Shown in pieces: positions 1 through 59,068 of a stretch of DNA of 59,068 bases. The translations under genes were made by a program, and so were the position numbers. Position 1 is the first letter of the stretch; each line of letters begins with the position of its first letter. The DNA is from a virus (Duplodnaviria; Caudoviricetes), in IMG/VR virus record IMGVR_UViG_3300021168_000032, positions 1 to 59,068 of that record. The stretch is one strand, 5' to 3'. The notes beneath the pieces were generated by a model. That model searched no databases. It was not told the origin of the DNA and saw nothing but the letters and a program-made list of their open reading frames with translations.

Positions 1-119
<119 letters not shown>

Positions 120-320
120 AAACTCCTAGACTGCCTCCCCCCCTTGCCTCTTTCCCTTGCTTGCATATAGCCCTATCACATCATGCCCCACATGCATACC
201 TCATATCCCAAATTAGCATATCCCAACGCCCCAATTTGGCCACATTCCCATGCTAGGCTTACCTGTTCTGTGAAGCTTGCCCGAGCAAGTCGGGCAAGCT
301 TCAAAAGCAGAGAGTCCCCA

Positions 321-776
321 ATGATACAACTTCTCTTATCCGACTCCATCCAAATCACCGACGGCCCACATGGCCTCATAGTCCACTTCAACTCCCAATC
401 CTTCCCCCTAACCTCAGGCCGCGCGGAGTCCATCCTCACAAACCTACTCCTCCACATCCGCTGTGGCGTGTCCCACACCCGCATCTCCGAACACTTGCGC
501 GACCACCAATCCTCAACCGTCATAGGCACCCACTGCCCATGTTGCAAACTTGAGGGGAGGCTGCTTTACGCCCAAGGGCGTAAATCATCCTCGGAAGCGG
601 ATCGTCTCATCGCTGCTCGAGCACATACTGGTGGCAAAGTAGAAGTCCGCCACATCAAGCCCGGCCTCTCCGGCGCGCAACTAAAAGCCTACGAGTCCGC
701 CTACAACACCCGCACAACCCCCCACCCAACAAACATCGTCAAATCAGTCAACAAACGCATCGAGGACCTCATATGA
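321..776 (+). CDS. hypothetical protein (CPCC motif)
   Basis: ATG 321 after a hairpin and GAGAG; C-rich codon style of the + strand genes; ATGA overlap with next gene. Confidence 0.65.
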   Translation: MIQLLLSDSIQITDGPHGLIVHFNSQSFPLTSGRAESILTNLLLHIRCGVSHTRISEHLRDHQSSTVIGTHCPCCKLEGRLLYAQGRKSSSEADRLIAARAHTGGKVEVRHIKPGLSGAQLKAYESAYNTRTTPHPTNIVKSVNKRIEDLI

Positions 777-1015
777 GCACTGACAAAACCCTAGACATCA
801 TAGCTTCCCAAACCGAAGTAGCTGCCCTCGAGGCAGCCAAAGTCAAAACCTATTCCGGCCGAATGCTCGACATCACCGCACCCGAGATCGTCGAAGTACA
901 AATTCGATCTGACGGCTCAGTCCTCTGGGTTAATATAGACGGCATCTGCCGCCTCCGTGCATGCAACATCGGCAATATGCTCGTCAATGACGAGCGCACC
1001 GGCCAAGACGATTAA
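773..1015 (+). CDS. hypothetical phage protein
   Basis: GAGGA RBS, translational coupling to upstream gene. Confidence 0.7.
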   Translation: MSTDKTLDIIASQTEVAALEAAKVKTYSGRMLDITAPEIVEVQIRSDGSVLWVNIDGICRLRACNIGNMLVNDERTGQDD

Positions 1016-1032
1016 AGAAAGAGCCCAAATCA

Positions 1033-2235
1033 ATGGCCACCCTCAAACCCTGCCTCCGCTGCAAAGGCACCGGCAAACACAACTCCGGTTACACCTGCTA
1101 TCGCTGCAACGGCACCGGCCAAGAGCCCAGCCCAAAACCCCAGGCCTATTCCAGCAAATCAGCCGAAGAACTCCTTGGATTGGATGACGAGACAAGCTCG
1201 TCATCTAATGAAGGTGGACCATCCAATAGTGACCCCCAAACTGCCGACCTCCTAAAGCTCAAAGGGCGCCTCGACGCCGCAATCTCCCAAATCGGCAGCA
1301 ACCACGTCGTGGCCCTAACAGGCCTCGCCAAGCTCAAATCCGAAATAGCTTCGACGCTCTCATCCGAGCGTCTCGCACATGCAAATGCCATTTCATCCCT
1401 CGAAGAAAAAATCGACTCCCTCTCATCCTCAATGGATGAGGCCCTGAAACTTCTCGAACAGACCCGCGAAGTCAATATCACAGTCAACACCCCGGAAGGC
1501 TCATTCACAGTCCCTGACGGCCACAAACACCCGCAATTCCTCACCCTCCTCCGAGCCGCTTCATCTCGCCAAGCAGACGGCTATCACCCCAATTGCTGGA
1601 TAGCCGGTCCAGCCGGCTCAGGCAAAACCACAGGCGGCCGCCAACTCGCATCCGCCCTAAACCTTCCATTCTTCTTCAACGGTGCCGTCTCCATGGAGCA
1701 CAAGCTAATCGGCTTCCGCGACGCCACCGGCAACTACCACACCACCCCATTCCGCGAAGGCTACACAGTCCCCGCCGTCTACCAATTCGACGACGTGGAC
1801 TCAAGCGAGAACAGCGCCCTCCTCGCCCTCAACGCAGCCCTAGCCAACGGCGAATGCGATTTCGCCGACCGCCTCATGCCCCGCCACCCAGACAGCATCA
1901 TCCTCGCAACCGCCAACACCTGGGGTCTCGGCGCAACAGCCGACTACGTAGGCCGCGTCAAAATAGACGCAGCATTCCTCTCCCGCTTCCCCGTCAAAAT
2001 CTCATGGCCCTACGACGAACCCTTCGAACTCGCCATCGGCGGAAACCCCGCATGGACCAAGCGAGTCCAAGCTGCCCGAGCAGCCGCCAAGAAAGCAGGC
2101 CTCAAAGTCATAATTGACCCGCGCCACAGCATCGCCGGCTCAGCCCTAATCCAGTCCGGCTTCACCCCAGACCAAGCCGCCGAACTCACATACTTGGCCA
2201 ACATTCCAGCGGACAAACGGAACCTGATCAATTGA
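1033..2235 (+). CDS. MoxR/CobS-like AAA+ ATPase with N-terminal CxxCxGxG zinc finger and coiled coil
   Basis: Walker A GPAGSGKT, Walker B YQFDDVD, ATANTWG, YVGR..IDAAFLSRF; N-terminal CLRCKGTG/CYRCNGTG. Confidence 0.85.
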   Translation: MATLKPCLRCKGTGKHNSGYTCYRCNGTGQEPSPKPQAYSSKSAEELLGLDDETSSSSNEGGPSNSDPQTADLLKLKGRLDAAISQIGSNHVVALTGLAKLKSEIASTLSSERLAHANAISSLEEKIDSLSSSMDEALKLLEQTREVNITVNTPEGSFTVPDGHKHPQFLTLLRAASSRQADGYHPNCWIAGPAGSGKTTGGRQLASALNLPFFFNGAVSMEHKLIGFRDATGNYHTTPFREGYTVPAVYQFDDVDSSENSALLALNAALANGECDFADRLMPRHPDSIILATANTWGLGATADYVGRVKIDAAFLSRFPVKISWPYDEPFELAIGGNPAWTKRVQAARAAAKKAGLKVIIDPRHSIAGSALIQSGFTPDQAAELTYLANIPADKRNLIN

Positions 2236-2272
2236 CGGACAAGCCGTCAATTGATCAAAAACAGGAACTCCA

Positions 2273-3208
2273 ATGACCATCATCCGCCACACCCGGTCGC
2301 TATCTCCCGCCCTAAACGGGCGGGGGATATCGACAATCCCAAACCTGCCGGGCAAATTAGTCCACTATATCATCGCTCAAAGCCTTAGCGAACTCGGAGA
2401 GTTCGCTAAGTCTAGCAAGCTTCGCGGCTCTTCCTCCTCCGACTACTGGGACATGAAGCTTGGCCTAGAAAGTGCAATCTCCTATTGCTTCACCGGCGAC
2501 GAGTCCGGCGTGGAGCAAAGCGATGCCTTGCTCCACCGCATGGAGGAGCACATCCAAATGCCCTCCACCCGCGCTCTATGGACCGACGACATCTCAGGCG
2601 CATTCCCAAACATCCCCGCCTACATCGCCGGTCAGCCCCTCAACATGCGCACCCGGCAACGGGCGCAGACGGAGTCTGCGCCCCTTGCGATCATGGTAGA
2701 CCTGGGCATATCTGCAGCCATATCAGCACAACAAGTCCGCAACCGTGGCACCGCCATCCTCGCCCTAGTCCGTGCCCTCTCAGCGCACCGCCCCATCGAG
2801 CTATGGGCCATGGATTTCGGCAGCGCCGACGATGGAGCTGCATCAGCCTACGGCTTCGGCAGCTCCAGATCCAACTGCGTCTGCGTAGCAGCCAAGATCG
2901 AAACATCGCCCCTCGACCTCTCCACAGCCTGCTACGCCCTAACCCACCCAGCCTTTGTCCGCCAAGTCCTCTTCTCCCTCGAGGAGAAGTATCACGATTT
3001 CCGCGGCGGCTGGCCATTCCGCATCAACCGCGCCCTCTCCCGCCATGAAATGGAAGTCCTCTGCGCCCCCATGTGGCCACACGTCAGCGAAACCTTGGCC
3101 CTCCCAGGCCTCCACGCCGCCGACGAATCCATGACCGACCCGGAGTCCTGGCTCAAGCGCCAGCTAGCCGAGCACGACCCCCTAAAGCTTGAGGAGGTAG
3201 TTGATTGA
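2273..3208 (+). CDS. putative vWA/CobT-like partner of the AAA ATPase
   Basis: Directly follows MoxR-type ATPase; IMVDLGISAAIS resembles a degenerate MIDAS strand. Confidence 0.55.
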   Translation: MTIIRHTRSLSPALNGRGISTIPNLPGKLVHYIIAQSLSELGEFAKSSKLRGSSSSDYWDMKLGLESAISYCFTGDESGVEQSDALLHRMEEHIQMPSTRALWTDDISGAFPNIPAYIAGQPLNMRTRQRAQTESAPLAIMVDLGISAAISAQQVRNRGTAILALVRALSAHRPIELWAMDFGSADDGAASAYGFGSSRSNCVCVAAKIETSPLDLSTACYALTHPAFVRQVLFSLEEKYHDFRGGWPFRINRALSRHEMEVLCAPMWPHVSETLALPGLHAADESMTDPESWLKRQLAEHDPLKLEEVVD

Positions 3209-3248
3209 GCTTGCGCTCAATCAACTACCACAACCGGAGACCATTCCA

Positions 3249-3527
3249 ATGACCGAGCGCAACGAGTTCAGTGTCTATCAGTTCTTCAAAGATAACTCTT
3301 ACGAAAAGGTCCGCTCTTTCGTCTCAGCCGAGGAGGCCGTCACAGCCTTCAACCACTACACAACCAACGTGGCGTCCCGCATCGGCATCACAGCCCGCGT
3401 AATCGTCACAGACGGCGGCGACTCCATCGTCTTCGAGTGGAAATCCGGCCTCGGCATCACTTTCCGCCCCCGAGATGATCCAAGCAAGCTTGGATCATCT
3501 CAAGAGGAGTCCTCAAATGACCTTTGA
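3249..3527 (+). CDS. hypothetical phage protein
   Basis: GGAG RBS, ATG 3249. Confidence 0.7.
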   Translation: MTERNEFSVYQFFKDNSYEKVRSFVSAEEAVTAFNHYTTNVASRIGITARVIVTDGGDSIVFEWKSGLGITFRPRDDPSKLGSSQEESSNDL

Positions 3528-3972
3528 TCCATTCAAGCCCATCTTCACATTCGTCGCCGACGACGGCACAAACTACCACATAGACACTCACGCTCTCCGC
3601 GACTGGTGCGTGGGCCAGCTAAAGCTGGCCCAGCTCGAAGTCTTTTTAATCCCCCTCAAATACGACCTAGCAGCCACATTCATCCCCGAGAACGTCATTG
3701 CGCCAGCTCGCATTCGCGAGCTGTCGCAAAGACCAGTCGCTTCCCTAGACCCCATCATAATGGCCAAAGATGGCACTCTCACAAACAACGCGTCCAACGT
3801 CATGCTAGTGGACGGACACCACCGCTTCTTCCTCGCCTGCCTCCGTAAACAAACATTCATCGAAGGCCACCTCCTCGAACCATCCCAATGGAAACCATTC
3901 CAGCTTCACAACCTCCCCTCAATCACCAAGGAGCAGCTGCGCCGCAGCCCCCTCCTCAAAAGGAATTATTGA
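3517..3972 (+). CDS. ParB/Srx-like domain protein
   Basis: DPIIM...VMLVDGHHRF motif; GAGGAG RBS. Confidence 0.65.
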   Translation: MTFDPFKPIFTFVADDGTNYHIDTHALRDWCVGQLKLAQLEVFLIPLKYDLAATFIPENVIAPARIRELSQRPVASLDPIIMAKDGTLTNNASNVMLVDGHHRFFLACLRKQTFIEGHLLEPSQWKPFQLHNLPSITKEQLRRSPLLKRNY

Positions 3973-4011
3973 GTTTGGGCTTTAGCCCAAACTCAAGAAA
4001 GGAGTCCTTCA

Positions 4012-4266
4012 ATGGCCGGCGCAGCCCTATTCGGCTTCCTCACAGGCAGCGGACTATTCTTCGTAGCCCTCATCCTCCTAGCCCTCCAAACCCTCTATCT
4101 AGGGACCATAGAAGTCCTCGCCCGCATCCACTTCAACTACCGCCAGCGCCACCCGAGGATTGCGAGTGCGAGTGTTGCGCACAAAGTTCGCAACACTCGC
4201 ATCTTCTGGTCAACATGGGCCTCCTTTATGGCCTTCATCGCCATCTACCACTGGATTTGGGGCTGA
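4012..4266 (+). CDS. small membrane protein (2 TM)
   Basis: AAGGAG RBS; two hydrophobic segments. Confidence 0.7.
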   Translation: MAGAALFGFLTGSGLFFVALILLALQTLYLGTIEVLARIHFNYRQRHPRIASASVAHKVRNTRIFWSTWASFMAFIAIYHWIWG

Positions 4267-4293
4267 ACCAGAAACACCTAACAGGAGTCCTCA

Positions 4294-4656
4294 ATGCCCA
4301 TCTTTCAATCGCGCCTAATCGACCTCCTCTCCGCCGCCCTCGATTGGCAGCACGCCTTCAACGAAAAGTCCCGCCTCATGGAGCACCTCGCCCGCGAACA
4401 AGACAACAAACAACTCAGCGCCCTCGCGCGCTACAGTGCAAACGACTACCTCCTTGACCCCATCAAAACAAACACGACCATCGCCCTCGAAACCGAGCGC
4501 ATCAAACACACCAAACGCTACAACGAAGCGAGGCGAGCCAAAGCTCTTCTCACAAAAGCTGAAGGAGCAATCCCCAGCATCCAGTCCCCAGAAGACATAG
4601 AAGAGCTTCGCATCGCCCAGATCGAAGAAGACTACCGCAAATCCAGAGAAGAGTAG
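4294..4656 (+). CDS. hypothetical protein
   Basis: AGGAG RBS, helical charged protein. Confidence 0.7.
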   Translation: MPIFQSRLIDLLSAALDWQHAFNEKSRLMEHLAREQDNKQLSALARYSANDYLLDPIKTNTTIALETERIKHTKRYNEARRAKALLTKAEGAIPSIQSPEDIEELRIAQIEEDYRKSREE

Positions 4657-4745
4657 ACGCGCCTAACGGCGCGTCTACAAACCATTTCCAATACCGAAGA
4701 CAGTTGACATCCGGCTGTCTTCGCTCTTGGAAAAGGAAAAATCAA

Positions 4746-4976
4746 GTGAATGATGCACGTCGTAAAGAAATTGCTGAAGCCATCTCAAAAATCGAGGACG
4801 CCAAATCCATCCTCGAGTCAGCCTCCAATGACGAACGGGAAGAGTTCGAAGAACTCCCAGAGAAAGCCCAAGAGTCCACCAAGGGAACTAACATAGAAGC
4901 AACAGCCACAATCCTCGAAGAAACCGTCGATGACTGTGACAACCTAATCTCGAAGCTTAACGACGCGAAGGTATAA
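4746..4976 (+). CDS. acidic coiled-coil phage protein
   Basis: GTG start after AAGGA; MNDARRKEI...EREEFEELPE..QES.KG. Confidence 0.7.
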   Translation: MNDARRKEIAEAISKIEDAKSILESASNDEREEFEELPEKAQESTKGTNIEATATILEETVDDCDNLISKLNDAKV

Positions 4977-5068
4977 GGCATCGGCAGTGGGCCGTTAGGC
5001 CCACTGCCTCGCCTTAACCTTCAAAAGGGCAGGGCAGTGAGCTAAAGCTCACTGCAAGAGAAGGGCAG

Positions 5069-5359
5069 ATGAAAACATTTCCATTCGGTCGCCACAAAGA
5101 TGTCCCACTCTCCGAAGTCCCTATGGACTACCTAGAATGGTATCTCCGTACTACAAAGGCCCAAATAGCCGAGATCGAAGCCGAGCTAGAACGCAGAGAG
5201 CTAGCCGAGCTTGCAACCGGCACCTGGAAAGAAAAACTAATCAAAGCAGGCTACCGCACCCTCATGAAACAATACCACCCAGACTCCGGCGGCTCCACAT
5301 CCGACGCCCAGCAAGTCAACGCCGCCTTCGAGTGGCTTAAGAAACATGCAGCGAGCTAA
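5069..5359 (+). CDS. DUF3820-like N-terminus fused to a J-domain-like C-terminus
   Basis: FPFGRHKD..LSEVPMDYLEW; YRTLMKQYHPDSGGS...VNAAFEWL (HPD motif). Confidence 0.75.
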   Translation: MKTFPFGRHKDVPLSEVPMDYLEWYLRTTKAQIAEIEAELERRELAELATGTWKEKLIKAGYRTLMKQYHPDSGGSTSDAQQVNAAFEWLKKHAAS

Positions 5360-5405
5360 AGCTCGCTGCATATTTCTTAATCCAAAAACACTAAGGAGCC
5401 AATTA

Positions 5406-5636
5406 ATGGAAAACAACATAACCTACACAGCCACATCCCTATCCGACATAGCCGATCACTTCGAGATGTTTGCAAAACGCATCGAGGAGCGTCTTCGCCA
5501 TCCCGGTCGCATGACCCAGGTGCAAATAAAAATACACGTAGCTCAAATCCAGATATGGCGAGAAGCCTCCGAAACCCTTCGCCACACCACAATTCAGGCG
5601 AAGGCAGAGCCTTCGCCTGAAGGAGCAGCACAATGA
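5406..5636 (+). CDS. hypothetical protein
   Basis: TAAGGAG RBS. Confidence 0.6.
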   Translation: MENNITYTATSLSDIADHFEMFAKRIEERLRHPGRMTQVQIKIHVAQIQIWREASETLRHTTIQAKAEPSPEGAAQ

Positions 5637-5827
5637 CCTATCAGCGCCGTCGCTTCAAAAAAGAAAATGATAAGCCCGAGACGCCTCCGGCGTCCCGGAG
5701 ACGCCGCCTCCCATTCGGCGAGTGCCCCTCATGTGACCGCGACAGGGCTGAAGGCCCCTCACATGACCCATCGCCCCACTGCGAGTCCGGTTCTCATCCC
5801 CACTGCACTTGCGATACATGCTTCTAA
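5633..5827 (+). CDS. small Cys/His-rich protein
   Basis: CPSC..H....CESG..PHCTCDTCF; AAGGAG RBS. Confidence 0.65.
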   Translation: MTYQRRRFKKENDKPETPPASRRRRLPFGECPSCDRDRAEGPSHDPSPHCESGSHPHCTCDTCF

Positions 5828-5838
5828 AGGAGTCTATC

Positions 5839-6084
5839 ATGAATGATCGAGCCACAATCCAAGATCAGATCGACCAGACACGACGCCGGTCTATCAACAT
5901 CTTCACTGATTTAGACACATTAGAATTAGGCATAGCTCAAGAGCCAATGTCCTTCTCTCTAGACAGCATAAATCGGCTTAAAATTCTCGCAGCATCACTA
6001 GAAAGTCTCGCTATCTCTTGCGGGCATACTCTAGACAAACAGCGCATTCAAGCCCAATTCGAGGCGCGGAGAGCCAAGCGATGA
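5839..6084 (+). CDS. hypothetical protein
   Basis: AAGGAG RBS. Confidence 0.6.
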   Translation: MNDRATIQDQIDQTRRRSINIFTDLDTLELGIAQEPMSFSLDSINRLKILAASLESLAISCGHTLDKQRIQAQFEARRAKR

Positions 6085-6458
6085 AATCCATCATCGCAGC
6101 TCTAGGAATTGCGTTTGCACCTGCCGCAAACGCAAGTCCATGCCATCACTATGCCACATGGCACTACCCCTATCCTCAGCCCTCATGTGGGGGTCGGGCC
6201 GGGGTTGGGCAGAACCCAACCCCAGATAATGCCTCCAACTGGTACGTGGAGATTCAGCTCCCCACAGAAGCTGAATCTCAAGATCCAAGGAGCATTCCTT
6301 TCCCAGTCCTCTTAGCTCAGTCTAAAGATGAACTCAACATACTTCTCCTCTCACGGAAATGGAGCAAAACCCTCCAGAAGCCCTGGATTGACACTTGTGT
6401 TCGCACCTCAACTCCCGAACAATGCGAAACAGCCTGGGAAAAACTAAACAACAAGTGA
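6081..6458 (+). CDS. putative secreted protein
   Basis: Signal-like MKSIIAALGIAFAPAANA; four Cys; ATGA coupling. Confidence 0.6.
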   Translation: MKSIIAALGIAFAPAANASPCHHYATWHYPYPQPSCGGRAGVGQNPTPDNASNWYVEIQLPTEAESQDPRSIPFPVLLAQSKDELNILLLSRKWSKTLQKPWIDTCVRTSTPEQCETAWEKLNNK

Positions 6459-6489
6459 GGGAAGACAAGCCACTTGGAAAGGAAAGTAA

Positions 6490-6732
6490 ATGGCCAGCAC
6501 AACAACAACCACATTCCATCAAGTCTCTCGCATCGAGTTCGAGTACTTCCCCGACACCTCTGACCCAGCCTTCTCATTCCTCCGCCTCCTAATTTACAGT
6601 CCCGACTCCACTATCCGCGCCCATCAAATATCATTATTCTCTCACAATGCCGAGTCGGCCGACCACCTCCATAACATCTTCCTCGCCTCTCAGCTGATGC
6701 TTGATCCACCGACGGTGGATCGAGCATCATGA
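6490..6732 (+). CDS. hypothetical protein
   Basis: AAGGA RBS, in operon order. Confidence 0.55.
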   Translation: MASTTTTTFHQVSRIEFEYFPDTSDPAFSFLRLLIYSPDSTIRAHQISLFSHNAESADHLHNIFLASQLMLDPPTVDRAS

Positions 6733-7061
6733 AAGACCACCGCTCAGTCGGCATAAAGGCTGCAAGCCTCTACGCCTCCTACGAGTTCTACTTTGGCAAG
6801 CGTGGAGGACAAGCCTCCACGCTTGCAAACCAGGAAACCAAACCCATGCCTCGCTCTATCTCATTCCGCGCCTTCAGCAACGCACTCCGTATCCTTCGCG
6901 CTCTCGACTCCTACGAAGTCTCCTTCCTAACCGATGATCAATGGGAGAAGTTTCGCACTAACCCATACGACTTCTTCATGATAACCACTGACTACAATGC
7001 CGGCCTCATCTGGGAAGCCATCCAGCGCCGGCAGCCAGAGGAGCTAAAACAGAATGTCTAG
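6729..7061 (+). CDS. hypothetical protein (true start may be 6846)
   Basis: ATGA overlap; internal CAGGA..ATG. Confidence 0.55.
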   Translation: MKDHRSVGIKAASLYASYEFYFGKRGGQASTLANQETKPMPRSISFRAFSNALRILRALDSYEVSFLTDDQWEKFRTNPYDFFMITTDYNAGLIWEAIQRRQPEELKQNV

Positions 7062-7290
7062 AGAATATCACACCTGCCGCAAATGCCGCAGAACCAGCTA
7101 TGATCCATTATGGGACATGTACCAAACCGGCCCCCGCCACTGGGAGCATTTCAGCCACTTAACCATGTCAAAAATCCTCACCCTTCCACCCAGCACTCGT
7201 GAGCGTTTCGAAACATGGTGGGAGGCTGAAAAGATTGAGTGGCGGCAAGCTTGTCTTGCCGCCACTCAAGAAGGAGAGCCCAATGGCTGA
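7054..7290 (+). CDS. hypothetical protein (CxxC)
   Basis: Overlaps neighbours in operon order. Confidence 0.55.
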   Translation: MSREYHTCRKCRRTSYDPLWDMYQTGPRHWEHFSHLTMSKILTLPPSTRERFETWWEAEKIEWRQACLAATQEGEPNG

Positions 7291-7525
7291 CCACCCACTC
7301 CACGAGTGCGCTGCAACCGCCGCACCCCTCATCGAGTCCGGCGCAACCATCCACCAAAAATTCACCTGTTTGGCGTGCGGAGCACGTCAAACCATCGCCG
7401 AGGCCAACCAATTCTTCAGTCGCGGCAAATGTGAAGAGTGCGGTCACATAACAGACATCGCCGTCCAGGGCTGCAACTACATGGTGATTTGGGGCGAGGC
7501 CAAACCAATCGGAGGTATTCAATGA
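7283..7525 (+). CDS. zinc-ribbon protein
   Basis: CLACG...CEECG; AAGGAG RBS. Confidence 0.7.
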   Translation: MADHPLHECAATAAPLIESGATIHQKFTCLACGARQTIAEANQFFSRGKCEECGHITDIAVQGCNYMVIWGEAKPIGGIQ

Positions 7526-7758
7526 GCTACAAACCAGAAGTCCAAACCGACTCCTCGGGCAAATGGTACAGCAACGCCGCCCGCTTCGCCACCCTCGAAG
7601 AGGCCGACGCCTACAATCTCGACCTCGCATGGCGCTGGACTGCAGTCCGCGAAAGCCGCGTGATCGAAAGCGACGAACCAGTCAATTTCCGCTGGGATTG
7701 GATCTCACGCAAGGGCATCCTCCTTAGCGTGCCCTCACAATGTGAGGGCACGCTATGA
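7522..7758 (+). CDS. hypothetical phage protein
   Basis: GGAGGT RBS; WYSNAARFAT.EEA. Confidence 0.7.
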   Translation: MSYKPEVQTDSSGKWYSNAARFATLEEADAYNLDLAWRWTAVRESRVIESDEPVNFRWDWISRKGILLSVPSQCEGTL

Positions 7759-8057
7759 TGCTCTGGATACAAACTGATCCGCGAGTCGATCTCGGCTTCC
7801 TCCCCTCCTTCCTAAGCGACACCGACCCTCGTCCAGCCGCCAAGCAAATTGACTCCAATTACACCCACGGAGGTGGATGGCGTCCTCAGCCCGGCTTCGA
7901 GTCTCTCAAAGACTACACCTTAAAATACTCTGGCGACCCACCAATGAAGCCGCTCGCTATGACCAACCTACGCCACGAACTAATCTGCTTCTATCCCTAC
8001 AGCTACCTCGCCATCTTCCAACCCGACGGCAGCTTCGAAGTGTGCCGCGTCGATTAG
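7755..8057 (+). CDS. hypothetical phage protein
   Basis: Y.HGGGW.P, YSGDPP, QPDGSFEVCRVD; coupled to upstream gene. Confidence 0.75.
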   Translation: MMLWIQTDPRVDLGFLPSFLSDTDPRPAAKQIDSNYTHGGGWRPQPGFESLKDYTLKYSGDPPMKPLAMTNLRHELICFYPYSYLAIFQPDGSFEVCRVD

Positions 8058-8099
8058 GTTTGCAAGCTAAAGCTTGCAAACCTAAAAAAGGAGTATCCA

Positions 8100-8393
8100 A
8101 TGATGTCTGACATCGAAATGCGTGTCTCAGCACACGCCATCATCACGCTAGGACGAGGCCGCTCTCCAGAAGAAGACAGCGACGCCTACAGTTCGAAATG
8201 CGCTGACGCAGCCCGTTGCCTCGCAAATGCCAACCCCCAGAATATCGCCAGAGCGGTATTCAGCCTAAACAACAACCAAGAAAGCAACGGTCCCCTATTC
8301 ATCGCAGACGCCCTCAAAATACTGGCCAAAATAGCTCAGGCCAAGATTGGCACCGAACTACAGTCCATGCCCACCGAGGGAGGCATACAATGA
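8100..8393 (+). CDS. hypothetical protein
   Basis: AAGGAG RBS after hairpin. Confidence 0.65.
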   Translation: MMSDIEMRVSAHAIITLGRGRSPEEDSDAYSSKCADAARCLANANPQNIARAVFSLNNNQESNGPLFIADALKILAKIAQAKIGTELQSMPTEGGIQ

Positions 8394-8620
8394 TCGGCCC
8401 CGGCAAATACGACGCAGAGGCCACCCTAGTCATGGAGTCCGCCAAAGCCGCTGGCGTCATCATAATAGTCATCGATGGCGACAGAGGTGAGGGCTTCTCA
8501 ATCCAAGCCACCCTAGAAGTAACCCTTCTACTCCCAAAAATGCTGAGGATGATAGCAGATGATCTCGATCCTGCCGTCTCTGCTCTTTCATCCTCACAAC
8601 GTGAGGATGAAAGAGCATGA
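8390..8620 (+). CDS. hypothetical phage protein
   Basis: GGAGG RBS; GPGKYD...GEGFS. Confidence 0.7.
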   Translation: MIGPGKYDAEATLVMESAKAAGVIIIVIDGDRGEGFSIQATLEVTLLLPKMLRMIADDLDPAVSALSSSQREDERA

Positions 8621-8973
8621 ACTTCCACGATCCATCCCGCACTCGCCTAGGCAACTGGCGTCCCTGCTGGCTCAACTCAGTCATTGCCCTCCCACCCATC
8701 CAGCTGGAGCCGCACGAGACCGACCCATCCTTAATCCATCTAACCATCTGCCACGGTTCTCGTGGCATCTGGCTCGAGAAAGACATCCCCAAAACAGAAC
8801 TCCACAAAATCCTTCACTTTTGGGAAGTGGACCCCGAAGGCACCTTCATGCAGCTCTTCGGTCTAACCGACTGGCCCCACGAGCACGCACGTATCGCAGC
8901 CGCAATGCGACCAAAACCAAAAGCCATCGAACCGCAAGTCCGAGTCCCTATCCCAATCGAGGACTTGATATGA
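8617..8973 (+). CDS. hypothetical protein
   Basis: ATGA coupling at both ends. Confidence 0.6.
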   Translation: MNFHDPSRTRLGNWRPCWLNSVIALPPIQLEPHETDPSLIHLTICHGSRGIWLEKDIPKTELHKILHFWEVDPEGTFMQLFGLTDWPHEHARIAAAMRPKPKAIEPQVRVPIPIEDLI

Positions 8974-9176
8974 AAATATCGGAAAGACAGCGGAGAGATC
9001 GTGTCCTTTACAACGACCTCATCCAGCTATTTCCGCCTCCTCCACATCTAATCCAGCGCGAAATTCGTCTCTGGCTCTACGAGGAAGTGATCCAGGCTTC
9101 TCAAGAGAAGCCTGGATCAAGACTATATCTTTGGTTTCTGGAAAGAATGGAACGTCTCAACTGGGAGAAAGTATAA
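8970..9176 (+). CDS. hypothetical protein
   Basis: GAGGA RBS; TAATG overlap with next gene. Confidence 0.5.
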   Translation: MKISERQRRDRVLYNDLIQLFPPPPHLIQREIRLWLYEEVIQASQEKPGSRLYLWFLERMERLNWEKV

Positions 9177-9544
9177 TGCCTGGCTTCACCTACAAATCCT
9201 ACTCATTCCTCGAGAAAGATCCCATAATCGATGAGATCCGCACCGTCATTCAGGAGTGCGGCGTTTCGCACAAATGGATCGAAGAGAACTCAGGCGTCAC
9301 CGCCGTAACCCTCCGAGCCTGGTTCTACGGTGCAACCAAAAAACCCCAAGCGGCCACAATCAATGCAGTGGCCCGTTCCCTCGGCTACAAACTTGGCTTC
9401 GTCCCATTCGCAACCATCATTCATATGGACCCTCCCATGCCTCAGCCCGAGCCTGCACCTCACGCACGCGAGGTGCGACACGTAGTCCAGATGGCTAAGT
9501 TTCGAAGTAAAGCTTCGAAACTTAGGAAAGGAGCACGCCGATGA
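9176..9544 (+). CDS. XRE/Cro-like HTH DNA-binding protein
   Basis: SHKWIEENSGVTAVTLRAWFYGATKKPQAATINAVARSLG. Confidence 0.75.
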   Translation: MPGFTYKSYSFLEKDPIIDEIRTVIQECGVSHKWIEENSGVTAVTLRAWFYGATKKPQAATINAVARSLGYKLGFVPFATIIHMDPPMPQPEPAPHAREVRHVVQMAKFRSKASKLRKGARR

Positions 9545-9942
9545 CAAAATTCAAAGTTGCCTTCACTATGGACTCCAAAACCCTCTTCTTAATCATGTCC
9601 AAAATACTCCCCATCGAGGACTTAAAGGTCGAGGAGAAATTTGACCCTGCAGAACTTCAGGCAGCTCTTCATGCTCTCGCCCCAAAAGAGCAAAAAGTAC
9701 TTGCTCACAAACCAAAATATAGAAAAGGTAGGGCTTCAATCCCCTTCAGCCCAGACAAAGGAATAAACAAAATCCTCCTCACCCACCTAGCCCAGCGTCC
9801 TCATCGCGCTACCGAGTTACGCATCCATCTAAAAGAGGGCGGCTTTTCCCCCAACTCAGTCGGCTCCCGCCTACAAAAGCTGGCACACCGTGGCATGGTC
9901 AAACAGCACGGCGACGGCCTCTGGAGCTTAATCAATGGCTAA
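9541..9942 (+). CDS. putative winged-helix DNA-binding protein
   Basis: C-terminal ELR..L..GGFSPNSVGSRLQKL..RGMV...GDGLWSL. Confidence 0.6.
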   Translation: MTKFKVAFTMDSKTLFLIMSKILPIEDLKVEEKFDPAELQAALHALAPKEQKVLAHKPKYRKGRASIPFSPDKGINKILLTHLAQRPHRATELRIHLKEGGFSPNSVGSRLQKLAHRGMVKQHGDGLWSLING

Positions 9943-10219
9943 ACGTCCACTCCCCGGATTAGGCGACGCGCCCATCGAACCGCAGTACGTCGAAAAAATG
10001 AACGCCATTGCGCAAACTCTCGACGAGTTATTCAATGGCGGAGTCCGCGATCCAGCCCGTAAAACAGGGTTTGTCCTCATGGTCTTCCCGTTCGACGAGG
10101 CTAGTGAAGGCCGTTGCAACTATCTTTCTAATGGCGCAGACCGGAAAGACATCATCAATTTGATGAAAGAGATGATCCAACGCTTTGAGGGCCAGCCTGA
10201 GATGAAAGGCAGAGCTTAA
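9935..10219 (+). CDS. hypothetical phage protein
   Basis: GFVLMVFPF...GRCNYLSN. Confidence 0.75.
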   Translation: MAKRPLPGLGDAPIEPQYVEKMNAIAQTLDELFNGGVRDPARKTGFVLMVFPFDEASEGRCNYLSNGADRKDIINLMKEMIQRFEGQPEMKGRA

Positions 10220-10257
10220 GCGAGCTTTGCTCGCTTAAGCTCTGACAAAGGCAGAAC

Positions 10258-10455
10258 ATGAAAAACGATGAGATCCTCTGGCGTCTACAGACCGCCTACG
10301 AAACACTCGCCCCAATGCGAGGCCAGCTTGAGGACGACATGGAGAATGAAACCTCTTATGCAACCGGCGTAGTCCTCGGCAACCTCATCATCGCAATCAA
10401 CCTGCTCAAGCGCGACATCCTCGCACAGAAGAAACCGGAAAAAGATGACGCATAG
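10258..10455 (+). CDS. hypothetical protein
   Basis: Follows hairpin; plausible composition. Confidence 0.55.
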   Translation: MKNDEILWRLQTAYETLAPMRGQLEDDMENETSYATGVVLGNLIIAINLLKRDILAQKKPEKDDA

Positions 10456-10747
10456 ATTTGACCGCGGCGCAGAGCACACCTTCATATGCAACGGAGATGT
10501 CCGCTGGCACATAGACCAGATCATCAACGGGATCTACTTCAACTGCTCTCGTATGCTGCCAGACGGTCGCTTCCGGGAGTGTACGATCATCTGCCCTGGA
10601 CACAAGCAAGCAGAGCTTGCTTGTGTCCATGATGGCCCATCCAATGGTGTGTCGGATGACTGGCCTAGCGGCCAGTCATCCTCCAGAGATGAGCCACCTT
10701 ACTCTCTAGAACATCATAAGACCAAACGGGCAGTAAACCCCGAGTGA
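10445..10747 (+). CDS. hypothetical protein; 3' part consists of two palindromes
   Basis: Overlap with upstream gene; C-terminus possibly read-through into repeats. Confidence 0.4.
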   Translation: MTHRFDRGAEHTFICNGDVRWHIDQIINGIYFNCSRMLPDGRFRECTIICPGHKQAELACVHDGPSNGVSDDWPSGQSSSRDEPPYSLEHHKTKRAVNPE

Positions 10748-10783
10748 GAATGGTACATTACCAAAAGTTAATGTATGGACCCC

Positions 10784-10812
10784 TTGACATGACCCACCAA
10801 ATATGACAGAAT
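10784..10812 (+). promoter_or_regulatory. sigma70-type promoter of the PEP-CTERM gene
   Basis: TTGACA-N17-CAGAAT with TG extension. Confidence 0.55.
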
Positions 10813-10856
10813 TAACTTGGATGACATCAGTCATTCCTATCAGAGGGACTGAATAG

Positions 10857-11444
10857 ATGACAAGAGTTCTATCAGCGGCGGTACTGATTGCCGCATTGGG
10901 GGTATTGCCTGCAAGAGCAGCAGTCCTCACCTCAGTCGAGAATGTCGGCTCAATCTTCAATGAGAGCCTCGCACTCCCAGCTGAAGACACTCCCGGCTCG
11001 GGGATCGGCTTTGCCCAATTCTTCGAGTTCTCTCTCCCAACCAGAGAGACTGTCACCGTCTCTATGTCCGACAGCGGTATCGGCAATCTGGCGGTTGTGG
11101 GAGGCGTTCTCTCACTCAACACCCAGACCTCAACTGGACCGGGGCCTCTCTTCACCCCGCTTGGAGCGTTCCTCGAAAGCTCTCCAGTCCTCAACGTGGT
11201 TGGCGGGCAGGAAGCCATAGTCAGTCCTGACATTCTGAATGCCGGCAACTACTTTGTCGCGTTAACCGGCACCAGTGGCTCATCCCCGATCCACCTCGCC
11301 ATCGACGGCACCGTAACCGCCCAAGCAGCAGTTCCGGAGCCGTCAACCTGGGCAATGATCTTGCTAGGCTTCGCTGGCCTAGCTTTTATTGGAGGTCGTT
11401 CTCGTAGAGCGTCGAGGACGGACTCCATAGTCGCAGCTCTTTAA
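10857..11444 (+). CDS. PEPxxWA-CTERM (PEP-CTERM) sorting domain surface protein
   Basis: Signal peptide ...LPARA; C-terminal VPEPSTWAMILLGFAGLAF + GRSRR. Confidence 0.92.
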   Translation: MTRVLSAAVLIAALGVLPARAAVLTSVENVGSIFNESLALPAEDTPGSGIGFAQFFEFSLPTRETVTVSMSDSGIGNLAVVGGVLSLNTQTSTGPGPLFTPLGAFLESSPVLNVVGGQEAIVSPDILNAGNYFVALTGTSGSSPIHLAIDGTVTAQAAVPEPSTWAMILLGFAGLAFIGGRSRRASRTDSIVAAL

Positions 11445-11655
11445 CCCCCGTAGGGCTGCGATAGGTCAGGGTGGTGAAACAACACCCTGATTAAGGGGCC
11501 GAGTCTTCCAAGTGCCGCAACTTCTAGGACTCGGCCCTCCTTTGCAAACCCAATTTCCAAATCATACGCAAGCGTATGATTTGGAAAAGGAGTTGGAAAT
11601 GCGTAGAAATAACACTCTCCGAGGATTTATCCTCGCGAAGCGAGGATAAAGCCTC

Positions 11656-11895
11656 ATGCGTAGAGTTATCAGGCCGCAATCTCGTCGCCACCTATGGCTC
11701 TATGATGAAGACTGGGATTTTGTCTCCACCCATGTAGCAGCCCGTACACGTCTACCGCCTGGCTCCTGGGTGAGGGAGATGCTTCACCGCGTAGTCCTCC
11801 AGCTGAGAGAGGAGCGTTACATCCAAAACGAGACTGCTCAGAAACTGTGGGAGCATGTGTCGAAAGACGAGGAGGAGGCAACACATCATGACTGA
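11656..11895 (+). CDS. putative ribbon-helix-helix-like protein
   Basis: RRHLWLYDEDW...SWVREML; GAGGA RBS lies in a hairpin arm. Confidence 0.5.
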   Translation: MRRVIRPQSRRHLWLYDEDWDFVSTHVAARTRLPPGSWVREMLHRVVLQLREERYIQNETAQKLWEHVSKDEEEATHHD

Positions 11896-12109
11896 TTTTA
11901 CCAAATATAGGCGCAAGCAGATTGCCGAATTGCGCCCTTACGTCCCAGGCGAGAATTTATCTCATGTGTCAATATCTCCAGAAGATGAAAAGGCTGGCTC
12001 CCCTAAGCCAGGCGATATGATCGCCCGCAATCCAAAGAACCATAGCGACCAATGGCTAGTCGCTGCCCAGTATTTCTCTGACAACTTCGAGCCGGTAGAT
12101 TTGAGCTAA
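11888..12109 (+). CDS. hypothetical phage protein
   Basis: GGAGG RBS; GSPKPGDMIARNPKNH.DQWLVA..YF.DNFE. Confidence 0.75.
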   Translation: MTDFTKYRRKQIAELRPYVPGENLSHVSISPEDEKAGSPKPGDMIARNPKNHSDQWLVAAQYFSDNFEPVDLS

Positions 12110-12140
12110 AGCTCAAATCTAATAAATAGGGCAGACAAAA

Positions 12141-12413
12141 ATGACTGAAGAACTCCCCCAAAATGATCTTCTAAAGAAGGCGGACCCCGAGTGGTCAATG
12201 GCCGAACTCTTCAATCGGGAGCCGCTCGCACTCTACCAGCAGTACCCCGAACAGTTCAAACGGCTCATCATGGAGCTTCGTGCCCAGGCCGAACGCAACC
12301 GAATGGCCGAGGAATCCGGCAAGCGGATTCCTCGTCCAAGTAAAATGGCCGATGCTCTTCCAGTCAAATCCCTCCTCACAGCCGAAGAACTGCTATTTGG
12401 GGACGACAAATAA
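12141..12413 (+). CDS. hypothetical protein
   Basis: Bounded by two GAGCTAAAGCTC hairpins. Confidence 0.65.
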   Translation: MTEELPQNDLLKKADPEWSMAELFNREPLALYQQYPEQFKRLIMELRAQAERNRMAEESGKRIPRPSKMADALPVKSLLTAEELLFGDDK

Positions 12414-12451
12414 GGTTTGAGCTAAAGCTCAAACCTTAAAGGGAGGGACAA

Positions 12452-12859
12452 ATGAAAGTAAGCAAAATAGGCTTTACTGGAACGCAGCGTGGCATGACCG
12501 AAATCCAGGCCGAAACGATAAGCAACTATTTCGGCGATGGAGTAGAGTTCCACCACGGCGACTGTACTGGGGCTGATGAGCAGGCTCACCGATTAGCTAA
12601 AGCAGCTGGTTGCCTCATTATTATCCATCCTCCTATCAATCCGAATAAACGTGCTTTCTGCATCGCTGATAACATCCTTCCACAGAAAGACTATCTGGAT
12701 CGCAATCACGACATAGTAGATGCGACCGAACTTCTTCTCGCCACACCAGGCGAACAAGAAGAGCAGCTTCGTTCAGGCACATGGGCAACCATCCGCTACG
12801 CTCGTAAATGGAAGAAACCGACCATAATAATATATCCTAACGGAGGAACCGAGCTGTGA
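12452..12859 (+). CDS. SLOG superfamily (DprA/YspA-like) nucleotide-binding protein
   Basis: IGFTGTQRG, HHGDC.GAD, RNHDIVD, SGTWATIRYA. Confidence 0.75.
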   Translation: MKVSKIGFTGTQRGMTEIQAETISNYFGDGVEFHHGDCTGADEQAHRLAKAAGCLIIIHPPINPNKRAFCIADNILPQKDYLDRNHDIVDATELLLATPGEQEEQLRSGTWATIRYARKWKKPTIIIYPNGGTEL

Positions 12860-13827
12860 TGCAAAACTGGGAAAACAATAAAAGCTTCAGTCAGAAGCTG
12901 CCGCGGTTCCAAACCGCAATCGACTCAACGAGTCTGGGTGCATTCAAACAATGCGCTCGCTACTACTATTATTCTATCATCTGCGGCTATACAAAGATTG
13001 GCGTCCAGATCCATCTGGATTTCGGCTCCGCCGCTCACCACGTATCCGAAAACTATCAGCGTGCTCGATCTCAAGGGATCGAGCACGAAGAGGCGTTAGA
13101 GGCCACTATAGTAAAAGCCCTGGCTGATACATGGGATTACAAAGCTAACGCTCCAGCGTTCGACGACGTTCAGAAGAACCGCCTATCTCTCATCCGTTTC
13201 GCTGTCGAATACCTAGACCATTACGAGAAGCAGGGCTCCCCTCTCAAAACAATCCAGCTAGATAATGGCAAACCAGCAGTCGAACTGACCTTTCTCTTCG
13301 ATGCTGGCTTCCGTTCTATGAACAACGAAGTCATTTCGCTGTGCGGTCACATAGACCGCCTCGTCCAGTTCAATGACGACATCTTCATAGCCGACTTAAA
13401 AACCACCATGGAAGCGATCAGCTCAAAATATGCAGAGCGCTTCACTCCAGACAACCAGTTTACCCTCTACACCATTGCAGGCCGTGTCGCCCTCGGCGTT
13501 CCTGCCCGTGGCATCCTCCTCGACGCCGCCCAGATCGGCGTCAACTTCGTTCGCTTCCAACGCTTCCCCGTCTACCGTCCTCAACCAGTCCTCGACGAAT
13601 GGCTTCAAGCCCTCCCCTACTGGGTATCCCTCATGGAGAGCTGCGCCACAGTAGCTGAGCCAATGAAAAATCCCGAGGCTGCCTACCCTCAGAACGACAA
13701 AGCTTGCGGTCTATACGGCGGCTGCCAATTTCGAGAGATCTGTGGGCGAAGCCCACTGGCTCGCAAACCGATTATGGATGCAACTTTCCAGATTAGACGC
13801 TGGGACCCGGCTGGGGAGCCTCGCTAA
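12856..13827 (+). CDS. Cas4/RecB-like PD-(D/E)XK exonuclease
   Basis: FKQCAR, FGSAAH, GHIDRL..IADLKT, Q..LY, C-terminal C....GC.F..IC. Confidence 0.85.
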   Translation: MMQNWENNKSFSQKLPRFQTAIDSTSLGAFKQCARYYYYSIICGYTKIGVQIHLDFGSAAHHVSENYQRARSQGIEHEEALEATIVKALADTWDYKANAPAFDDVQKNRLSLIRFAVEYLDHYEKQGSPLKTIQLDNGKPAVELTFLFDAGFRSMNNEVISLCGHIDRLVQFNDDIFIADLKTTMEAISSKYAERFTPDNQFTLYTIAGRVALGVPARGILLDAAQIGVNFVRFQRFPVYRPQPVLDEWLQALPYWVSLMESCATVAEPMKNPEAAYPQNDKACGLYGGCQFREICGRSPLARKPIMDATFQIRRWDPAGEPR

Positions 13828-13855
13828 CGCTCGGCTCCCATAGGAGAATTGCAAT

Positions 13856-14119
13856 ATGTTTGCAAAAGAGTTTGTAAAATCGAGAATGCCCTACGGGATC
13901 TATGACACTCGTAACTGCGCTCTTATCCACATTGGCCTCTACTCGAGCATTGCCGAATGTTGGCAGCTTTATCTCGGATGGCCAAGCGCAGATGAGATCA
14001 TGGATGCCAAACAAAACGGTCTCCACTGCATCCCCATAACCTGCCACTACCAGTTGCCTGACGAGCAAAGCTCGTCAGGCAAAAGCTCGTCAGACAAAAG
14101 TGAGGAAGCGTCCAAATGA
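13856..14119 (+). CDS. hypothetical protein
   Basis: AGGAG RBS. Confidence 0.6.
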   Translation: MFAKEFVKSRMPYGIYDTRNCALIHIGLYSSIAECWQLYLGWPSADEIMDAKQNGLHCIPITCHYQLPDEQSSSGKSSSDKSEEASK

Positions 14120-14286
14120 AAAAAGAACGTCCAACAGTAGATACCAAGTCATACGATTTGGCAGAGCATTTCCTTAGTGAGATCCCCGGTGCAACAGAAG
14201 ACGACTATTGGGAGCTGGCACGGGTCATCCAGGCCGCGTGCGAAGATGCCTGCCGGGAAGTCGAGACAAGGGAAGCAGTCAAATGA
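14116..14286 (+). CDS. hypothetical protein (56 aa, not in ORF track)
   Basis: MKKERPTVDTKSYDLAEHFL...; GAGGA RBS; ATGA overlaps on both sides. Confidence 0.65.
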   Translation: MKKERPTVDTKSYDLAEHFLSEIPGATEDDYWELARVIQAACEDACREVETREAVK

Positions 14287-15161
14287 ACGAGGAAGTCAAG
14301 AAAGACCTATTTAGAACTGAGCAAGCTCCGCTTGCTCAGTTCCGGCCAGTCAAGATCTTGATGCTTGGCGACCCCGGCAGCGGCAAAACAGGGAGTCTAG
14401 CTTCCCTCGTTAAGGCGGGATACAATCTCCGCATCATGGACTTCGACAACGGCACCGAAATCCTCCAGAATCTTTTAACCAAGGAAGAGTACGCAACCTG
14501 CTCCATAATTCACCTTCAAGATAAGCGGATGGCCAAGAAAGTGCCAGTCATGGATGGGCAAAATATCCGCGGCTACAAAGTCAGCGCCATCCCTCTCAAT
14601 CCAAACGCCTGGCAGAAAGCCGTAGACCTAATCTGCACTGACTGGAAAGACCCCAATAATCAAAAATCATTGGGGTCTGTCTACACTTGGACCTCGCAGG
14701 ACGTCCTCGTCTTCGACTCCTTAACCCATGCTTGGCGCACAGCCTTAAACTTCATTCTTGCAATCAACAACCGGCTGGGCCAAAACCCGACGCAACCGGA
14801 GTGGGGCACCTGCCAAGGGATGATCCTCGACGTCCTCTCCACCTTCTTCGATGCCAGCATCAAATGCAATGTGGTCTGTTGCGCCCACATCGCTTACGAC
14901 ACCGACCAGAACGAGATCCTTCACGGTCTCCCTGCTGGTCCAGGCCGAGCCCTCAATCGAGAGATCGGCACCTACTTTAACCATACAATTCGGGCTGCCA
15001 CCGTCGGTAACCGCCACTCCATCATCACCCAGTCGGACGGCGTAGTCGAGTTAAAGAGTGCGGCTCCCGGCAAAATTAAACAAACCTACCCAATCGAAAC
15101 CGGCCTGGCCGACTACTTCGCAGCCGTTAGGTCTGTGGCGGACAAGCCTTCACAGACCTAA
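14283..15161 (+). CDS. Sak4/AAA_24-like ATPase (ssDNA-annealing recombinase family)
   Basis: GDPGSGKT, MDFDNG, LVFDSLT, VVCCAH; located between exonuclease and putative SSB. Confidence 0.8.
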   Translation: MNEEVKKDLFRTEQAPLAQFRPVKILMLGDPGSGKTGSLASLVKAGYNLRIMDFDNGTEILQNLLTKEEYATCSIIHLQDKRMAKKVPVMDGQNIRGYKVSAIPLNPNAWQKAVDLICTDWKDPNNQKSLGSVYTWTSQDVLVFDSLTHAWRTALNFILAINNRLGQNPTQPEWGTCQGMILDVLSTFFDASIKCNVVCCAHIAYDTDQNEILHGLPAGPGRALNREIGTYFNHTIRAATVGNRHSIITQSDGVVELKSAAPGKIKQTYPIETGLADYFAAVRSVADKPSQT

Positions 15162-15174
15162 AGAGCAGCTTACA

Positions 15175-15366
15175 ATGAGAGAAAAGAAAGAGATTGGTGA
15201 GAAGTACGACGTCACAGCCAAGGAGCGTGATTTAGCCGAACGTCGAACTGCTTTTTTAATTAAGCGCCTAATTGATTTTAACATCCCCCTGAGAACTGCT
15301 TTAGCCAGTGCTTATTTTCAGGGTATAATCGATGCATCAGACTTAATCAAGGAGAAACGTCCATGA
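15175..15366 (+). CDS. hypothetical protein
   Basis: ATG 15175; coupled to next gene. Confidence 0.55.
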   Translation: MREKKEIGEKYDVTAKERDLAERRTAFLIKRLIDFNIPLRTALASAYFQGIIDASDLIKEKRP

Positions 15367-15749
15367 ATAGACAAGATATCATAACAATAGCTGAGTTTGG
15401 CGGTTTCACAATAGAAGCCGTTTACGACTACCGCATCGAGCTGTCTTATGAGAATAAGCATGCCCCAGTTCCAGTTGATGATGTAAAAGTGGAGAAGGTG
15501 GAGCTGCATATAAAGAGGCATCAGAGCATCCTCAACAAGCAGTCTCATATCCGAGTAAACTCGGTCAAGACAGTCCGCACCATCCGTCTGTTGGATATTC
15601 CTCCGTGGCTCTGGGAGCTTTTAAATGACCAGACCGTCATCGAAGAGCTGGATAGGGATTATCCGGTGCCAGATCCGGACGAACAGAGAGAAGATCTGCG
15701 ATACAAGCTCGCAGATCTTCAAAACACTGATGATAAGCGAGATTATTAG
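15363..15749 (+). CDS. hypothetical protein
   Basis: AAGGAG RBS. Confidence 0.6.
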   Translation: MNRQDIITIAEFGGFTIEAVYDYRIELSYENKHAPVPVDDVKVEKVELHIKRHQSILNKQSHIRVNSVKTVRTIRLLDIPPWLWELLNDQTVIEELDRDYPVPDPDEQREDLRYKLADLQNTDDKRDY

Positions 15750-15840
15750 GAGTCTTGCAAAACAGTTATGTGAAATTCCATTCTAGAGGAAAAAAATCTG
15801 GAGTGGATGTAAGCAGGGCAGCTGCCCAAGGAGAAAGTAA

Positions 15841-16272
15841 ATGGCAAATCTAGCAGAACTGATGAAGGGACGTGTCGAGGATCTTATTAAAGGACCACCG
15901 ACACTTCCCATCGGTGACTATCCGGCAGTCATTTCCAAGTTCGAGCTGACATCGGCTCGCAATGCGGAGCAGACTCCGATCCTCCGTTTTACGGCCCGCA
16001 TTCTCGGTTGGCCAGCTGATGACTCCATCGACGAGTCGCAGAAGGCCCCCATCGAGAACATCACCCAGCGTACAGTCAACTGTGATTACTGGCTGCCTCT
16101 CGATTACAGGTACGGCCGCCTGTGTGCGCAGTGCGGGATCACAGGGGAGATCACGGAGCAGACCAACTATGAGCTGGTTGGCAAGGAAGTCCTCGCCTCC
16201 GTGAAGCATCAGATCAGTAAGAAGACTGGTGAAGTCTGGGCCGTCGCTCAGCAGCTCATCGGAACAGCCTGA
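15841..16272 (+). CDS. putative ssDNA-binding (OB-fold, DUF669-like) protein
   Basis: LPIGDYPAVISKFE..; LVGKEVLASVKH; synteny with Sak4 and Cas4-like genes. Confidence 0.6.
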   Translation: MANLAELMKGRVEDLIKGPPTLPIGDYPAVISKFELTSARNAEQTPILRFTARILGWPADDSIDESQKAPIENITQRTVNCDYWLPLDYRYGRLCAQCGITGEITEQTNYELVGKEVLASVKHQISKKTGEVWAVAQQLIGTA

Positions 16273-16357
16273 GCTAAAGCTCAGGCTGTTCTGATGGGGC
16301 AGTAGATCTGCCCCTGGGGGAGGTGGAGGGCCTCCCCCTAAATTATTGAGGACTGAC

Positions 16358-16603
16358 ATGATAAAAGCTACAGCACAAATGAATGGTAGGACTATGCTTA
16401 TTCTGGGTTTGAGTTTTAAGAACCTCGATAAATTTCGCGCCGAGCCAGGCGACACATTCATCAAAATCGATGGCAGACAAATGGATCTGCCAATCGACGT
16501 AATGATATTCTCCGGCGAAACAGAAGCCCACCTAGCCAATCTAGTACAAAACAGTGTCGGACCCATGACAAAAGTCTACGTCGATCCTAAATTAAAGAGT
16601 TAG
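16358..16603 (+). CDS. hypothetical phage protein
   Basis: GAGGA RBS; MIKA...LILGLS..NL...IFSGETE. Confidence 0.7.
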   Translation: MIKATAQMNGRTMLILGLSFKNLDKFRAEPGDTFIKIDGRQMDLPIDVMIFSGETEAHLANLVQNSVGPMTKVYVDPKLKS

Positions 16604-16662
16604 ATCCTCTTCAATAAGCAGTCGAGCAAAGCTCGACTGCTTATTGAAAGGATCGGACTTCG

Positions 16663-18081
16663 ATGCCAGACATTGCCCTCTCCCTCATCTGGGTTAAACG
16701 AGACTCCCGTCAGAGACGGAAGCTAGAGCCGGACCCCGCACTCCAGCAGAGTATAAAGAGGGTGGGCCTCATCAACCCCATCATTATCACCAAAGACTAC
16801 CAGCTGATAGCCGGTGAGCGCAGATGGGAGGCCTGCAAAGCACTAAACATGCAAATTATCGCAGTTCGATGGTTTGAAGACCTGAACATAGACGAACTTA
16901 AAGTGGTTGAGCTTGAAGAGAATATCAAGCGCAAAGACCTCACATGGCAAGACTCCACCAGAGCCATAGCCGAGCTTCACTTCCTATATGGGAAGAAAGA
17001 TCCTGCATGGAACCAAAGAATGACTGCCGAGGCCCTCTCTATTGACGCAGGTCACGTCTCCAACACCCTCCTCGTCGCCACTCACCTGAAAGATCCGAGA
17101 GTGGCCAAGGCCACTTCAGTCAACGAGGCCCGCAACCTCATCAGGAGGCGCAAAGAGCGCGAGGACGAGACGGAGATAAACGATATGGCCATCTTCGCTA
17201 GAGGGATGGTAATAGGGGAGACGGGCAAGCCGTCCTCCCTATTACAAAACGTAGTGACTCCGCAAACTCAGGTTCAGGCTTTGCCTGAACCTGAGATTGC
17301 TGTTGAGGCATCATGGTCCCGTGCTGCGGTAGAGCGTGCCATCAGGCAGGAAAATTTCCTCGAATGGGCACCAAATTACACTGGCATGTCCTTCAACCTA
17401 ATCCACTGTGACTTTCCGTATGGGGCGAATGTCTTCGACGGCGCAGGCCAGTTCAAACCAGAAGACCAAGAGGGCGCTTACTCCGATCAAGCAGTCGACT
17501 ACTGGACCCTCACCGAGTGCTTGATAAAGAACCTCGATCATCTGCTATCACCTCTTGGCCACATAATGTTCTGGCTCAGTCCTAAGCCAGCTGTCATGGC
17601 TAGGACTATGCGCCTCTTTGAGGCAAACGGCCCATCTATTGAGTTCTATCCATATCCACTTATTTGGCACAAATCGGACAATTCAGGTATCGTTGGCGAC
17701 TCCCAACGGTGGCCTCGTCACACCTACGAGGCAGCCCTTCTAGCCTATCGAGGCCGCCGTCCCCTCGTCCGGACAGTTGCTGACTCTTATTCAGGTCCAG
17801 GTGACCGAAAGCTGCATCCATCCTGTAAGCCGGAGCCTATGCTTCGCCACTTCTTTGCAGCCTTGGTTGATGGAAACACCCGTTTCTTGGACCCTACCTG
17901 CGGAGCCGCCTCCTCCCTCAGAGCTGCTGAAAGTCTTGGGGCTCTGTCTCAGAATGTCCTTGGTCTGGAAATTGAGGAGCGCTTTGTGTCCGTTGGACGC
18001 GAAGCCCTTCTCAGCTTCCGCGTAAATGCAGAAGCCCATGACCTGAGTCAGCATCGTGCAAAGCACGGTGCTGACTCATGA
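16663..18081 (+). CDS. ParB-like domain fused to N4/N6 DNA methyltransferase
   Basis: GLINPII...LIAGERR..A, ELEENIKRKDL; CDFPYG, LIWHK, HPSCKP, LDPTCGAASS. Confidence 0.85.
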   Translation: MPDIALSLIWVKRDSRQRRKLEPDPALQQSIKRVGLINPIIITKDYQLIAGERRWEACKALNMQIIAVRWFEDLNIDELKVVELEENIKRKDLTWQDSTRAIAELHFLYGKKDPAWNQRMTAEALSIDAGHVSNTLLVATHLKDPRVAKATSVNEARNLIRRRKEREDETEINDMAIFARGMVIGETGKPSSLLQNVVTPQTQVQALPEPEIAVEASWSRAAVERAIRQENFLEWAPNYTGMSFNLIHCDFPYGANVFDGAGQFKPEDQEGAYSDQAVDYWTLTECLIKNLDHLLSPLGHIMFWLSPKPAVMARTMRLFEANGPSIEFYPYPLIWHKSDNSGIVGDSQRWPRHTYEAALLAYRGRRPLVRTVADSYSGPGDRKLHPSCKPEPMLRHFFAALVDGNTRFLDPTCGAASSLRAAESLGALSQNVLGLEIEERFVSVGREALLSFRVNAEAHDLSQHRAKHGADS

Positions 18082-19244
18082 CATGTCCCCCTTTTGCCGG
18101 GTGGGCTGGCTCCCGTGAACCGCGCCTAGTCATTATCGGCGAGGCATGGGGCGAGTCCGAAGAACAGACAGGCGGTATTCCCTTCTGCGGAATAGCCGGA
18201 GCCGAACTATCTCGCATTCTTCTAGAAACCATTCCAGCCAACAAATACACGGCTGACTTCCGGTTCGCTCTTGGACGCTCCGGCTGGCATCAGATGCGAA
18301 ATGTATGGGCCAAGGAGGCCGGAATTGGTCTGACCAATGTGGCCGCACTCCGTCCACCAAACAATGACTTCGACTTCCTCCTATGCTCCAAGAAGGAGCT
18401 TCCCAATGACTATCCTCAACTTCCCCCGCTCGGACGTGGCAAACTTGCCTATCTCAAAACGGAGTATTTGGGTGAGCTTGACCGTCTCCGAGCCGAACTC
18501 GAGCAAACCAGACCAACGTGTATCATTGCGGCTGGAGCTATCGCGACCTGGGCCCTCCTTGGAAGAACTGACATTAGCAATGTCCGTGGCACTGCGACAG
18601 TGGGCTCGTCAGGAGGGGTTGCTCCGGGAGTAAAAATCCTCCCCACTTACCATCCATCCGCAGTCCTGCCTGGACGTGGACGCCGTGAGTGGCGTATCAT
18701 CTGCATGGCCGACTTCATTAAAGCCTGGCGCGAAACATCCCATCCCCGAGTGATCCGGCCCGAGCGTAAAGCCATCATTAACCCAACTCTGGAAGAAGTT
18801 ATAAATTTTACTAGGGGTATCATTTCTTGGTCATCTCCTCTAGCCGTAGACTGTGAGACAGCAGGTCCGCTAATCACCTGCATCAGCTTCGCCCACAATT
18901 CTCAGTTTTCCATTACCATTCCGTTCCGTAACAAGGCTGGTACGCACAACTACTGGGGTACGGTTGAAGAAGAGCTTCAAGCCTGGGCATGTGTCCAGAT
19001 CCTCTTGGAGTGTGGACGCCCACTTGTTTTCCAGAATGGTATGTATGACATGCAGTATTTTATTAGAATGGGTTTCAAACTGCATTGTGCTCGTGAGGAC
19101 ACCATGCTGCTACACCATTCGCTTTACCCAGAAGTTCAGAAGAGTCTCGGTTTCCTAGGCTCCATCTACACCAACGAAGCTAGCTGGAAGCTGATGGGTC
19201 GGCATCGTGCAACCAAAGTGAAGGGAGAAAAACTAGATGAGTGA
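18078..19244 (+). CDS. family-4 uracil-DNA glycosylase-like domain + 3'-5' exonuclease (N-terminal part of split DNA polymerase)
   Basis: IIGEAWG..E....PFCG.AG, TNV...RPP.N, TYHPSAV; ExoI AVDCET, ExoII FQNGMYD, EDTM. Confidence 0.85.
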   Translation: MTCPPFAGWAGSREPRLVIIGEAWGESEEQTGGIPFCGIAGAELSRILLETIPANKYTADFRFALGRSGWHQMRNVWAKEAGIGLTNVAALRPPNNDFDFLLCSKKELPNDYPQLPPLGRGKLAYLKTEYLGELDRLRAELEQTRPTCIIAAGAIATWALLGRTDISNVRGTATVGSSGGVAPGVKILPTYHPSAVLPGRGRREWRIICMADFIKAWRETSHPRVIRPERKAIINPTLEEVINFTRGIISWSSPLAVDCETAGPLITCISFAHNSQFSITIPFRNKAGTHNYWGTVEEELQAWACVQILLECGRPLVFQNGMYDMQYFIRMGFKLHCAREDTMLLHHSLYPEVQKSLGFLGSIYTNEASWKLMGRHRATKVKGEKLDE

Positions 19245-19671
19245 CCATCCTCTTGAGTCGAATCTTGCTTTACAAGATTCGACTCAACATCCCGCACCTG
19301 GGGAAGGCTACTGGTACATGGCCGGTCCCTATTCCGACAACATAATGGAGCGCTACAAAGAGCATTTAGCTTTAGCAGCTCTTTTAACAAAACGTAAACT
19401 AACTGTATATGCCCCCATCATTCACTATCATGACATGGCACAAACATATAACATGCCAACAGATGCGGAGTTTTGGAATGAACATAACCGCCACATGATA
19501 TTCCGCTCCAGAGGAGTAATCCTCCTTTGTTTTCCCAATTGGGCTCAATCAAAAGGAGTGCGGAAAGAACTGGATTATAGCAAAATGATTGGTTGTCCAG
19601 TGTGGGCGCTAGATCCGCCTCCCACATACCAAGGAGATGAAGTGACCTTGAACTGGACAAGATTACTTTGA
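19237..19671 (+). CDS. DUF1937 / nucleoside 2-deoxyribosyltransferase-like protein
   Basis: YMAGPYS, VYAPIIHYH, W..SKGVRKE...A/S...G.PV. Confidence 0.7.
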   Translation: MSDHPLESNLALQDSTQHPAPGEGYWYMAGPYSDNIMERYKEHLALAALLTKRKLTVYAPIIHYHDMAQTYNMPTDAEFWNEHNRHMIFRSRGVILLCFPNWAQSKGVRKELDYSKMIGCPVWALDPPPTYQGDEVTLNWTRLL

Positions 19672-19728
19672 GTCTGAATAAGCTAAAGCTTATTCAGACT
19701 CAAAAAACTTTAGTTTTTTGAGGCTGAG

Positions 19729-21261
19729 ATGCCAGTCATCCAGACAGCTACAATAGAACCTGGCAGGCTGAATATTGAAGAGCAGCATCAGACCTATTGT
19801 GCGCTCGACTCCATGCTCACACTAGAGATCCTGGAGAACATCAACAAGGAACATCCGGGCGGTGCGGAGCCAATCTACTCCTTTGAGAGGGCGCTTCAAG
19901 CTCCCCTCCTGGAGATGGCTCTTCACGGCTTCCTCATTGATGGACTGGATCGGTACCGAATGGAGCTTGCAGTGAAGCAGCAAGTTGCTGCTTCGCGACA
20001 GGTGCTGAACATATTAGCTCAGCATGTATGGGGTAAAGAACTTAACCCCCGATCCCACACCCAGTTATCAGACTTCTTCTATAAGACAATGAAGATCCCC
20101 GAGATCTGGCTTTCCTTTAAGGGAGAGCGTAGACTGTCAGTCAATCGGGAGGCCCTAGAGAAGATAGACGAGTATATGTATGCTCGACCAATTGTCTCCC
20201 TCATCCTTTCATGCCGCGATCTCTATAAGCAGTTGGATGTCCTCACTGAGGAGATAGACGAAGATGGACGACATAGAACTTCGTACAATATCGGCGGAAC
20301 TGAAACAGGCCGTCTTTCATCTTCAACTTCAGTCCTCGGCACAGGCGGAAACGCTCAAAATATTGCTCCAGAACTCCGCCGAGTCTTCATATCAGATCCA
20401 GGTTGGAAACTCTGCTCGATTGACCTTGAGCAGGTGGAGGCTCGTGATGTTGGGTTTCTCTGCGGGTGTTTGTTTGGGGACTGGTCTCTGTTGGATTCTT
20501 GCGAGTCGGGAGACTTCCACACCAACAACTGCAGACTTATATGGCCAGATCAGCCTTGGCCAGCCGATCCCGCTGGTTGCCGCCAGCTGGCTGAACGCAT
20601 ACCCGTCTACCGCGATTGGACAATGCGTGACTTGGCCAAGCGAGGAGGCCACCTCACCAACTACAACGGAACAGCATGGACAATGAGCCGTGTCTTAAAG
20701 CTCCCCATGAAAGTCTGTGTGGAGTTTCAGGCGCGCTATTGTAGAGGAGACGCCAAGAACAACATTCGCCCAGCTTATCCAGCTCTTCGCCAATACTGGA
20801 ACTGGATAGCCGACCGGCTTCAGACGGTCGGCTCCATTACGACACCATTCGGAAGGCAGCGTCACTTCTTTGGAGATCATAGGAGTGATGCCACACTAAG
20901 GGAGGCAATTGCATTCGTTCCCCAGAATATGACGGCTGAACGCACAAATCTCTGGCTCTGGTTGGCATGGGCTAGACTCGGAGATCGCATTCAGCTATTA
21001 GCTCAGACACACGACTCCATCACCTTTCAATTCCGTGAAGATGATAAAGATGCGGACGAACTTATCACAGCAGTCTTAGAACTGTTGAATGAAATTAAGC
21101 TCTTTGACTCGAAGAGTCAAAGAGCTTATATCGCGCCTGGAGCCGCCAAGGTCGGGTGGAACTGGGCACCGGAGTCGGGAAACAACCCGGCTGGATTACT
21201 CAAGTGGAGGAGGGGAACGCATGACAGGCGTTCTAGGCCGTCAGGCTTAGAACGACTGTAG
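19729..21261 (+). CDS. polA: family A DNA polymerase (ExoIII + polymerase domain)
   Basis: YCALD, TETGRLSS, N.QNI, motif A DLEQVEAR, motif B RDLAKRGGHLTNY, motif C THDS. Confidence 0.92.
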   Translation: MPVIQTATIEPGRLNIEEQHQTYCALDSMLTLEILENINKEHPGGAEPIYSFERALQAPLLEMALHGFLIDGLDRYRMELAVKQQVAASRQVLNILAQHVWGKELNPRSHTQLSDFFYKTMKIPEIWLSFKGERRLSVNREALEKIDEYMYARPIVSLILSCRDLYKQLDVLTEEIDEDGRHRTSYNIGGTETGRLSSSTSVLGTGGNAQNIAPELRRVFISDPGWKLCSIDLEQVEARDVGFLCGCLFGDWSLLDSCESGDFHTNNCRLIWPDQPWPADPAGCRQLAERIPVYRDWTMRDLAKRGGHLTNYNGTAWTMSRVLKLPMKVCVEFQARYCRGDAKNNIRPAYPALRQYWNWIADRLQTVGSITTPFGRQRHFFGDHRSDATLREAIAFVPQNMTAERTNLWLWLAWARLGDRIQLLAQTHDSITFQFREDDKDADELITAVLELLNEIKLFDSKSQRAYIAPGAAKVGWNWAPESGNNPAGLLKWRRGTHDRRSRPSGLERL

Positions 21262-21276
21262 GGAGGGTGAGTTGTC

Positions 21277-22464
21277 GTGCCATCGGGAGATCTGGTCGAT
21301 CAGTTTACACTGTACACGAAGGGCTTTCGTACCAGTCCTTTATATAGGAAGTGGGCAGGGATCACTTTAGTAGCGGGCGCAATGGAGCGTCGAGTCTTTA
21401 CGAAGAACGACGCTTACGTCAACTATCCGAACCTATACATTATGCTCGCTGGCCCTCCAGGTAGCGGCAAGAGCGTAATTGATAGCGTGCGTCGTCTCTG
21501 GAGAGCCACTTTAAACGAACTACAAATTCCTGACTTCTATGTGGGCGTAGACAACGCAACCAAAGCAGCTCTCGTAGATGCTCTTTCGAAAGCCACCCAG
21601 AACGGCATCCCCTCCTACCAATACAACTGCCTCCTTCTCCCGGTGGAGGAGTTTTCTGACTTCTTCTCGACCTACGATCCCTCCCTCCTCTCATTTCTCA
21701 CCAAAATTTATAACGCTCCGGATGACTATGAAGAGGAGCGCCGAGGACACGGCAAAACGAAAATCAAAGCCCCCCTCATGACAGCTCTTCTCGGCTATCA
21801 GCCAGACGTCATGAACAAAGTGCTCCTAAAGGAGGGTGCTGACCAGGGCTTTCTTCGCCGCACAATCCTAATCTGGAACCGCAACGCGGAGAAACAAACT
21901 CTCTTTAGCGCGCCACCCCTCGACGAACAGCTTAAAAACGCAATATGCAAACGGCTTCATGAGATCAGTACAATCCACGGAGAAATGCAATTTAATGAGG
22001 AGGCCATATCCCTTCTCCAAGAATGGGATAATGAGGACGGAGCATATCCACGTCCGACTCATCACCACCTCCTCTACTATAATGAGACCCGCACCCTTCA
22101 TGCACTCAAACTTTCAATGGTAGCTTCAATGAGTGAAAGCCCCGGTATGACTATTAATGTGTCTCACGTCGAGCGTGCCATCAATTGGCTCCTCGAAGCT
22201 GAGACGGTGATGCCAGAAGTCTTTGAGAATATGAAGGAGCAGAACTCAGACTTCGATCATATGCTGGGGCTCTATGCGTTTGCCCTAAAATCACAGACCG
22301 ACGGCAAACCAATAACAGACAACACTCTAATAACTTGGCTTGTCAGGAAAGTACCTGCCCAAAAGATTAAGTCAATCCTCTTATCTATGGAGGCTATCGG
22401 CACCTTCGTCCGAAGGGAGGACGGCACTTGGCGTGTAACAGGCAAGTCACCTAAACAATCATAA
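21277..22464 (+). CDS. DUF3987-like P-loop NTPase (putative replicative helicase)
   Basis: YPNLYIMLAGPPGSGKS, VEEFSDF, GFLRR; follows polymerase. Confidence 0.7.
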   Translation: MPSGDLVDQFTLYTKGFRTSPLYRKWAGITLVAGAMERRVFTKNDAYVNYPNLYIMLAGPPGSGKSVIDSVRRLWRATLNELQIPDFYVGVDNATKAALVDALSKATQNGIPSYQYNCLLLPVEEFSDFFSTYDPSLLSFLTKIYNAPDDYEEERRGHGKTKIKAPLMTALLGYQPDVMNKVLLKEGADQGFLRRTILIWNRNAEKQTLFSAPPLDEQLKNAICKRLHEISTIHGEMQFNEEAISLLQEWDNEDGAYPRPTHHHLLYYNETRTLHALKLSMVASMSESPGMTINVSHVERAINWLLEAETVMPEVFENMKEQNSDFDHMLGLYAFALKSQTDGKPITDNTLITWLVRKVPAQKIKSILLSMEAIGTFVRREDGTWRVTGKSPKQS

Positions 22465-22705
22465 TATCCCTTCCTGTAGATCTATTCTCCAATTGCAGCT
22501 CATCATACCGGAGAACACCTGTAGCCACTGCAATAGCCACAGCCTGTGGCAAATTAACTGCGTTCAACTTATATCTAGCGGAGTCCAAATAACTTTTGAT
22601 CGAGCCGAATGAGAGCTTTTCGATGGCTGCTATCTCATCATATGTCTTCCCGCGCGCAATCCACAGCAGGCATTCACGCTGCCTCCTTGACAGCGCATGT
22701 CTCAT
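22451..22705 (-). CDS. stand-alone LuxR-type HTH protein
   Basis: LSRRQRECLLWIARGKTYDEIA.I..LS..SIKSYL..ARYKLNA.N..QAVA.A. Confidence 0.88.
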   Translation of the reverse strand: MRHALSRRQRECLLWIARGKTYDEIAAIEKLSFGSIKSYLDSARYKLNAVNLPQAVAIAVATGVLRYDELQLENRSTGRDIMIV

Positions 22706-25011
22706 TGATTTTTTGTCACGCTGAAGCCCAGCTTATTAGGAGCTGGTGGAGATGCAGAGGCAGTCCCGGCTTGAAGCAAATTTCTAACTGCATGAGGATT
22801 TTGGTAAAGTTCTTTAGCCCCCTGTGTCATCCCATAAGCACCAAGACCAGCTGCGCCACTCATTAGCTGAGAGCCCCAGTCGGGCATTTGCATCCCAAAC
22901 TCATTCAACAAATGCTGTCCTCCCAGATAACCGCTTGCCAGTGAAGGCATATTCCTAATCCAGAACGGAAACTCTCTTCCGCCAACTGACGTAGCCCTCC
23001 TCTGAAGTTCCTTAGCCCAAGCAGTCAACTGCTGTGTTTTCGTCTTAGCATTCTCCTCTGCCTGACTTAATGCAATTTTAGTCTTACCTCTCGTCGCAAT
23101 ATCCACATCCCTCAGGGCAGCCCCATGCTCACTAATCTCCTGTTTACCAGTAACAGTATCTTTTAACATCTGTTTTCGCTGATTCTCGGCAGCCGTTTTT
23201 GCATCTGCAGCAGCACTCTCAGCCGCTGTTCTCTTAGCCGTAATAGCATCCAGCGCAGGTGCTTGCTGTCCAAACATCGCAGCCTTTGCTTCTGGCAGCT
23301 CATCATAAGCTGTCTCAGCATCTCTGCCACCCGCCCTCAACTTAGAAGCTGCCACTTCATTGACCCCCTTATCCAGAGTCGGCTCCGAGCGCAGCTGATT
23401 TATTTTTGTGCTGTCATTCCACAATCCCTTATTATCCGCCAACATCTTAGGAGTAATCGTCTCTCTAGCAGCGTTCGTTGTCGTAGCAATGTTCTCGCCT
23501 ACATTCCCCGCCACACCGAAAATACGACTCGCCTCCTTATTAAACTTGTCAAACGCATTCAGCCCTTCCTGCCCAGCACTATTACCAACAGCTGCTCTCA
23601 TATCATCACTTACCCCCTTATACATCTCATTCAATTTCTTCACCCCAATACTAGAAAGTATTGAAGGATCACCTATTGCATCACCAATTGCAGACCTGAT
23701 ATTCCTCAGATCCGCAAATGTAAATTTAGGCGCTTGCCCTGCAGGCAGCCCTTGTTTTTGTGCCAGCATATCCAGCTTAGCATTAACTGCTTCTGGCAGC
23801 CTGCTCCTAAACATTGAGGCGATTGGCTCTCCCTCTACCCCTGCCCCCATAACATAAGAATGCTCAATAGAGTTTTTAAGATTAGTCGCATCCCCCAGTG
23901 CATCCTGCGGGATCAGCGTACCTTGACTGTGATCAGCTGGGTCTTTATAGAACAATCCATCTTCAGCATCTCCCAGCTTCTTCTTATATTCCTTATCTAA
24001 CCACTGTCGGGCCTGATCCTGCATCTTCCCCGTACCCTCTTCCAGCGTCTTCGACGTCCCCAACTGAGATGCAACAGCCTCTCGGTCTATGTCTGCTCCC
24101 GTATGAGCGCCCTGTAATTGCGTGTCAGTCGCTGTAGTCTGAATGTCGTGTGCCTTCGCAATATCCGCCTCCGAACCCTCTTTAAAGGCCCTTGCTACCT
24201 GCTTAGTCCCTCTTGTCTGTGCTTTCTGCAGCTGTGACTCATCAGGTGCTACGGCCTCATGAGCTTGTCTAGCCGCAGTGGCTTCTGCCTGTTCCTTTGC
24301 CGCCTGCTCCGCAGCCTGAGTTGCCGCTTGCCTCGCACTCGACTCCCCCCACAGCCTTGCAAAACCCGTCCCCGTAAGCGCAGCAGGCAAACTTGCCCAC
24401 AGTGGATTCATGCCGGTTTCGTGGTGCCACACATCGCCGATAGCCGCTGGCAGATAAGTGTAACCTAGATTAGCTCCGCGAGCCATCCCCATCGCCTCGC
24501 CCAACGGCAACGAAGCAGTAGCTTGCCCAGCTCCCCTAATCATCTGACTGCTGAGATCTTTTGGCTGAGTCGGATCATATCCAATACTTTCCTGAGCGTT
24601 CCCCAGCATCTCAGCCGACGTCTTCGGGGCGAGAAACCGTGTCAGTGCATTATCCGGAATATTAATTCCAGCCTTCGAAAGTCCGGCACCTATTGCATGT
24701 TCTGCTATGGCGGGCAGCCCTAGCATCCCAGCTCCGCCCTCAATTGCCCCTTGATACAGCTGTTTCGGCGCACCCCTTATAACATCTCCCCAAGTCTTAG
24801 GCGTGTCACCTCCACTTTGCGATGTATCAGCCCCAGGCAGTGGCACTTTAGATTGAGCGCGCAAAGCAGCCGCTCCAGTCACCGGAGTCGGAGCATTATC
24901 TTGTGGCGGTGTCTGCTCTGCAGGCACCGACGGAGCTTGCTCCTGCACCTGTGGCTTAAGCTGGGCACGTAATGCGGCTGCCCCAGTTAGTGGCGGTTGG
25001 TTATCAGCCAT
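22702..25011 (-). CDS. putative DNA ejection / internal virion protein
   Basis: Large Ala/Gly/Gln-rich protein at end of podovirus tail module. Confidence 0.6.
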   Translation of the reverse strand: MADNQPPLTGAAALRAQLKPQVQEQAPSVPAEQTPPQDNAPTPVTGAAALRAQSKVPLPGADTSQSGGDTPKTWGDVIRGAPKQLYQGAIEGGAGMLGLPAIAEHAIGAGLSKAGINIPDNALTRFLAPKTSAEMLGNAQESIGYDPTQPKDLSSQMIRGAGQATASLPLGEAMGMARGANLGYTYLPAAIGDVWHHETGMNPLWASLPAALTGTGFARLWGESSARQAATQAAEQAAKEQAEATAARQAHEAVAPDESQLQKAQTRGTKQVARAFKEGSEADIAKAHDIQTTATDTQLQGAHTGADIDREAVASQLGTSKTLEEGTGKMQDQARQWLDKEYKKKLGDAEDGLFYKDPADHSQGTLIPQDALGDATNLKNSIEHSYVMGAGVEGEPIASMFRSRLPEAVNAKLDMLAQKQGLPAGQAPKFTFADLRNIRSAIGDAIGDPSILSSIGVKKLNEMYKGVSDDMRAAVGNSAGQEGLNAFDKFNKEASRIFGVAGNVGENIATTTNAARETITPKMLADNKGLWNDSTKINQLRSEPTLDKGVNEVAASKLRAGGRDAETAYDELPEAKAAMFGQQAPALDAITAKRTAAESAAADAKTAAENQRKQMLKDTVTGKQEISEHGAALRDVDIATRGKTKIALSQAEENAKTKTQQLTAWAKELQRRATSVGGREFPFWIRNMPSLASGYLGGQHLLNEFGMQMPDWGSQLMSGAAGLGAYGMTQGAKELYQNPHAVRNLLQAGTASASPPAPNKLGFSVTKNQ

Positions 25012-25018
25012 AGCTCAC

Positions 25019-26647
25019 CTATTTTTTTGGTTTCAGATCTGGGTGCATAGCGTCGTACATGTCATCCATTGCTTTTTCTGCAGGGCCATCCGGAGCATCA
25101 GGACTATCTTTTCGCCTTCCGAACAGACCTCTTTCATACGCCTGCGTCAAATGCTGGTCATCAGTAAATTTTATATGACTTCCATCCAGCACAATCCCCT
25201 CTTTCGCCAGCTCTCTTTGAGCCTCAGCAAGCGGAGTTGAAATTTTATTGTAAGCTACGTCCGATCCAAGCAGCGACCCACTGCTGTTTCCCGGATGCGC
25301 TATATACTTCTCCTTAAATTCATATTTCCCAATGTCCCAATTAGCCAGCGCCTTCAATCCAGTAGTTAGCACCTTAAACGCTAACGGCGTGTTCTCCATG
25401 CTTGGCACTGCCGCCGCAGCCTCCATCAATACACCCAGTCCTCGACCGTTAGTCCCATCCAGCGCATTTTTCAAACTGAATGGCAAGGCATGTGCCCACT
25501 TATTAATAGTCTGGACATCCGCATTCTTGCCAGGCAGTGCTGCATCCCCAGTAAGCTTCGTTCCAGTGATATTTTCGAAAGTTTCCAGCGCATTAGAGAT
25601 GGCTCCTCTAGCCGTGCCAAACAGTCCAGGAACTGTGAAACCGCCTTGCGCCGTCAAATCATCAGCAGACGCTTGCATCTGGCCAAGGCTGTTCAGCATT
25701 CCCCTATCACCATTATATGCAATCAGCTCTGGCCCACTATGCTGTTCTTTGAGATTTTTATCCATCTCCCCAAACTTGGCTTGATCGATAACATTTCTCC
25801 CTTGTGTGGTGACGACCGGACTCCCTTGTCTATCCCTGACCAGATACGGAGTGACTCCCGACACATCAACCGGAGCACTATTTCCAGTTGACGAGTTGGT
25901 GAATGTTGTAGCTTCCGGCGGAGTCTGCGTCTGTGGCACCTGCCCAGAAATTGGACTCTCAACCGCACCCCGTATACGTTCCAGTCCAGACGGCACCCGA
26001 ATTGGAATATTGTCAGGACCAACTGTGGTGCTAGGCAGCACTGCTGATAATCTGCTGATGTCGCCATTTGCTCCAACAAATCCACCAGCCACCAGCGTCT
26101 GAATAGCTTTTTGTGCCTGCGCTCTCTGAACAGGATCATTCATATTCAGCCCTTGAATTTTCGCGGCAATCCCCTCTTTCAACGCATCAACTCTCGGTTT
26201 AACAAAATCCATCGCAGCCGGATCAACTCCCTTCATTGCATTATCAAAATACTTATTCCAGTTTTGAGGATCATCTGCACCCTGTAAACCTGCTGTTGTT
26301 ACATTAAGAAATGAGTCCTGTCCCAGCCTAGTTTTGGCAGCAGCAGTTTGTGTTCCAATCATTCTCGTCTGCGCCTGTACCATTGCAGCATTTCTAGCAT
26401 TCAACAGTCCTTCGGTCCCAAATCCGGCAATCAGTGGATTCTGCATCGCCGTGCTAATCCCCTCCTCCATTGACGGAGCATGGGCCATGACCTCTCCCAA
26501 TGCCTGATTGGCCATGAACTCCGCTTGAAACTTTCTATTCTGGTTAGCCTTATTCTGGAAATCCATAAGAGAGTTAACCATCCCAAACGGATTTTCCATT
26601 CCGGTCCCACCCGGTTGTCCAGTGGCGTCAGGAATTAATCCAGGCAT
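25019..26647 (-). CDS. putative DNA ejection protein
   Basis: AGGAG RBS; position and composition. Confidence 0.6.
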   Translation of the reverse strand: MPGLIPDATGQPGGTGMENPFGMVNSLMDFQNKANQNRKFQAEFMANQALGEVMAHAPSMEEGISTAMQNPLIAGFGTEGLLNARNAAMVQAQTRMIGTQTAAAKTRLGQDSFLNVTTAGLQGADDPQNWNKYFDNAMKGVDPAAMDFVKPRVDALKEGIAAKIQGLNMNDPVQRAQAQKAIQTLVAGGFVGANGDISRLSAVLPSTTVGPDNIPIRVPSGLERIRGAVESPISGQVPQTQTPPEATTFTNSSTGNSAPVDVSGVTPYLVRDRQGSPVVTTQGRNVIDQAKFGEMDKNLKEQHSGPELIAYNGDRGMLNSLGQMQASADDLTAQGGFTVPGLFGTARGAISNALETFENITGTKLTGDAALPGKNADVQTINKWAHALPFSLKNALDGTNGRGLGVLMEAAAAVPSMENTPLAFKVLTTGLKALANWDIGKYEFKEKYIAHPGNSSGSLLGSDVAYNKISTPLAEAQRELAKEGIVLDGSHIKFTDDQHLTQAYERGLFGRRKDSPDAPDGPAEKAMDDMYDAMHPDLKPKK

Positions 26648-26648
26648 C

Positions 26649-27293
26649 TCAGTCTCCTGTTTCGGCATTCGCCGAAACAGGAGCCTGATCAGCTTCCTCA
26701 TCCGGCTGTTGTTGTGGACTTAATGCATTGCCTGTTTGTGGCGATCCAGGCCCCATAGCTCCTTGCTCCTTCAAATGCTGCTGCTTGATTGAGTGGACAT
26801 GGAGAGAGGCCATAGCAGTAATACCTCTATGGATAGCAGAAGCCTTATACTTCTGTTGCAGCTGCTGATCCATTTGCTGTGCTCTCTGATCCTGCTGCTC
26901 AACCCACGCTTGCAGCGCTTCTCCCCCAGTGGTCGGCATCTGCGACAACATTTGAGCCAGCGCTGTGGGGCTAAATCCAGCGCCCACCATCGTTCCAGCC
27001 CCAGTAATCACATCCTCCACCTGCACCTGATCTCCCATTTTCTTCAACGAGTCCAGCATAGTCCGTGCAACTTTCATCCTCTTCATAGAAGCTTTCAACT
27101 GTTTATGCTGAGCCTCTGCCTGCTCCCAATTTTGTTCAACATGCTGCTCAGCAGAGAAACCACCTGGACTCTGTCCTTGCTTTGCCAGCGCATTAGGAGG
27201 TCCACCTTGTGATGGACCTCCTCCGCCCATTGGTATTCCGGGAGGCATTCCGCCTGGCATACCTCCAGGGGCCATTACGTTTCCATTCGGCAT
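26649..27293 (-). CDS. hypothetical virion-associated protein (Pro/Gly/Gln-rich)
   Basis: GGAGG RBS; lies between ejection genes. Confidence 0.6.
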   Translation of the reverse strand: MPNGNVMAPGGMPGGMPPGIPMGGGGPSQGGPPNALAKQGQSPGGFSAEQHVEQNWEQAEAQHKQLKASMKRMKVARTMLDSLKKMGDQVQVEDVITGAGTMVGAGFSPTALAQMLSQMPTTGGEALQAWVEQQDQRAQQMDQQLQQKYKASAIHRGITAMASLHVHSIKQQHLKEQGAMGPGSPQTGNALSPQQQPDEEADQAPVSANAETGD

Positions 27294-27304
27294 CTCTGCC
27301 TCCT

Positions 27305-28102
27305 TTATGCGTTAGTCGTCCCGTACACTGCGTCTGCCCCGGAAGCTAATTGCGAGTTACTAAATCCGCCTCCACCGCTACCTCCAAACAGACTCCCACC
27401 GCCCAGTGAGTTAAGCAGTGCAAAATTACTTAGCCCTGATGTCGCTCCCGTGATCCCTTGCCCAAGTGCATTCGCCGCACTTTGCGTCCCAGCTGCCTGG
27501 GCAGCACCACCCGCACTCGTCAGCCCAGAAATAGCATTTGTAGCACTCTGACTTACCCCGCCATACGTCCCAGCCGCCTGCTCGCCAAGTCCGGCTTGAC
27601 CCATCATCATATTAAATATCTGCGAATTCTGCCCCAAATAGTTCTGAAACTGCTGTTGGTAAGTCGTAGAAGCCAAATTCTCCGCATAATTGATCGCGCC
27701 CTTCGCCCCCGGCCCAGAGGGCGTCATAGCAGTCGCACCCCCAGTCACACCCGCCCCAAGTCCTTGTCCCGAGTAGGCATTAGCTACTCCCTGCTCACCT
27801 TGTTGCAGCGTAAACTGGTAACCAGGTGTAGCCGCCAAGTCAGCCATTGTCGGATTGAACGGCTTAGTCAGAGAACCAATGTTCGCCGATAGTTGATTAA
27901 CCCCAGACTGTCCAGTATTTAAATAAGGTGACAGCAGTCCCAATAGCTGACCCTTATTCAACTGCTGATACTGAATACCAAGCTGCGTAGCCGCAAGCTG
28001 TTCGTCAGCCGCAGTCTTGGCACCACCAGCTGAAATAAGCCCGCCAGCAATGGAACCAGCTCCACCGATAGCAGCCGCTGTCCCGATCCCGATTGATGGC
28101 AT
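27305..28102 (-). CDS. DNA transfer/pilot protein (P22 gp7-like)
   Basis: Gly/Ala-rich N-terminus, PY...G, TPGYQF..QQG, G.AQAAG. Confidence 0.75.
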   Translation of the reverse strand: MPSIGIGTAAAIGGAGSIAGGLISAGGAKTAADEQLAATQLGIQYQQLNKGQLLGLLSPYLNTGQSGVNQLSANIGSLTKPFNPTMADLAATPGYQFTLQQGEQGVANAYSGQGLGAGVTGGATAMTPSGPGAKGAINYAENLASTTYQQQFQNYLGQNSQIFNMMMGQAGLGEQAAGTYGGVSQSATNAISGLTSAGGAAQAAGTQSAANALGQGITGATSGLSNFALLNSLGGGSLFGGSGGGGFSNSQLASGADAVYGTTNA

Positions 28103-28624
28103 CTACGCCTCCTCTTGGGTTGGCGAGCTTTGCTCGCCAACCCAAAGCATGTAAGTCTGTTGAATAGGAACAGCTCCCAGACTTTGGAAAAACCGTCCCA
28201 ATCTCATACCCCTGCCTTGGAGCCTGTGATGCGGAAACACACACTGCACACCAATCTTTTTCAACTCATCCAAACTGACCATGAACAGCTTGGCGGCCCC
28301 TCCCCACGGAGCACCTTCCCCTACATACCACGCTCCCTGCGTAGCAATCGGCAACCCCTCACTCTCTAAATCCCAGCTCACATTCCAGGAGCAATATCCA
28401 TAAATCTCCCCATCCACCCTCAACGTAAACCACCTCATATACCCCAGCCTATCCGCCTGAATGATCCGTGCCACATCCAGCTTAAATGGTCTCGGACTCC
28501 CATCAGGCTCAACCTCCTTGGCATGAGCCCTCGTCAAATCTCTAATGGCAGGCCAAATGGCCTCAAACGCCTCTCTCTGAACTCTCACAAATCTATGCGG
28601 CACAGCTTCAGCCAGCATTTGCAA
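28103..28624 (-). CDS. GNAT-fold acetyltransferase-like protein
   Basis: FTLRVDGEIYGY, QGAWYV, AAKLF, RFFQSLG; usual position before ejection genes. Confidence 0.55.
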   Translation of the reverse strand: MQMLAEAVPHRFVRVQREAFEAIWPAIRDLTRAHAKEVEPDGSPRPFKLDVARIIQADRLGYMRWFTLRVDGEIYGYCSWNVSWDLESEGLPIATQGAWYVGEGAPWGGAAKLFMVSLDELKKIGVQCVFPHHRLQGRGMRLGRFFQSLGAVPIQQTYMLWVGEQSSPTQEEA

Positions 28625-29177
28625 TCTCCAGCTTCAGTTTAATAATATTATCAGCATTTTTTCTTAATTCCTCAACTCTCTTCTGCATATCAACTTGTAC
28701 ATTAATGGGAGTCCATTGAGCCCACCATTGGACGTCCCATGGAACCTCTAGGCAGTATTCCCAAATCCATCTTGCACAACTCTCCAGATCCAAATCCTGA
28801 TAAGCAACCGTCCGTACCCCACTCGCACTCACAGTCCACAAATCCCTAACTCTCTGACTCCAATCATCTGGATCGACCGCAATTCCCTTCTTCATCAAAC
28901 TATGCAGACAGTCCATCGGTTCGCGCTGCACAACCAAAAGCTTAGCCTTTGGCAGCCCATTACGAATTACTGGATAAGCGAAAGCCGCTCCTGTTTCCAC
29001 AGTTCCATCCAGCCCACTCTCGAAGAGTGACAAGCACTCTTCGAGAGTCGAGCATCGACTGAACGCATCGTGTCCGACCGACTTCACCCGGCTCCCATCC
29101 TTTATGTAGGATAGCCAGTGGCTAAGCCACGCAGTTCTACTACGCGGCAAGGCGAAGATGATGAAAGGCTCATTCAT
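28608..29177 (-). CDS. sulfotransferase-like P-loop protein
   Basis: FIIFALPRSRTAWLS (cf. PRSGT.WL), VVQREP.D...SL, VAYQDL. Confidence 0.55.
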   Translation of the reverse strand: MNEPFIIFALPRSRTAWLSHWLSYIKDGSRVKSVGHDAFSRCSTLEECLSLFESGLDGTVETGAAFAYPVIRNGLPKAKLLVVQREPMDCLHSLMKKGIAVDPDDWSQRVRDLWTVSASGVRTVAYQDLDLESCARWIWEYCLEVPWDVQWWAQWTPINVQVDMQKRVEELRKNADNIIKLKLEIANAG

Positions 29178-29644
29178 TAAAAGCCTCCTGGAAACCAAAT
29201 GGCCGAGGGAGTCGGTCCGTACCAGATCACGTTTATGTGATCGCCCTCCACCATCAAGATCTGCCCGCCCAGCATAGACGCCTTATAATAATTTATCCCA
29301 TCTCTAGAGTAGTCCACTTCACCCCCTGACAGCGCCATAAACCCGTTCTCCGTGGACCTAAAGGTCCACGGAGAACTAACCAGCGTTTGAACAACAGGAG
29401 GCGACTTCGTAACTGGTCCGCCGCTGATTGGTGTTCCATTGCTCGGCCCAGGTCCAGAAATAACTGGCCCATTTGGTGTTTCAATAACCACATAAGAATT
29501 ATTAATAGTTGTTGCACCGCCACCTGTCTTTGCCCACAGCGCCTGGAAAAAATATTGCCACGCAGGCGTGAGCTGTCCGAAGCCATCCACAATCTGGAAG
29601 TCTTTCGGGTAAGCCGACGAAAACTGATAGGGATTAACGCCCAT
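29177..29644 (-). CDS. virion tail protein
   Basis: IVD..GQLTPAWQYFF..LW..TGG; directly follows gp10-like gene. Confidence 0.6.
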   Translation of the reverse strand: MGVNPYQFSSAYPKDFQIVDGFGQLTPAWQYFFQALWAKTGGGATTINNSYVVIETPNGPVISGPGPSNGTPISGGPVTKSPPVVQTLVSSPWTFRSTENGFMALSGGEVDYSRDGINYYKASMLGGQILMVEGDHINVIWYGPTPSAIWFPGGF

Positions 29645-31209
29645 TAGCTGTCCAGAATTTCTGCATCTACCCACGCTCCATTCAATGCAGTTTCGCCGGC
29701 AGCGGAGAAACTCAGTTCAAAGATCCGATCTCTCGCCATTCCAAGCCCCCTCCAAGTCGGCCAGGTGTCATACTTCCCTTGTGGGCCATACGGCTGTAAA
29801 ATCCCATTCTTCCACGTATTCCCTCGATCATCACTCCATCTCAGCGTAATCATCGGGTTTCCATCCGCATCCAGCGGCACATGCCCCGCATCAATATCAG
29901 CGTACACAAAATTGAATTTAACTCTTCTCCCATCCGTCAATCCCTCTTGCATCTGTCCCTGTGCTCTTGCCTTCCCAATGTGATGAAAAGTCCTAATCCA
30001 GCTGATCGGTCCCGGAGTATGTCCAGGCGGATATCCGGGTGCAAGCGATTTAGTCTCAGCCGCATCATCATAATAATAGTTCGGATTGAGAAAATATAAA
30101 CTCCCATTCTGCCAATCCCCGCAAACAAACAATCCATTCTGATTACCCCACACCGCATTCTGCATAAAAGCTCCACAATAAGCCCTAGACTTATGCAGAG
30201 AACCTTGATAGTCTGTCCAAGCCCACTGATGCCACGCATCGTTCGGATCAGTGATCGCAGCGTCATAAACCCATGTCTGATCACCCGTCGGGAACGTCAG
30301 CACATAAAAAATATGTCCGTCAACCTGCGCCGTAAATCCTACCGCATCCTGCACAGTTCCATTTGCAGCCATCTGTCTAATCTGATACTCCAACGCATGG
30401 TTAGAAATTCTCCTAGTCTCGTACCCCCTCTGCATCATCACCACGCCCTGCCCCTGCTCATTCCCCGCTAACCAGTAAACCTCAATATTTTGGAATGCCG
30501 CCGAATGCGGAGCAAGTATCCCCTGTTGAATATAGATGCCCGGCAACAGCGCAAACGGAAACTGAGCGCCTCCTGTATTATACCAAATCTCACTCCTCTT
30601 CGCTCCCAGCAGTATAATCTCCCTCTTATTCACAATCAACCTTAAGAGCCGGTCTTGAAAAGCAGCCTTTGCAGCAAAATAGAGTGGATCAAACGTGACA
30701 CTCCCAGCCAACGTAGATCCAAAGAAATTAGAGTTCAGCCATCCCCAAACAATAAACGTGTCCAGCGTATCTACGCTCGTCGCGCCTGTAAAAGTCCCCG
30801 TCGTATCATTAATTACCGAAAACACGTTCCCCACCAGCTGAATAAAATACCCATTACTTGTCCCATCCGTCAGCATACAAACCACACCATTGTCCGTCAT
30901 ACTTACCGGCCCAGACAGGGAACCAATCGTCCCAATGGCAGTCAAATTTAGTGCATTATCCAAATAATAAACTGTCCCGCCAATAACCACATACGCCCCA
31001 TTATAGTCCGATCTACTCCAAATCCCTCGCACCTGTGTCAGATTGGCCGGATCATGCGTAATAAACTGCAGTCCCGGCCTCTGGTAATGGGTCATCGGGA
31101 CAATAGCAAACTCCCTCGGGTTAACCTCCGGGTAAAGATTAATCGCCCTTGTGCAGCTCGCAATATTAGAGCGAGCAGAATATGCTCCGCCAAGAAGAGC
31201 CAGCCTCAT
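29644..31209 (-). CDS. packaged-DNA stabilisation / tail hub protein (P22 gp10-like)
   Basis: INLYPE, RPGL, SEIWYNTG, H.FYVLTFP...TWVYD, LRWSDD.G.TW, LGMARDRIFE. Confidence 0.85.
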   Translation of the reverse strand: MRLALLGGAYSARSNIASCTRAINLYPEVNPREFAIVPMTHYQRPGLQFITHDPANLTQVRGIWSRSDYNGAYVVIGGTVYYLDNALNLTAIGTIGSLSGPVSMTDNGVVCMLTDGTSNGYFIQLVGNVFSVINDTTGTFTGATSVDTLDTFIVWGWLNSNFFGSTLAGSVTFDPLYFAAKAAFQDRLLRLIVNKREIILLGAKRSEIWYNTGGAQFPFALLPGIYIQQGILAPHSAAFQNIEVYWLAGNEQGQGVVMMQRGYETRRISNHALEYQIRQMAANGTVQDAVGFTAQVDGHIFYVLTFPTGDQTWVYDAAITDPNDAWHQWAWTDYQGSLHKSRAYCGAFMQNAVWGNQNGLFVCGDWQNGSLYFLNPNYYYDDAAETKSLAPGYPPGHTPGPISWIRTFHHIGKARAQGQMQEGLTDGRRVKFNFVYADIDAGHVPLDADGNPMITLRWSDDRGNTWKNGILQPYGPQGKYDTWPTWRGLGMARDRIFELSFSAAGETALNGAWVDAEILDS

Positions 31210-31303
31210 AGGCTTGTCCTTTCGCTTCGCGAAAGTCCAAGCTCATATAATACCAGTCTCACTCACCTCTCCTGTAAATTGAAAATCTCCTAAAATAAAA
31301 ATT

Positions 31304-32911
31304 TTACCTGGCCCTTCTCGCTCCAATATAACCCATACCCGCAGACGTTCCTCCACCAGTAAGCTGCACTACTAAGAAAACACTCTTGGACGCATTCGTA
31401 TTGATCCTACACCTTCCAGCCGGCAGATAAAATCCTCCTGACTGCATCCCACCCTGTGTCTGCATCATCGACGCCACTCCAGCCAGCACATTAGCCGTAG
31501 TTGGCAGTGCAGCACTCGTCTGACTTATCCCCACCATCACCTGAGACGGCCCATTCTGCGCAGTAAAATAGACTGTTCCGAACACGTCCCAATCACCCGC
31601 CGTCAACACCAGCGTAGCAATATTGACCGGCACCGTCTGCCCTATACCAACTCCGACGGTCGTCGAGGTAAACAGGACTTCCCCTATGCAACCAGGCGGT
31701 GCATTATCCTGTGCAACTGTCCCCAACAGATTAAGCACGCCTCCCATGGTGACGCCGCCAGCCTGCGGCACCTTCGTATCCGAATACTGCTTAGTCGTGG
31801 CCCCGAGGGCCACGACAGGGTCGCCAGACAGTACCAGCAGTCCGGACATAGTATCGCCAGACTTCGCTACCCTATTAGCATCTGACGGATGCACATGGTC
31901 TGCCCTAGCCCAGGTAGTCCCCGTCCCAACAGCCGCCGTCCCCGCCATGAGCGGAACAACAGTGGAAGGCCCAGGCACAGAGCTATCCACATACTGCTTA
32001 GTGGAGGCCCCGAACGGCACCGAGGGATTAGTATTCAGTACAAGTGCCCCCGACATCGTCCCACCAGACAGTGACAGCTTGGTCGGATCAGACGGGTGCT
32101 GATGGTCCCCTCTCGAATAAACAGCCGATACACCTGCCGATCCCGCTCCATCCGGCGCAGGCACCGTATTCGATCCAGCCGGCACAACCGGAGCTGGCAC
32201 AAAGATGAAACCATCAGTGCCCAGAGTAGCCGTATTACCAGCATTTCCACTCACAGTACCTGGGCCTGCAGGGCCTACAGGTCCTGCCGGTCCTTGCGGT
32301 CCTGCTGTCCCTGTATTACCGGTCGGCCCTGGCAGTCCCTGCGCACCTTGCTGGCCCATTGGGCCTGCCGGTCCTTGCGGTCCTGTCAATCCAGTATTAC
32401 CTGCTGGTCCCTGTTGCCCAGCCGGGCCTTGCCCACCTTGCAACCCTTGAGGTCCAGCCTCACCAGGCACACCTTGCGGACCAGCTGGTCCAACCGCACC
32501 ATCTTGTCCAGCCGGTCCCACTCCTCCAGCTGGTCCGCTAGGACCAGCCGGACCTTGCGGTCCTGTCGGACCTGCAGGTCCAATTGTCCCAGGTGCTCCC
32601 GACGCACCCTGCAACCCATCCGCTCCAGGCAGTCCTGGATCACCCTTCGACCCAGCTGGTCCTGCCGGTCCCGTATTTCCAGGAGGTCCACTTGGCCCAA
32701 CAGGGCCTTGTGGCCCTGGAGGACCGACGCCTCCCTGATCCGCACCCAGCACAACCCAGTCGGCATCTTGCATTCCATAGACCTGCCCATCCGCAGGTGC
32801 AATCAGCGGATGACTATCAGCCTCCGCAGCCAGCTGTTGCAAATCAAGCCCAGTCGGCATGACTGGTCCGGTCGAGACATTAAAACTCGGATACTTCCCA
32901 GTCACCGCCAT
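31304..32911 (-). CDS. collagen-like (Gly-X-Y) tail fibre
   Basis: About 50 GXY triplets, R.DH.HP repeats, GGTMSG.L.L repeats, C-terminal LTAGDWDV...ARR.R. Confidence 0.85.
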
Positions 32912-32921
32912 CCCACTCTCC

Positions 32922-33908
32922 TCAAGCCAAGATCCTGACACTCGCCTTCCGCGTAACAGTCACAGTCGGCGTATAAATAATAACAATCAAACCCTGTCCT
33001 CCAACTCCACCAGTCTGACCGCCAGCTGAGTTGGGCCAGCCCATACCGCCACCACCACCCCCATACAGTCCCCCTGCACCACCACTATTCCCAGCAGAAG
33101 ATTGCGATCCTCCACCTCCACCGCCACCTCCCGGTCCATGCGAAGCATCCCAGGTACTTTCAACTCCCACACCTCCCGCACCAGCCAGCGTAACAGTAGT
33201 CGTTCCAGTCCCACCTCCACCACCCCCTGAGCCATGCGCTCCTGCTTGCCCAGTAGTCGTAGCAGTTCCAGCAGCACCACCTGCCGTTCCATCTCCAGCG
33301 GCTCCACCTGGGCCACCAGTCGTCGAAACAGAACTCGAAGCATTTCCACCTACACCCCCAGCTCCTCCAGTATTTCCAGCGCCTCCACCTCCACCACCCG
33401 CAAACGCAGCAGTAGTCGAACTTCCCGTCCCACCAGCACCGCCTACACCTCCTGGACCAGCCGCACCTCCACCACCCGCCCCGCCATCATGATTACCCCC
33501 AAAACCTGAGCCAAAACCACCCTGCCGAACAACCACATTACCTATATCATTAGTCGTCGCCGTCGTCGCATTACTCACCGTATCAGTTCCATGCGCTCCA
33601 CCAACTGCACCACACAGCGAAGTAGCCAGACTTGTTCCACCAAACCAAGTCGCTCCTCCTGACGTCGCCGCAGCTGGCGTCGTCCCAGGAGTACCTCCAG
33701 CCCCAATCGCCATATTAATAACTGCTCCACGTGTCAGCGTCAAATTAGCTGACTTGGCATAATGCCCACCCTCTCCACCAGTTCCCACATTACTGCTTGT
33801 ACTCGTCCCCGCTCCACCACCACCAATGCACTCAACCGAATTAGCTGCATTATTCCAATCAGACGGAACAGTCCAAGTTGTCCCAGATGTAAGAAAAATA
33901 GTTGTCAT
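32922..33908 (-). CDS. glycine-rich virion protein
   Basis: [20 protein letters not shown], long GGxGG arrays, G.QGLIVI.Y. Confidence 0.8.
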
Positions 33909-33963
33909 GGGATGTTGTCTTTCAAAGAAAGACAACATCCCATAAGCAGTATTAGAATATATT

Positions 33964-34899
33964 TCATACTCTCATCGCCAAAATAGTAATCCCTATATCA
34001 GCCAATGTGCTGTCACTCGTCGACGGAGCGACGAGTGACAGCACATCCCCAATAGCCAAACTCCCACCTGCACCTGCAAGCGTAGCAGATGTATGCGACC
34101 CATTTGTAATTGTCACAGTCCCCAACGCAGTAGTAGTTCCACCAGAAATTTTGTTCAACGTAAACACGGCACTCGCCGTTGCCAGCGTAGCATCATAAAC
34201 GACCGTTCCAGCCAACGCAGCCGGTATGGTCAAAGCCATCGCTGACGGAGCATTAACCATCGCCCCATTCGCTGGTACGCCCGGAAACGCAAAACTAATC
34301 GGAACCTTCTGCACCTCAGCTGGCAACTGAGCATAAGTTATACTTCCTGTTATCGCATTCGCTAGCACAAAAGCAGTCGTCGCAATATTATTCGAATTAT
34401 CTGCCAACGCCGGTGTCGGCGCAGTCGGCGTCCCCGTCAGCACCGGCGAGTTGAGCGGGGCGTAATTCATATTAGCTGCCCCAGTCACCAGCCCCTTAGC
34501 ATTAACACTAATACCCTGGAATGTCCCAACATTTGCATTCACATTGGCCAGGGTCGTCGACACAGTCGTCGACCCTGTCCCTACCACATCTCCTGTCAGC
34601 GTAATTGGCTGATTACCAGTCAAGAACGAAGCAGTTGCTGTATTCCAGTCTGAAATATCATTATGGTTAAGCGTTACAACTCCCGTCTTCCCAGCCACAC
34701 TCGAAACCGAGGCCGTCGTAGGCAGCACAACCCAAGCCGCACTCTGCCTTACATAATAATTCCCGTTATTCGGAGCATCCGGAAAAGTAGAAAACCCCGC
34801 ACTAATATCCGCAGCCAGCTGCTGAAGGTCTTGGCCGGTAGGCATAAGCCGGCCAAGACTAGTATTGAAGCTAGGATACTTTCCAGTCGAGAAAGTCAC
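33964..34899 (-). CDS. tail fibre-like protein
   Basis: DAP.NG..YVR, VSSVAGKTGVVTL, VNAKGLVT, APLNSP.LTGTPTAPT. Confidence 0.8.
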   Translation of the reverse strand: MTFSTGKYPSFNTSLGRLMPTGQDLQQLAADISAGFSTFPDAPNNGNYYVRQSAAWVVLPTTASVSSVAGKTGVVTLNHNDISDWNTATASFLTGNQPITLTGDVVGTGSTTVSTTLANVNANVGTFQGISVNAKGLVTGAANMNYAPLNSPVLTGTPTAPTPALADNSNNIATTAFVLANAITGSITYAQLPAEVQKVPISFAFPGVPANGAMVNAPSAMALTIPAALAGTVVYDATLATASAVFTLNKISGGTTTALGTVTITNGSHTSATLAGAGGSLAIGDVLSLVAPSTSDSTLADIGITILAMRV

Positions 34900-34910
34900 T
34901 TGCTTGCTCC

Positions 34911-35360
34911 TCAGGCAAAGTCAGCAATCTGCTTCCATTTACCTAGCGTCATACAAATAAACCCAGTCATATGCCCTGCTGCCAGCGAAACAGCCACCGT
35001 CCCTGCATTGGCAGCAGTCACCCCGTGTGGGACAATAACGTCCGTGGCCCCCGTATTGGGATTACTCTGCAAATTAAAGATATTCATACTTGCAGCGCCA
35101 CCATTATACACCCAACAGAGTGCATTCATAATAGCCGGTGGCAGCACAACAGAATCCGCCGCCGTTGCACAGACATCCACCTCATTGAACCCCAGGACGA
35201 GTGGAGTCGCCAAAGCAACTCCACCGCCCGCATGAGCCACAACACCATTCACGCAGCCCAGCACCATGTTGAAGAACTTCGACAGCTCTGTCGAATCGAT
35301 CAACCCAGAACCTCTCCCCGTTTGGAGAGAGGGCAGATACGCCAAATGTGATCCAGGCAT
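34911..35360 (-). CDS. putative capsid decoration protein
   Basis: AHAGGG..ATPL..G.NEVD..AT..DSVVLPPA; paralog of 35432-35818. Confidence 0.6.
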   Translation of the reverse strand: MPGSHLAYLPSLQTGRGSGLIDSTELSKFFNMVLGCVNGVVAHAGGGVALATPLVLGFNEVDVCATAADSVVLPPAIMNALCWVYNGGAASMNIFNLQSNPNTGATDVIVPHGVTAANAGTVAVSLAAGHMTGFICMTLGKWKQIADFA

Positions 35361-35431
35361 CTCAGTCTCCTTGAAGCCTTTCAGGCTTCAAGGAGCCTGA
35401 AAAGCAGTTAACGGTCATACAATTTCTCCTC

Positions 35432-35818
35432 TTAGGAGAAGTCGCCGACCTGCTTCCAGATGCCCTGCGTAGTGCAAATGAACAGGCTCGCATGCCCATT
35501 CAGCAGACTCAGCCCAGTCGCACCTGCCACCAGCGCAACCGATCCATGCAGAACAAACTGGTCCAGGATATTATTATTGAACGGATTAGCCTGGGCCACA
35601 ATCTTCCCAGACAGTCCAGCTGCCGTATTCTGCATGTTGACCCAGACGCTCGACCCCATGACCGCCGGAGGCATGACAACGGAGTCGCCCGTCGTAACCA
35701 CGGTATCAATCTCATTCATCCCGGTGCTCAACAGCGGCGTTGCCGCTGTTAGAGCACCACCCGCCAGCGCCGTAATATTGTTGGTGACGGGGTTATTTGG
35801 AAGTGTATAGACAGACAT
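35432..35818 (-). CDS. putative capsid decoration protein
   Basis: ALAGG...ATPL..GMNEID...TGDSVVMPPA...WKQ..DF. Confidence 0.6.
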   Translation of the reverse strand: MSVYTLPNNPVTNNITALAGGALTAATPLLSTGMNEIDTVVTTGDSVVMPPAVMGSSVWVNMQNTAAGLSGKIVAQANPFNNNILDQFVLHGSVALVAGATGLSLLNGHASLFICTTQGIWKQVGDFS

Positions 35819-35831
35819 CTCTCATCCTCTC

Positions 35832-36683
35832 TCAGTAAGATCTATCCGAGAATATATTATATATTCCCGGCCTACTCAACTCCTGCGGCAGACTCAACTG
35901 AGCAATCTGCACAGAAGTATTCTTTATGGCCGCTCTCGCACCCTTTGCAAGATCAGGCAGCGTATCCCCCGGAAATGTCCTCATCCCATAGTGCGGTCTC
36001 AGCCGCATCGCCAAATTCGTATAAAACGCATTAAAGTAAATAAACGGCAGCTCAATCAGATCCTGAGCAGTCACAAACTGAAGTGGAAGCTGATCCCTAA
36101 TAACCACACCAACACCATAAATAGAATTAGTAGGCAGAGGATACAGAAAAATCCTACCAAGTGGCCATGCCGGATCATAATAGTACGCTCCCGGAAAGCT
36201 TACCATCCCTTTCAGCGCAATCCTCGCATAGTCCTGCATGCTATCCAGCGCGTACAGCGGATAATCAATCGGCAACCCACCTGACTGTCCAGGCTGTCTC
36301 AAGAAGACTGCCTTAATTCGTCTCGGCGCAACCGATGTAGATTGAGTCGGACTAACCAGCGTATTGTTCGGTCCAGTCTCAAACCCTCCCAACACCCCAG
36401 CTCCTGGTCCAATCGGAAAATAAAACACCGGAGCTTCCGCAGTCCCTTGATCCAGATCAACCGGTAACAGAGCCCTATCCACTGCCTGCACTGTTATGGT
36501 CCGCGTCCTCCAGACCATAAACGTATCTTCGCCCCACTCCTGCAACATCCATTGCAAACGAGCCCAAGCGTCCGCAATCTCCTCCCCAGTAGGACTCTGC
36601 CCCTGACCAAGCGCACCACACTCCTTCAGTGCAGCATTGCAAATATCATTGACAGAAGTCGCTAACGGGGTGAGCTGAGACAT
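35832..36683 (-). CDS. head-to-tail adaptor (P22 gp4-like)
   Basis: DIC.AALKE.G.LG.GQ.P..EE..DA...L..ML.EW; NLA.RL.P.YG. Confidence 0.75.
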   Translation of the reverse strand: MSQLTPLATSVNDICNAALKECGALGQGQSPTGEEIADAWARLQWMLQEWGEDTFMVWRTRTITVQAVDRALLPVDLDQGTAEAPVFYFPIGPGAGVLGGFETGPNNTLVSPTQSTSVAPRRIKAVFLRQPGQSGGLPIDYPLYALDSMQDYARIALKGMVSFPGAYYYDPAWPLGRIFLYPLPTNSIYGVGVVIRDQLPLQFVTAQDLIELPFIYFNAFYTNLAMRLRPHYGMRTFPGDTLPDLAKGARAAIKNTSVQIAQLSLPQELSRPGIYNIFSDRSY

Positions 36684-37190
36684 TTACGCAGCCTTTCCAG
36701 GAGTAGGAGCCGGCTTGGAGTCAGGCACCACCTTGCCCTTCATCTCCTCAATCTGCTTCCTCAAAGCAGCAATTTCTTCCGTTTGCAGCTCATGTGTGGT
36801 CTTTGGCGGTGCCTTGATATGAGTCTCCGGATTGGCTCTCAGCGCCTGCGCCTCAGTAAAATGCCAGCCCTGCGCAATCAGCTCAGCTTCCTGAGCCTCC
36901 GTCTCCACAATGATATTCCGCACTCCCCACACCGCACCCGCATACTTAGGCTTCCCGGTCTCATCAAAGACTGGTCTATTGTCCCGATCCGTGACCAGGA
37001 TACCCTGCGAAATAAGCTGCAGTTCCCCCTTAGGATGATAGAGCATTTTCGGATACTCTACCGGCCCCTCATAAATAGAGAGCCCATCATTGCTGACTGC
37101 CTGGACATTGGCCTTATTCGCCTCAAACAGTCCTCGATCCTCCATCGAATGATAGATAGAGTACACTTTATTCATCCGGTTACGAGCCAT
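36684..37190 (-). CDS. hypothetical virion-module protein
   Basis: GGAGG RBS inside hairpin; EYPKMLYH. Confidence 0.7.
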   Translation of the reverse strand: MARNRMNKVYSIYHSMEDRGLFEANKANVQAVSNDGLSIYEGPVEYPKMLYHPKGELQLISQGILVTDRDNRPVFDETGKPKYAGAVWGVRNIIVETEAQEAELIAQGWHFTEAQALRANPETHIKAPPKTTHELQTEEIAALRKQIEEMKGKVVPDSKPAPTPGKAA

Positions 37191-37247
37191 TGTCGCCTCC
37201 TTCGGAGGCGACAAGGCACGTAACCAAGCCGCCTCTCAGATTGGTAT

Positions 37248-37430
37248 TCACTTCTTGTGCCTTTCAGCTTTAGTCATCTCCCCACGCTTCACGCCCTTCG
37301 CAGTGGGTTTATTAGTTCCCTTCTTCAGCTCCCCAGCTTTCTGCAACGTACTGGTCGCCACAGCCCAGGGATTAACCCCTGGGCTTGTCTTCTTGATCGC
37401 CTTAACAGCGTCCTCCAAGATCTTCGGCAC
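37248..37430 (-). CDS. small basic phage protein
   Basis: MPKILE.AV....AVAT.TLQKAG.LK.GT. Confidence 0.65.
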   Translation of the reverse strand: MPKILEDAVKAIKKTSPGVNPWAVATSTLQKAGELKKGTNKPTAKGVKRGEMTKAERHKK

Positions 37431-38002
37431 TACACCCTCCCCTTAGGGGAGGGTGTAGGAGTGGCAGGCTTCTTAACCTCCACGGACCTCTGTACACTTA
37501 CCGTCGCCGTAGTCGTAGTCTTCGTTTCCGGCTGTTTCACAGGAGGAGCTGCCGGAGCCTTCGGGATAGGCTGCGGCATCTGCTGCTCAGCTCGTAAAGG
37601 AATAGCGACCCCATTCGACACAGAGAACGCTGATCCAGCTACATTGACCGCCTCCAGCTTACAGTCAATGGTATGCCCTGCATCCGCTGGAGCAATACTA
37701 TATTCATTGGAGTCTGTCCCAATATTCGTATTCACATCCCTTCTAAACTGATAATGATAGGTCTGCGGCTCACCTGTCCATTCACCCATCGTACAGTTTA
37801 GCATACTCCCAGACTGACTCAGATAAGGAGCATGCTTTACAACCGGAGCCATCGCTGGCTTATCCGGTCCCATCGGCTCCATACTCGGATGCTCCTTAAA
37901 CCCATTCTTCTTCGCCTCAGCCCTCTCCTCCACATCATACACAATGCACTGTCTAGGCCCATCATAGAGCATCATCGGATATTTCGCACCGACTTCCGGC
38001 AT
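37430..38002 (-). CDS. putative virion protein with Ig-like domain
   Basis: GAGGAGGA RBS; LNCTMGEW.G.P.TY.YQF...Y.I..AD.GHTI.C...A.N.AGS. Confidence 0.65.
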   Translation of the reverse strand: MPEVGAKYPMMLYDGPRQCIVYDVEERAEAKKNGFKEHPSMEPMGPDKPAMAPVVKHAPYLSQSGSMLNCTMGEWTGEPQTYHYQFRRDVNTNIGTDSNEYSIAPADAGHTIDCKLEAVNVAGSAFSVSNGVAIPLRAEQQMPQPIPKAPAAPPVKQPETKTTTTATVSVQRSVEVKKPATPTPSPKGRV

Positions 38003-38105
38003 GTCCTCCTCCTCTACTGACTCGGGAGGCCAGAATTGGCCTCCCATCTCTTCCAGCATCTCAAACCAGAGGCTCTGCTGTGCAGAGCCTCTCTTTGTTG
38101 GTGGC

Positions 38106-39329
38106 TTATATGACATCCGCCACAACCACGGCCCATTCCGGCCTGATCCACAGATACCCATACAGCACATCCAACCGAGTAATCAGCTGATCAGTCCCGA
38201 TAAAGTAATCCGTGATCATCCTCATGGAAACCCCGTCAAACTGCTCACGCGCAACCGCATGAACACCCTCTGGAGTCTCCAGATCAGCCGTAGCCAGCGT
38301 CACTGCTTCCGGAGCGAACACGAAGTTCTTCCGGTAAACCGAGGATGCAGCCAGTCCATTCGTCGGGTTAACCGCAGCCCCATTAGCCGGGCTCGCAGTC
38401 ACCGTCTGATACTGGACGGGCAACCCACCAGCAGGCGGTACAACAGCCGGATACAGGAACAGCGAAGTCCCACCAACCGCAAGCGGCTGCGTGACCACAA
38501 ACTGCTCCAACTGCCCAGTGGTCTGCTTGGTGATCCTATTGACCTTGAATACACCAGCAATGGTCACAATATCGCCCACCGCCAGCGTGCTCGCAGCCGC
38601 CGTCACCGCAATCTGCAGCCCAGTTTGATTGGCCCCATTAATAGTCAGCGAACCCTGCGCCATGCTCCCACTCGTATGGGTGATGACGGTCTGGTCCTTC
38701 ATCCAGATGAAACCGAGCGCATCATACATACGCCCGGTCACATACTGCCGGCCAATCTCCGGTGCCGGGTTAAGCAGGCCAGCCAGCGTGGCAACCATCC
38801 TGGCCTCAGTCACCGGATTATTGACAACCTTCCGGTTCTCAATCGGTCCCGAGTTATTATCCAGGTTAGCGCCCGCCAACAGATAAGTTGCTGCAATGGG
38901 GCTCAGGATATTCTGACTGGCATCCTGATTAGCCACAAAGTTGCAGATACCACCCTCAGCTCCAGACATGATGTCCGAGGCTACAGACCCAGCCAGATTA
39001 TTCACCGCCGGAGCTAAAATCCTCCGCGAAAAGTCATCCAAGCTGAGGGTACGCTCCTGGGTGGTGAACGCAATATCCACATGCTTCTGCGTCGCCATTG
39101 TGAGCGTAGTATTCTGTTCCGCAGTATCCTGCACTGACAGTGCCGGACCCGTGGTAACAATATAATCATTCGGCAACCTGATCCTCAGCGTATTGCCAAT
39201 CTTAGCCCCCGCCACCGCAAAGGAGTCATCATATTGCATATCCACATTTTGCAGAAACGCATTGCTATTCTTCCAGAGTCTGACCGCCTCTCGGGTGATC
39301 AGATTAATAGTGAGCAGTGTATTAGCCAT
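38106..39329 (-). CDS. major capsid protein (P22 coat family)
   Basis: MANTLLT..ITREA, KIGNTLRIRLP, LDDFS.RIL.PA, RLDVLYG...IRPEWA. Confidence 0.93.
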   Translation of the reverse strand: MANTLLTINLITREAVRLWKNSNAFLQNVDMQYDDSFAVAGAKIGNTLRIRLPNDYIVTTGPALSVQDTAEQNTTLTMATQKHVDIAFTTQERTLSLDDFSRRILAPAVNNLAGSVASDIMSGAEGGICNFVANQDASQNILSPIAATYLLAGANLDNNSGPIENRKVVNNPVTEARMVATLAGLLNPAPEIGRQYVTGRMYDALGFIWMKDQTVITHTSGSMAQGSLTINGANQTGLQIAVTAAASTLAVGDIVTIAGVFKVNRITKQTTGQLEQFVVTQPLAVGGTSLFLYPAVVPPAGGLPVQYQTVTASPANGAAVNPTNGLAASSVYRKNFVFAPEAVTLATADLETPEGVHAVAREQFDGVSMRMITDYFIGTDQLITRLDVLYGYLWIRPEWAVVVADVI

Positions 39330-39511
39330 CAGTCAGTCTCCACCGCAGACTTCGCCTGCGGCGAAGTCTGAGAAACAGTCTTGTGGCAGAGCGACCACTG
39401 GTAGACTCTGGAAAGCTTGCTTTGCAAACCTTCCCTCAGGGAGTTACAGTTCCCAGAAACTGGCTAAGAGGCAGGAGCCTTAGCATCTCCGACAGGACAT
39501 TCGTCCAGAAA

Positions 39512-40297
39512 CTAACGTATACGCCTTTCCGCCGCCTGTTTATTCCGCGCATTCATCCAGTCATCAATCTTCATCTCAGCTCCCCTTTCCGGATCATCCG
39601 GCTTCGTCCCCGTCACTGGACTCGTTGACCCGAGCGGCCTGATCGGCTTAGGAGCCTTGCTTGGGGAAGATTGGCCTCCTTCAGAGGCCAACTTTCCCAC
39701 TTCCATTGCCATTTTCATCGGACTCATCCCCAGTATCCTCGAAGCCGCATTCAGATCCGACCCCAGCTTATGAATAATCGCCTCGGCATCACCTGTCTCC
39801 AGGGCAGCCTCCAAAAACAGATTATACTGCTGCAGACTTCTCGCATCCGTCTGATCCACCAGCTGAGTCAACCCACTCAGCCTCACTTGCCAATCCGGAT
39901 ACTTACTTGCACCCCTATTCGCAGCCTCATTGCACCTCGTATTGAAAGCCGTCTGATTTGCAACCAGACTAGCTCTCTCATTAATCATCTGATCAATCTG
40001 GGCAGGCGTGAACGCCTGTCCAGTTGCTGGATCAACCGTCTGTTGTCCTGCGGTTGCTCTCGCCTCATAGTCCCTAAGCCTCGCCGTCAGCTTGGCAACT
40101 CGATCCACTGCACTCTTCGGCCAGATCCCGGAAGGAGTGTGGGGGGAAGGAGTGGGAGAAGGAGGTGCCCCCTCTTCCTTCCCCCCTGGAGACTCGTCCG
40201 GCTTCGCCGTCCGAGTCTCCTCCGCCGTCTGAGAGCCAGGGGGAGTACCGGCATCATCCGAGGCGGTAACTACAACCTTATCATTCTCATCAGCCAT
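39512..40297 (-). CDS. scaffolding protein
   Basis: Upstream of coat; DRVAKLT, SKAPKPI.P, M..DDWM..RNKQ. Confidence 0.8.
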   Translation of the reverse strand: MADENDKVVVTASDDAGTPPGSQTAEETRTAKPDESPGGKEEGAPPSPTPSPHTPSGIWPKSAVDRVAKLTARLRDYEARATAGQQTVDPATGQAFTPAQIDQMINERASLVANQTAFNTRCNEAANRGASKYPDWQVRLSGLTQLVDQTDARSLQQYNLFLEAALETGDAEAIIHKLGSDLNAASRILGMSPMKMAMEVGKLASEGGQSSPSKAPKPIRPLGSTSPVTGTKPDDPERGAEMKIDDWMNARNKQAAERRIR

Positions 40298-40341
40298 TCA
40301 GTTTCTCCTTATGAGCCTTTCGGCTCTTCGAGCCGAAAGTC

Positions 40342-40746
40342 TCAATTTCGGCGTATCCCTGCTGCTTCCCAAGCATCTTCATGTCTCCCCATCTGCAGCG
40401 ATCTATCCAAAATCAGTGCCTCATGAATCTTCTCTCTCGACGCCTCATCAATCCCCGGTGCAGCAGCCGGATCAAGCATCCGGGCCAGCACAGTCCTCGC
40501 TGCCTCGACACCCTTTCCCCAATTATGTTCCAGATAAATCTGCTCCAACTCCTTAGCCGTCGCATCCGGAAACTGCCTCTTAAAGGAAGCCCAGTGCTCA
40601 TTATGATGCATCAGCGCATCATAACTCTCCATAATAATCCCCACCGCCGCATCCGCTATCATCGGATGCACATGCTTCAGCCTTCGATTGCGCTTCCTTG
40701 CTAACTTACCATAAACCGCCTTCGCAGCTTCATCTCTACTGTTCAT
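40342..40746 (-). CDS. hypothetical phage protein
   Basis: GGAGGAG RBS; AR..LA.ML...EKIHEALILD.SL. Confidence 0.7.
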   Translation of the reverse strand: MNSRDEAAKAVYGKLARKRNRRLKHVHPMIADAAVGIIMESYDALMHHNEHWASFKRQFPDATAKELEQIYLEHNWGKGVEAARTVLARMLDPAAAPGIDEASREKIHEALILDRSLQMGRHEDAWEAAGIRRN

Positions 40747-42697
40747 CGTTCTCTCCTCCTTCATCCGGAACAACCAGTGGCGTCACTCCTCCGGTACCTC
40801 TGGCTGCCAACAGATTTCTCGAACTTTTCCTAGCTGGATCAAATGCTGCGTGTGGATGTCTAACCTGATTAGCATGTCTCACAACCAGCTGATCCTGATG
40901 CCCACCAATATCACTAATTCCCTTTAACAACACTGCATCATGACCCTGAGCCCACATCTTCTTAATCACTTTCTGCATAGCTGTCGGACCATAACTAGTT
41001 CCACCAGCTTCCTTCTTCCAATCTATAACAATTGGGTTATCAGCCCTCACTACATGCGGATTAACATTCGTCCCATACATAGTAGCAATCTTCTTCCCCT
41101 CCTTACCCTGTGTCTCAGCCGGGGCTAAAAACAGTCCCGGTTCATTAGTCTTCGTGCTTGGATCTCTATAACCCATCTCAGCCGAGTCCCAAGAGAATGG
41201 CCCATGCTGTTTCACACCTCTCCAGAACAGCCAATTCTTATCAATCGGTGCAAATCCCTGCTCCTGCATCCTCTTCATCACCGAGGCATTATCCATCGGC
41301 AAATTCCCCGGATTAAATGGCTGCTGTACACCACTTGTCCCCGGTGCAGTCTCATGAGCCAAATTAGACGGAAACGGCACATTAGGATCATATGGCTTCA
41401 TAGTCGGAACAGTCAACGCTGGAATCTGCTGTCCAAATAAATCATTCAACTGGGTCTGCGTAGCGCTTCCACCACCAAACAACGCCTCCTCCGGCGTCAC
41501 CGGCACAGAAGAAACCGTCTTAACAGACGGTTTCTTCAAAGGTTTCGGAGCAGGAGCCACAGAAATTCCTGGAGCTGCTGTCTTAGGTGTCCATCCAGCA
41601 GCAGCCGCAGTCCCTGGCGATTGATTTGACATAACCCAATCATACCAAGATGCATCTGGACCCAGCGCTTTCATCTTCGTCACTACCGCTGGATCTAAAC
41701 TAGCTGCAGCAGGTGTCTTCAAAACATCCGTCAGCTTATCTGTAAACTTCGGCACACTAGGCGTAACCCCTGTCTTAGCAATTTCTGCATCATGCAAATT
41801 CAACGCTTGTTTCCACACCTCTATATTCGGAGTAGGATTTTGAACTCCAGCCAAAGATGCAGCATTTTCTGGAGAAAAAGATCCAGGAGCATAGCCCTTC
41901 TCTTTCAAAAATTTCACCGCCTCAGGACTCCACGGAGTAGTCTGTGGCTTCACAGGCTTCGGCCCAGGTACAAATGCCTGCGGCACCTCTTTTTTAGCCT
42001 CCTCCATCTTATGCATAGAAGTCGCCAGTGTAGAAATACCAACTCCCGGCGTCCCAGGAGGACTTGCCTTATTAAACTCAGCTGTCCACTCCGGTCCCTT
42101 ATTAATCATCTGCTGCACAACAGCTGCAGTCTCCGGCTTCAGTGGCGGCTTACTCTTTATCAGACTATCCAAATACTTGACCGCCTTCGGGTTCCACCCC
42201 GCCCCAACTCCAGTCTCACCTCCCGGTCCACCCATTATGCTCGCCAAATTAAGTCCTGCCCCTGCATATTCGGATGCTGGTGCTTGCGCACCAGTATCCG
42301 AAAACACAGGATAATGCCCCTCTCCATAGACTGGTCCCATTAGCTTATTTACATCTCCAATCACTCCAGCCCCAAATCTTCTTGCCTCCTCTCCCACCGC
42401 TGACCCAATCCTGGCAGGCATCGGATGCAGCGGATTAGCAGCATACTGCGCCCAATCCTCAGCATCACTTCCCGCAAACGTCTTCGCCAACATTCTAACA
42501 ACATTCGACCCCAGCTTCCCAACCATCGTATCCGGCTGAATTGCCGCATCCGTCGGTATGGATGAGGCTGCAGCTAATTTATCTGTATTCGGATCTGGCT
42601 GACTCTTTTGATACTCATTCACAACTGGAGAGGCAGGCGAAGCCTGCCTCCGAAATGGATCGTCCTCGACCGGAGTAAAGTCAAAGAGATCAAACAC
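40736..42697 (-). CDS. virion-associated protein with C-terminal ADP-ribosyltransferase-like (ART-PolyVal-type) domain
   Basis: MD.ASVMKRMQEQGF, FWRG, GLFLA, A.MYG.NV, NP.VID, GHDAV...I.D, NQVR...AAFDP.....NLLA. Confidence 0.55.
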   Translation of the reverse strand: MFDLFDFTPVEDDPFRRQASPASPVVNEYQKSQPDPNTDKLAAASSIPTDAAIQPDTMVGKLGSNVVRMLAKTFAGSDAEDWAQYAANPLHPMPARIGSAVGEEARRFGAGVIGDVNKLMGPVYGEGHYPVFSDTGAQAPASEYAGAGLNLASIMGGPGGETGVGAGWNPKAVKYLDSLIKSKPPLKPETAAVVQQMINKGPEWTAEFNKASPPGTPGVGISTLATSMHKMEEAKKEVPQAFVPGPKPVKPQTTPWSPEAVKFLKEKGYAPGSFSPENAASLAGVQNPTPNIEVWKQALNLHDAEIAKTGVTPSVPKFTDKLTDVLKTPAAASLDPAVVTKMKALGPDASWYDWVMSNQSPGTAAAAGWTPKTAAPGISVAPAPKPLKKPSVKTVSSVPVTPEEALFGGGSATQTQLNDLFGQQIPALTVPTMKPYDPNVPFPSNLAHETAPGTSGVQQPFNPGNLPMDNASVMKRMQEQGFAPIDKNWLFWRGVKQHGPFSWDSAEMGYRDPSTKTNEPGLFLAPAETQGKEGKKIATMYGTNVNPHVVRADNPIVIDWKKEAGGTSYGPTAMQKVIKKMWAQGHDAVLLKGISDIGGHQDQLVVRHANQVRHPHAAFDPARKSSRNLLAARGTGGVTPLVVPDEGGENDEQ

Positions 42698-44287
42698 TTA
42701 GTATCCGCCTCCTTGTCCGAACCTATGCACAGCCCACGGGTCATACCCTATATTCCTAAATTTCATCTGCGGAAACAAGCTCTTAATCAGCATATATCTC
42801 CACAGCTTTTGCATATCAGCCCCTCCGGCGACGGACGTAGCCGTCGCCGGAGCTTCTGTTGGAGTTGAAGTTGGAGCTGCCGCTGGAGCCGGCGCTTCTA
42901 CAGGCGGCGTGGCACCTGGCACAAAACCACCACCCTGACTGGAACTAGATCCAATAAAGCCAGTCTTTCTCTCCGGCACTTCTTGTTTCAACGGGCCTGG
43001 TACATTCTGCACCGTCTTTGGCTTAGGATTGTCCAGAGTATTATCTGGGTCAAATTTGTCTGGCGCACTAATACTCTTAACTGCAGGTCCCACAATTTTC
43101 CCATCTCCATCCGTCGCATAAATTCCATCCGGCCTCTGAATGTACGGTCCACCCTGCGGAGACATCTGTCCCGCCTTCGGCGCTTCTCCAAATCCAGGTG
43201 CAGTCGAACTAGTCGGAGGCGGCTGTATCGCCCCAGCAATCCTATACGGCTTAAACGGCTGTTCAGCCTGCGTAAACATACTCGGCCCTCCAAACATAGG
43301 ACCAACAGTCGGAAAATTCTTAGTCGGCGGCGCACTACTTGGCTGACCCATAGTATTTTTACCAAAATTCTTCATCCATTCTTCATGTTTCTGCAAAAAA
43401 TGAGGATCGTTAATATCAGGTGGCTTTGGCGTCATCTGTGATACCGGTCCACCAGCTGGAGCCCCACCAGGAGCCAACGGTCTTCCCGAAATAGCCTGAA
43501 CATAATCCAGCGTCTCTTTCGGTATTGGCCCCTTCAACCCTCTCCCAGTCTTCAAATAACTATCCACATTCCCTGGCCCCCAATTATACGCAGCCAGCGC
43601 CAGCTGGTCATTCCCATTATACCTCTGCCTCATCTTAGCATAATAACGAGCAGCCCCATTAATACTTGATCTCGGATCATTGACATCTACCCCCTCATCT
43701 TTCGCCGTCGCATCCATAAACTGCCCCATTCCCTTCGCTCCAGCCGGGCTTATCGCTTTCGGGTCAAACTGACTTTCCCTATAAATCAGCCTCGTCAGCG
43801 TCCCAGGATCAACATTATACTGACTAGCCGCCGAATTAACCATATCCCTATATGGCGCTGCCGCTGCTGCAATACTCACCCCAGCCGGAGCCCTCCCAGG
43901 TCCCGCCCCTGCACCAGCCACGGGGACAAGCCCCGTGGCTGGTGCAGATGGCGCAATTAAATCACTCATCCCCTTCATCTGCAACAGCCCCTGCAACGAA
44001 TTCATATTCATCCCCGTCGAGTCAGGCTCCTCCTGACTCGGCTGCAATTGATTAGGACTTTCTCCTCCTCCCCTCGGACCCGGAATATTAGGCACATTAA
44101 TCGGCCTCGGCTGTGCAATCTGCTGTGGCTGTATCCCTTGCGTATGAATAGCCGGAACACTCGCCTCAGGCGCAGCCCCAACCCTCGCATAAGCCAGCGG
44201 GTCTCCCATAGGCATCAGCGGATTTTGCGCCAGCCCATAATTAGTATTACTAGTCCCACCCTGATAGTCCTCGTCTTCATACGCCAT
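42698..44287 (-). CDS. lytic transglycosylase (SLT) domain protein
   Basis: RESQFDPKAISPAGAKGMGQFM, ALAAYNWGPGNV, ETLDYV; Pro-rich flanks. Confidence 0.9.
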   Translation of the reverse strand: MAYEDEDYQGGTSNTNYGLAQNPLMPMGDPLAYARVGAAPEASVPAIHTQGIQPQQIAQPRPINVPNIPGPRGGGESPNQLQPSQEEPDSTGMNMNSLQGLLQMKGMSDLIAPSAPATGLVPVAGAGAGPGRAPAGVSIAAAAAPYRDMVNSAASQYNVDPGTLTRLIYRESQFDPKAISPAGAKGMGQFMDATAKDEGVDVNDPRSSINGAARYYAKMRQRYNGNDQLALAAYNWGPGNVDSYLKTGRGLKGPIPKETLDYVQAISGRPLAPGGAPAGGPVSQMTPKPPDINDPHFLQKHEEWMKNFGKNTMGQPSSAPPTKNFPTVGPMFGGPSMFTQAEQPFKPYRIAGAIQPPPTSSTAPGFGEAPKAGQMSPQGGPYIQRPDGIYATDGDGKIVGPAVKSISAPDKFDPDNTLDNPKPKTVQNVPGPLKQEVPERKTGFIGSSSSQGGGFVPGATPPVEAPAPAAAPTSTPTEAPATATSVAGGADMQKLWRYMLIKSLFPQMKFRNIGYDPWAVHRFGQGGGY

Positions 44288-44313
44288 CTCAGCCTCAAAA
44301 AGCTAGCGCTTCA

Positions 44314-45321
44314 TTACGGATTTATTCCAGCATTCTCTATAACATTATTCCTTAATGTATTATTAAATGGGCTACTCCCCTGCGCATACTTTGTGGCATT
44401 CTTCCTATCAATGGCAGCCTGGCGTGGATCACCTCCAAGGCCCTCAAATTGATCAATCAGCGGCCCTTGCATCCCCGTCAGTCCAGTATTAGGATTATTA
44501 AGCGCATTATACACACCAGGATACCCTCCCCCCATAATTTCACTCGCGGCAAACGCTGCCTGCATCTCAGGAGACATATTCCCAGCTGTCAAATTCTGCA
44601 TATTTACCAAACGACCATTCATCCATTGGTTCATCCCAGTGGCACCCGAACCCGCCTGGTTAACGGCATAAGGATTACCGCCACTCTCCGCCCCTGCGAC
44701 GGTCGACGCCGCGAATCCAGCATTGGGATTTTTGAACCCGCCAAAGTTCTGAAAAGCATTGGCATAACGATTAAGATTCGCCGCGGCTAAAGCCGGAGGT
44801 ATATTAGGACTTCCACTAGCTATATTCGCTGCAACGCCTTGCGGGTCCCAGCTACCTCCAGATTGACCCTGCATAAGCGCATTCCTGCCAGCAGTCCCAC
44901 CAGACACCCAATCCGATCCAATCCCTCCAGACGACTTATCCTTGCTCAATCCAGCGGCAACAAAAGTATCATTCAGCATATTCACAGTAGCTGGATCATA
45001 CCCACCATTCTGATACCCTTGTCCAGCCCATCCCGGAAATGAGTCATACGGCTCCATAGGAGCCAATGGCGGCCCCGAATAAGCTGACTGCGCCTGGTTC
45101 GACACAGGCCCAAACGGGTCATACGGCTCCATAGGCTGATTAGAATCAGTCGGCAACGGAGCCGCCGCCTGAGTCGGCATCGAAGGATTAGGCGTCGCTG
45201 CCGGAGCTGCCTGAACAGGAACTGCAGTCGGCTTCGGTGGTGCCGCCGCAGCCTTTTGCGCAGCAAGATCCGCATCGAGCATACGCCCGACATTCTGCAT
45301 TATTTGAACGCTGGTAGGCAT
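44314..45321 (-). CDS. phage tail lysozyme-like domain protein
   Basis: AESGGNPYAVN..SGATGMNQW..GR, Q.AF...E. Confidence 0.7.
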   Translation of the reverse strand: MPTSVQIMQNVGRMLDADLAAQKAAAAPPKPTAVPVQAAPAATPNPSMPTQAAAPLPTDSNQPMEPYDPFGPVSNQAQSAYSGPPLAPMEPYDSFPGWAGQGYQNGGYDPATVNMLNDTFVAAGLSKDKSSGGIGSDWVSGGTAGRNALMQGQSGGSWDPQGVAANIASGSPNIPPALAAANLNRYANAFQNFGGFKNPNAGFAASTVAGAESGGNPYAVNQAGSGATGMNQWMNGRLVNMQNLTAGNMSPEMQAAFAASEIMGGGYPGVYNALNNPNTGLTGMQGPLIDQFEGLGGDPRQAAIDRKNATKYAQGSSPFNNTLRNNVIENAGINP

Positions 45322-47663
45322 CACATAGCCCCGCTTCGTGGAGCTATATGCAAATACTGCCCAGCCCCAGTTGGGTCTTTCACATACCACTCCCCATCCG
45401 GTGCCTGCCTCGCCCCCGGGACTCGAGACGGATGATCTTCAGGCACGCTTGGAGGCGGGCTTCGCCCGCCTCCGGAATTAGGTTGGGCGTCACCTGCCTC
45501 TGGCGCCTCCTGACCCAATCCAGGCTTATTCGCCTCAATAATCGGTGCCAGCTGAGTATCCAGCGCATCCTGCACCAGCTGGGTAATCAAGGCCTTAAAC
45601 TCCTCCGGAGCCATCGGAGCCAGCACCTTCATCCTATCCGTCTCAGCCTTATACGCATCAATATCCCGCATCTCATCCTTACCAACCAGCTTCAGCTGAT
45701 CCTTGCCCAGCTTATGCAGACTCTCCTCCAAAGCCTTCTGCAGCGCCTGAATAACCTGCTGTTGCTGAGTCTCAGTCGGCGTCGGTCCCTTACCCAGCGC
45801 TTGCGGCGGCACCATCCTCTTCAGTCTCTGAGCCGCTTCTTGCGCCTCATCAAAATCCAAACTCTTCAGCAGCAGATCGCCAATCGTCCCCGTCAAATTC
45901 GGCGCTTGCGTCAAAATCAGTGTCAGCGCATCCCTACTCTGATCCCTCTTCGTCCCATACTCCGGCCCAACCGTAGCCGCCACATCGTATTTTCCCACTG
46001 CCGGATTGAAAATCCTCCGTGCAACCTCCCCCCTATGATCCATCTCTTGAAAGTAAGCCATCCGTGATCCCGGATCAATCTCGACATCTTTCTCAACCCC
46101 ATCTTCTGCCACCACCTTAAGTACTCTTGCAGTGTCATAGACCTTCGGAATAATATCAATAAGTATCCGTCCGAGACTCTGCAAGGACGCTTCGTAATTA
46201 TCCTGAAAATGATACGTGGAAGTATCACTCTGATCCTGCCTCTGCTTAATAGCCTCCCCAGTCCGCTCATTGCCCTGCATCCCCATCTGGTTCTGCCATT
46301 GGCCGCTCGACATCATCAGCCAGTTGAAAGCCCGATCCATCATATCAGCATAAGCTGGACTCGTGGTCGGCGGCTGTACCCTCTGAGGCAGCGCTTGAGG
46401 CGGAATATCATCTCCCTCCGAGTCCTTATGCCTAAACGGCAACCAGGCCGAGTTAGTCGTATTAGCCCTCTCCCAGTAATTCTCCAGTCCAGCAAACGCA
46501 TCCACAGATCCTGTCCACGGAGTCTTGCCCTGCATCGCAATATGTTCAACCTGGGAAGACGCATTATAATTAAACATCCTCTGCGCATCCTTCATGGACC
46601 GCGTATGCCCCTTCCTATCCAGCCTCCCCCGAAAAGCAAACTCCTCCCCCTTCACTGGCACAAACGGTATTCTCTGCCCAATCCACAACTGATAAGGATT
46701 ACCCTCATCATCCTCCGGGTCATCCTCCTCGCCTACAGCCCTATTTCCCACGATAAAATATCTTCTCACCTCCGGGGACACAATCGTCCTCGTCTTGGTC
46801 AACGGATCATCCAGAACAGTCTCATGCCCTTTCATCTTCTCCAGCTGACTCTTCTTCATCTGGGACCGCTTCCCATTCGGCCCCACAAAACTCACCAGCT
46901 GATCCTCTTTCGAAACCTTAACAAAATACTCCATCACAATGCATCTATCATCATGCTCCAGCTCTTCCGGCCCAACCTGCAACGGAGACCTCTCCCACGG
47001 CCCTTGCCCTGGATAAAGATCATCCAGCTCCTCTGGCAGCATCCTATCAAACGCAAACAGAAACTTCGCGTCCGAACAATCCGCCATCTTACAGTCCGGA
47101 TCGACATAAACAGTCAGCGGATCTAACACTGGCCTCAGGAAGACTTCTTGATCGAAGGTGTCGTCGCCAGCGTAATCCGTGGCAACTCTGATCCAGCCAA
47201 TTCCACCGTCAATTTGCCATTTTCTCGCTGGAGCGTATACCGACGCCTGAGCCTGGCTTTGGTATTCAATTCTTCTGATGAGGTCTCGAAAAACGGAAGC
47301 ACTCTCAGCAGTAGCTCCATTTCCCACCCCGACAACTCGAACGGATGACTTGTTTCTTCTGAGTCCATTGCCAATCTGCAAATTATGTTGTCTGACCACA
47401 TTAATAGTGAGACACGGCTTCGCCGCCGTATCTCTAGCAGCCCTTAATGTGTCCGGCCACTGCCAGCCATTATCACTATCCGCATTCGCAAACTGCACAT
47501 CGGCGATGAACCTCCGCCGAAAATCACTCTCCCATTCTTGACAGCGATCCCACCTATCCCGTGCTTGATCCAGCACCACATTCCCAGTCAGCGCACTTCG
47601 AAGAGGTTGGGACAAGCCCAACCTCTTCGAAGAAGCATGAGAAACTGTGCTAGCCAAACTCAT
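45321..47663 (-). CDS. portal protein (P22-like)
   Basis: QWP...R......PCLTIN, KDAQRMFNY, GKYDV....GP.YGTKR. Confidence 0.9.
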   Translation of the reverse strand: MSLASTVSHASSKRLGLSQPLRSALTGNVVLDQARDRWDRCQEWESDFRRRFIADVQFANADSDNGWQWPDTLRAARDTAAKPCLTINVVRQHNLQIGNGLRRNKSSVRVVGVGNGATAESASVFRDLIRRIEYQSQAQASVYAPARKWQIDGGIGWIRVATDYAGDDTFDQEVFLRPVLDPLTVYVDPDCKMADCSDAKFLFAFDRMLPEELDDLYPGQGPWERSPLQVGPEELEHDDRCIVMEYFVKVSKEDQLVSFVGPNGKRSQMKKSQLEKMKGHETVLDDPLTKTRTIVSPEVRRYFIVGNRAVGEEDDPEDDEGNPYQLWIGQRIPFVPVKGEEFAFRGRLDRKGHTRSMKDAQRMFNYNASSQVEHIAMQGKTPWTGSVDAFAGLENYWERANTTNSAWLPFRHKDSEGDDIPPQALPQRVQPPTTSPAYADMMDRAFNWLMMSSGQWQNQMGMQGNERTGEAIKQRQDQSDTSTYHFQDNYEASLQSLGRILIDIIPKVYDTARVLKVVAEDGVEKDVEIDPGSRMAYFQEMDHRGEVARRIFNPAVGKYDVAATVGPEYGTKRDQSRDALTLILTQAPNLTGTIGDLLLKSLDFDEAQEAAQRLKRMVPPQALGKGPTPTETQQQQVIQALQKALEESLHKLGKDQLKLVGKDEMRDIDAYKAETDRMKVLAPMAPEEFKALITQLVQDALDTQLAPIIEANKPGLGQEAPEAGDAQPNSGGGRSPPPSVPEDHPSRVPGARQAPDGEWYVKDPTGAGQYLHIAPRSGAM

Positions 47664-47709
47664 CGCTCACACCCTCCTGAAGTTTGAGCAAGCTTGTCTT
47701 GCTCAAACT

Positions 47710-49152
47710 TCATAATCCCATCCACCCCAAGTTAGGAGCTAAATCTCTCCACTTATTAACTACTGCATTCCCTAACCTTCGTCCAATATCCTGCTCCTCG
47801 CCCCTATCAAAGTACGGATCTTTAATCGTCACCGCCATATACCTCAGCGCATCAGCCGCATGACTCGCCCAATCATGCACTGGATCTTTCCCCAACTGCC
47901 CAGGCCTATTGTCCCGTGCCTCCTCCTCAATCTTAAATCTATAATGCCTCAGCGCATTCAGCCCATCCTCGCACTTATCCTCGTCAAACCACATATTCGG
48001 AAACAGCATTCTCACCATATTGCGCCCATCCACTGGAGCAATAGATCTCGCAATCCTGACTCTCTTAGGATAAACGGCCGCAATCTGCTCCTTTATGGTT
48101 TTCCGCATCCCAAGCTTTTTATGTTCCGCGTCGAACGGCAATACATGCAGCCCATAGACATAGTGTCTATTCTGCAGAACATCCATAAAGTGCTCCACAT
48201 CCTCCCCGGTAGCCTCGTAATAATCAAGTATGCGAATCTGCATTGCCACTTGTTGCACAAACCAGATTGATGTGCAATCCCTCTTCCCCAAATCCCAGTA
48301 TGTATCCACAGGGACAGTTCGTTCCCACGGAACGGTTGCAATCCTCCCCTCTTCCGCAGCTTTCCGCAATTCTTTGGCATAAACCACCCCCTCCAGAATC
48401 TGCAAACAATGCCCTTCCCAAACATTCAAATAATAGTCATAATCCCTTTCCTTATCCGCCTGCATATCCTTCTTCAGCACCTCAGGAAACCAGGGATTAT
48501 CCCTATAAGTCATCTTACAAACAAACGCGGACTCATTCTCCAACATAATACTGGCCCCAAGCGGTTCGGTGAACCTCCTAGGCCCAACCGGACTAAGACT
48601 TGCATCCTTCACAAACCTCTGATAAGTGTAATCTGTCTCCAGCTCAGGATTGAAAGTGAGCCAAATCTCCGATCCCTCATTCCTTATGGTCGGTATGAGT
48701 ACTCCCCAAGAGTTCTTCCTGACCTTCACCGCCTCCTCAACCCAACAAATATCTATGCCCTCATAGCTCTTTATTCGATTAACATTATTCCTAATCCCTT
48801 CAAAATTAAATTCAGTCCCATTCGCCCCATAGATCTTCGTTTTCTGCACATCATAGAAATTGCCCCACCCCAGCGCCTCAATCTGGTCCTTAAGCACCTT
48901 ATAAACGGAGTCATCAATCGAGTTCTGATACTCCCTAACGCACAAAATCCTAGTCGCCTTCTCTCTCCCAATCACCAGCAGTGCCCTAGCACACCCCCAA
49001 GACCTCCCTGCACCTCTCCCACCCCACAGAACCTTAAACCTTTTTTTCTGAAACAAACACTGCAATGGACCAGGAAACGCCAGATTTGGCCCTGAGCGAG
49101 CCTTTGGCCGGCTTACAGTTATTGACCCACCATTGGACGACCCACCAATCAC
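47710..49152 (-). CDS. terL: terminase large subunit (PBSX/Terminase_3-type)
   Basis: GGRGAGRSW, CVRE.Q.SI, WVEEA, TFNP, WDLG..D, HDWASHAADALRY. Confidence 0.93.
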   Translation of the reverse strand: MIGGSSNGGSITVSRPKARSGPNLAFPGPLQCLFQKKRFKVLWGGRGAGRSWGCARALLVIGREKATRILCVREYQNSIDDSVYKVLKDQIEALGWGNFYDVQKTKIYGANGTEFNFEGIRNNVNRIKSYEGIDICWVEEAVKVRKNSWGVLIPTIRNEGSEIWLTFNPELETDYTYQRFVKDASLSPVGPRRFTEPLGASIMLENESAFVCKMTYRDNPWFPEVLKKDMQADKERDYDYYLNVWEGHCLQILEGVVYAKELRKAAEEGRIATVPWERTVPVDTYWDLGKRDCTSIWFVQQVAMQIRILDYYEATGEDVEHFMDVLQNRHYVYGLHVLPFDAEHKKLGMRKTIKEQIAAVYPKRVRIARSIAPVDGRNMVRMLFPNMWFDEDKCEDGLNALRHYRFKIEEEARDNRPGQLGKDPVHDWASHAADALRYMAVTIKDPYFDRGEEQDIGRRLGNAVVNKWRDLAPNLGWMGL

Positions 49153-50408
49153 TAATTTAGCTCCCCATCTACCGCAATCATCCCACTCCCTCCATTCTCA
49201 TAAAGGAAGGTAGCCGTCTTCACATTTACCCCTGTCGCGCATCCAATCGTTACTCCCAGCCGAGTAGCAACCATCCCTGGCGTCATCGCCAACCCCGTGC
49301 AAGGCGTAATCCCTCCGGAGTTAGCATCTGTCTGAAACCCCGGAGCAAACGTCACAGAGGGCGTTTTCCCCATTGGCACTGGATACTGAAGAAAGCAATC
49401 TGCCCTCAGTGAAACACTTGCCAGGCAAGGCCCACCAATCACATCCAGTCCCACTCCCTCATTTCTCTGCCAGTAATAAGCCTGCTGCAGCAATGTCTCC
49501 TGATTACCCAGCCGCCAAACAAAAGGCGGTGTCGGCAGCAGCGCAGCCGCATAAGCAGTAAACTGAGAAGCAAAGGGAGCAAGCGCCGGAGCCATTCTCA
49601 GCTGAATGCCCGAGAAATCCATAAAATCACCAGCTCCCGCCGTCCCATTCGGCGTCATACAGAGCACAACCCCCACCTCAGTCGCAGTGGTCGGGACAAG
49701 CCCGACCACTGCAGGCCGTGTAGCTCTCCCAATAAATAAAGGTGAGTACTGAGCTCCCACTACCCTATTTTGCCCAGTCCATCCAACCGACCCGCCTCCA
49801 CCCCCATTGAACCCAAACGCCAGCTTCTGCATCCCCTCATCAGTTCCAGTCCCCGTAATAATATAAATCCCCACCTGGGAAGCGCTTAGATTAGCGCCAC
49901 CAAACACATAAAAATCCAAATCAACAACCTGCCCCTGCAACATCCTACTATTCGCCGAACTAACCTCCTGGGCCATACACATCAAATCGGTTCCAGCCGA
50001 TCCAGCCTGTCTCTGCATCTTATAAGCCGCTGAGAACCCCGGTACCGTAGCAATAGCCGTGAGATCTTGACTAACTGTCATGGGCGTAGCCGCCCCACTC
50101 CAGTAAGCCCACCTATCTGGTCCAAACTCGACCGTCGTCGTCACCGTCGGTCCTGTCGTACCACGCTGGAACAAATTCTGACTCGCATCCCCCGCAATCA
50201 ACCAATTCTGCTGCGGATCAAGCGTCAACACATACGACCCAAGCTGCTGAGTCTTAATCGTCACACTCGGAGGCGCAATCCCAGTATCAGCCGGAACCTT
50301 TTCCTGCCCCGTTAATGGAGGCTGAACTGGTGGCAGTCCTGTGAACACCTGGGCGGAGGCCGCCCAGGTGTTCACAAAAGCAGCTAATACTAACGCTTGT
50401 CGCCGCAC
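49152..50408 (-). CDS. signal-peptide-bearing protein with tail-fibre/carbohydrate-binding-like domain
   Basis: GTG start after AGGAG; MRRQALVLAAFVNTWAASA-Q; NWLIAGD...FQRGT..GPDRW, GIQL, E..L.Q.YYW, YPVPM.KTP. Confidence 0.65.
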   Translation of the reverse strand: MRRQALVLAAFVNTWAASAQVFTGLPPVQPPLTGQEKVPADTGIAPPSVTIKTQQLGSYVLTLDPQQNWLIAGDASQNLFQRGTTGPTVTTTVEFGPDRWAYWSGAATPMTVSQDLTAIATVPGFSAAYKMQRQAGSAGTDLMCMAQEVSSANSRMLQGQVVDLDFYVFGGANLSASQVGIYIITGTGTDEGMQKLAFGFNGGGGGSVGWTGQNRVVGAQYSPLFIGRATRPAVVGLVPTTATEVGVVLCMTPNGTAGAGDFMDFSGIQLRMAPALAPFASQFTAYAAALLPTPPFVWRLGNQETLLQQAYYWQRNEGVGLDVIGGPCLASVSLRADCFLQYPVPMGKTPSVTFAPGFQTDANSGGITPCTGLAMTPGMVATRLGVTIGCATGVNVKTATFLYENGGSGMIAVDGELN

Positions 50409-50728
50409 CTCAACTCCTGCATCGCAGACTTCAGACTCTCCTCCCCTGCCGAAGTCCGACGAGGCGGACTTCGGCAAAGCCTCGAGGTGAAGCCTGACAC
50501 ATCAGGGTTCATGGTGTCGAACGGTTCGTGCGGCACATGCTGATCGTTACTCGAATACACCATATACGAGTCAGGCCCCCTGCTTGCTAACGAACCGGTC
50601 GCCGAGAGCTTCGGTCTCGGATCACCCGCAGGCTTCGACCCACTCTTCGGGCGTGTCCGAATGTTAGGCGTCTTACATTCCGGCTCCTTCTCAGGAGCCG
50701 GAATCCCAATCAGCATGTTCAGCCTCAT
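50390..50728 (-). CDS. hypothetical protein
   Basis: AAGGA RBS; fills gap in operon. Confidence 0.5.
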   Translation of the reverse strand: MRLNMLIGIPAPEKEPECKTPNIRTRPKSGSKPAGDPRPKLSATGSLASRGPDSYMVYSSNDQHVPHEPFDTMNPDVSGFTSRLCRSPPRRTSAGEESLKSAMQELRCGDKR

Positions 50729-50737
50729 AGCAGTTCC

Positions 50738-51379
50738 TTACTTGGGTTCTGGCCTCGGCGGCAGCGGCGGCACATTCTCCGGAATATCGATCACCGCATA
50801 GCGATAACCGACCCCCGAAATCAAAACCAGCGCAATCGCCTTCCCAGCCGGAATTTGGGGAGGCAATGGCGGCCAGACCGTCCCCGGAGGCGGATCTGTC
50901 GGAGGCGGCTCAATCCCTTCAACCGGTGGCAGCTCATTATCCGGATGAGCCGGGTCCATAGGCCAGATCGGCAGCCCATGTTCCGGATGCTCACCCCCAC
51001 CACCAACTCCCCAGTCCGGATCAACCGGCAATCCACCACCCGGAGGCTTTGGCCAAACATGAGGCGGCCTCGGCGGCCTATTCCCTACATGCGGCGGCCT
51101 TCCAGGCCACACCGGCAGCCCCTGATCCGGATACTCAGCACCACCTCCCCAACCCCAGTCTGGATCGACTGGTCGTCCAGGCCTCACCGGCCCTTGATCT
51201 GGCCGACCCGGCCAAGAGCCAGGCGGCCTATTACCAACATGAGGCGGCCTCCCACCAGGGATACCATAGCCGGGGTCCACACCCTCATCCACGCCGTAGT
51301 CGGGATCGACTGGCCTTCCATCCCAACCAATACTCGGACGCTCAACAAACCTGATATAAGCCCAGGAACCTTTTGCCAT
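50738..51379 (-). CDS. proline-rich repeat protein
   Basis: Repeats PVDPD(Y/W)G, GRPPHVGNRPP, (Y/H)P(D/E)..LP; AAGGAG RBS. Confidence 0.75.
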   Translation of the reverse strand: MAKGSWAYIRFVERPSIGWDGRPVDPDYGVDEGVDPGYGIPGGRPPHVGNRPPGSWPGRPDQGPVRPGRPVDPDWGWGGGAEYPDQGLPVWPGRPPHVGNRPPRPPHVWPKPPGGGLPVDPDWGVGGGGEHPEHGLPIWPMDPAHPDNELPPVEGIEPPPTDPPPGTVWPPLPPQIPAGKAIALVLISGVGYRYAVIDIPENVPPLPPRPEPK

Positions 51380-51418
51380 GCTTTCTCTCCTTAAATTGGC
51401 TACCAAATTGCAGCCAAA

Positions 51419-51595
51419 CTATGAAACAACTGGGCCGAATACCTGCCAACCGAGCAAGCCAAACAGCACAAACTCAATAATGCCGCCGCCTGCCATATGG
51501 GAGGCCAAAGGCCCACCAAATCCGCCGAAATTAACTCCGGCCCAGATCAGTACACAGATGACCCAGATCACCCAAAATAGCAGGCCTTTCGGCAT
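51419..51595 (-). CDS. small 2-TM membrane protein (58 aa, not in ORF track)
   Basis: MPKGLLFWVIWVICVLIWAG...IIEFVLFGLLGWQVFGPVVS; GAGG RBS. Confidence 0.75.
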   Translation of the reverse strand: MPKGLLFWVIWVICVLIWAGVNFGGFGGPLASHMAGGGIIEFVLFGLLGWQVFGPVVS

Positions 51596-51644
51596 GAGTC
51601 AGCCCTCACTTCGTTCGGGCTGCCTCAGCAGCCCTGATGCTACA

Positions 51645-51950
51645 TCACCGACCGTGTCTGGATTTCGGGTGCATCCCAGCAAGCGGCTCATGCCGATCAT
51701 GGTGACTCTTCCCATGATGCGGCCCATGGTCCGAGTGCTTATACGGATGCTGAGAATGCAGCTCATCTACTGCACCTCCCAAATCCTTCCCCTTATGCGG
51801 ATCACTCGTCACTTCCATCCGGCCGTCACCCCAAGCCCTATTGGAGTATTTCTTCTCCTGTCCAGGCCCACCTCTCGCCGGAGCGTGATGCCCTGACCTG
51901 GGCTCATGTTCCTGCGCCCTATTCTGCTCTCTTTCCTTACCACTTGCCAT
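51645..51950 (-). CDS. His-rich hydrophilic protein
   Basis: AGGAG RBS in hairpin arm. Confidence 0.65.
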   Translation of the reverse strand: MASGKEREQNRAQEHEPRSGHHAPARGGPGQEKKYSNRAWGDGRMEVTSDPHKGKDLGGAVDELHSQHPYKHSDHGPHHGKSHHDRHEPLAGMHPKSRHGR

Positions 51951-52030
51951 CGTAGTCTCCTGTTGGAGCCCTTTGGGCTCCAACAGGAGCCTACAGGGCA
52001 GTTGCTTTAAGATAGCGAAGCTCTGCTTCG

Positions 52031-52222
52031 CTATCTTAAACCTTTCATTGGTCCAGTTGGAATTTCCTCAGCCACTTTCTTCGCCTTCTTACCGAGGCCT
52101 GCAGCCTTCATCTTCCCTCCTCTCCGTCTAAATGGACTCTCGGCAGCCCCTAACGGCTCCGCCTTCATTGAGGGCGGCGTCTGCATTGGCCGCTTCCCGC
52201 CCATCAACAGATTCTTAACCAT
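52031..52222 (-). CDS. small basic protein
   Basis: AAGGAGG RBS. Confidence 0.55.
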   Translation of the reverse strand: MVKNLLMGGKRPMQTPPSMKAEPLGAAESPFRRRGGKMKAAGLGKKAKKVAEEIPTGPMKGLR

Positions 52223-52721
52223 ATTTCAGCTCCTCCTTCAGCAGTGGCACTCCTCCGATATGGTGCCACACCGGACAGAACGGCGGATTAATTTCCATGC
52301 CCAATTGGATCGTCTCTTTCAGAGACGATCCAATTGGACGAGCAGTATCCCGCGTCAGATATTTGCAAACCACAATAGGTAATATCTGTGACTTAGGCAT
52401 CTGGAGCGCCATTGCCACCACGGGAATATACAGCCCATGCAGCTGCTCTTCAGCCTCCAAAGTCCACGTCAGCTTGCTCTCCAACAGAATGGCCCACTGC
52501 TTAGCTTTCCCAAAGAAATCCGTCTGACACACTCCCACCCCTGCATCATCCTTAAATTCCCACCACATCCCATACCGAAACTTCGTCCCCAGTCCCTTCG
52601 CCAGCGCCCTCTCATACCTAATTCCTTCCCCCCGCACATTTTTCCCTGCCCTCGAGAAAGGAATAAACGCAGGCTTCCCCTCAATCTGCCTTGCCCACCT
52701 CAACCCACTCACCTGCCTCAC
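52215..52721 (-). CDS. putative PD-(D/E)XK nuclease (resolvase-like)
   Basis: G.RYE, CQTDF, LLESKLT, A..QL..LY. Confidence 0.55.
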   Translation of the reverse strand: MRQVSGLRWARQIEGKPAFIPFSRAGKNVRGEGIRYERALAKGLGTKFRYGMWWEFKDDAGVGVCQTDFFGKAKQWAILLESKLTWTLEAEEQLHGLYIPVVAMALQMPKSQILPIVVCKYLTRDTARPIGSSLKETIQLGMEINPPFCPVWHHIGGVPLLKEELKYG

Positions 52722-52924
52722 TTCGGCGGCTCCTCATGGTCACCACTCTTCTTACTAAACCAGTATCCCATAATAACCGCACTTACCGCCGGAATAGTAA
52801 GAAGCAACTTATCCACTACTTTCTCGCTATGAATAACTTCCATTCCCATAAGCACTAACGCAGTCATTGCCATAATTGCCCATATCACTGTAATAATAAA
52901 ATCAGGCTTCAGCAGATTTTTCAC
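52718..52924 (-). CDS. putative holin (2 TM)
   Basis: GTG start; two TM segments ending IMGYWFS; adjacent to endolysin. Confidence 0.6.
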   Translation of the reverse strand: MKNLLKPDFIITVIWAIMAMTALVLMGMEVIHSEKVVDKLLLTIPAVSAVIMGYWFSKKSGDHEEPPK

Positions 52925-53603
52925 TTTTTCCCCCCACACCCGGTCTCGGCATGTGGGCTGCCTCCGGCAGCCCAGGCAACTCTTCCTCAATCATCATCAC
53001 ATCCACCGGCACCTGCCTAAGAGCATTCTTAAACTTCCAGTAGTATCCAGCGATCAGGTCCATCTTATCCGTCCCATTCACAATCCGCCTCGCATTCACG
53101 GGATCTTCAATACCCTTCGATTTGGACAAATACTTAGGCAGGCCGACACCTGTGAACCACCCATAGACCATACCATCATAACTAACCAGCGCACTAGTCT
53201 GCGAGTGCAGCATCAGATGTGCCTCGGGATGAATATTAGCATGGACATTATAGCGCTCCCTAAGAAATTTCTGCCCATTCTTATAATTCTCCTCCCACGT
53301 CAGTTGCACATGTCCGCGCCCATAATAACATTGCCCATACGGCCCGACAGGCTTACCATAAGACTTGCCTGATCCCTTACCATATTCCTCAATAGGCTGC
53401 ATAGTATAGGCAGTTTCATGGTAAAATGTGGCCAGCGCATAAGCCAGCCACATCGTACCATCATTCGGATTATTCTTCTCAAAATGCTGCTCCCACACCT
53501 CAAGCAGATAATTCATGCCATCCACTTGGCTCTGCGTGAGCGTACCACCAAACAGATCTTTCCGCACCGTATCAAAATAGTACTTTCTCTCGTAAGGCAT
53601 CAT
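52902..53603 (-). CDS. endolysin, glycoside hydrolase family 19
   Basis: LAY.LAT.YHET..TMQPIEE.G, YYGRGHVQLTW..NY, ARRIVNGTD. Confidence 0.88.
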   Translation of the reverse strand: MMPYERKYYFDTVRKDLFGGTLTQSQVDGMNYLLEVWEQHFEKNNPNDGTMWLAYALATFYHETAYTMQPIEEYGKGSGKSYGKPVGPYGQCYYGRGHVQLTWEENYKNGQKFLRERYNVHANIHPEAHLMLHSQTSALVSYDGMVYGWFTGVGLPKYLSKSKGIEDPVNARRIVNGTDKMDLIAGYYWKFKNALRQVPVDVMMIEEELPGLPEAAHMPRPGVGGKSEKSAEA

Positions 53604-53610
53604 GCGCCCC

Positions 53611-54492
53611 TTAACTGGTTGGGCATGGACAAGTTCCTGGCGCCTGCTCAGTAAGTGTATTCCCATTAATCAGGATAAAATTACCGCCACTCCCCTTATT
53701 AGTAAGAAAATTAATCGGCGGTCCCACCACTGTCAAATATATCGGAGGTGGAGATCCAAATGGGGCAGACCCATCTGTCCCCAAATTAGCCGCACTCAAA
53801 TCCGCGTTAATAAACTTCCTCCTATTAGAAACCACAGTCAAATCAACAAAACTAGCCGTAGAGGATGCCCAAACATTTCCCATCGCAGGAGCCAATATAT
53901 TCACCCCGGCAATCATCAGAACAGCCCCAGCTGGGCCATCCTGCATCATCCCAGATCCAATCCATCCTCCACTCATAATCCCCAGAGGCGCATCATTAGC
54001 ATAGACCTGCATCACTTGTGCAACCGAATCAACTGAGAAAATAACATTCCACATCTGATTAACTGGCAAATGATAAGTCCCATTAAAGAATACGGTAGAC
54101 AGAAAATTATTTCCAACCTCAAGCGCAAAAGTAGGGGCGCCTCCTCCCAGCACAGTCGAAATCTGCTTATTAATAAATTCAGTGGCATTAAAGCCTATAT
54201 CAGTCGTATGAGTGGCATCAGCTGGACAGCAGAACCAAGCAGAGTACAAAAAGTATCTAAAACTACTCGGAAACAGTCCCTGCAAACTAGATTGCAACCC
54301 ACCCCCATTCTGATTAAACTGAACGAGCGGCACCGGGTTAACCGTCGGCGTGCAAGTCGGCCCAGTAGGCGGAACGACAGGTGCATCAGCGACAGAGGAG
54401 CATAGTTGTTTAGCAGCTCTAGCTTTACCTGCGACAAGCGCAGGTAAAGCTAGAAGACCAGCAGCCGTATCTCTTCTATTTAGGAGGCGCAT
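53611..54492 (-). CDS. exported beta-rich (LamG/ConA-like) protein with Tat-like signal
   Basis: MRLLNRRDTAAGLLALPALVAGKARA-A; YSAWF, W.VIFSVD, QVYAND, NKGSGGNF; six Cys. Confidence 0.6.
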   Translation of the reverse strand: MRLLNRRDTAAGLLALPALVAGKARAAKQLCSSVADAPVVPPTGPTCTPTVNPVPLVQFNQNGGGLQSSLQGLFPSSFRYFLYSAWFCCPADATHTTDIGFNATEFINKQISTVLGGGAPTFALEVGNNFLSTVFFNGTYHLPVNQMWNVIFSVDSVAQVMQVYANDAPLGIMSGGWIGSGMMQDGPAGAVLMIAGVNILAPAMGNVWASSTASFVDLTVVSNRRKFINADLSAANLGTDGSAPFGSPPPIYLTVVGPPINFLTNKGSGGNFILINGNTLTEQAPGTCPCPTS

Positions 54493-54721
54493 GATCTGGG
54501 GCCTTGTCAGGCCCCAGAGCAGGAGCAGCTTTTTCAGCTTTAATCCTGTCTAGTTCCCGCTGCAGTTTAATGATTGTCACGTAGGCGTTTGCCACCTTAT
54601 CCAGCGCTTCCTCCCTCTGCTGCCTCAGCGCTTGTATCACATCATTGGACTCCTGTGCTTGCACAGGAGTCCAAAATACAGCTAACAAAATGAGAAAGCT
54701 CGTCTTTCTCATTTTGTTCAT
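54476..54721 (-). CDS. small secreted coiled-coil protein
   Basis: MRKTSFLILLAVFWTPVQA-Q followed by heptad helix. Confidence 0.65.
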   Translation of the reverse strand: MNKMRKTSFLILLAVFWTPVQAQESNDVIQALRQQREEALDKVANAYVTIIKLQRELDRIKAEKAAPALGPDKAPDHAPPK

Positions 54722-55899
54722 TTCAGCTTGACATGCGCAGCAGTTGCAAGCTCGTTCACTTCCCTCTCCAGCGTCTGCACCTCAGTTTCAATGGCAGGGA
54801 TCTTGGCCACATTTTTATGTGCATTGACAACCTGCGTCTGCACCTCCACCTGAGCCGCCTGAATTTCTGCCTGCGTAGAAGTCGCCGACAGCGTCCCTGC
54901 TCCCAAGAAGACGTCCCAGGCTGCAACTTGCCCACTCATCCAAGCCGAAATCGCATGACCAGTCCCTCCCGGCACCGGATCAATCCCAACCTCTATATTA
55001 TAGATTGAGGAAGAGCCAACGCAGAGTGGCAACGTCCCACCAGTCCTATCATGACAGACTGCTGTTCCCCCACCTGGCAACCCAGTAATGGTCCCCGTAA
55101 AAGTTGGATTATTCCATGTCCCCCCATTAATAGTCGGATTATTAATAGTGGGATTATTCTCCGCAACCAGCGGCCCAGTCCCATCCAGCGGCAAGGCCAG
55201 GGCAGCGGCTACGCCGCTACCCAGCCCCGTCAGTGTACTGACTGATCCGGCTGGTGGAGTTCCCCAAGTGGGCGCTCCGGACGCATTTCCAAACAGCACC
55301 TGGGAAGAGTTACCTAGCGGCAGACCACCAAATATACCATTGTTATTATACTGGAGGGCGCCATTGGCTCCAAGAGGAATGGTTCCGCCGCCCACACAAT
55401 TATACCCGCCAGTAAGCTGATCCCAAATAAGATTGCTGTTGACATCGTACACCATCTGCCGATAAATGCCCGACCCCCAGATGAGCGCCTCTCCAGACCC
55501 ATTCAGCACAATCGGGTTAGGATTCACAATGGTCTGGTAGGGATCTTGCCACGTCGTCTTAGGAGTGGTCGTTCCCGGAGTATAGAAAAAGACTATCCCA
55601 TTCGACAGCGGTTTCCCATTCGCATCCGAAAACTGTGTATACCCATTCGGAATAATAACTGCCGTGGGTGTTTGGGAGTGTGCTTCGCACACTCCCAAAA
55701 CCCACAAACCACCAAACAACAGGAGAGAAGCTCCCCTTCTTCTTTGCGCGCCGTTCAAAGAACGGCGCGCAAAGGTCGGAGTCTGAGCCTCACTCACTGA
55801 GGGGATCAAAAATGAAGCCCAGACTCCTAATGAGGCGGCTAGAAGGGCAGGGGCTTGCCGCCTCAATGAAACGGAGACGGCGCTGAAGCGCCGTCTCAT
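54718..55899 (-). CDS. tailspike/fibre with P22-type head-binding-like domain, preceded by signal peptide(s)
   Basis: PNG.TQFSDANGKPL.NG.VFFY.PGTTTPKTTWQD....NPNPIVL...GEA.IWGSG.YRQ.V.D.N.NLIWDQ; ALQYNN.G.FGG; C-terminal coiled coil. Confidence 0.75.
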   Translation of the reverse strand: MRRRFSAVSVSLRRQAPALLAASLGVWASFLIPSVSEAQTPTFARRSLNGAQRRRGASLLLFGGLWVLGVCEAHSQTPTAVIIPNGYTQFSDANGKPLSNGIVFFYTPGTTTPKTTWQDPYQTIVNPNPIVLNGSGEALIWGSGIYRQMVYDVNSNLIWDQLTGGYNCVGGGTIPLGANGALQYNNNGIFGGLPLGNSSQVLFGNASGAPTWGTPPAGSVSTLTGLGSGVAAALALPLDGTGPLVAENNPTINNPTINGGTWNNPTFTGTITGLPGGGTAVCHDRTGGTLPLCVGSSSIYNIEVGIDPVPGGTGHAISAWMSGQVAAWDVFLGAGTLSATSTQAEIQAAQVEVQTQVVNAHKNVAKIPAIETEVQTLEREVNELATAAHVKLK

Positions 55900-55919
55900 A
55901 GCGAATATCCTATAGTCAT

Positions 55920-56291
55920 CTATCCGCCATTAACTGGTAAGGGGTTGGCCGTGCTTACTGGCACACATGAGTAGACCGTGGAGCCATTCACAACCTGCGA
56001 CCGCTGCACGCAAATATTCAGCGGGTTCGTCCCAGGAGCCGAGGCTGTTCCGCTGCCCGAAGAGGTCACCGGCAGTCGGTTACTGCTGGAGATGGGCACA
56101 CAGGAGGTGGTCTTCACTCCATTCGTGACCGTGCTCACCTGGAAACAGAGGGTAATCAGCTTCTGGCTTTGCGCCGTTGGCGCAAAGCCAAGAGCAACTC
56201 CCAACAAGATGAAAAGGGCTATGTCTTTGACTAGGCTCAGCCTGACGCGCCGCACAATGTGCGGCGCGTCAGCAATGCGTGATGATGCCAT
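55920..56291 (-). CDS. secreted protein with two C-x13-CVP(I/V)S..N.LPV repeats
   Basis: h-region IALFILLGVALGFAPTAQS; duplicated Cys-pair motif. Confidence 0.7.
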   Translation of the reverse strand: MASSRIADAPHIVRRVRLSLVKDIALFILLGVALGFAPTAQSQKLITLCFQVSTVTNGVKTTSCVPISSSNRLPVTSSGSGTASAPGTNPLNICVQRSQVVNGSTVYSCVPVSTANPLPVNGG

Positions 56292-56808
56292 TGGTGACCA
56301 CAGTGGTTGCAGGCGTCAGAATACCAGCTGCGCAAGAGACACCAGGAAGACTGTTCGCTGTGAAAGAGAGGGCAGACATAACCCCAGTCAGTGTCAGACT
56401 GGTGCCCACCGCCGCACCTGCCGGAGCGATGGTCGCGCCATTACTCATCAGGAGCTGACCTGCCGTGAAGCCCGACGTAGGCGTAGTGCCAGCTGTCAAA
56501 GTGGCAGTGGAAGTCCCTAACACACTCACCGGGAGAGGGGTGGATGCACTCACTGGCACGCAGGAGGTGGTCGCAATCCCATTCACCAGCGTGGTGATCG
56601 CCAGACACAGGGACGCAGACTGTTGGGATTGGGCTGGACAAGCCAGCCCAATTCCAAAAAGCGAGATAACTGCGAGAATAGTTAGCTTTACGCGCCCAAC
56701 TAAAGTTGGGCTGCCATCCAGCTTTACGCGCCGTCCTAAAGGACGGCGCGTAGCAGAGAACAGCCCTTTAGATTTGGGCTGAACGAAGTGAAGCCCAAAT
56801 CTAATCAT
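56269..56808 (-). CDS. secreted protein with the same Cys-pair motif and fibre-like C-terminus
   Basis: ILAVISLFGIGLACPAQS; LCLAI...SCVPVSASTPLPV; ends VTNGIITHC. Confidence 0.65.
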   Translation of the reverse strand: MIRFGLHFVQPKSKGLFSATRRPLGRRVKLDGSPTLVGRVKLTILAVISLFGIGLACPAQSQQSASLCLAITTLVNGIATTSCVPVSASTPLPVSVLGTSTATLTAGTTPTSGFTAGQLLMSNGATIAPAGAAVGTSLTLTGVMSALSFTANSLPGVSCAAGILTPATTVVTNGIITHC

Positions 56809-57352
56809 TTTTGTCCACCTCGATAGTCTTCGTGAGTCCAGGAGAGCCAGCACCTAACTCTCCTTGCCCAGCCGTCACAAAAGATATGGTGATGGGTGAG
56901 GGAGGACCAGCTGCGCTCCAGCCTTTCTGGATCTCCATGAGGCGCGGCTTGTTCGCGTTGGAGTCTACCACCTCGAGCAGCTCCCGGATTGAAAACTGGT
57001 TAGGATCTTCGGCGATCCGGTCTGTCAGCTCATCTACTGCCATCTCGCCGAGGCGCGCTTGCTTTGCGCGAAGGTCCAGCATTTCGGCTTCAGCTTGGCG
57101 CGTGTAGTGTGCGACCAGCTCTTGGAATGCGGGGTTGGCCGTCGCTAGATTGGAAATGTACTGGGGGGTGTAGCCGCCTGCAACTGCTACGTCGATGTAG
57201 GATGCTCCAGTGGCAATAAGCTGGGCTAATCTGTGGTGGGAGGATTTTAGCTTCACCACTGAGACGTTGCCCATGTGGCCGGGCTTCTCCTTGTGGGGGA
57301 AGAAGTCATCACCCAGCAGCTCATCAAGAATTGGGTCCGCTCTAAAGGACAT
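56801..57352 (-). CDS. HTH protein, putative terminase small subunit
   Basis: HHRLAQLIATG.S..DVA...GYT.QYIS.L...PAFQELV; C-terminal ITISFV; early position in late operon. Confidence 0.55.
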   Translation of the reverse strand: MSFRADPILDELLGDDFFPHKEKPGHMGNVSVVKLKSSHHRLAQLIATGASYIDVAVAGGYTPQYISNLATANPAFQELVAHYTRQAEAEMLDLRAKQARLGEMAVDELTDRIAEDPNQFSIRELLEVVDSNANKPRLMEIQKGWSAAGPPSPITISFVTAGQGELGAGSPGLTKTIEVDKND

Positions 57353-57364
57353 CTACAATCCTAT

Positions 57365-57613
57365 TCATGGAGTCGAAAGTTGAGCCGAAGGCTCAACTGA
57401 GACTCCTCGGCTGAGCGTCGCTTCACGCGCCCGGAACTTGGCGCAGATGGCTTCAATTTTATGGTGGTTCTTCGCCACGGCTTCTAGAGATATGACTAGC
57501 TCTTTAGGAGGATTGAGGAAAGCTTGTCTTTCCTCAATCCTCCTAGCCGCCTCCTGGTTCAGTCGGATGACCGCGTAGGTCTCAGCATCCAGATCGGTTA
57601 GAGTTTGGCCCAT
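57365..57613 (-). CDS. hypothetical protein (possibly leaderless)
   Basis: ATG 6 nt after a -10-like box. Confidence 0.55.
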   Translation of the reverse strand: MGQTLTDLDAETYAVIRLNQEAARRIEERQAFLNPPKELVISLEAVAKNHHKIEAICAKFRAREATLSRGVSVEPSAQLSTP

Positions 57614-57619
57614 TGTGGG

Positions 57620-57647
57620 AGTATGCGCTACTGCCGACTTTTGTCAA
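57620..57647 (-). promoter_or_regulatory. sigma70-type promoter heading the leftward operon
   Basis: TTGACA-N16-CATACT on - strand. Confidence 0.5.
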
Positions 57648-57810
57648 GGGGAAATCGGCCATATGGGTAAAAATACCTATAGCGTGGCCCAACTACTGAG
57701 ATGGAATGGCCTTCGGCCACTCCCTGTGGGTCAGATGTTTTTTGCAAAACTACGCCTGCCATCACAACAGTCTCGGTTAGGATCTCTATCAGGCCGCCCT
57801 CCCCCCTTCA

Positions 57811-57834
57811 AACCGGAGCCTTTCGGCTCCGGTT
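57811..57834. terminator. GC-rich hairpin, possible terminator
   Basis: AACCGGAGCC-TTTC-GGCTCCGGTT just past the stop of 57845-58045; GAAA loop on - strand; weak U-tail. Confidence 0.4.
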
Positions 57835-57844
57835 CTGGATGGTC

Positions 57845-58045
57845 CTAACCGAATCTCAACTGCTCGGTCGCGTTGAACTCGTCCACCGCATTGAAGTCAT
57901 CAATGCTGTCCCACACATCCTTAAAGCAGTCAAAGAACCCATTTTCCTGCCAATACAAACCGTGCTCCTCATCTCGATAGATATCGAACCCCTGATATTT
58001 GCCAACCGCATACCCGCCTCGAGACATCCAACCAGTCGTCGTCAT
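57845..58045 (-). CDS. small acidic protein
   Basis: GGAGGT RBS before ATG 58045. Confidence 0.55.
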   Translation of the reverse strand: MTTTGWMSRGGYAVGKYQGFDIYRDEEHGLYWQENGFFDCFKDVWDSIDDFNAVDEFNATEQLRFG

Positions 58046-58155
58046 CGCAACCTCCATTTGAACGTCCCCATCATGACACGGCAATGAGGCCGAGTCAAGC
58101 TCGGCCTCATCACATTTTGTGACTGGGGATGGACCTTGCGGTCCATCCCACTCCT

Positions 58156-58791
58156 TCAGATAAGGTCGGCTAGCGCGTCCTCAGCCGTCTGAGCCACAGT
58201 CGTCACCGGCTTGACCGCGTTAGCCTTCGCCAGCTTCGCCTTCTCCATCCGGGCGGCGTGTTCAACTGCAGCCTCGGCAAGGAACCGCTCAGCATACTTA
58301 TTGTACACCATATCGGCCAAGTCTTCCCGAGTCATCATGCGACCAACGAACTCGATCTTAGCATCCTCTGCCTTGATCCCGTTCTTCCGATCAGCCTTGG
58401 GCCAGTAGCCCTTTGGCGCAAGCTTCGCCTCGGCCTCCTTGTAAGCCAGCTCCATCGCAATATTCTCGATAGTGCTGCCTCTTGGTCCACCAATCCTGAG
58501 TCCGACAGTCCCGTCAAGTATCTTCTTGACCATGGACTCTCGCAGCTCAATCTTGGCCGCGTCTTCATTGAACTCCCAATCCGCTTCGCCCTCATGCTCC
58601 TTTTCAGCCTTCTCCTTCACCTTGACCAGTGAGGCCGCAACCTCATTGCCCAGCTTGTGAATGATCCCCTGCTTGGCCAAGCCCACAAATGTCTCTTGCG
58701 GGATTGCATCCAAATCAATGTCAACATCGCCCCACCTAAAGACTCCCATAAGGGCATTGACGCTTGTCGTATCTTGAAGGTTGGTATCCAT
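58156..58791 (-). CDS. hypothetical protein (charged, helical)
   Basis: AAGGAG RBS; own promoter-like sequence upstream. Confidence 0.75.
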   Translation of the reverse strand: MDTNLQDTTSVNALMGVFRWGDVDIDLDAIPQETFVGLAKQGIIHKLGNEVAASLVKVKEKAEKEHEGEADWEFNEDAAKIELRESMVKKILDGTVGLRIGGPRGSTIENIAMELAYKEAEAKLAPKGYWPKADRKNGIKAEDAKIEFVGRMMTREDLADMVYNKYAERFLAEAAVEHAARMEKAKLAKANAVKPVTTVAQTAEDALADLI

Positions 58792-58834
58792 CTTACTCTC
58801 CTTTGGCAAAGGGCCATCCCCTTGCCACCCAATG

Positions 58835-58899
58835 AACCTAATCCGACTCGAAAAATAAGTCAACAATTATTTTGACATCAGTCGATCACGAAATATTAC
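58835..58899. promoter_or_regulatory. back-to-back sigma70-like promoters
   Basis: - strand TTGACT-N17-TAGGTT (58863-58835); + strand TTGACA-N16-TATTAC (58872-58899). Confidence 0.4.
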
Positions 58900-59025
58900 T
58901 AGCCTCCGATCCGGGATGGACCATCCAATGGTGGGCCAAATCACATACAACCCCCATATAACCCATCTTAAGACGCGTTCCACGCACCCCGGCCAAAAGC
59001 GCAAAGGGATCAAGGCAGTATTCTT

Positions 59026-59064
<39 letters not shown>

Positions 59065-59068
59065 AACA

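What the first reader, a model, noticed from the sequence alone, without database searches (positions are those of the whole stretch)
271..58149. Genome-wide family of >40 palindromes with a shared loop but unrelated, near-perfectly paired stems
Seen: 9-18 bp inverted repeats, nearly all perfect. Arms differ from copy to copy, but the centre recurs. GAGC-TAAA-GCTC occurs exactly at 5039, 5353, 12103, 12419 and 16271. AAGC-TAAA-GCTT occurs at 8064 and 19680. CGAGC-AAA-GCTCG occurs at 14062 and 16623, and inverted at 10221 and 28124. G-ACAAG-C occurs at 2238, 29029 and 47611, and inverted at 47692. GC-GAA-GC occurs at 11635 and 42637. Often one arm is simply the last codons and stop of the upstream gene and the other arm is its mirror copy just before the next RBS (2225, 3196, 3969, 4653, 5346, 8054, 10210, 12096, 16262, 19667, 47678, 52006). 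They lack U-tails, lie within tightly packed operons, and the A-rich loop occurs in both orientations relative to transcription. Established: C-GNA-G loops make exceptionally stable ssDNA hairpins, and N4 promoters, integron attC sites and REP elements are all recognised as DNA hairpins. Inference: this is a structure-plus-loop recognition system, probably DNA-level (cruciform/ssDNA protein sites, priming sites or cassette recombination sites), or a process that copies local sequence into a mirror arm. It is not explained by any gene I can identify.
Basis: partly seen in the sequence, partly recalled or inferred. Interest (0 to 1): 0.88.

Follow-up and report, generated by a model that had tools for sequence, protein, structure and literature searches.

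The report
Swarm of perfect hairpins in phage
A soil phage genome carries about ninety perfectly paired short hairpin-forming repeats, half of them inside genes, and they look like the product of a DNA-copying quirk during replication rather than any known signal.

Summary
The 59 kb window is a circularly permuted podophage genome. It holds 94 perfect inverted repeats with 9-18 bp arms and 3-8 nt spacers. Eighty have arms of 10 bp or more, against 0.4 in dinucleotide shuffles. Forty-eight lie inside genes, against 2 in synonymous-codon shuffles.

- They lack T-tails, match no Rfam family, have largely unrelated arms and show no excess of flanking duplications.
- They do not mark gene gain or loss.
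- The trait is confined to one clade. Close relatives have 8 per 10 kb. Distant relatives (0.26 per 10 kb) and the nearest cultured phage have almost none.
- Retained orthologous hairpins change both arms together in 13.5% of pairs, against 19% flank divergence.
- Quasi-palindromes in relatives are perfect here. G·U-type mismatches are not favoured.
- Loop orientation follows the DNA strand, not transcription.
- Four-fold sites show a uniform C/G ratio of 3.8 on one strand, whichever way genes run.

Best reading (about 0.5): palindromes made and kept perfect at the DNA level by template switching, in a genome with strongly asymmetric replication. They are kept where tolerated, and some are co-opted at ribosome-binding sites. 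RNA-level and priming-site roles remain open.

The parts
271..303 (.). perfect hairpin, 14 bp arms, loop GCAAG (+ strand), intergenic, upstream of first + gene
1183..1205 (.). perfect hairpin, 9 bp, loop ACAAG, intragenic
2225..2257 (.). perfect hairpin, 14 bp, loop ACAAG, left arm holds stop codon
2384..2410 (.). perfect hairpin, 12 bp, loop GGA, intragenic
2661..2683 (.). perfect hairpin, 10 bp, loop GGA, intragenic; a co-occurring strain contig diverges across 2656-2732
3196..3229 (.). perfect hairpin, 15 bp, loop TTGC, holds stop codon
3472..3501 (.). perfect hairpin, 13 bp, loop CAAG, intragenic 26 nt before stop
3611..3632 (.). perfect hairpin, 9 bp, loop TAAA, intragenic
3969..3996 (.). 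perfect hairpin, 12 bp, loop TTTA, holds stop codon, ends 3 nt before RBS
4653..4678 (.). perfect hairpin, 11 bp, loop TAAC, holds stop codon
4983..5008 (.). perfect hairpin, 11 bp, loop GTTA, intergenic
5034..5055 (.). perfect hairpin, 9 bp, loop TAAA, intergenic
5346..5371 (.). perfect hairpin, 11 bp, loop TAAA, holds stop codon
5593..5621 (.). perfect hairpin, 13 bp, loop AGA, intragenic 15 nt before stop
6109..6135 (.). perfect hairpin, 10 bp, loop ACCTGCC, intragenic 28 nt after start
6796..6826 (.). perfect hairpin, 13 bp, loop ACAAG, intragenic
7235..7269 (.). perfect hairpin, 15 bp, loop CTTGT, intragenic 21 nt before stop
7725..7755 (.). perfect hairpin, 14 bp, loop AAT, 3 nt before stop; 3' arm holds RBS-like GAGG of next gene
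8054..8085 (.). perfect hairpin, 14 bp, loop TAAA, holds stop codon; ssDNA fold -15 kcal/mol on either strand
8581..8617 (.). perfect hairpin, 17 bp, loop AAC, 3 nt before stop; 3' arm holds RBS-like GAGGA and next start
9088..9119 (.). perfect hairpin, 14 bp, loop CAAG, intragenic
9495..9525 (.). perfect hairpin, 13 bp, loop TAAAG, intragenic 19 nt before stop
10210..10244 (.). perfect hairpin, 16 bp, loop TTT, holds stop codon
10597..10629 (.). perfect hairpin, 15 bp, loop AGA, intragenic
10654..10681 (.). perfect hairpin, 12 bp, loop TAGC, intragenic
11554..11587 (.). perfect hairpin, 15 bp, loop CAAG, intergenic
11626..11650 (.). perfect hairpin, 11 bp, loop GAA with GC closing pairs, intergenic
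12096..12121 (.). perfect hairpin, 11 bp, loop TAAA, holds stop codon
12308..12334 (.). perfect hairpin, 11 bp, loop GCAAG, intragenic; absent in 4 relatives without length change
12411..12438 (.). perfect hairpin, 12 bp, loop TAAA, holds stop codon; L044 and L045 have different hairpins at this junction
13060..13087 (.). perfect hairpin, 11 bp, loop TCAAGG, inside PD-(D/E)XK gene; kept in L043 and L044
14054..14082 (.). perfect hairpin, 13 bp, loop AAA, intragenic; window-specific 27-42 nt in-frame extra, right arm repeated once in tandem
14314..14342 (.). perfect hairpin, 13 bp, loop TCC, 31 nt into Sak4-like gene; L043 and L044 carry different hairpins here
15690..15720 (.). perfect hairpin, 12 bp, loop TACAAGC, intragenic 29 nt before stop
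16262..16291 (.). perfect hairpin, 13 bp, loop TAAA, holds stop codon; all 5 aligned genomes have inverted-repeat sequence here with different arms (L041 imperfect)
16610..16648 (.). perfect hairpin, 18 bp, loop AAA, intergenic before ParB-methylase gene; L044 ortholog has loop TTT
17267..17295 (.). perfect hairpin, 13 bp, loop TTT, inside ParB-methylase gene
19253..19287 (.). perfect hairpin, 15 bp, loop CTTTA; part of a 42 nt in-frame insertion in ORF 19237-19671, absent from 4 relatives
19667..19704 (.). perfect hairpin, 17 bp, loop TAAA, holds stop codon
19699..19722 (.). perfect hairpin, 10 bp, loop TTTA, intergenic before PolA
19974..19994 (.). perfect hairpin, 9 bp, loop AGT, in PolA
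20808..20833 (.). perfect hairpin, 9 bp, loop GCTTCAGA, in PolA
21096..21128 (.). perfect hairpin, 15 bp, loop GAA, in PolA; perfect with two-sided changes in L043/L042 and L045, imperfect in L041 and L044
26654..26683 (.). perfect hairpin, 13 bp, loop ATTC; 3' arm (sense) holds AGGAG of next gene; kept in L041, covaries in L044
27195..27222 (.). perfect hairpin, 10 bp, loop CCTTGTGA, intragenic
28115..28145 (.). perfect hairpin, 14 bp, loop TTT, 12 nt before stop; L043 keeps it with two double changes
29016..29048 (.). perfect hairpin, 14 bp, loop ACAAG; L044 keeps a hairpin with 6 of 14 pairs changed on both sides
29345..29376 (.). perfect hairpin, 14 bp, loop TAAA, intragenic; shorter in L043/L042, decayed in L041/L044
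31794..31816 (.). perfect hairpin, 10 bp, loop CGA, intragenic
33907..33943 (.). perfect hairpin, 17 bp, loop AAA, overlaps a gene start
34005..34046 (.). perfect hairpin, 18 bp, loop ACGGAG, intragenic 41 nt before stop
35367..35395 (.). perfect hairpin, 13 bp, loop TTC (GAA on sense); 3' arm holds AGGAG of next gene
35379..35402 (.). perfect hairpin, 9 bp, loop TCAAGG, overlaps the previous one
35730..35750 (.). perfect hairpin, 9 bp, loop GTT, intragenic
37190..37214 (.). perfect hairpin, 11 bp, loop TTC; holds GGAGG and the start codon; identical in L003
37362..37385 (.). perfect hairpin, 9 bp, loop ATTAAC, intragenic
37430..37458 (.). perfect hairpin, 13 bp, loop TTA, at a gene end
38024..38045 (.). 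perfect hairpin, 9 bp, loop GAAT, intergenic
38068..38092 (.). perfect hairpin, 11 bp, loop TGT, intergenic; L003 has an unrelated 13 bp hairpin here
39346..39370 (.). perfect hairpin, 11 bp, loop TGC, intergenic
40317..40339 (.). perfect hairpin, 10 bp, loop TTC, intergenic; identical in L003
40601..40624 (.). perfect hairpin, 9 bp, loop ATCAGC, intragenic; identical in L001 and L003
41508..41537 (.). perfect hairpin, 13 bp, loop TAAC, deep in a 653 aa gene; absent in L001
42630..42650 (.). perfect hairpin, 9 bp, loop GAA, intragenic
42823..42852 (.). perfect hairpin, 12 bp, loop ACGTAG, intragenic; L003 has another hairpin nearby
43909..43947 (.). perfect hairpin, 17 bp, loop ACAAG, inside transglycosylase gene in a length-variable segment; -25 kcal/mol as ssDNA
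44018..44040 (.). perfect hairpin, 9 bp, loop CTCCT, intragenic
45451..45473 (.). perfect hairpin, 10 bp, loop TTC, in portal gene; L003 has an unrelated 15 bp hairpin here
47596..47632 (.). perfect hairpin, 16 bp, loop ACAAG, 31 nt into portal gene; relatives have only short or no pairing
47678..47712 (.). perfect hairpin, 15 bp, loop CTTGT, holds terminase stop codon
49684..49712 (.). perfect hairpin, 12 bp, loop ACAAG, intragenic; quasi-palindrome in L001, L003, L004, perfect only here
50340..50376 (.). perfect hairpin, 17 bp, loop AGG, 32 nt into a gene; L003 has an unrelated 11 bp hairpin
50447..50476 (.). perfect hairpin, 12 bp, loop ACGAGG; kept in L003
50677..50704 (.). perfect hairpin, 12 bp, loop TCTC
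51957..51989 (.). perfect hairpin, 15 bp, loop TTT; 3' arm (sense) holds AGGAG of next gene
52006..52040 (.). perfect hairpin, 16 bp, loop TCT, holds stop codon
52301..52337 (.). perfect hairpin, 17 bp, loop TTC, intragenic; L003 has same length, no pairing (3 of 17)
52954..52974 (.). perfect hairpin, 9 bp, loop TCC, intragenic
54418..54454 (.). perfect hairpin, 16 bp, loop ACAAG, 38 nt into a gene
54495..54518 (.). perfect hairpin, 10 bp, loop TGTC
54645..54674 (.). perfect hairpin, 13 bp, loop CTTG, intergenic
54684..54718 (.). perfect hairpin, 15 bp, loop CTCGT, holds stop codon
55671..55699 (.). perfect hairpin, 13 bp, loop TTC, 20 nt into a gene
55742..55774 (.). perfect hairpin, 15 bp, loop AAA; one of a local group sharing a GCGCGCC-like arm motif
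55874..55897 (.). perfect hairpin, 10 bp, loop TGAA
56164..56190 (.). perfect hairpin, 12 bp, loop GTT
56242..56272 (.). perfect hairpin, 14 bp, loop AAT
56628..56652 (.). perfect hairpin, 10 bp, loop ACAAG
56725..56752 (.). perfect hairpin, 12 bp, loop TAAA
57378..57398 (.). perfect hairpin, 9 bp, loop GAA
57505..57545 (.). perfect hairpin, 18 bp, loop CTTGT
57811..57834 (.). perfect hairpin, 10 bp, loop TTTC
58084..58110 (.). perfect hairpin, 11 bp, loop TCAAG
58126..58149 (.). perfect hairpin, 10 bp, loop TTGC
12859..22464 (+). replication module, the candidate machinery for the copying process. It holds a PD-(D/E)XK exonuclease, a Sak4-like AAA_24 ATPase, DUF669, a ParB-methylase, a UDG-like plus polymerase-related protein, DUF1937, family A DNA polymerase (19729-21261) and a DUF3987 helicase. 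No primase domain was found.
1..59068 (.). genome-wide strand asymmetry. The + strand is C-rich everywhere. At four-fold sites C/G is 3.8 in + genes and in - genes alike.

Best explanation
These are DNA-level palindromes. They are produced, lengthened and kept perfect by intrastrand template switching during replication of this phage clade. In template switching, one arm of a folded inverted repeat serves as template for the other (the Ripley model).

Proposed steps:
1. Inferred: one strand, the G/T-rich window minus strand, spends a long time single-stranded. This is because replication is strongly asymmetric, either unidirectional or strand-displacing.
2. Inferred from evolutionary patterns: short inverted repeats fold around compact centres closed by C-G pairs. 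The polymerase copies across the fold. Mismatches are erased and changes in one arm are carried to the other. Arms grow outward, and inward until only 1-5 unpaired bases remain.
3. Shown as a distribution, cause inferred: selection removes hairpins that damage proteins or signals. The survivors pile up at stop-codon/RBS junctions and in protein ends and length-variable segments.
4. Inferred: some survivors have been taken into use on the mRNA. The clearest case is hairpins whose 3' arm holds the Shine-Dalgarno sequence of the next gene, which would couple its translation to the gene upstream.
For: Excess and shape:
- 80 perfect hairpins with arms >=10 bp against 0.4 in shuffles.
- 48 are intragenic against 2.05 in synonymous-codon shuffles.
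- A separate 9-18 bp population sits above a decaying background.
- There are no zero-spacer palindromes. Formal spacers are 1 nt (5), 2 nt (18), 3 nt (32), 4 nt (11) and 5 nt (19).

Perfection:
- 60 of 83 hairpins with >=11 pairs are perfect in the window, and 24 of 27 in L044.
- Among 71 mismatches, G.T (15) is not favoured over A.C (11) on the sense strand. C.T on the C-rich strand dominates (33), which follows the genome's strand bias.

Concerted arms:
- I made 23 comparisons of retained orthologous hairpins.
- 38 of 281 pairs changed on both sides and 8 on one side. The filter allowed at most one unpaired position.
- Flank divergence was 19%. Independent hits would give about 1%.

Perfecting and templated replacement:
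- 49684 is a quasi-palindrome in L001, L003 and L004 and is perfect only in the window.
- 52301 and 47596 are multi-base replacements with no length change. 19253 and 14054 are in-frame insertions.
- L042 and L043 are 99% identical except for one ~55 nt patch. There L042 has a perfect composite palindrome, a tidied version of the imperfect L044 sequence.

DNA level, not RNA level:
- I collapsed 285 hairpins into 219 positional groups.
- ACAAG lies on the C-rich strand 10:1 where that strand is sense and 9:3 where it is antisense.
- TAAA gives 12:2 and 4:0. GAA prefers the G-rich strand in both (4:7 and 5:13).

Asymmetric replication:
- Four-fold sites have C 0.45 and G 0.12 in + genes, and C 0.41 and G 0.11 in - genes. 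Both are read on the + strand.
- GC skew has the same sign in every 2 kb bin but the last, 56-58 kb, where it is about zero. The genome is circular or permuted.

Clade specificity:
- The window has 13.5 hairpins per 10 kb.
- Close relatives have 164 in 200.8 kb (some loci overlap).
- Distant portal relatives have 12 in 457.5 kb.
- Caulobacter phage Kuura, the nearest PolA match at 36% identity, has 0.

Literature:
- Passages of PMC5941160 say template switching corrects imperfect inverted repeats to perfect ones, was first seen in phage T4, and that excess grows with arm length.
- The abstract of PMC8604942 adds arm homogenisation and spacer inversion.
Against: - Few 7-8 bp intermediates exist (19 and 5). 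A purely gradual growth model should leave more. This points to a length threshold set by selection, or to one-step origin.
- The same junction often carries a hairpin in several genomes with unrelated arms. At 16262 all 5 aligned genomes have inverted-repeat sequence at the junction, although L041's is imperfect. The same is seen at 12411, 14314, 38068, 45451 and 50340. This looks like demand for a hairpin at that place.
- 35 of 94 hairpins end -20 to +30 nt from a start codon, with a peak at 12-20. Twelve end within about 7 nt of the next start codon, and in several the RBS lies in the 3' arm. This fits an mRNA role.
- When a hairpin is absent in the ortholog, neither arm is consistently the 'new' one: 20 against 11, with both arms diverged. 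So simple one-arm overwriting is not the rule.
- I saw only one likely loop inversion (16610 against L044).
- A sister lineage (L041/L060/L001) has the same skew but only about 3 hairpins per 10 kb. So skew alone does not set the load.
- Most of the loop polarity is about what the neutral-site skew would predict. It argues against RNA loop recognition but does not prove a strand-specific process.
- No enzyme property was measured.
Confidence: 0.5

Rival explanations
1. RNA-level elements are the primary cause. On this view the hairpins are selected on the polycistronic mRNAs. They would act as 3'-end protectors or processing sites, partial terminators without a U-tract, insulators next to ribosome-binding sites, and translational-coupling devices. 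Their perfection would be secondary.
For: - 45% of hairpin centres lie within 45 nt of a stop codon, a zone that is 14% of the genome. 43 of 90 genes have a hairpin there.
- The distance from hairpin end to next start peaks at 12-20 nt. In several late-operon hairpins the 3' arm holds AGGAG or GGAGG (26654, 35367, 51957, 37190).
- Hairpins recur at the same junction with different arms.
- Contigs from two metatranscriptome runs of different studies both end at 11535. That is inside the 3' arm of a different stem (10 bp, 22 nt loop) after the PEP-CTERM gene. This is a weak hint that stems mark RNA ends in this phage.
Against: - 48 of 94 are inside genes, many of them hundreds of nt from any junction.
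- There are no U-tails: 4 of 94.
- G.U-type mismatches are not favoured.
- Loop identity flips with gene direction. On the sense strand ACAAG to CTTGT is 12:1 in early genes and 3:10 in late genes. The RNA loops therefore differ between the two arms of the genome.
- Loops are squeezed to 1-3 nt in 55 of about 118. That is smaller than RNA hairpins prefer.
- Rfam gives no match.
- The RNA data are contigs only and cover 3 and 6 of 30 bins.
Confidence: 0.2
2. Functional single-strand DNA signals. Here the hairpins fold on the displaced G/T-rich strand and serve as scattered lagging-strand initiation sites or protein-loading sites. Known parallels are the single-strand origins of rolling-circle plasmids and the mitochondrial light-strand origin (both recalled).
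For: - The genome has a uniform, very strong strand asymmetry.
- Loop orientation is tied to the DNA strand in both transcription arms.
- No primase domain was found in the 50 proteins scanned. The DUF3987 helicase has no AEP or TOPRIM hit.
- Density-type behaviour fits a signal needed in number rather than in place: turnover is high (178 of 219 positional groups occur in one genome, under partial coverage) while the load stays high.
- On the G-rich strand the common loops are TTTA, CTTG(T), GAA, GTA and GTTA. Of these, GNA loops closed by C-G are documented as very stable DNA loops (abstracts of PMC3201870 and PMC13037366).
Against: - Spacing is not regular: CV 1.2, with a 5.5 kb gap at 21.1-26.7 kb.
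- The sister lineage with the same skew has three to four times fewer hairpins.
- The polarity is mostly what neutral skew predicts.
- Predicted ssDNA stability is the same on both strands for the four hairpins folded.
- About 40 proteins were not scanned, so a primase could have been missed.
- There is no direct evidence of priming.
Confidence: 0.15
3. Mobile or recombinational elements. The hairpins would be REP/MITE-like copies, or attC/PeSL-like cassette boundaries that move genes in and out.
For: - A small subfamily shares arm sequence. Examples are 12096, 12411, 47678 and 8054, and a group with a GCGCGCC-like motif at 55.7-56.8 kb.
- An L044 hairpin at the 12411 junction closely resembles the window's 47678 hairpin.
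- 19253 is a whole-hairpin insertion flanked by a 5 nt direct repeat.
Against: - Arms are mostly unrelated: 31 of 4371 pairs score >=7, against 8.8 in shuffles.
- Flanking direct repeats of >=4 nt occur at 7 of 94, against 7.2 at random places.
- Junctions with hairpins are not enriched for gene presence/absence changes: 17 of 25 against 16 of 20.
- No transposase, integrase or HUH protein appeared in the 50 proteins scanned.
- Half of the hairpins sit in frame inside genes.
Confidence: 0.05
4. Double-strand protein-binding palindromes (operators for a dimeric regulator) or an assembly or amplification artefact.
For: The shared centre (G)AGC-loop-GCT(C) could in principle be a dimer site. Multiple-displacement amplification is known to make inverted chimeras (recalled).
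Against: - Ninety-four sites with unrelated 9-18 bp arms is not operator behaviour.
- There are no zero-spacer palindromes.
- Reading frames stay open through 48 intragenic hairpins.
- Independent assemblies X7 and X8 reproduce them.
- Relatives from other samples share the trait with covarying arms.
Confidence: 0.03

Closest known systems
Template-switch maintenance of short perfect inverted repeats (quasi-palindrome correction; Ripley model; Lavi et al. 2018, PMC5941160, passages read)
   Same: - Perfect arms are over-represented, more so at longer arm length.
- Imperfect versions in relatives are perfect here.
- Arms evolve in concert.
- The pattern occurs in coding and non-coding DNA.
   Different: - The density here is extreme, 13.5 per 10 kb with arms >=10 bp.
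- It forms a discrete 9-18 bp population.
- Half the repeats are in genes and come with amino-acid changes.
- The trait is confined to one phage clade.
- It is coupled with an extreme one-strand compositional bias.
Mimiviridae 'hairpin rule' (palindromes at transcript ends; abstract of PMC4402537 seen in the listing)
   Same: A structure-only signal with unrelated arm sequences, placed right after genes throughout a viral genome.
   Different: There it is an RNA 3'-end processing and polyadenylation signal with a dedicated viral enzyme. Here half of the hairpins are intragenic, loop polarity follows the DNA strand, and no RNase III-like gene was found in the proteins scanned.
Phage T4 intercistronic stable hairpins and PeSL cassettes; T7 RNase III sites (recalled, no paper opened)
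   Same: Hairpins between tightly packed phage genes, next to ribosome-binding sites, with a recurring loop and variable stems.
   Different: Those number about ten to a few dozen, are intergenic, are often imperfect, and have RNA-specific loops in the sense orientation. PeSL elements mark gene shuffling, which was tested here and not found.
Single-strand origins of rolling-circle plasmids, G4/phiX-type priming hairpins, mitochondrial OriL and mitochondrial strand asymmetry (recalled)
   Same: Strand-specific DNA hairpins on a displaced strand. A+C-rich versus G+T-rich strand bias at neutral sites that is uniform along the molecule.
   Different: Those are one or a few conserved, imperfect structures per replicon. 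Here there are about ninety perfect ones, fast-evolving and irregularly spaced. A priming role is untested.
REP/BIME elements with RAYT transposases; integron attC sites; N4 hairpin promoters
   Same: All are recognised as folded DNA.
   Different: Each has a conserved sequence family or conserved boxes, imperfect stems, intergenic location and a dedicated enzyme. None of these features holds here (see the membership test).

Membership tests
Intrinsic (Rho-independent) terminators | G+C-rich hairpin followed by a run of U on the transcript | tested here: not met
   4 of 94 have >=4 T in the 8 nt downstream on the sense strand, against a background of about 7%
Intrinsic (Rho-independent) terminators | Located after genes or operons, not inside coding sequence | tested here: not met
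   48 of 94 are intragenic by my gene calls
REP/BIME or MITE-like repeats | Copies share a conserved sequence | tested here: not met
   31 of 4371 arm pairs score >=7, against 8.8 in shuffles. Only small subfamilies exist
REP/BIME or MITE-like repeats | Associated transposase (RAYT/Y1) or target-site duplications | tested here: not met
   No such Pfam hit in the 50 proteins scanned. Flanking repeats number 7 against 7.2 expected. About 40 proteins were not scanned
Integron attC sites or PeSL-type cassette boundaries | Mark the boundaries of gene cassettes that are gained and lost | tested here: not met
   17 of 25 hairpin junctions against 16 of 20 hairpin-free junctions show presence/absence change in at least one of four lineages, p = 0.5
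Integron attC sites | Imperfect stems with extrahelical bases, conserved R/L boxes and an integron integrase | tested here: inconclusive
   Stems are perfect and no integrase turned up in the scanned proteins. The R/L box consensus was not searched
N4-type hairpin promoters | 5-7 bp stem with a 3 nt loop, read by a giant virion RNA polymerase | tested here: not met
   Stems are 9-18 bp. The longest ORF is 780 aa and is the portal protein
Mimivirus-type hairpin rule | Transcript 3' ends fall at the palindromes | not testable with these tools
   Only contigs of two RNA runs were available, covering 3 and 6 of 30 bins
Template-switch-maintained inverted repeats | Excess of perfect repeats that grows with arm length | tested here: met
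   Observed against expected: 7 bp 19 vs 6.4; 9 bp 13 vs 0.9; 12-18 bp 56 vs 0
Template-switch-maintained inverted repeats | Arms change together; imperfect orthologs are corrected to perfect | tested here: met
   38 double against 8 single changes in 281 pairs. Examples are 49684 and the L042 patch
Template-switch-maintained inverted repeats | Spacer inversion between orthologs | tested here: inconclusive
   One case, 16610 AAA against TTT in L044. Other retained hairpins keep or point-mutate the loop
Template-switch-maintained inverted repeats | Direct observation of multi-base arm-templated mutation events | not testable with these tools
   Near-identical genome pairs (99.8-99.99%) gave only one arm difference. 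Raw reads were not available
Single-strand initiation signals (sso/ssi-like) | Orientation-specific function on the displaced strand | tested here: inconclusive
   Loop orientation is tied to the DNA strand, but about as much as neutral skew predicts
Single-strand initiation signals (sso/ssi-like) | Primer synthesis starts at the structure | not testable with these tools
   No replication-intermediate data

The most novel reading that the evidence does not exclude
The hairpins may be a new kind of replication signal. On this reading a phage clade that replicates in one direction, with a long-lived displaced strand and no primase of its own, scatters about ninety strand-polar DNA hairpins along the displaced G/T-rich strand. 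These act as structure-defined starting or loading sites for complementary-strand synthesis. They are renewed continuously by fold-back copying, so only the structure and the compact loop are conserved, never the sequence.
Probability: 0.15. Interest if true: 0.9.

Novelty: new variant of a known kind. Interest (0 to 1): 0.72.

Why it matters
- If the best reading holds, this clade is a natural extreme of a mutational process usually seen only as rare hotspots. Here fold-back copying rewrites about 5% of a genome, including protein-coding sequence. That makes its rate, its strand bias and its cost to proteins measurable by comparative genomics.
- The clade pairs this with one of the strongest uniform strand biases I can compute for a double-stranded phage: C/G of 3.8 at four-fold sites in genes of both orientations. 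This points to an unusual replication mode in an uncultured soil phage group.
- If the hairpins turn out to be functional, as priming sites on DNA or as processing or coupling sites on RNA, they would be a structure-only signal system without sequence conservation. That is rare in bacteria and their viruses.
- In practice, such genomes will confuse terminator predictors and repeat finders.

Tried and rejected
- Megablast of 4.6 kb against 50,697 phage records found no match.
- No whole genome is held for the window.
- My first gene caller, trained on late genes, failed in the early region. I replaced it with a strand-restricted caller and added six ORFs by hand.
- Regular spacing, as expected of Okazaki-type sites, was not found: CV 1.2.
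- A wobble-pair signature for RNA was not found.
- One-arm overwriting was not found: 20 against 11.
- Target-site duplications were not found.
- Cassette boundaries were not found.
- Rfam at gathering thresholds gave 0 matches.
- Predicted ssDNA energies are equal on the two strands for the four hairpins folded.
- Near-identical genome pairs (L053/L060, L060/L041, L059/L049, L059/L043, L057/L045) gave one arm difference in all, too few to see single events.
- The genome-contig scan with the portal protein found only two distant relatives in metagenome-assembled genomes (Actinomycetota, Patescibacteria). Neither has hairpins and neither assigns a host.
- RNA runs X11 and X12 hold only small contigs. 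Absence of cover elsewhere means nothing.
- Pfam scans of 20 small early proteins and 10 late-arm proteins gave no hairpin-related candidate.
- Two small ORFs (16358-16603 and 4294-4656) are present in the three hairpin-rich lineages and absent from the hairpin-poor one. With one poor lineage this is only a lead, and I did not follow it.
- Literature: three searches for a prior description of hairpin-rich phage genomes returned nothing relevant (0 papers; 2 unrelated papers; general template-switch papers). This does not prove it is unpublished.
- The T7 primase site idea, that TTGTC lies within the G-strand form of the ACAAG loop, rests on recall only. I dropped it as untestable here.

Full report
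**What the window is.** The 59,068 nt window is a podophage genome.
- It encodes a P22-type portal (45321-47663, minus strand), a large terminase, a transglycosylase and a collagen-repeat fibre protein.
- It also carries a replication module. This holds a PD-(D/E)XK exonuclease, a Sak4-like ATPase, DUF669, a ParB-methylase, a UDG-like plus polymerase-related protein, DUF1937, a family A DNA polymerase and a DUF3987 helicase.
- Genes run rightward from about 0.3 to 22.5 kb and leftward from about 58.8 to 22.5 kb.
- A relative's contig joins window 58.4 kb to window 88, so the genome is circular or permuted and the window ends lie in the divergent control region.
- It has no close match among 50,697 deposited phages.
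- Eight soil metagenome runs hold it nearly whole.

- Every quoted motif position was found.
- Perfect inverted repeats with 3-8 nt spacers, against dinucleotide shuffles:

| Arm length | Observed | Expected |
|---|---|---|
| >=8 bp | 99 | 4.1 |
| >=10 bp | 80 | 0.4 |
| >=12 bp | 57 | 0 |

- The length distribution is bimodal, with a chance-like tail up to 8 bp and a separate population from 9 to 18 bp.
- Of the 94 with arms >=9 bp, 48 are inside my gene calls, 29 are intergenic and 17 overlap gene ends.
- Synonymous-codon shuffles give 2.05 intragenic hairpins against the 48 observed.
- Of hairpins with >=11 pairs, 60 of 83 are perfect.
- Arms are essentially unrelated.
- The centre is shared. 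Closing pairs are C-G in 55 and G-C in 27 of 94.
- A few loops dominate: TAAA/TTTA in 12 of 28 tetraloops, ACAAG/CTTGT in 12 of 19 pentaloops, and GAA/TTC in 10 of 36 triloops.
- If the innermost possible pair is counted, spacers are 1-5 nt and never 0.
- Independent assemblies reproduce them.

**What they are not.**
- Intrinsic terminators: 4 of 94 have a T-rich tail.
- A known RNA family: Rfam gives 0 matches.
- REP/MITE-like copies: arms are unrelated and flanking repeats number 7 against 7.2 at random.
- Cassette boundaries: 17 of 25 hairpin junctions against 16 of 20 hairpin-free junctions show gene presence/absence change in at least one lineage.
- N4-type promoters: no giant polymerase gene exists.
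- Regularly spaced sites: CV 1.2.

**Clade specificity.**
- Portal, polymerase, ATPase and exonuclease queries retrieved relatives from IMG/VR and JGI metagenomes.
- Close relatives share 72-95% protein identity and about 70-85% nucleotide identity.
- They share the trait, with 164 hairpins of >=10 bp in 200.8 kb. Some loci overlap.
- Thirty-seven loci of distant portal relatives (about 48% identity) have 12 in 457.5 kb.
- Caulobacter phage Kuura, the nearest cultured polymerase relative at 36%, has none.
- Within the clade the load varies. One lineage (L041/L060/L001) has about 3 per 10 kb.

**How they evolve.** Alignments of orthologous sites show four behaviours.
- Retention with covarying arms. 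I made 23 comparisons of retained hairpins. Thirty-eight of 281 pairs changed on both sides and 8 on one side, while flanks differ at 19% of sites. Independent hits would give about 1%. The polymerase-gene hairpin at 21096 stays perfect in L043/L042 and L045 through two-sided changes that alter amino acids.
- Perfecting. 49684 is a quasi-palindrome in three relatives and is perfect only here.
  - L042 and L043 are 99% identical over 13 kb.
  - They differ in one ~55 nt patch inside the UDG/exonuclease gene.
  - There L042 has a perfect composite palindrome that is a tidied version of L044's imperfect one.
- Birth inside genes.
  - 52301 and 47596 are multi-base replacements without length change.
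  - 19253 (42 nt) and 14054 are in-frame insertions.
- Recurrence. Several places carry unrelated hairpins in different genomes (16262, 12411, 14314, 38068, 45451, 50340).

When the ortholog lacks the hairpin, both arms are more diverged than the flanks and neither is consistently the copy.

**DNA level or RNA level.**
- Mismatches in near-perfect hairpins do not favour G.T on the sense strand (15, against 11 A.C). C.T on the C-rich strand dominates, at 33 of 71.
- I collapsed 285 hairpins from the window and 13 loci into 219 positional groups and scored loop orientation.
  - ACAAG lies on the C-rich strand 10:1 in the early arm and 9:3 in the late arm.
  - TAAA gives 12:2 and 4:0.
  - TAC gives 5:1 and 3:0.
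  - GAA prefers the G-rich strand in both arms, 4:7 and 5:13.
  - Loop orientation therefore follows the DNA strand, and the RNA loops differ between the two transcription arms.
- A caveat applies to that polarity.
  - Four-fold degenerate sites show C 0.45 and G 0.12 in plus-strand genes. They show C 0.41 and G 0.11 in minus-strand genes, both read on the plus strand.
  - A/T there is 1.2-1.6.
  - This neutral-site skew alone predicts most of the polarity. It falls somewhat short for ACAAG and TAAA in the early arm.
  - So the polarity argues against RNA-loop recognition but does not prove a strand-specific function.
- The skew itself is a finding. It is uniform in sign around the genome and independent of gene direction. 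That is what a long-lived single strand in asymmetric replication would give. The comparison with vertebrate mitochondrial DNA is from memory.

**Position on the gene map.**
- Forty-five per cent of hairpin centres lie within 45 nt of a stop codon, which is 14% of the genome. Forty-three of 90 genes have one there.
- Thirty-five of 94 end between -20 and +30 nt of a start codon, with a peak at 12-20 nt. That places them just upstream of the Shine-Dalgarno sequence.
- Twelve end within about 7 nt of the next start codon. In several of these the Shine-Dalgarno sequence or the start codon lies in the 3' arm.
- The late-operon hairpins 26654, 35367, 51957 and 37190 pair an anti-SD 5' arm, lying in the end of the upstream gene, with the SD of the next gene. 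This is the classic design for translational coupling.
- This placement fits two readings, and I cannot separate them. Either the junction is the only tolerated space in a packed genome, or the hairpins have an mRNA role.
- The only transcript data are contigs. Two metatranscriptome runs from different studies cover the PEP-CTERM gene and both stop at 11535, inside the 3' arm of a different, large-loop stem. This is a weak hint only.

**Best explanation and its weak points.**
- I put about 0.5 on palindromes made and kept perfect at the DNA level by template switching in an asymmetrically replicating genome, filtered by selection and partly co-opted.
- The model is known. Passages of PMC5941160 say that imperfect repeats are corrected to perfect ones, that this was first seen in T4, and that excess grows with arm length. 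The abstract of PMC8604942 describes homogenisation and spacer inversion.
- Points against it:
  - 7-8 bp intermediates are scarce.
  - Hairpins recur at the same junctions.
  - The RBS-centred architecture suggests an mRNA role.
  - Only one loop inversion was seen.
  - A hairpin-poor sister lineage has the same skew.
- Rivals: RNA-level elements as the primary cause (0.2), single-strand DNA signals such as priming sites (0.15), mobile or cassette elements (0.05), and operators or artefact (0.03).

**Novelty and score.**
- Enrichment of short perfect inverted repeats, and its explanation by template switching, are known.
- What is unusual here is the scale, the discrete length class, the invasion of coding sequence, the clade restriction and the co-occurrence with an extreme uniform strand bias.
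- Three literature searches found no description of such phage genomes. This is not proof of absence.
- I rate it a new variant of a known kind, interest 0.72.

**Limits.**
- Gene calls are my own heuristic (with six ORFs added).
- Sense strands in loci were assigned by longest ORF.
- Orthology groups were made by BLAST of flanks.
- Fifty of about 90 proteins were scanned against Pfam.
- Statements about the following are recalled, not read: compact DNA loops beyond the GNA class, T4/T7 hairpins, PeSL, plasmid single-strand origins and mitochondrial replication.

Noticed in passing
window 1-59068 (four-fold sites of all called genes): There is an extreme strand bias that is uniform in sign. 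Read on the plus strand, four-fold sites have C/G of about 3.8 in genes of both orientations, and A/T of 1.2-1.6. GC skew has the same sign in every 2 kb bin but the last (56-58 kb), where it is about zero. This suggests unidirectional or strand-displacement replication.
   Followed up: partly
window 10790-11540: A PEP-CTERM-motif protein gene (10857-11444) looks like a moron. It has a TTGACA-containing upstream stretch and a 10 bp stem with a 22 nt loop behind it. Contigs from two metatranscriptome runs of different studies cover it (10836-11535 and 11242-11535) and stop at the same base.
   Followed up: partly
window 1-130 and 59020-59068: Long A/T and A/C low-complexity runs lie at both window ends, in the divergent intergenic region. 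Loose ends of relatives' contigs show similar A-rich runs upstream of the ParB-methylase gene at 16663.
   Followed up: no
window 18078-21261: The family A polymerase appears to be split. A UDG-like domain plus a polymerase-related segment lies at 18078-19244, then a DUF1937 (nucleoside deoxyribosyltransferase-like) gene, then the polymerase domain at 19729-21261. Only 11 of 50,697 phage records match the polymerase, the best at 36% identity.
   Followed up: partly
window 16358-16603 and 4294-4656: Two small ORFs without Pfam hits are present in the three hairpin-rich lineages and absent from the hairpin-poor L041/L060 lineage.
   Followed up: no
window 21277-22464: The DUF3987 helicase is only 45-72% identical among lineages whose polymerase is 84-95% identical. 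This suggests module exchange. No primase domain was detected in it.
   Followed up: no
window 8963-9174: A co-occurring strain contig (run X7) lacks 210 nt here and has 7 other bases in their place. That removes the small gene 8970-9176.
   Followed up: no
window 55700-58150: This is the densest hairpin zone, about 14 in roughly 2.5 kb. It lies among small leftward ORFs, and several arms share a GCGCGCC-like motif. GC skew is near zero here, unlike the rest of the genome.
   Followed up: partly
window 1033-3208: A CobS/MoxR-like AAA ATPase (phrog_249) is followed by a DUF7192 protein. This pair is conserved in all four lineages.
   Followed up: no

Follow-up and report, generated by a model that had tools for sequence, protein, structure and literature searches.

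Predicted export leaders are conserved on six late proteins encoded around the lysis genes of a P22-like podovirus

Six late proteins of a P22-like podovirus appear to carry genuine export leaders, and their export is well supported by comparison with homologous sequences. The window analysed (IMG/VR record IMGVR_UViG_3300021168_000032; 59,068 nucleotides) is the whole ~59-kb genome of this phage. It encodes P22-type coat and portal proteins and gp4-like and gp10-like hub proteins, and the export signals that this uncultured phage and its relatives place on late proteins are of ordinary bacterial kinds. To our knowledge, textbook accounts have tailed-phage particles built wholly in the cytoplasm, a rule that the predicted six-protein export set does not fit; no description of a periplasmic step for any tailed-phage part was found in the literature. 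The exported host-recognition proteins may join the particle at lysis as periplasm-matured appendages, a reading given a little less than an even chance.

The six leader-bearing ORFs (five with Sec-like leaders, ORF5 with a twin-arginine leader) and the lysis genes lie between a putative small terminase (TerS) gene and the large terminase gene (Table 1). All six are present on the minus strand where the first-pass annotation had placed them, and their signal-like N-termini are kept in homologs. One tightly coupled late operon spans this interval, with overlaps of the TerS-like gene with ORF1, of ORF3 with ORF4 and of ORF4 with ORF5. The putative small terminase heads the same block in relatives L008, L011 and L044-L049, and L044 keeps the entire block with all six leaders. 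The endolysin also has a Pfam Glyco_hydro_19 match, which scores under the Pfam cut-off. The holin-like protein gave no match in family searches; its gene adjoins the endolysin gene also in L007, L008 and L044. The block surrounds the lysis genes and is separate from the structural module, which encodes leaderless fibres (33964-34899 and 31304-32941). An identity as moron or lysogenic-conversion genes, for which a promoter and terminator of their own, prophage expression and atypical composition would be expected, was considered and rejected: the genes overlap with adjacent late genes, the six-ORF block does not stand out from the genome in GC content and the 8 plus-strand ORFs of at least 300 aa include no integrase. 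The phage is apparently lytic.

Table 1. Positions of the late block, its leader-bearing ORFs and associated features in the window.
Feature	Position	Strand	Description
Large terminase	47710..49152	-	Downstream end of block
ORF6, 418 aa	49152..50408	-	Sec leader 1-19; linker of ~50 residues; two beta-sandwich domains 70-418; 6 Cys
ORF6 leader/mature junction hairpin	50340-50376	.	17-bp, perfect
Holin-like small membrane protein	52718..52990	-	Two hydrophobic stretches; start uncertain
Endolysin, GH19-like	52902..53603	-	phrog_181 endolysin, E 2.9e-18; start probably ATG at 53603
ORF5, 293 aa	53611..54492	-	Twin-arginine leader, residues 1-26, then jelly-roll domain with 6 Cys
ORF4, 81 aa	54476..54721	-	Leader of 22 residues, coiled coil, Pro-rich tail
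ORF3, 393 aa	54718..55899	-	Tandem leaders 1-38 and 39-75; head-binding-type domain 82-169; coiled coil 343-388
P22-gp9-type head-binding (particle-binding) domain of ORF3, residues 82-169	55393..55656	-	VIA-align fold search
Two tandem leader-coding units of ORF3	55675..55899	-	Hairpins 55874-55897, 55742-55774, 55671-55699
ORF2, 123 aa	55920..56291	-	Leader of ~42 residues, then two Cys-loop repeats (C49-C64, C94-C109)
ORF1, 179 aa	56269..56808	-	41-residue basic N-region; hydrophobic stretch 42-56; predicted cleavage past residue 61
Leader-coding part of ORF1, residues 1-61	56626..56808	-	Contains hairpins 56725-56752, 56628-56652
Putative small terminase, 183 aa	56801..57352	-	First gene of block; stop overlaps ORF1 start; weak PHROG terminase match, E 0.002
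Other five junction hairpins	56628-56652, 56164-56190, 55671-55699, 54645-54674, 54418-54454		

Each of the six leaders combines a basic segment with an uncharged, hydrophobic one and a small-x-small site, which in all six is followed by Gln or Ala. A Sec test scoring a positive n-region, an uncharged h-region of ~8-18 residues and small residues at -3 and -1 was positive for 5/6 block ORFs (ORF2-ORF6); it missed ORF1, in which h- and c-regions are present but the basic n-region extends over 41 residues. The test is home-made and crude, with 5.8% positives (110/1900) on codon-shuffled ORFs, compared to 14/95 ORFs across the window and 0/24 structural and packaging control proteins. Shine-Dalgarno-like sequences precede the leader-bearing starts of ORF1 (GAGGTGG, 6 nt upstream of the ATG), ORF3 and ORF6 (AGGAG, 6 nt upstream of the GTG). 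The leader is kept, with differing sequences, in 118 of the 120 ORF6 homologs from which the count was drawn, in 16/18 (strict test) or 18/18 (loose test) close homologs of ORF3, and in 6/6 distinct homologs each of ORF4 and ORF5. Homologs without the N-terminal extension had been named beforehand as a possible refutation; such homologs exist among the more distant relatives of ORF3 and ORF5, whereas the close homologs keep their leaders. The junction region, from -10 to +3 codons, is free of ATG, GTG and TTG in 4/6 ORF3 and 2/4 ORF6 close relatives, and no canonical start was found between leader and domain in ORF1. Thus, the leaders are considered genuine because they are conserved through sequence turnover and because most close relatives lack a canonical internal start at the junction.

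Tat signal peptides are recognised by an invariant RR ahead of a mildly hydrophobic h-region and by a basic c-region residue, and the ORF5 leader is predicted to be of this type. The twin-arginine pair (NRRD) noted in the first-pass annotation recurs in 6/6 distinct leader-bearing homologs (SRRN, SRRT, NRRE, SRRQ, NRRS and NRRD), each of which has a basic residue (K or R) before the cleavage site; the homolog of L008/L054 reads RRDLLAG. The jelly roll that follows is probably LamG/ConA-like, a candidate assignment from Atlas. Five of the distant, leaderless ORF5 homologs bear a C-terminal extension with a BNR-like motif, and a separate match, P0168, bears the P22 gp10 family Pfam PF11134.

ORF3 was previously credited with a single signal peptide and has instead two leaders in tandem. 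The tandem arrangement is common to homologs P0124, P0126, P0127 and P0132, and a single leader is present in P0122 and P0123 (89 and 88% identical). The mature N-terminus is strongly conserved directly past the small-x-small site, and its proposed likeness to a head-binding domain was borne out by fold search. When residues 82-169 were compared by VIA-align to 48,161 PDB representatives, 2vnl_A was the best match (Z 8.2, rmsd 3.5, 84 aligned), followed by 7sg7_A (7.8), 8eb7 (7.6), 8tvr (7.4) and 7eeq (7.4). All five of these top-ranked chains are N-domains of podovirus tailspikes or fibres (Z 7.4-8.2; scores of 7-8 are middling in absolute terms), and such domains fill five of the nine best rows. 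The same fold is found in P22 gp9, Sf6 gp14 and the fibre N-domains of the cyanopodoviruses Pam1 and Pan3 (Z 6.0-8.2). ORF3 also matches phrog_26190 (E 1e-11), and its domain is 51% identical over 81 aa to the N-terminus of a leaderless 669-aa tailspike ORF at the gp9 position of the cultured Pseudomonas phage PAE2. Based on these matches, ORF3 is placed in one sequence family with phrog_26190 and the N-terminus of the PAE2 spike; no Pfam family was matched at E up to 0.1, hence Head_binding membership is not assigned. Leader-bearing and leaderless members of the family share 17 invariant columns in the head-binding domain. A second head-binding domain was not found in other window ORFs by all-against-all BLASTP. 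In relatives L018 and L027, the corresponding gene of the block encodes no leader; ordinary and leader-bearing spikes thus appear to be interchangeable in them. Compared to P22 gp9-type tailspikes, ORF3 starts with two tandem export leaders, has a Gly/Asn-rich, fibre-like middle and a C-terminal coiled coil instead of a beta-helix body, and is encoded inside the interval bounded by the two terminase genes rather than closing the late operon.

ORF6 is modelled as a tail-fibre-tip double jelly roll. Its AF2 model (pLDDT 85) matches tail fibres of many phages in BFVD (E 7e-27 to 1e-14; TM 0.65, up to 0.67), in agreement with the tail-fibre-type domain assigned earlier, and CBM4/22/61 modules in the PDB. 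Thus, ORF6 resembles the distal, receptor-binding jelly-roll/CBM domains of predicted tail fibres of podo-, sipho- and myoviruses. By contrast with these, a Sec leader and a conserved ~50-residue linker take the place of a long shaft or virion adaptor, and five cysteines are invariant or nearly so in the family. The family includes at least 301 homologs, none of them among 50,697 cultured-phage records.

No recognisable virion fold was found in ORF1, ORF2 or ORF4. ORF1 and ORF2 are paralogous (41% over 87 aa). Past its leader, ORF1 has a Cys-loop module (C68-C83), and its C-terminal region contains C159 and C179; the layout is the same in the 7/7 homologs, of 16, whose sequences were compared, and the 41-residue basic N-region is conserved within the family. 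In relatives, the ORF1/ORF2 Cys-loop modules bear large variable C-terminal domains, and leader-bearing ORF2 homologs occur in L011, L044 (729 aa), L045, L049 (312 aa) and L053. ORF4 is a putative exported small coiled-coil partner or i-spanin-like protein. Spanins were judged by an N-terminal membrane anchor, a helical periplasmic domain and an embedded, overlapping or adjacent partner gene for an outer-membrane lipoprotein. ORF4 has an anchor-like leader, a coiled coil and a Pro-rich tail, a layout described for i-spanins (hydrophobic N-terminus, coiled coil, Pro-rich tail; PMC3556154), but the overlapping downstream ORF5 is without a lipobox.

The mature parts of ORF1 to ORF6 hold 4, 4, 3, 0, 6 and 6 cysteines, in keeping with the Cys pairs noted earlier in several of the proteins, and their Cys content is 1.86% compared to 0.52% in 24 structural proteins. 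Because cysteines are enriched and their positions conserved, the virion-type receptor-binding proteins probably fold oxidatively after export. The earlier interpretation stands in these respects (export of virion-type receptor-binding proteins and their probable oxidative folding), and its last step, the joining of particles, stays conjectural.

In the proposed route, the six proteins would be made as precursors with Sec leaders (ORF1-ORF4 and ORF6) or a Tat leader (ORF5) and would cross the inner membrane, beyond which their cysteines could form disulfides. ORF3, ORF6 and probably ORF5 resemble host-recognition components of virions and, with the others of the set, would mature in the periplasm as particle appendages. 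Canonical holins make very large inner-membrane lesions; once the holin encoded mid-block opens the inner membrane, finished DNA-filled particles would meet the appendages, and ORF3 could attach to the gp4/gp10 hub in the manner of P22 tailspikes. The P22 tailspike is the last part to join and can be added to heads in vitro. The route builds on the observed leaders, their conservation, the folds and the late coupled context; cleavage, oxidation and, above all, particle attachment are its conjectural steps. Attachment is favoured because the genome's single gp9-type head-binding domain belongs to leader-bearing ORF3, because hub proteins gp4 and gp10 are conserved with PAE2 (33% for gp4; 35%, over the full length, for gp10), whose leaderless tailspike bears the same domain, and because the genes are late, with coupling to the terminase genes, in a genome where the integrase search was negative. 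Against attachment, the structural module encodes leaderless fibres, so the exported proteins may be dispensable for adsorption. Tentatively, and with chances rated below even, this would be an extracytoplasmic branch of tailed-phage assembly, in which Sec/Tat-exported appendages are oxidised in the periplasm and mounted after the holin fuses the compartments; on that reading, the lysis cassette might, with like reserve, double as the last morphogenesis step.

The proteins could instead be exported yet never enter the particle, acting as periplasmic or envelope factors derived from receptor-binding proteins, which is judged rather unlikely. Such factors might mask or bind the receptor polysaccharide while the latter is being assembled (as exclusion, or to shield progeny from debris) or aid envelope breakdown with the holin and endolysin, roles to which a similarly low probability is given. 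This would suit genes that surround the lysis genes outside the structural module of a phage already equipped with leaderless fibres, lectin/CBM-type folds that could bind envelope glycans, the i-spanin-like layout of ORF4, and the known exported accessory proteins T5 Llp, lambda Bor and Lom, P1 Sim and T4 RI. However, a head-binding domain is needless without hub contact, yet 17 of its columns are invariant across members with and without a leader, and PADLOC and NCBIfam searches gave no matches. Exclusion in particular fits poorly with late, terminase-coupled expression in an apparently lytic phage, and the up to seven such genes of relatives, encoding up to 1815 aa each, are typical of receptor-binding modules, not of known exclusion proteins. 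The receptor-blocking or exclusion alternative offered in the first-pass annotation is thus weakened.

Two further readings concern the leaders themselves. It is improbable that they are uncleaved signal anchors or SAR-like tethers that retain the proteins at the periplasmic surface of the inner membrane before lysis, and just as improbable that release, whatever the later role, awaits membrane depolarisation or tearing at lysis. The conserved 41-residue basic N-region of ORF1 is atypical of a cleaved Sec leader and typical of a type II anchor, the leaders are rich in Ala and Gly, and SAR endolysins provide a precedent in lysis cassettes; cleavage is nevertheless favoured by the small-x-small site with a following Gln or Ala in all six leaders and by the strong conservation of mature ORF3 directly past its site. 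An artefact, in which mis-called upstream starts read through hairpins whose translation mimics a hydrophobic and then polar stretch, is highly improbable and close to refuted. The genome has 98 perfect hairpins in 59 kb, and each leader end of the six ORFs overlaps one of them; hairpins also encode the Arg-rich N-terminal stretches in ORF1, ORF2 and ORF3, and the Gln codons past the sites are complements of Leu codons. Relatives L007, L044, L046-L050 and L054 have hairpins at the same positions with other sequences. By contrast, 105 of the 109 leader regions scanned in 35 viral-contig loci are free of hairpins, so the leaders do not appear to be hairpin artefacts, and hairpin-poor relatives (0-0.24 per kb) still keep them. 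The near-universal leaders of ORF6 homologs, the lack of canonical starts between leader and domain in ORF1 and most relatives examined, and the good Shine-Dalgarno sequences before leader-bearing starts likewise oppose an artefact.

Leader-bearing virion proteins assembled outside the cytoplasm are known from filamentous phages, in the coat proteins pIII and pVIII. The six proteins are alike in bearing leaders; filamentous phages, however, extrude at the membrane, whereas this phage is tailed, with a portal, a terminase and a lysis cassette. Other exported phage proteins include SAR endolysins, T4 antiholin RI, lambda Bor and Lom, T5 Llp and P1 Sim. These are similarly phage-encoded, with Sec leaders and in some cases a location in or beside lysis cassettes, but they are small and without virion receptor-binding folds or a head-binding domain. 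The leader of T4 antiholin RI (PMC8385771) is cleavable. If receptor-binding parts are routinely exported, virion maturation would depend on host Sec, Tat and Dsb, lysis timing and morphogenesis would be coupled, disulfide-stabilised spikes would be a class to seek in environmental phages, and pipelines that treat a signal peptide as anti-structural evidence would err across entire lineages. Even if the particle is never reached, conserved exported paralogs of receptor-binding proteins would represent a new kind of phage envelope action. The large size of the ORF6 family makes it testable once one member is cultured or expressed.

The hairpins have a parallel in huge phage genomes, for which bioRxiv 10.1101/572362 describes many perfect palindromes, each unique and mostly at gene boundaries. 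Compared to those, the hairpins of the window are far denser, and many occur within the 5' portions of coding sequences, among them all of the leader/mature junctions.

The six late ORFs that carry N-terminal export-signal-like segments (leaders) lie in a tightly packed block, with some genes overlapping, that extends from a gene resembling the small terminase (TerS) to that of the large terminase (TerL). The signal-like starts recorded in the first-pass annotation hold up on closer reading: in 6/6, basic residues are followed by a hydrophobic stretch free of charges and then by a small-x-small site (the predicted cleavage site). Export across the inner membrane, via the Sec pathway for five proteins and the twin-arginine (Tat) pathway for ORF5, is well supported as a sequence-based prediction and very probable. 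Leaders were tallied by a crude, home-made test together with reading of the sequences; a looser first version of the test, with 13% false positives, was replaced by a stricter one. The test is positive for 5/6 ORFs and misses ORF1, which has a basic N-region of 41 residues. Across the window, 14/95 ORFs are positive versus 110/1900 codon-shuffled ORFs (5.8%), while the structural or packaging proteins score 0/24. In ORF1, ORF3 and ORF6, the start codon that opens the leader is preceded by a good Shine-Dalgarno (SD) sequence. Pfam, NCBIfam and PADLOC searches with the six proteins return no usable family.

Coordinates of the late block, the hairpins and related features in other phages (window positions unless a locus is named)
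Feature	Position	Strand	Remark
Replication genes	up to ~22.4 kb	+	split DNA polymerase, primase-helicase, exonuclease, Sak4-like protein, ParB/methyltransferase
Late genes	22.7-58.9 kb	-	
Putative small terminase	56801-57352	-	weak PHROG match, E 0.002
ORF1	56269-56808	-	
ORF2	55920-56291	-	
ORF3	54718-55899	-	
ORF4	54476-54721	-	
ORF5	53611-54492	-	
Endolysin, GH19-like	52902-53603	-	phrog_181, E 2.9e-18
Holin-like protein, then several small conserved genes	between endolysin and ORF6	-	
ORF6	49152-50408	-	
TerL	47710-49152	-	end of block
Leader/mature junction hairpins	56628-56652, 56164-56190, 55671-55699, 54645-54674, 54418-54454, 50340-50376		
Example hairpins	3472-3501, 16610-16648, 34005-34046, 47678-47712, 57505-57545		
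PAE2 tailspike ORF, 669 aa	L043 (OK041467.1) 14864-16873	+	unannotated in GenBank record
Large leader-bearing proteins of distant phages	L010 2583-8030, L018 269-4567, L013 16721-20719, L028, L029, L031		
Endolysin-position substitutes in relatives	L001 395-832; L047 4394-4861		

The N-terminal extensions are present in homologs as well, with leaders retained in the homolog sets of ORF1, ORF3, ORF4, ORF5 and ORF6. ORF6 has at least 301 homologs, many on contigs of 50-66 kb; among the 120 listed (39-100% identity), 118 carry a classical leader, the leader sequences being unrelated, and the two leaderless ones are N-truncated gene calls. The ORF6 homologs called in viral contigs are leader-positive in 27/31 cases. 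In the 18 closest ORF3 homologs (52-89% identity), a hydrophobic leader directly precedes QTPTAV and the domain in every case, and 16 are positive by the strict test. An RR pair and a basic residue ahead of the cleavage site are hallmarks of Tat signals, and both occur in 6/6 distinct leader-bearing homologs of ORF5. The leader of ORF4 is kept in 6/6 distinct homologs, and the long basic N-region, hydrophobic stretch and site of ORF1 are seen in all 7 that were read of its 16 homologs. One relative of 60,959 bp (L044) matches the window in gene order across the whole block, TerS-like gene and TerL included, and has a leader on each of the six ORFs. That the leaders are mis-called starts is nearly excluded. 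No ATG, GTG or TTG occurs from -10 to +3 codons of the leader/mature junction in 4/6 close ORF3 relatives and 2/4 close ORF6 relatives, and no conserved internal start is found in these two sets; thus, a leaderless isoform made from an internal start is not conserved. The ORF3 leader region (55675-55899) comprises two tandem units, each with a small-x-small site at its end, followed by QTPT. This double leader is common to four relatives and missing in two that are 88-89% identical, and is thus a recent duplication of ~111 nt. Stop-transfer by the second unit could leave the spike domain in the cytoplasm.

At the DNA level, the 5' ends of the six ORFs contain GC-rich perfect palindromes. A scan of the window finds 98 perfect hairpins with stems of 9-18 bp, loops of 3-9 nt and a different sequence in every stem; there are 271 stem/loop parses vs 0.9 +/- 1.4 in shuffles, and about one hairpin is expected by chance. 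The apical loops TAAA, GAA, ACAAG/CTTGT and CAAG recur, and 56/98 hairpins lie no more than 60 nt from an ORF start or stop (22 +/- 4 expected). Hairpins encode the leader/mature junction in 6/6 ORFs (a given junction would overlap one by chance in roughly 8% of cases, a rough estimate) and, in ORF1, ORF2 and ORF3, the Arg-rich N-region as well. An in-frame palindrome tends to encode a hydrophobic arm and then a polar, Gln-rich arm, and could mimic a signal peptide. The palindromes at the leader ends thus raised the possibility that the leaders are hairpin artefacts. This explanation was rejected: of 109 leader regions scanned in 35 viral-contig loci, 105 lack a hairpin, 118/120 of the ORF6 homologs listed carry leaders, and no conserved internal start occurs in the close ORF3 and ORF6 relatives. 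Hairpin density is 1.66 per kb in the window, 0.5-2.2 in close relatives and 0-0.24 in 32 more distant loci. The birth of leaders from gene-start hairpins was likewise dropped, as the distant, hairpin-poor relatives are already leader-bearing; thus, the leaders preceded the hairpins. Hairpins of other sequence occupy the same junctions in eight relatives (L007, L044, L046-L050 and L054). In this lineage hairpins are placed close to gene ends, and those at the leader/mature junction are probably there because almost any sequence is tolerated at that point. Possible roles of the hairpins include terminators, processing sites, translation brakes and DNA-level signals. A report on huge phages notes unique perfect hairpins at gene boundaries (10.1101/572362).

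The mature parts of the leader-bearing proteins are virion-type. For ORF3, structural comparison agrees with the P22-type head-binding-like domain proposed in the first-pass annotation. The AlphaFold model (mean pLDDT 58; 67-87 over residues 80-165; poor outside two regions) was compared without prefilter to 48,161 PDB representatives, and the P22 tailspike head-binding domain (2vnl_A) ranks 1/48,161 (Z 8.2, rmsd 3.5, 84 aligned). Ranks 2-5 are taken by Sf6 gp14N (7.8), in-situ P22 hub:tailspike structures (7.6 and 7.4) and the cyanophage Pam1 tail machine (7.4), and Pan3 is at rank 9. The Z scores for this predicted model are middling, but it is striking how far a single functional class dominates the top ranks. 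The domain, which is in no other ORF of the window, is 51% identical to the start of a leaderless 669-aa ORF of Pseudomonas phage PAE2. This ORF has a 150-aa minus-strand CDS annotated over its start and resides at the position of gp9 (the P22 tailspike), between the ejection proteins and the integrase. The more distant homologs of the domain are tailspikes of the ordinary, leaderless kind, in which it is combined with Pectate_lyase_3, Beta_helix or Collar domains; just 2/19 are leader-positive, and the corresponding gene of the block is leaderless in two relatives (L018 and L027). A complex prediction of gp10-like and gp4-like proteins with ORF3 residues 76-172 scores 0.00, which has no bearing on binding either way.

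The tail-fibre-type domain ascribed to ORF6 is recovered as a modelled double beta-sandwich (pLDDT 85). Structural matches of the model include predicted tail fibres (E 7e-27, TM 0.65) and CBM4/22/61 modules. In the ESM Atlas, ORF5 falls with viral ConA/LamG-like clusters (score 0.96) and has a TM of ~0.7 to Baseplate_wedge and DUF7483 clusters; a ConA/LamG-like identity is a lead only. Six distant ORF5 homologs (P0163-P0167 and P0169) align from the mature domain and are without the twin-Arg leader; in five of the six, a BNR-like motif occurs in an added C-terminal extension. Another ORF5 match (P0168) carries the P22 gp10 family domain (Pfam PF11134), and ORF5 homologs reach 675-742 aa. ORF1 and ORF2 have a Cys-loop module in common, which in relatives heads proteins of 312, 341 and 729 aa; receptor-binding proteins usually consist of a constant N-terminal module and variable distal parts. 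The mature parts are rich in cysteine: Cys accounts for 23/1239 residues (1.86%) of the six mature parts vs 45/8650 (0.52%) in 24 structural proteins, and in the ORF6 family five Cys positions show little or no variation. ORF6 homologs also occur in more distant phages, which encode further leader-bearing proteins of 900-1815 aa; a shared LLQGG-type motif opens many of the mature N-termini of these proteins. Pfam and PHROGs searches with nine large leader-bearing proteins of relatives give only weak Sortilin/BNR matches and phrog_26190.

The window appears to be a complete phage genome of 59,068 bases, without tRNAs and P22-like in its head and hub genes. The coat shares 56% identity with that of PAE2, a cultured temperate phage, which also matches the portal (40%), TerL (37%), the gp4-like adaptor (33%) and, over its full length, the gp10-like hub protein (35%). 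The 8 plus-strand ORFs of at least 300 aa include no integrase; thus, the phage is probably lytic. ORF6 has no tblastn match across 50,697 phage records, and a scan of species genomes turns up just two contigs, both from MAGs, with the labels Salinisphaerales and Bradyrhizobium. Among cultured phages, the nearest coat proteins are from phages of Pseudomonas and Acetobacter, and many window genes are preceded by SD-like sites; together these tentatively suggest a proteobacterial-type diderm host.

The six proteins are tentatively read as particle appendages, which would fold and oxidise in the periplasm and be mounted on the particle once the inner membrane is opened by the holin encoded in this block. 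Spike addition is the final step of P22-type assembly and can be carried out in vitro on finished heads, and a hub on which the spike would dock is encoded in the window. Literature searches return no account of tailed phages whose tail fibres or tailspikes are exported by Sec or Tat. The main rival, in which the proteins are exported envelope factors derived from receptor-binding proteins and never reach the particle, is less likely. It is favoured by the leaderless fibres inside the structural module and by the placement of the genes around the lysis genes. Against it stand the conserved head-binding domain, the coupling of expression to the late terminase genes in a phage that appears to be lytic, and the large coding investment of relatives, which devote as many as seven such genes, of up to 1815 aa, to these proteins. 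A variant in which the leaders act as tethers, of the signal-anchor or SAR-like type, is improbable; it fits ORF1 best.

Several further features of the genome were observed. In relatives with a 92% identical TerL, an unrelated protein of 145-155 aa replaces the GH19-like enzyme, a cassette swap inside the block. A 222-aa protein (50738-51406) consists mostly of Pro/Gly/Trp/Asp repeats and has a hydrophobic stretch at its C-terminus; it has no family match and is kept in L007 at 75% identity. Two plus-strand ORFs of the early region, 6018-6458 (with an internal ATG at codon 22) and 10857-11444, have classical Sec-like leaders; thus, the late block is not the only source of predicted exported proteins. 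Two ORFs (18078-19244 and 19729-21261) share the DNA polymerase (phrog_17), which is split, with a 144-aa ORF (19237-19671) between them. The plus strand has a negative GC skew over the entire window, also in the first 22 kb, whose genes lie on that strand, and in the first 10 kb it is strongly A- and C-rich. The window ends (1-105 and 59030-59068) are of A/C-rich low complexity with long A runs and, if joined, would form one tract of ~150 nt. The equivalent site of a relative (L045, 5-226) bears a long run of T; thus, the A-rich ends are a feature of the genome and not a library tail.
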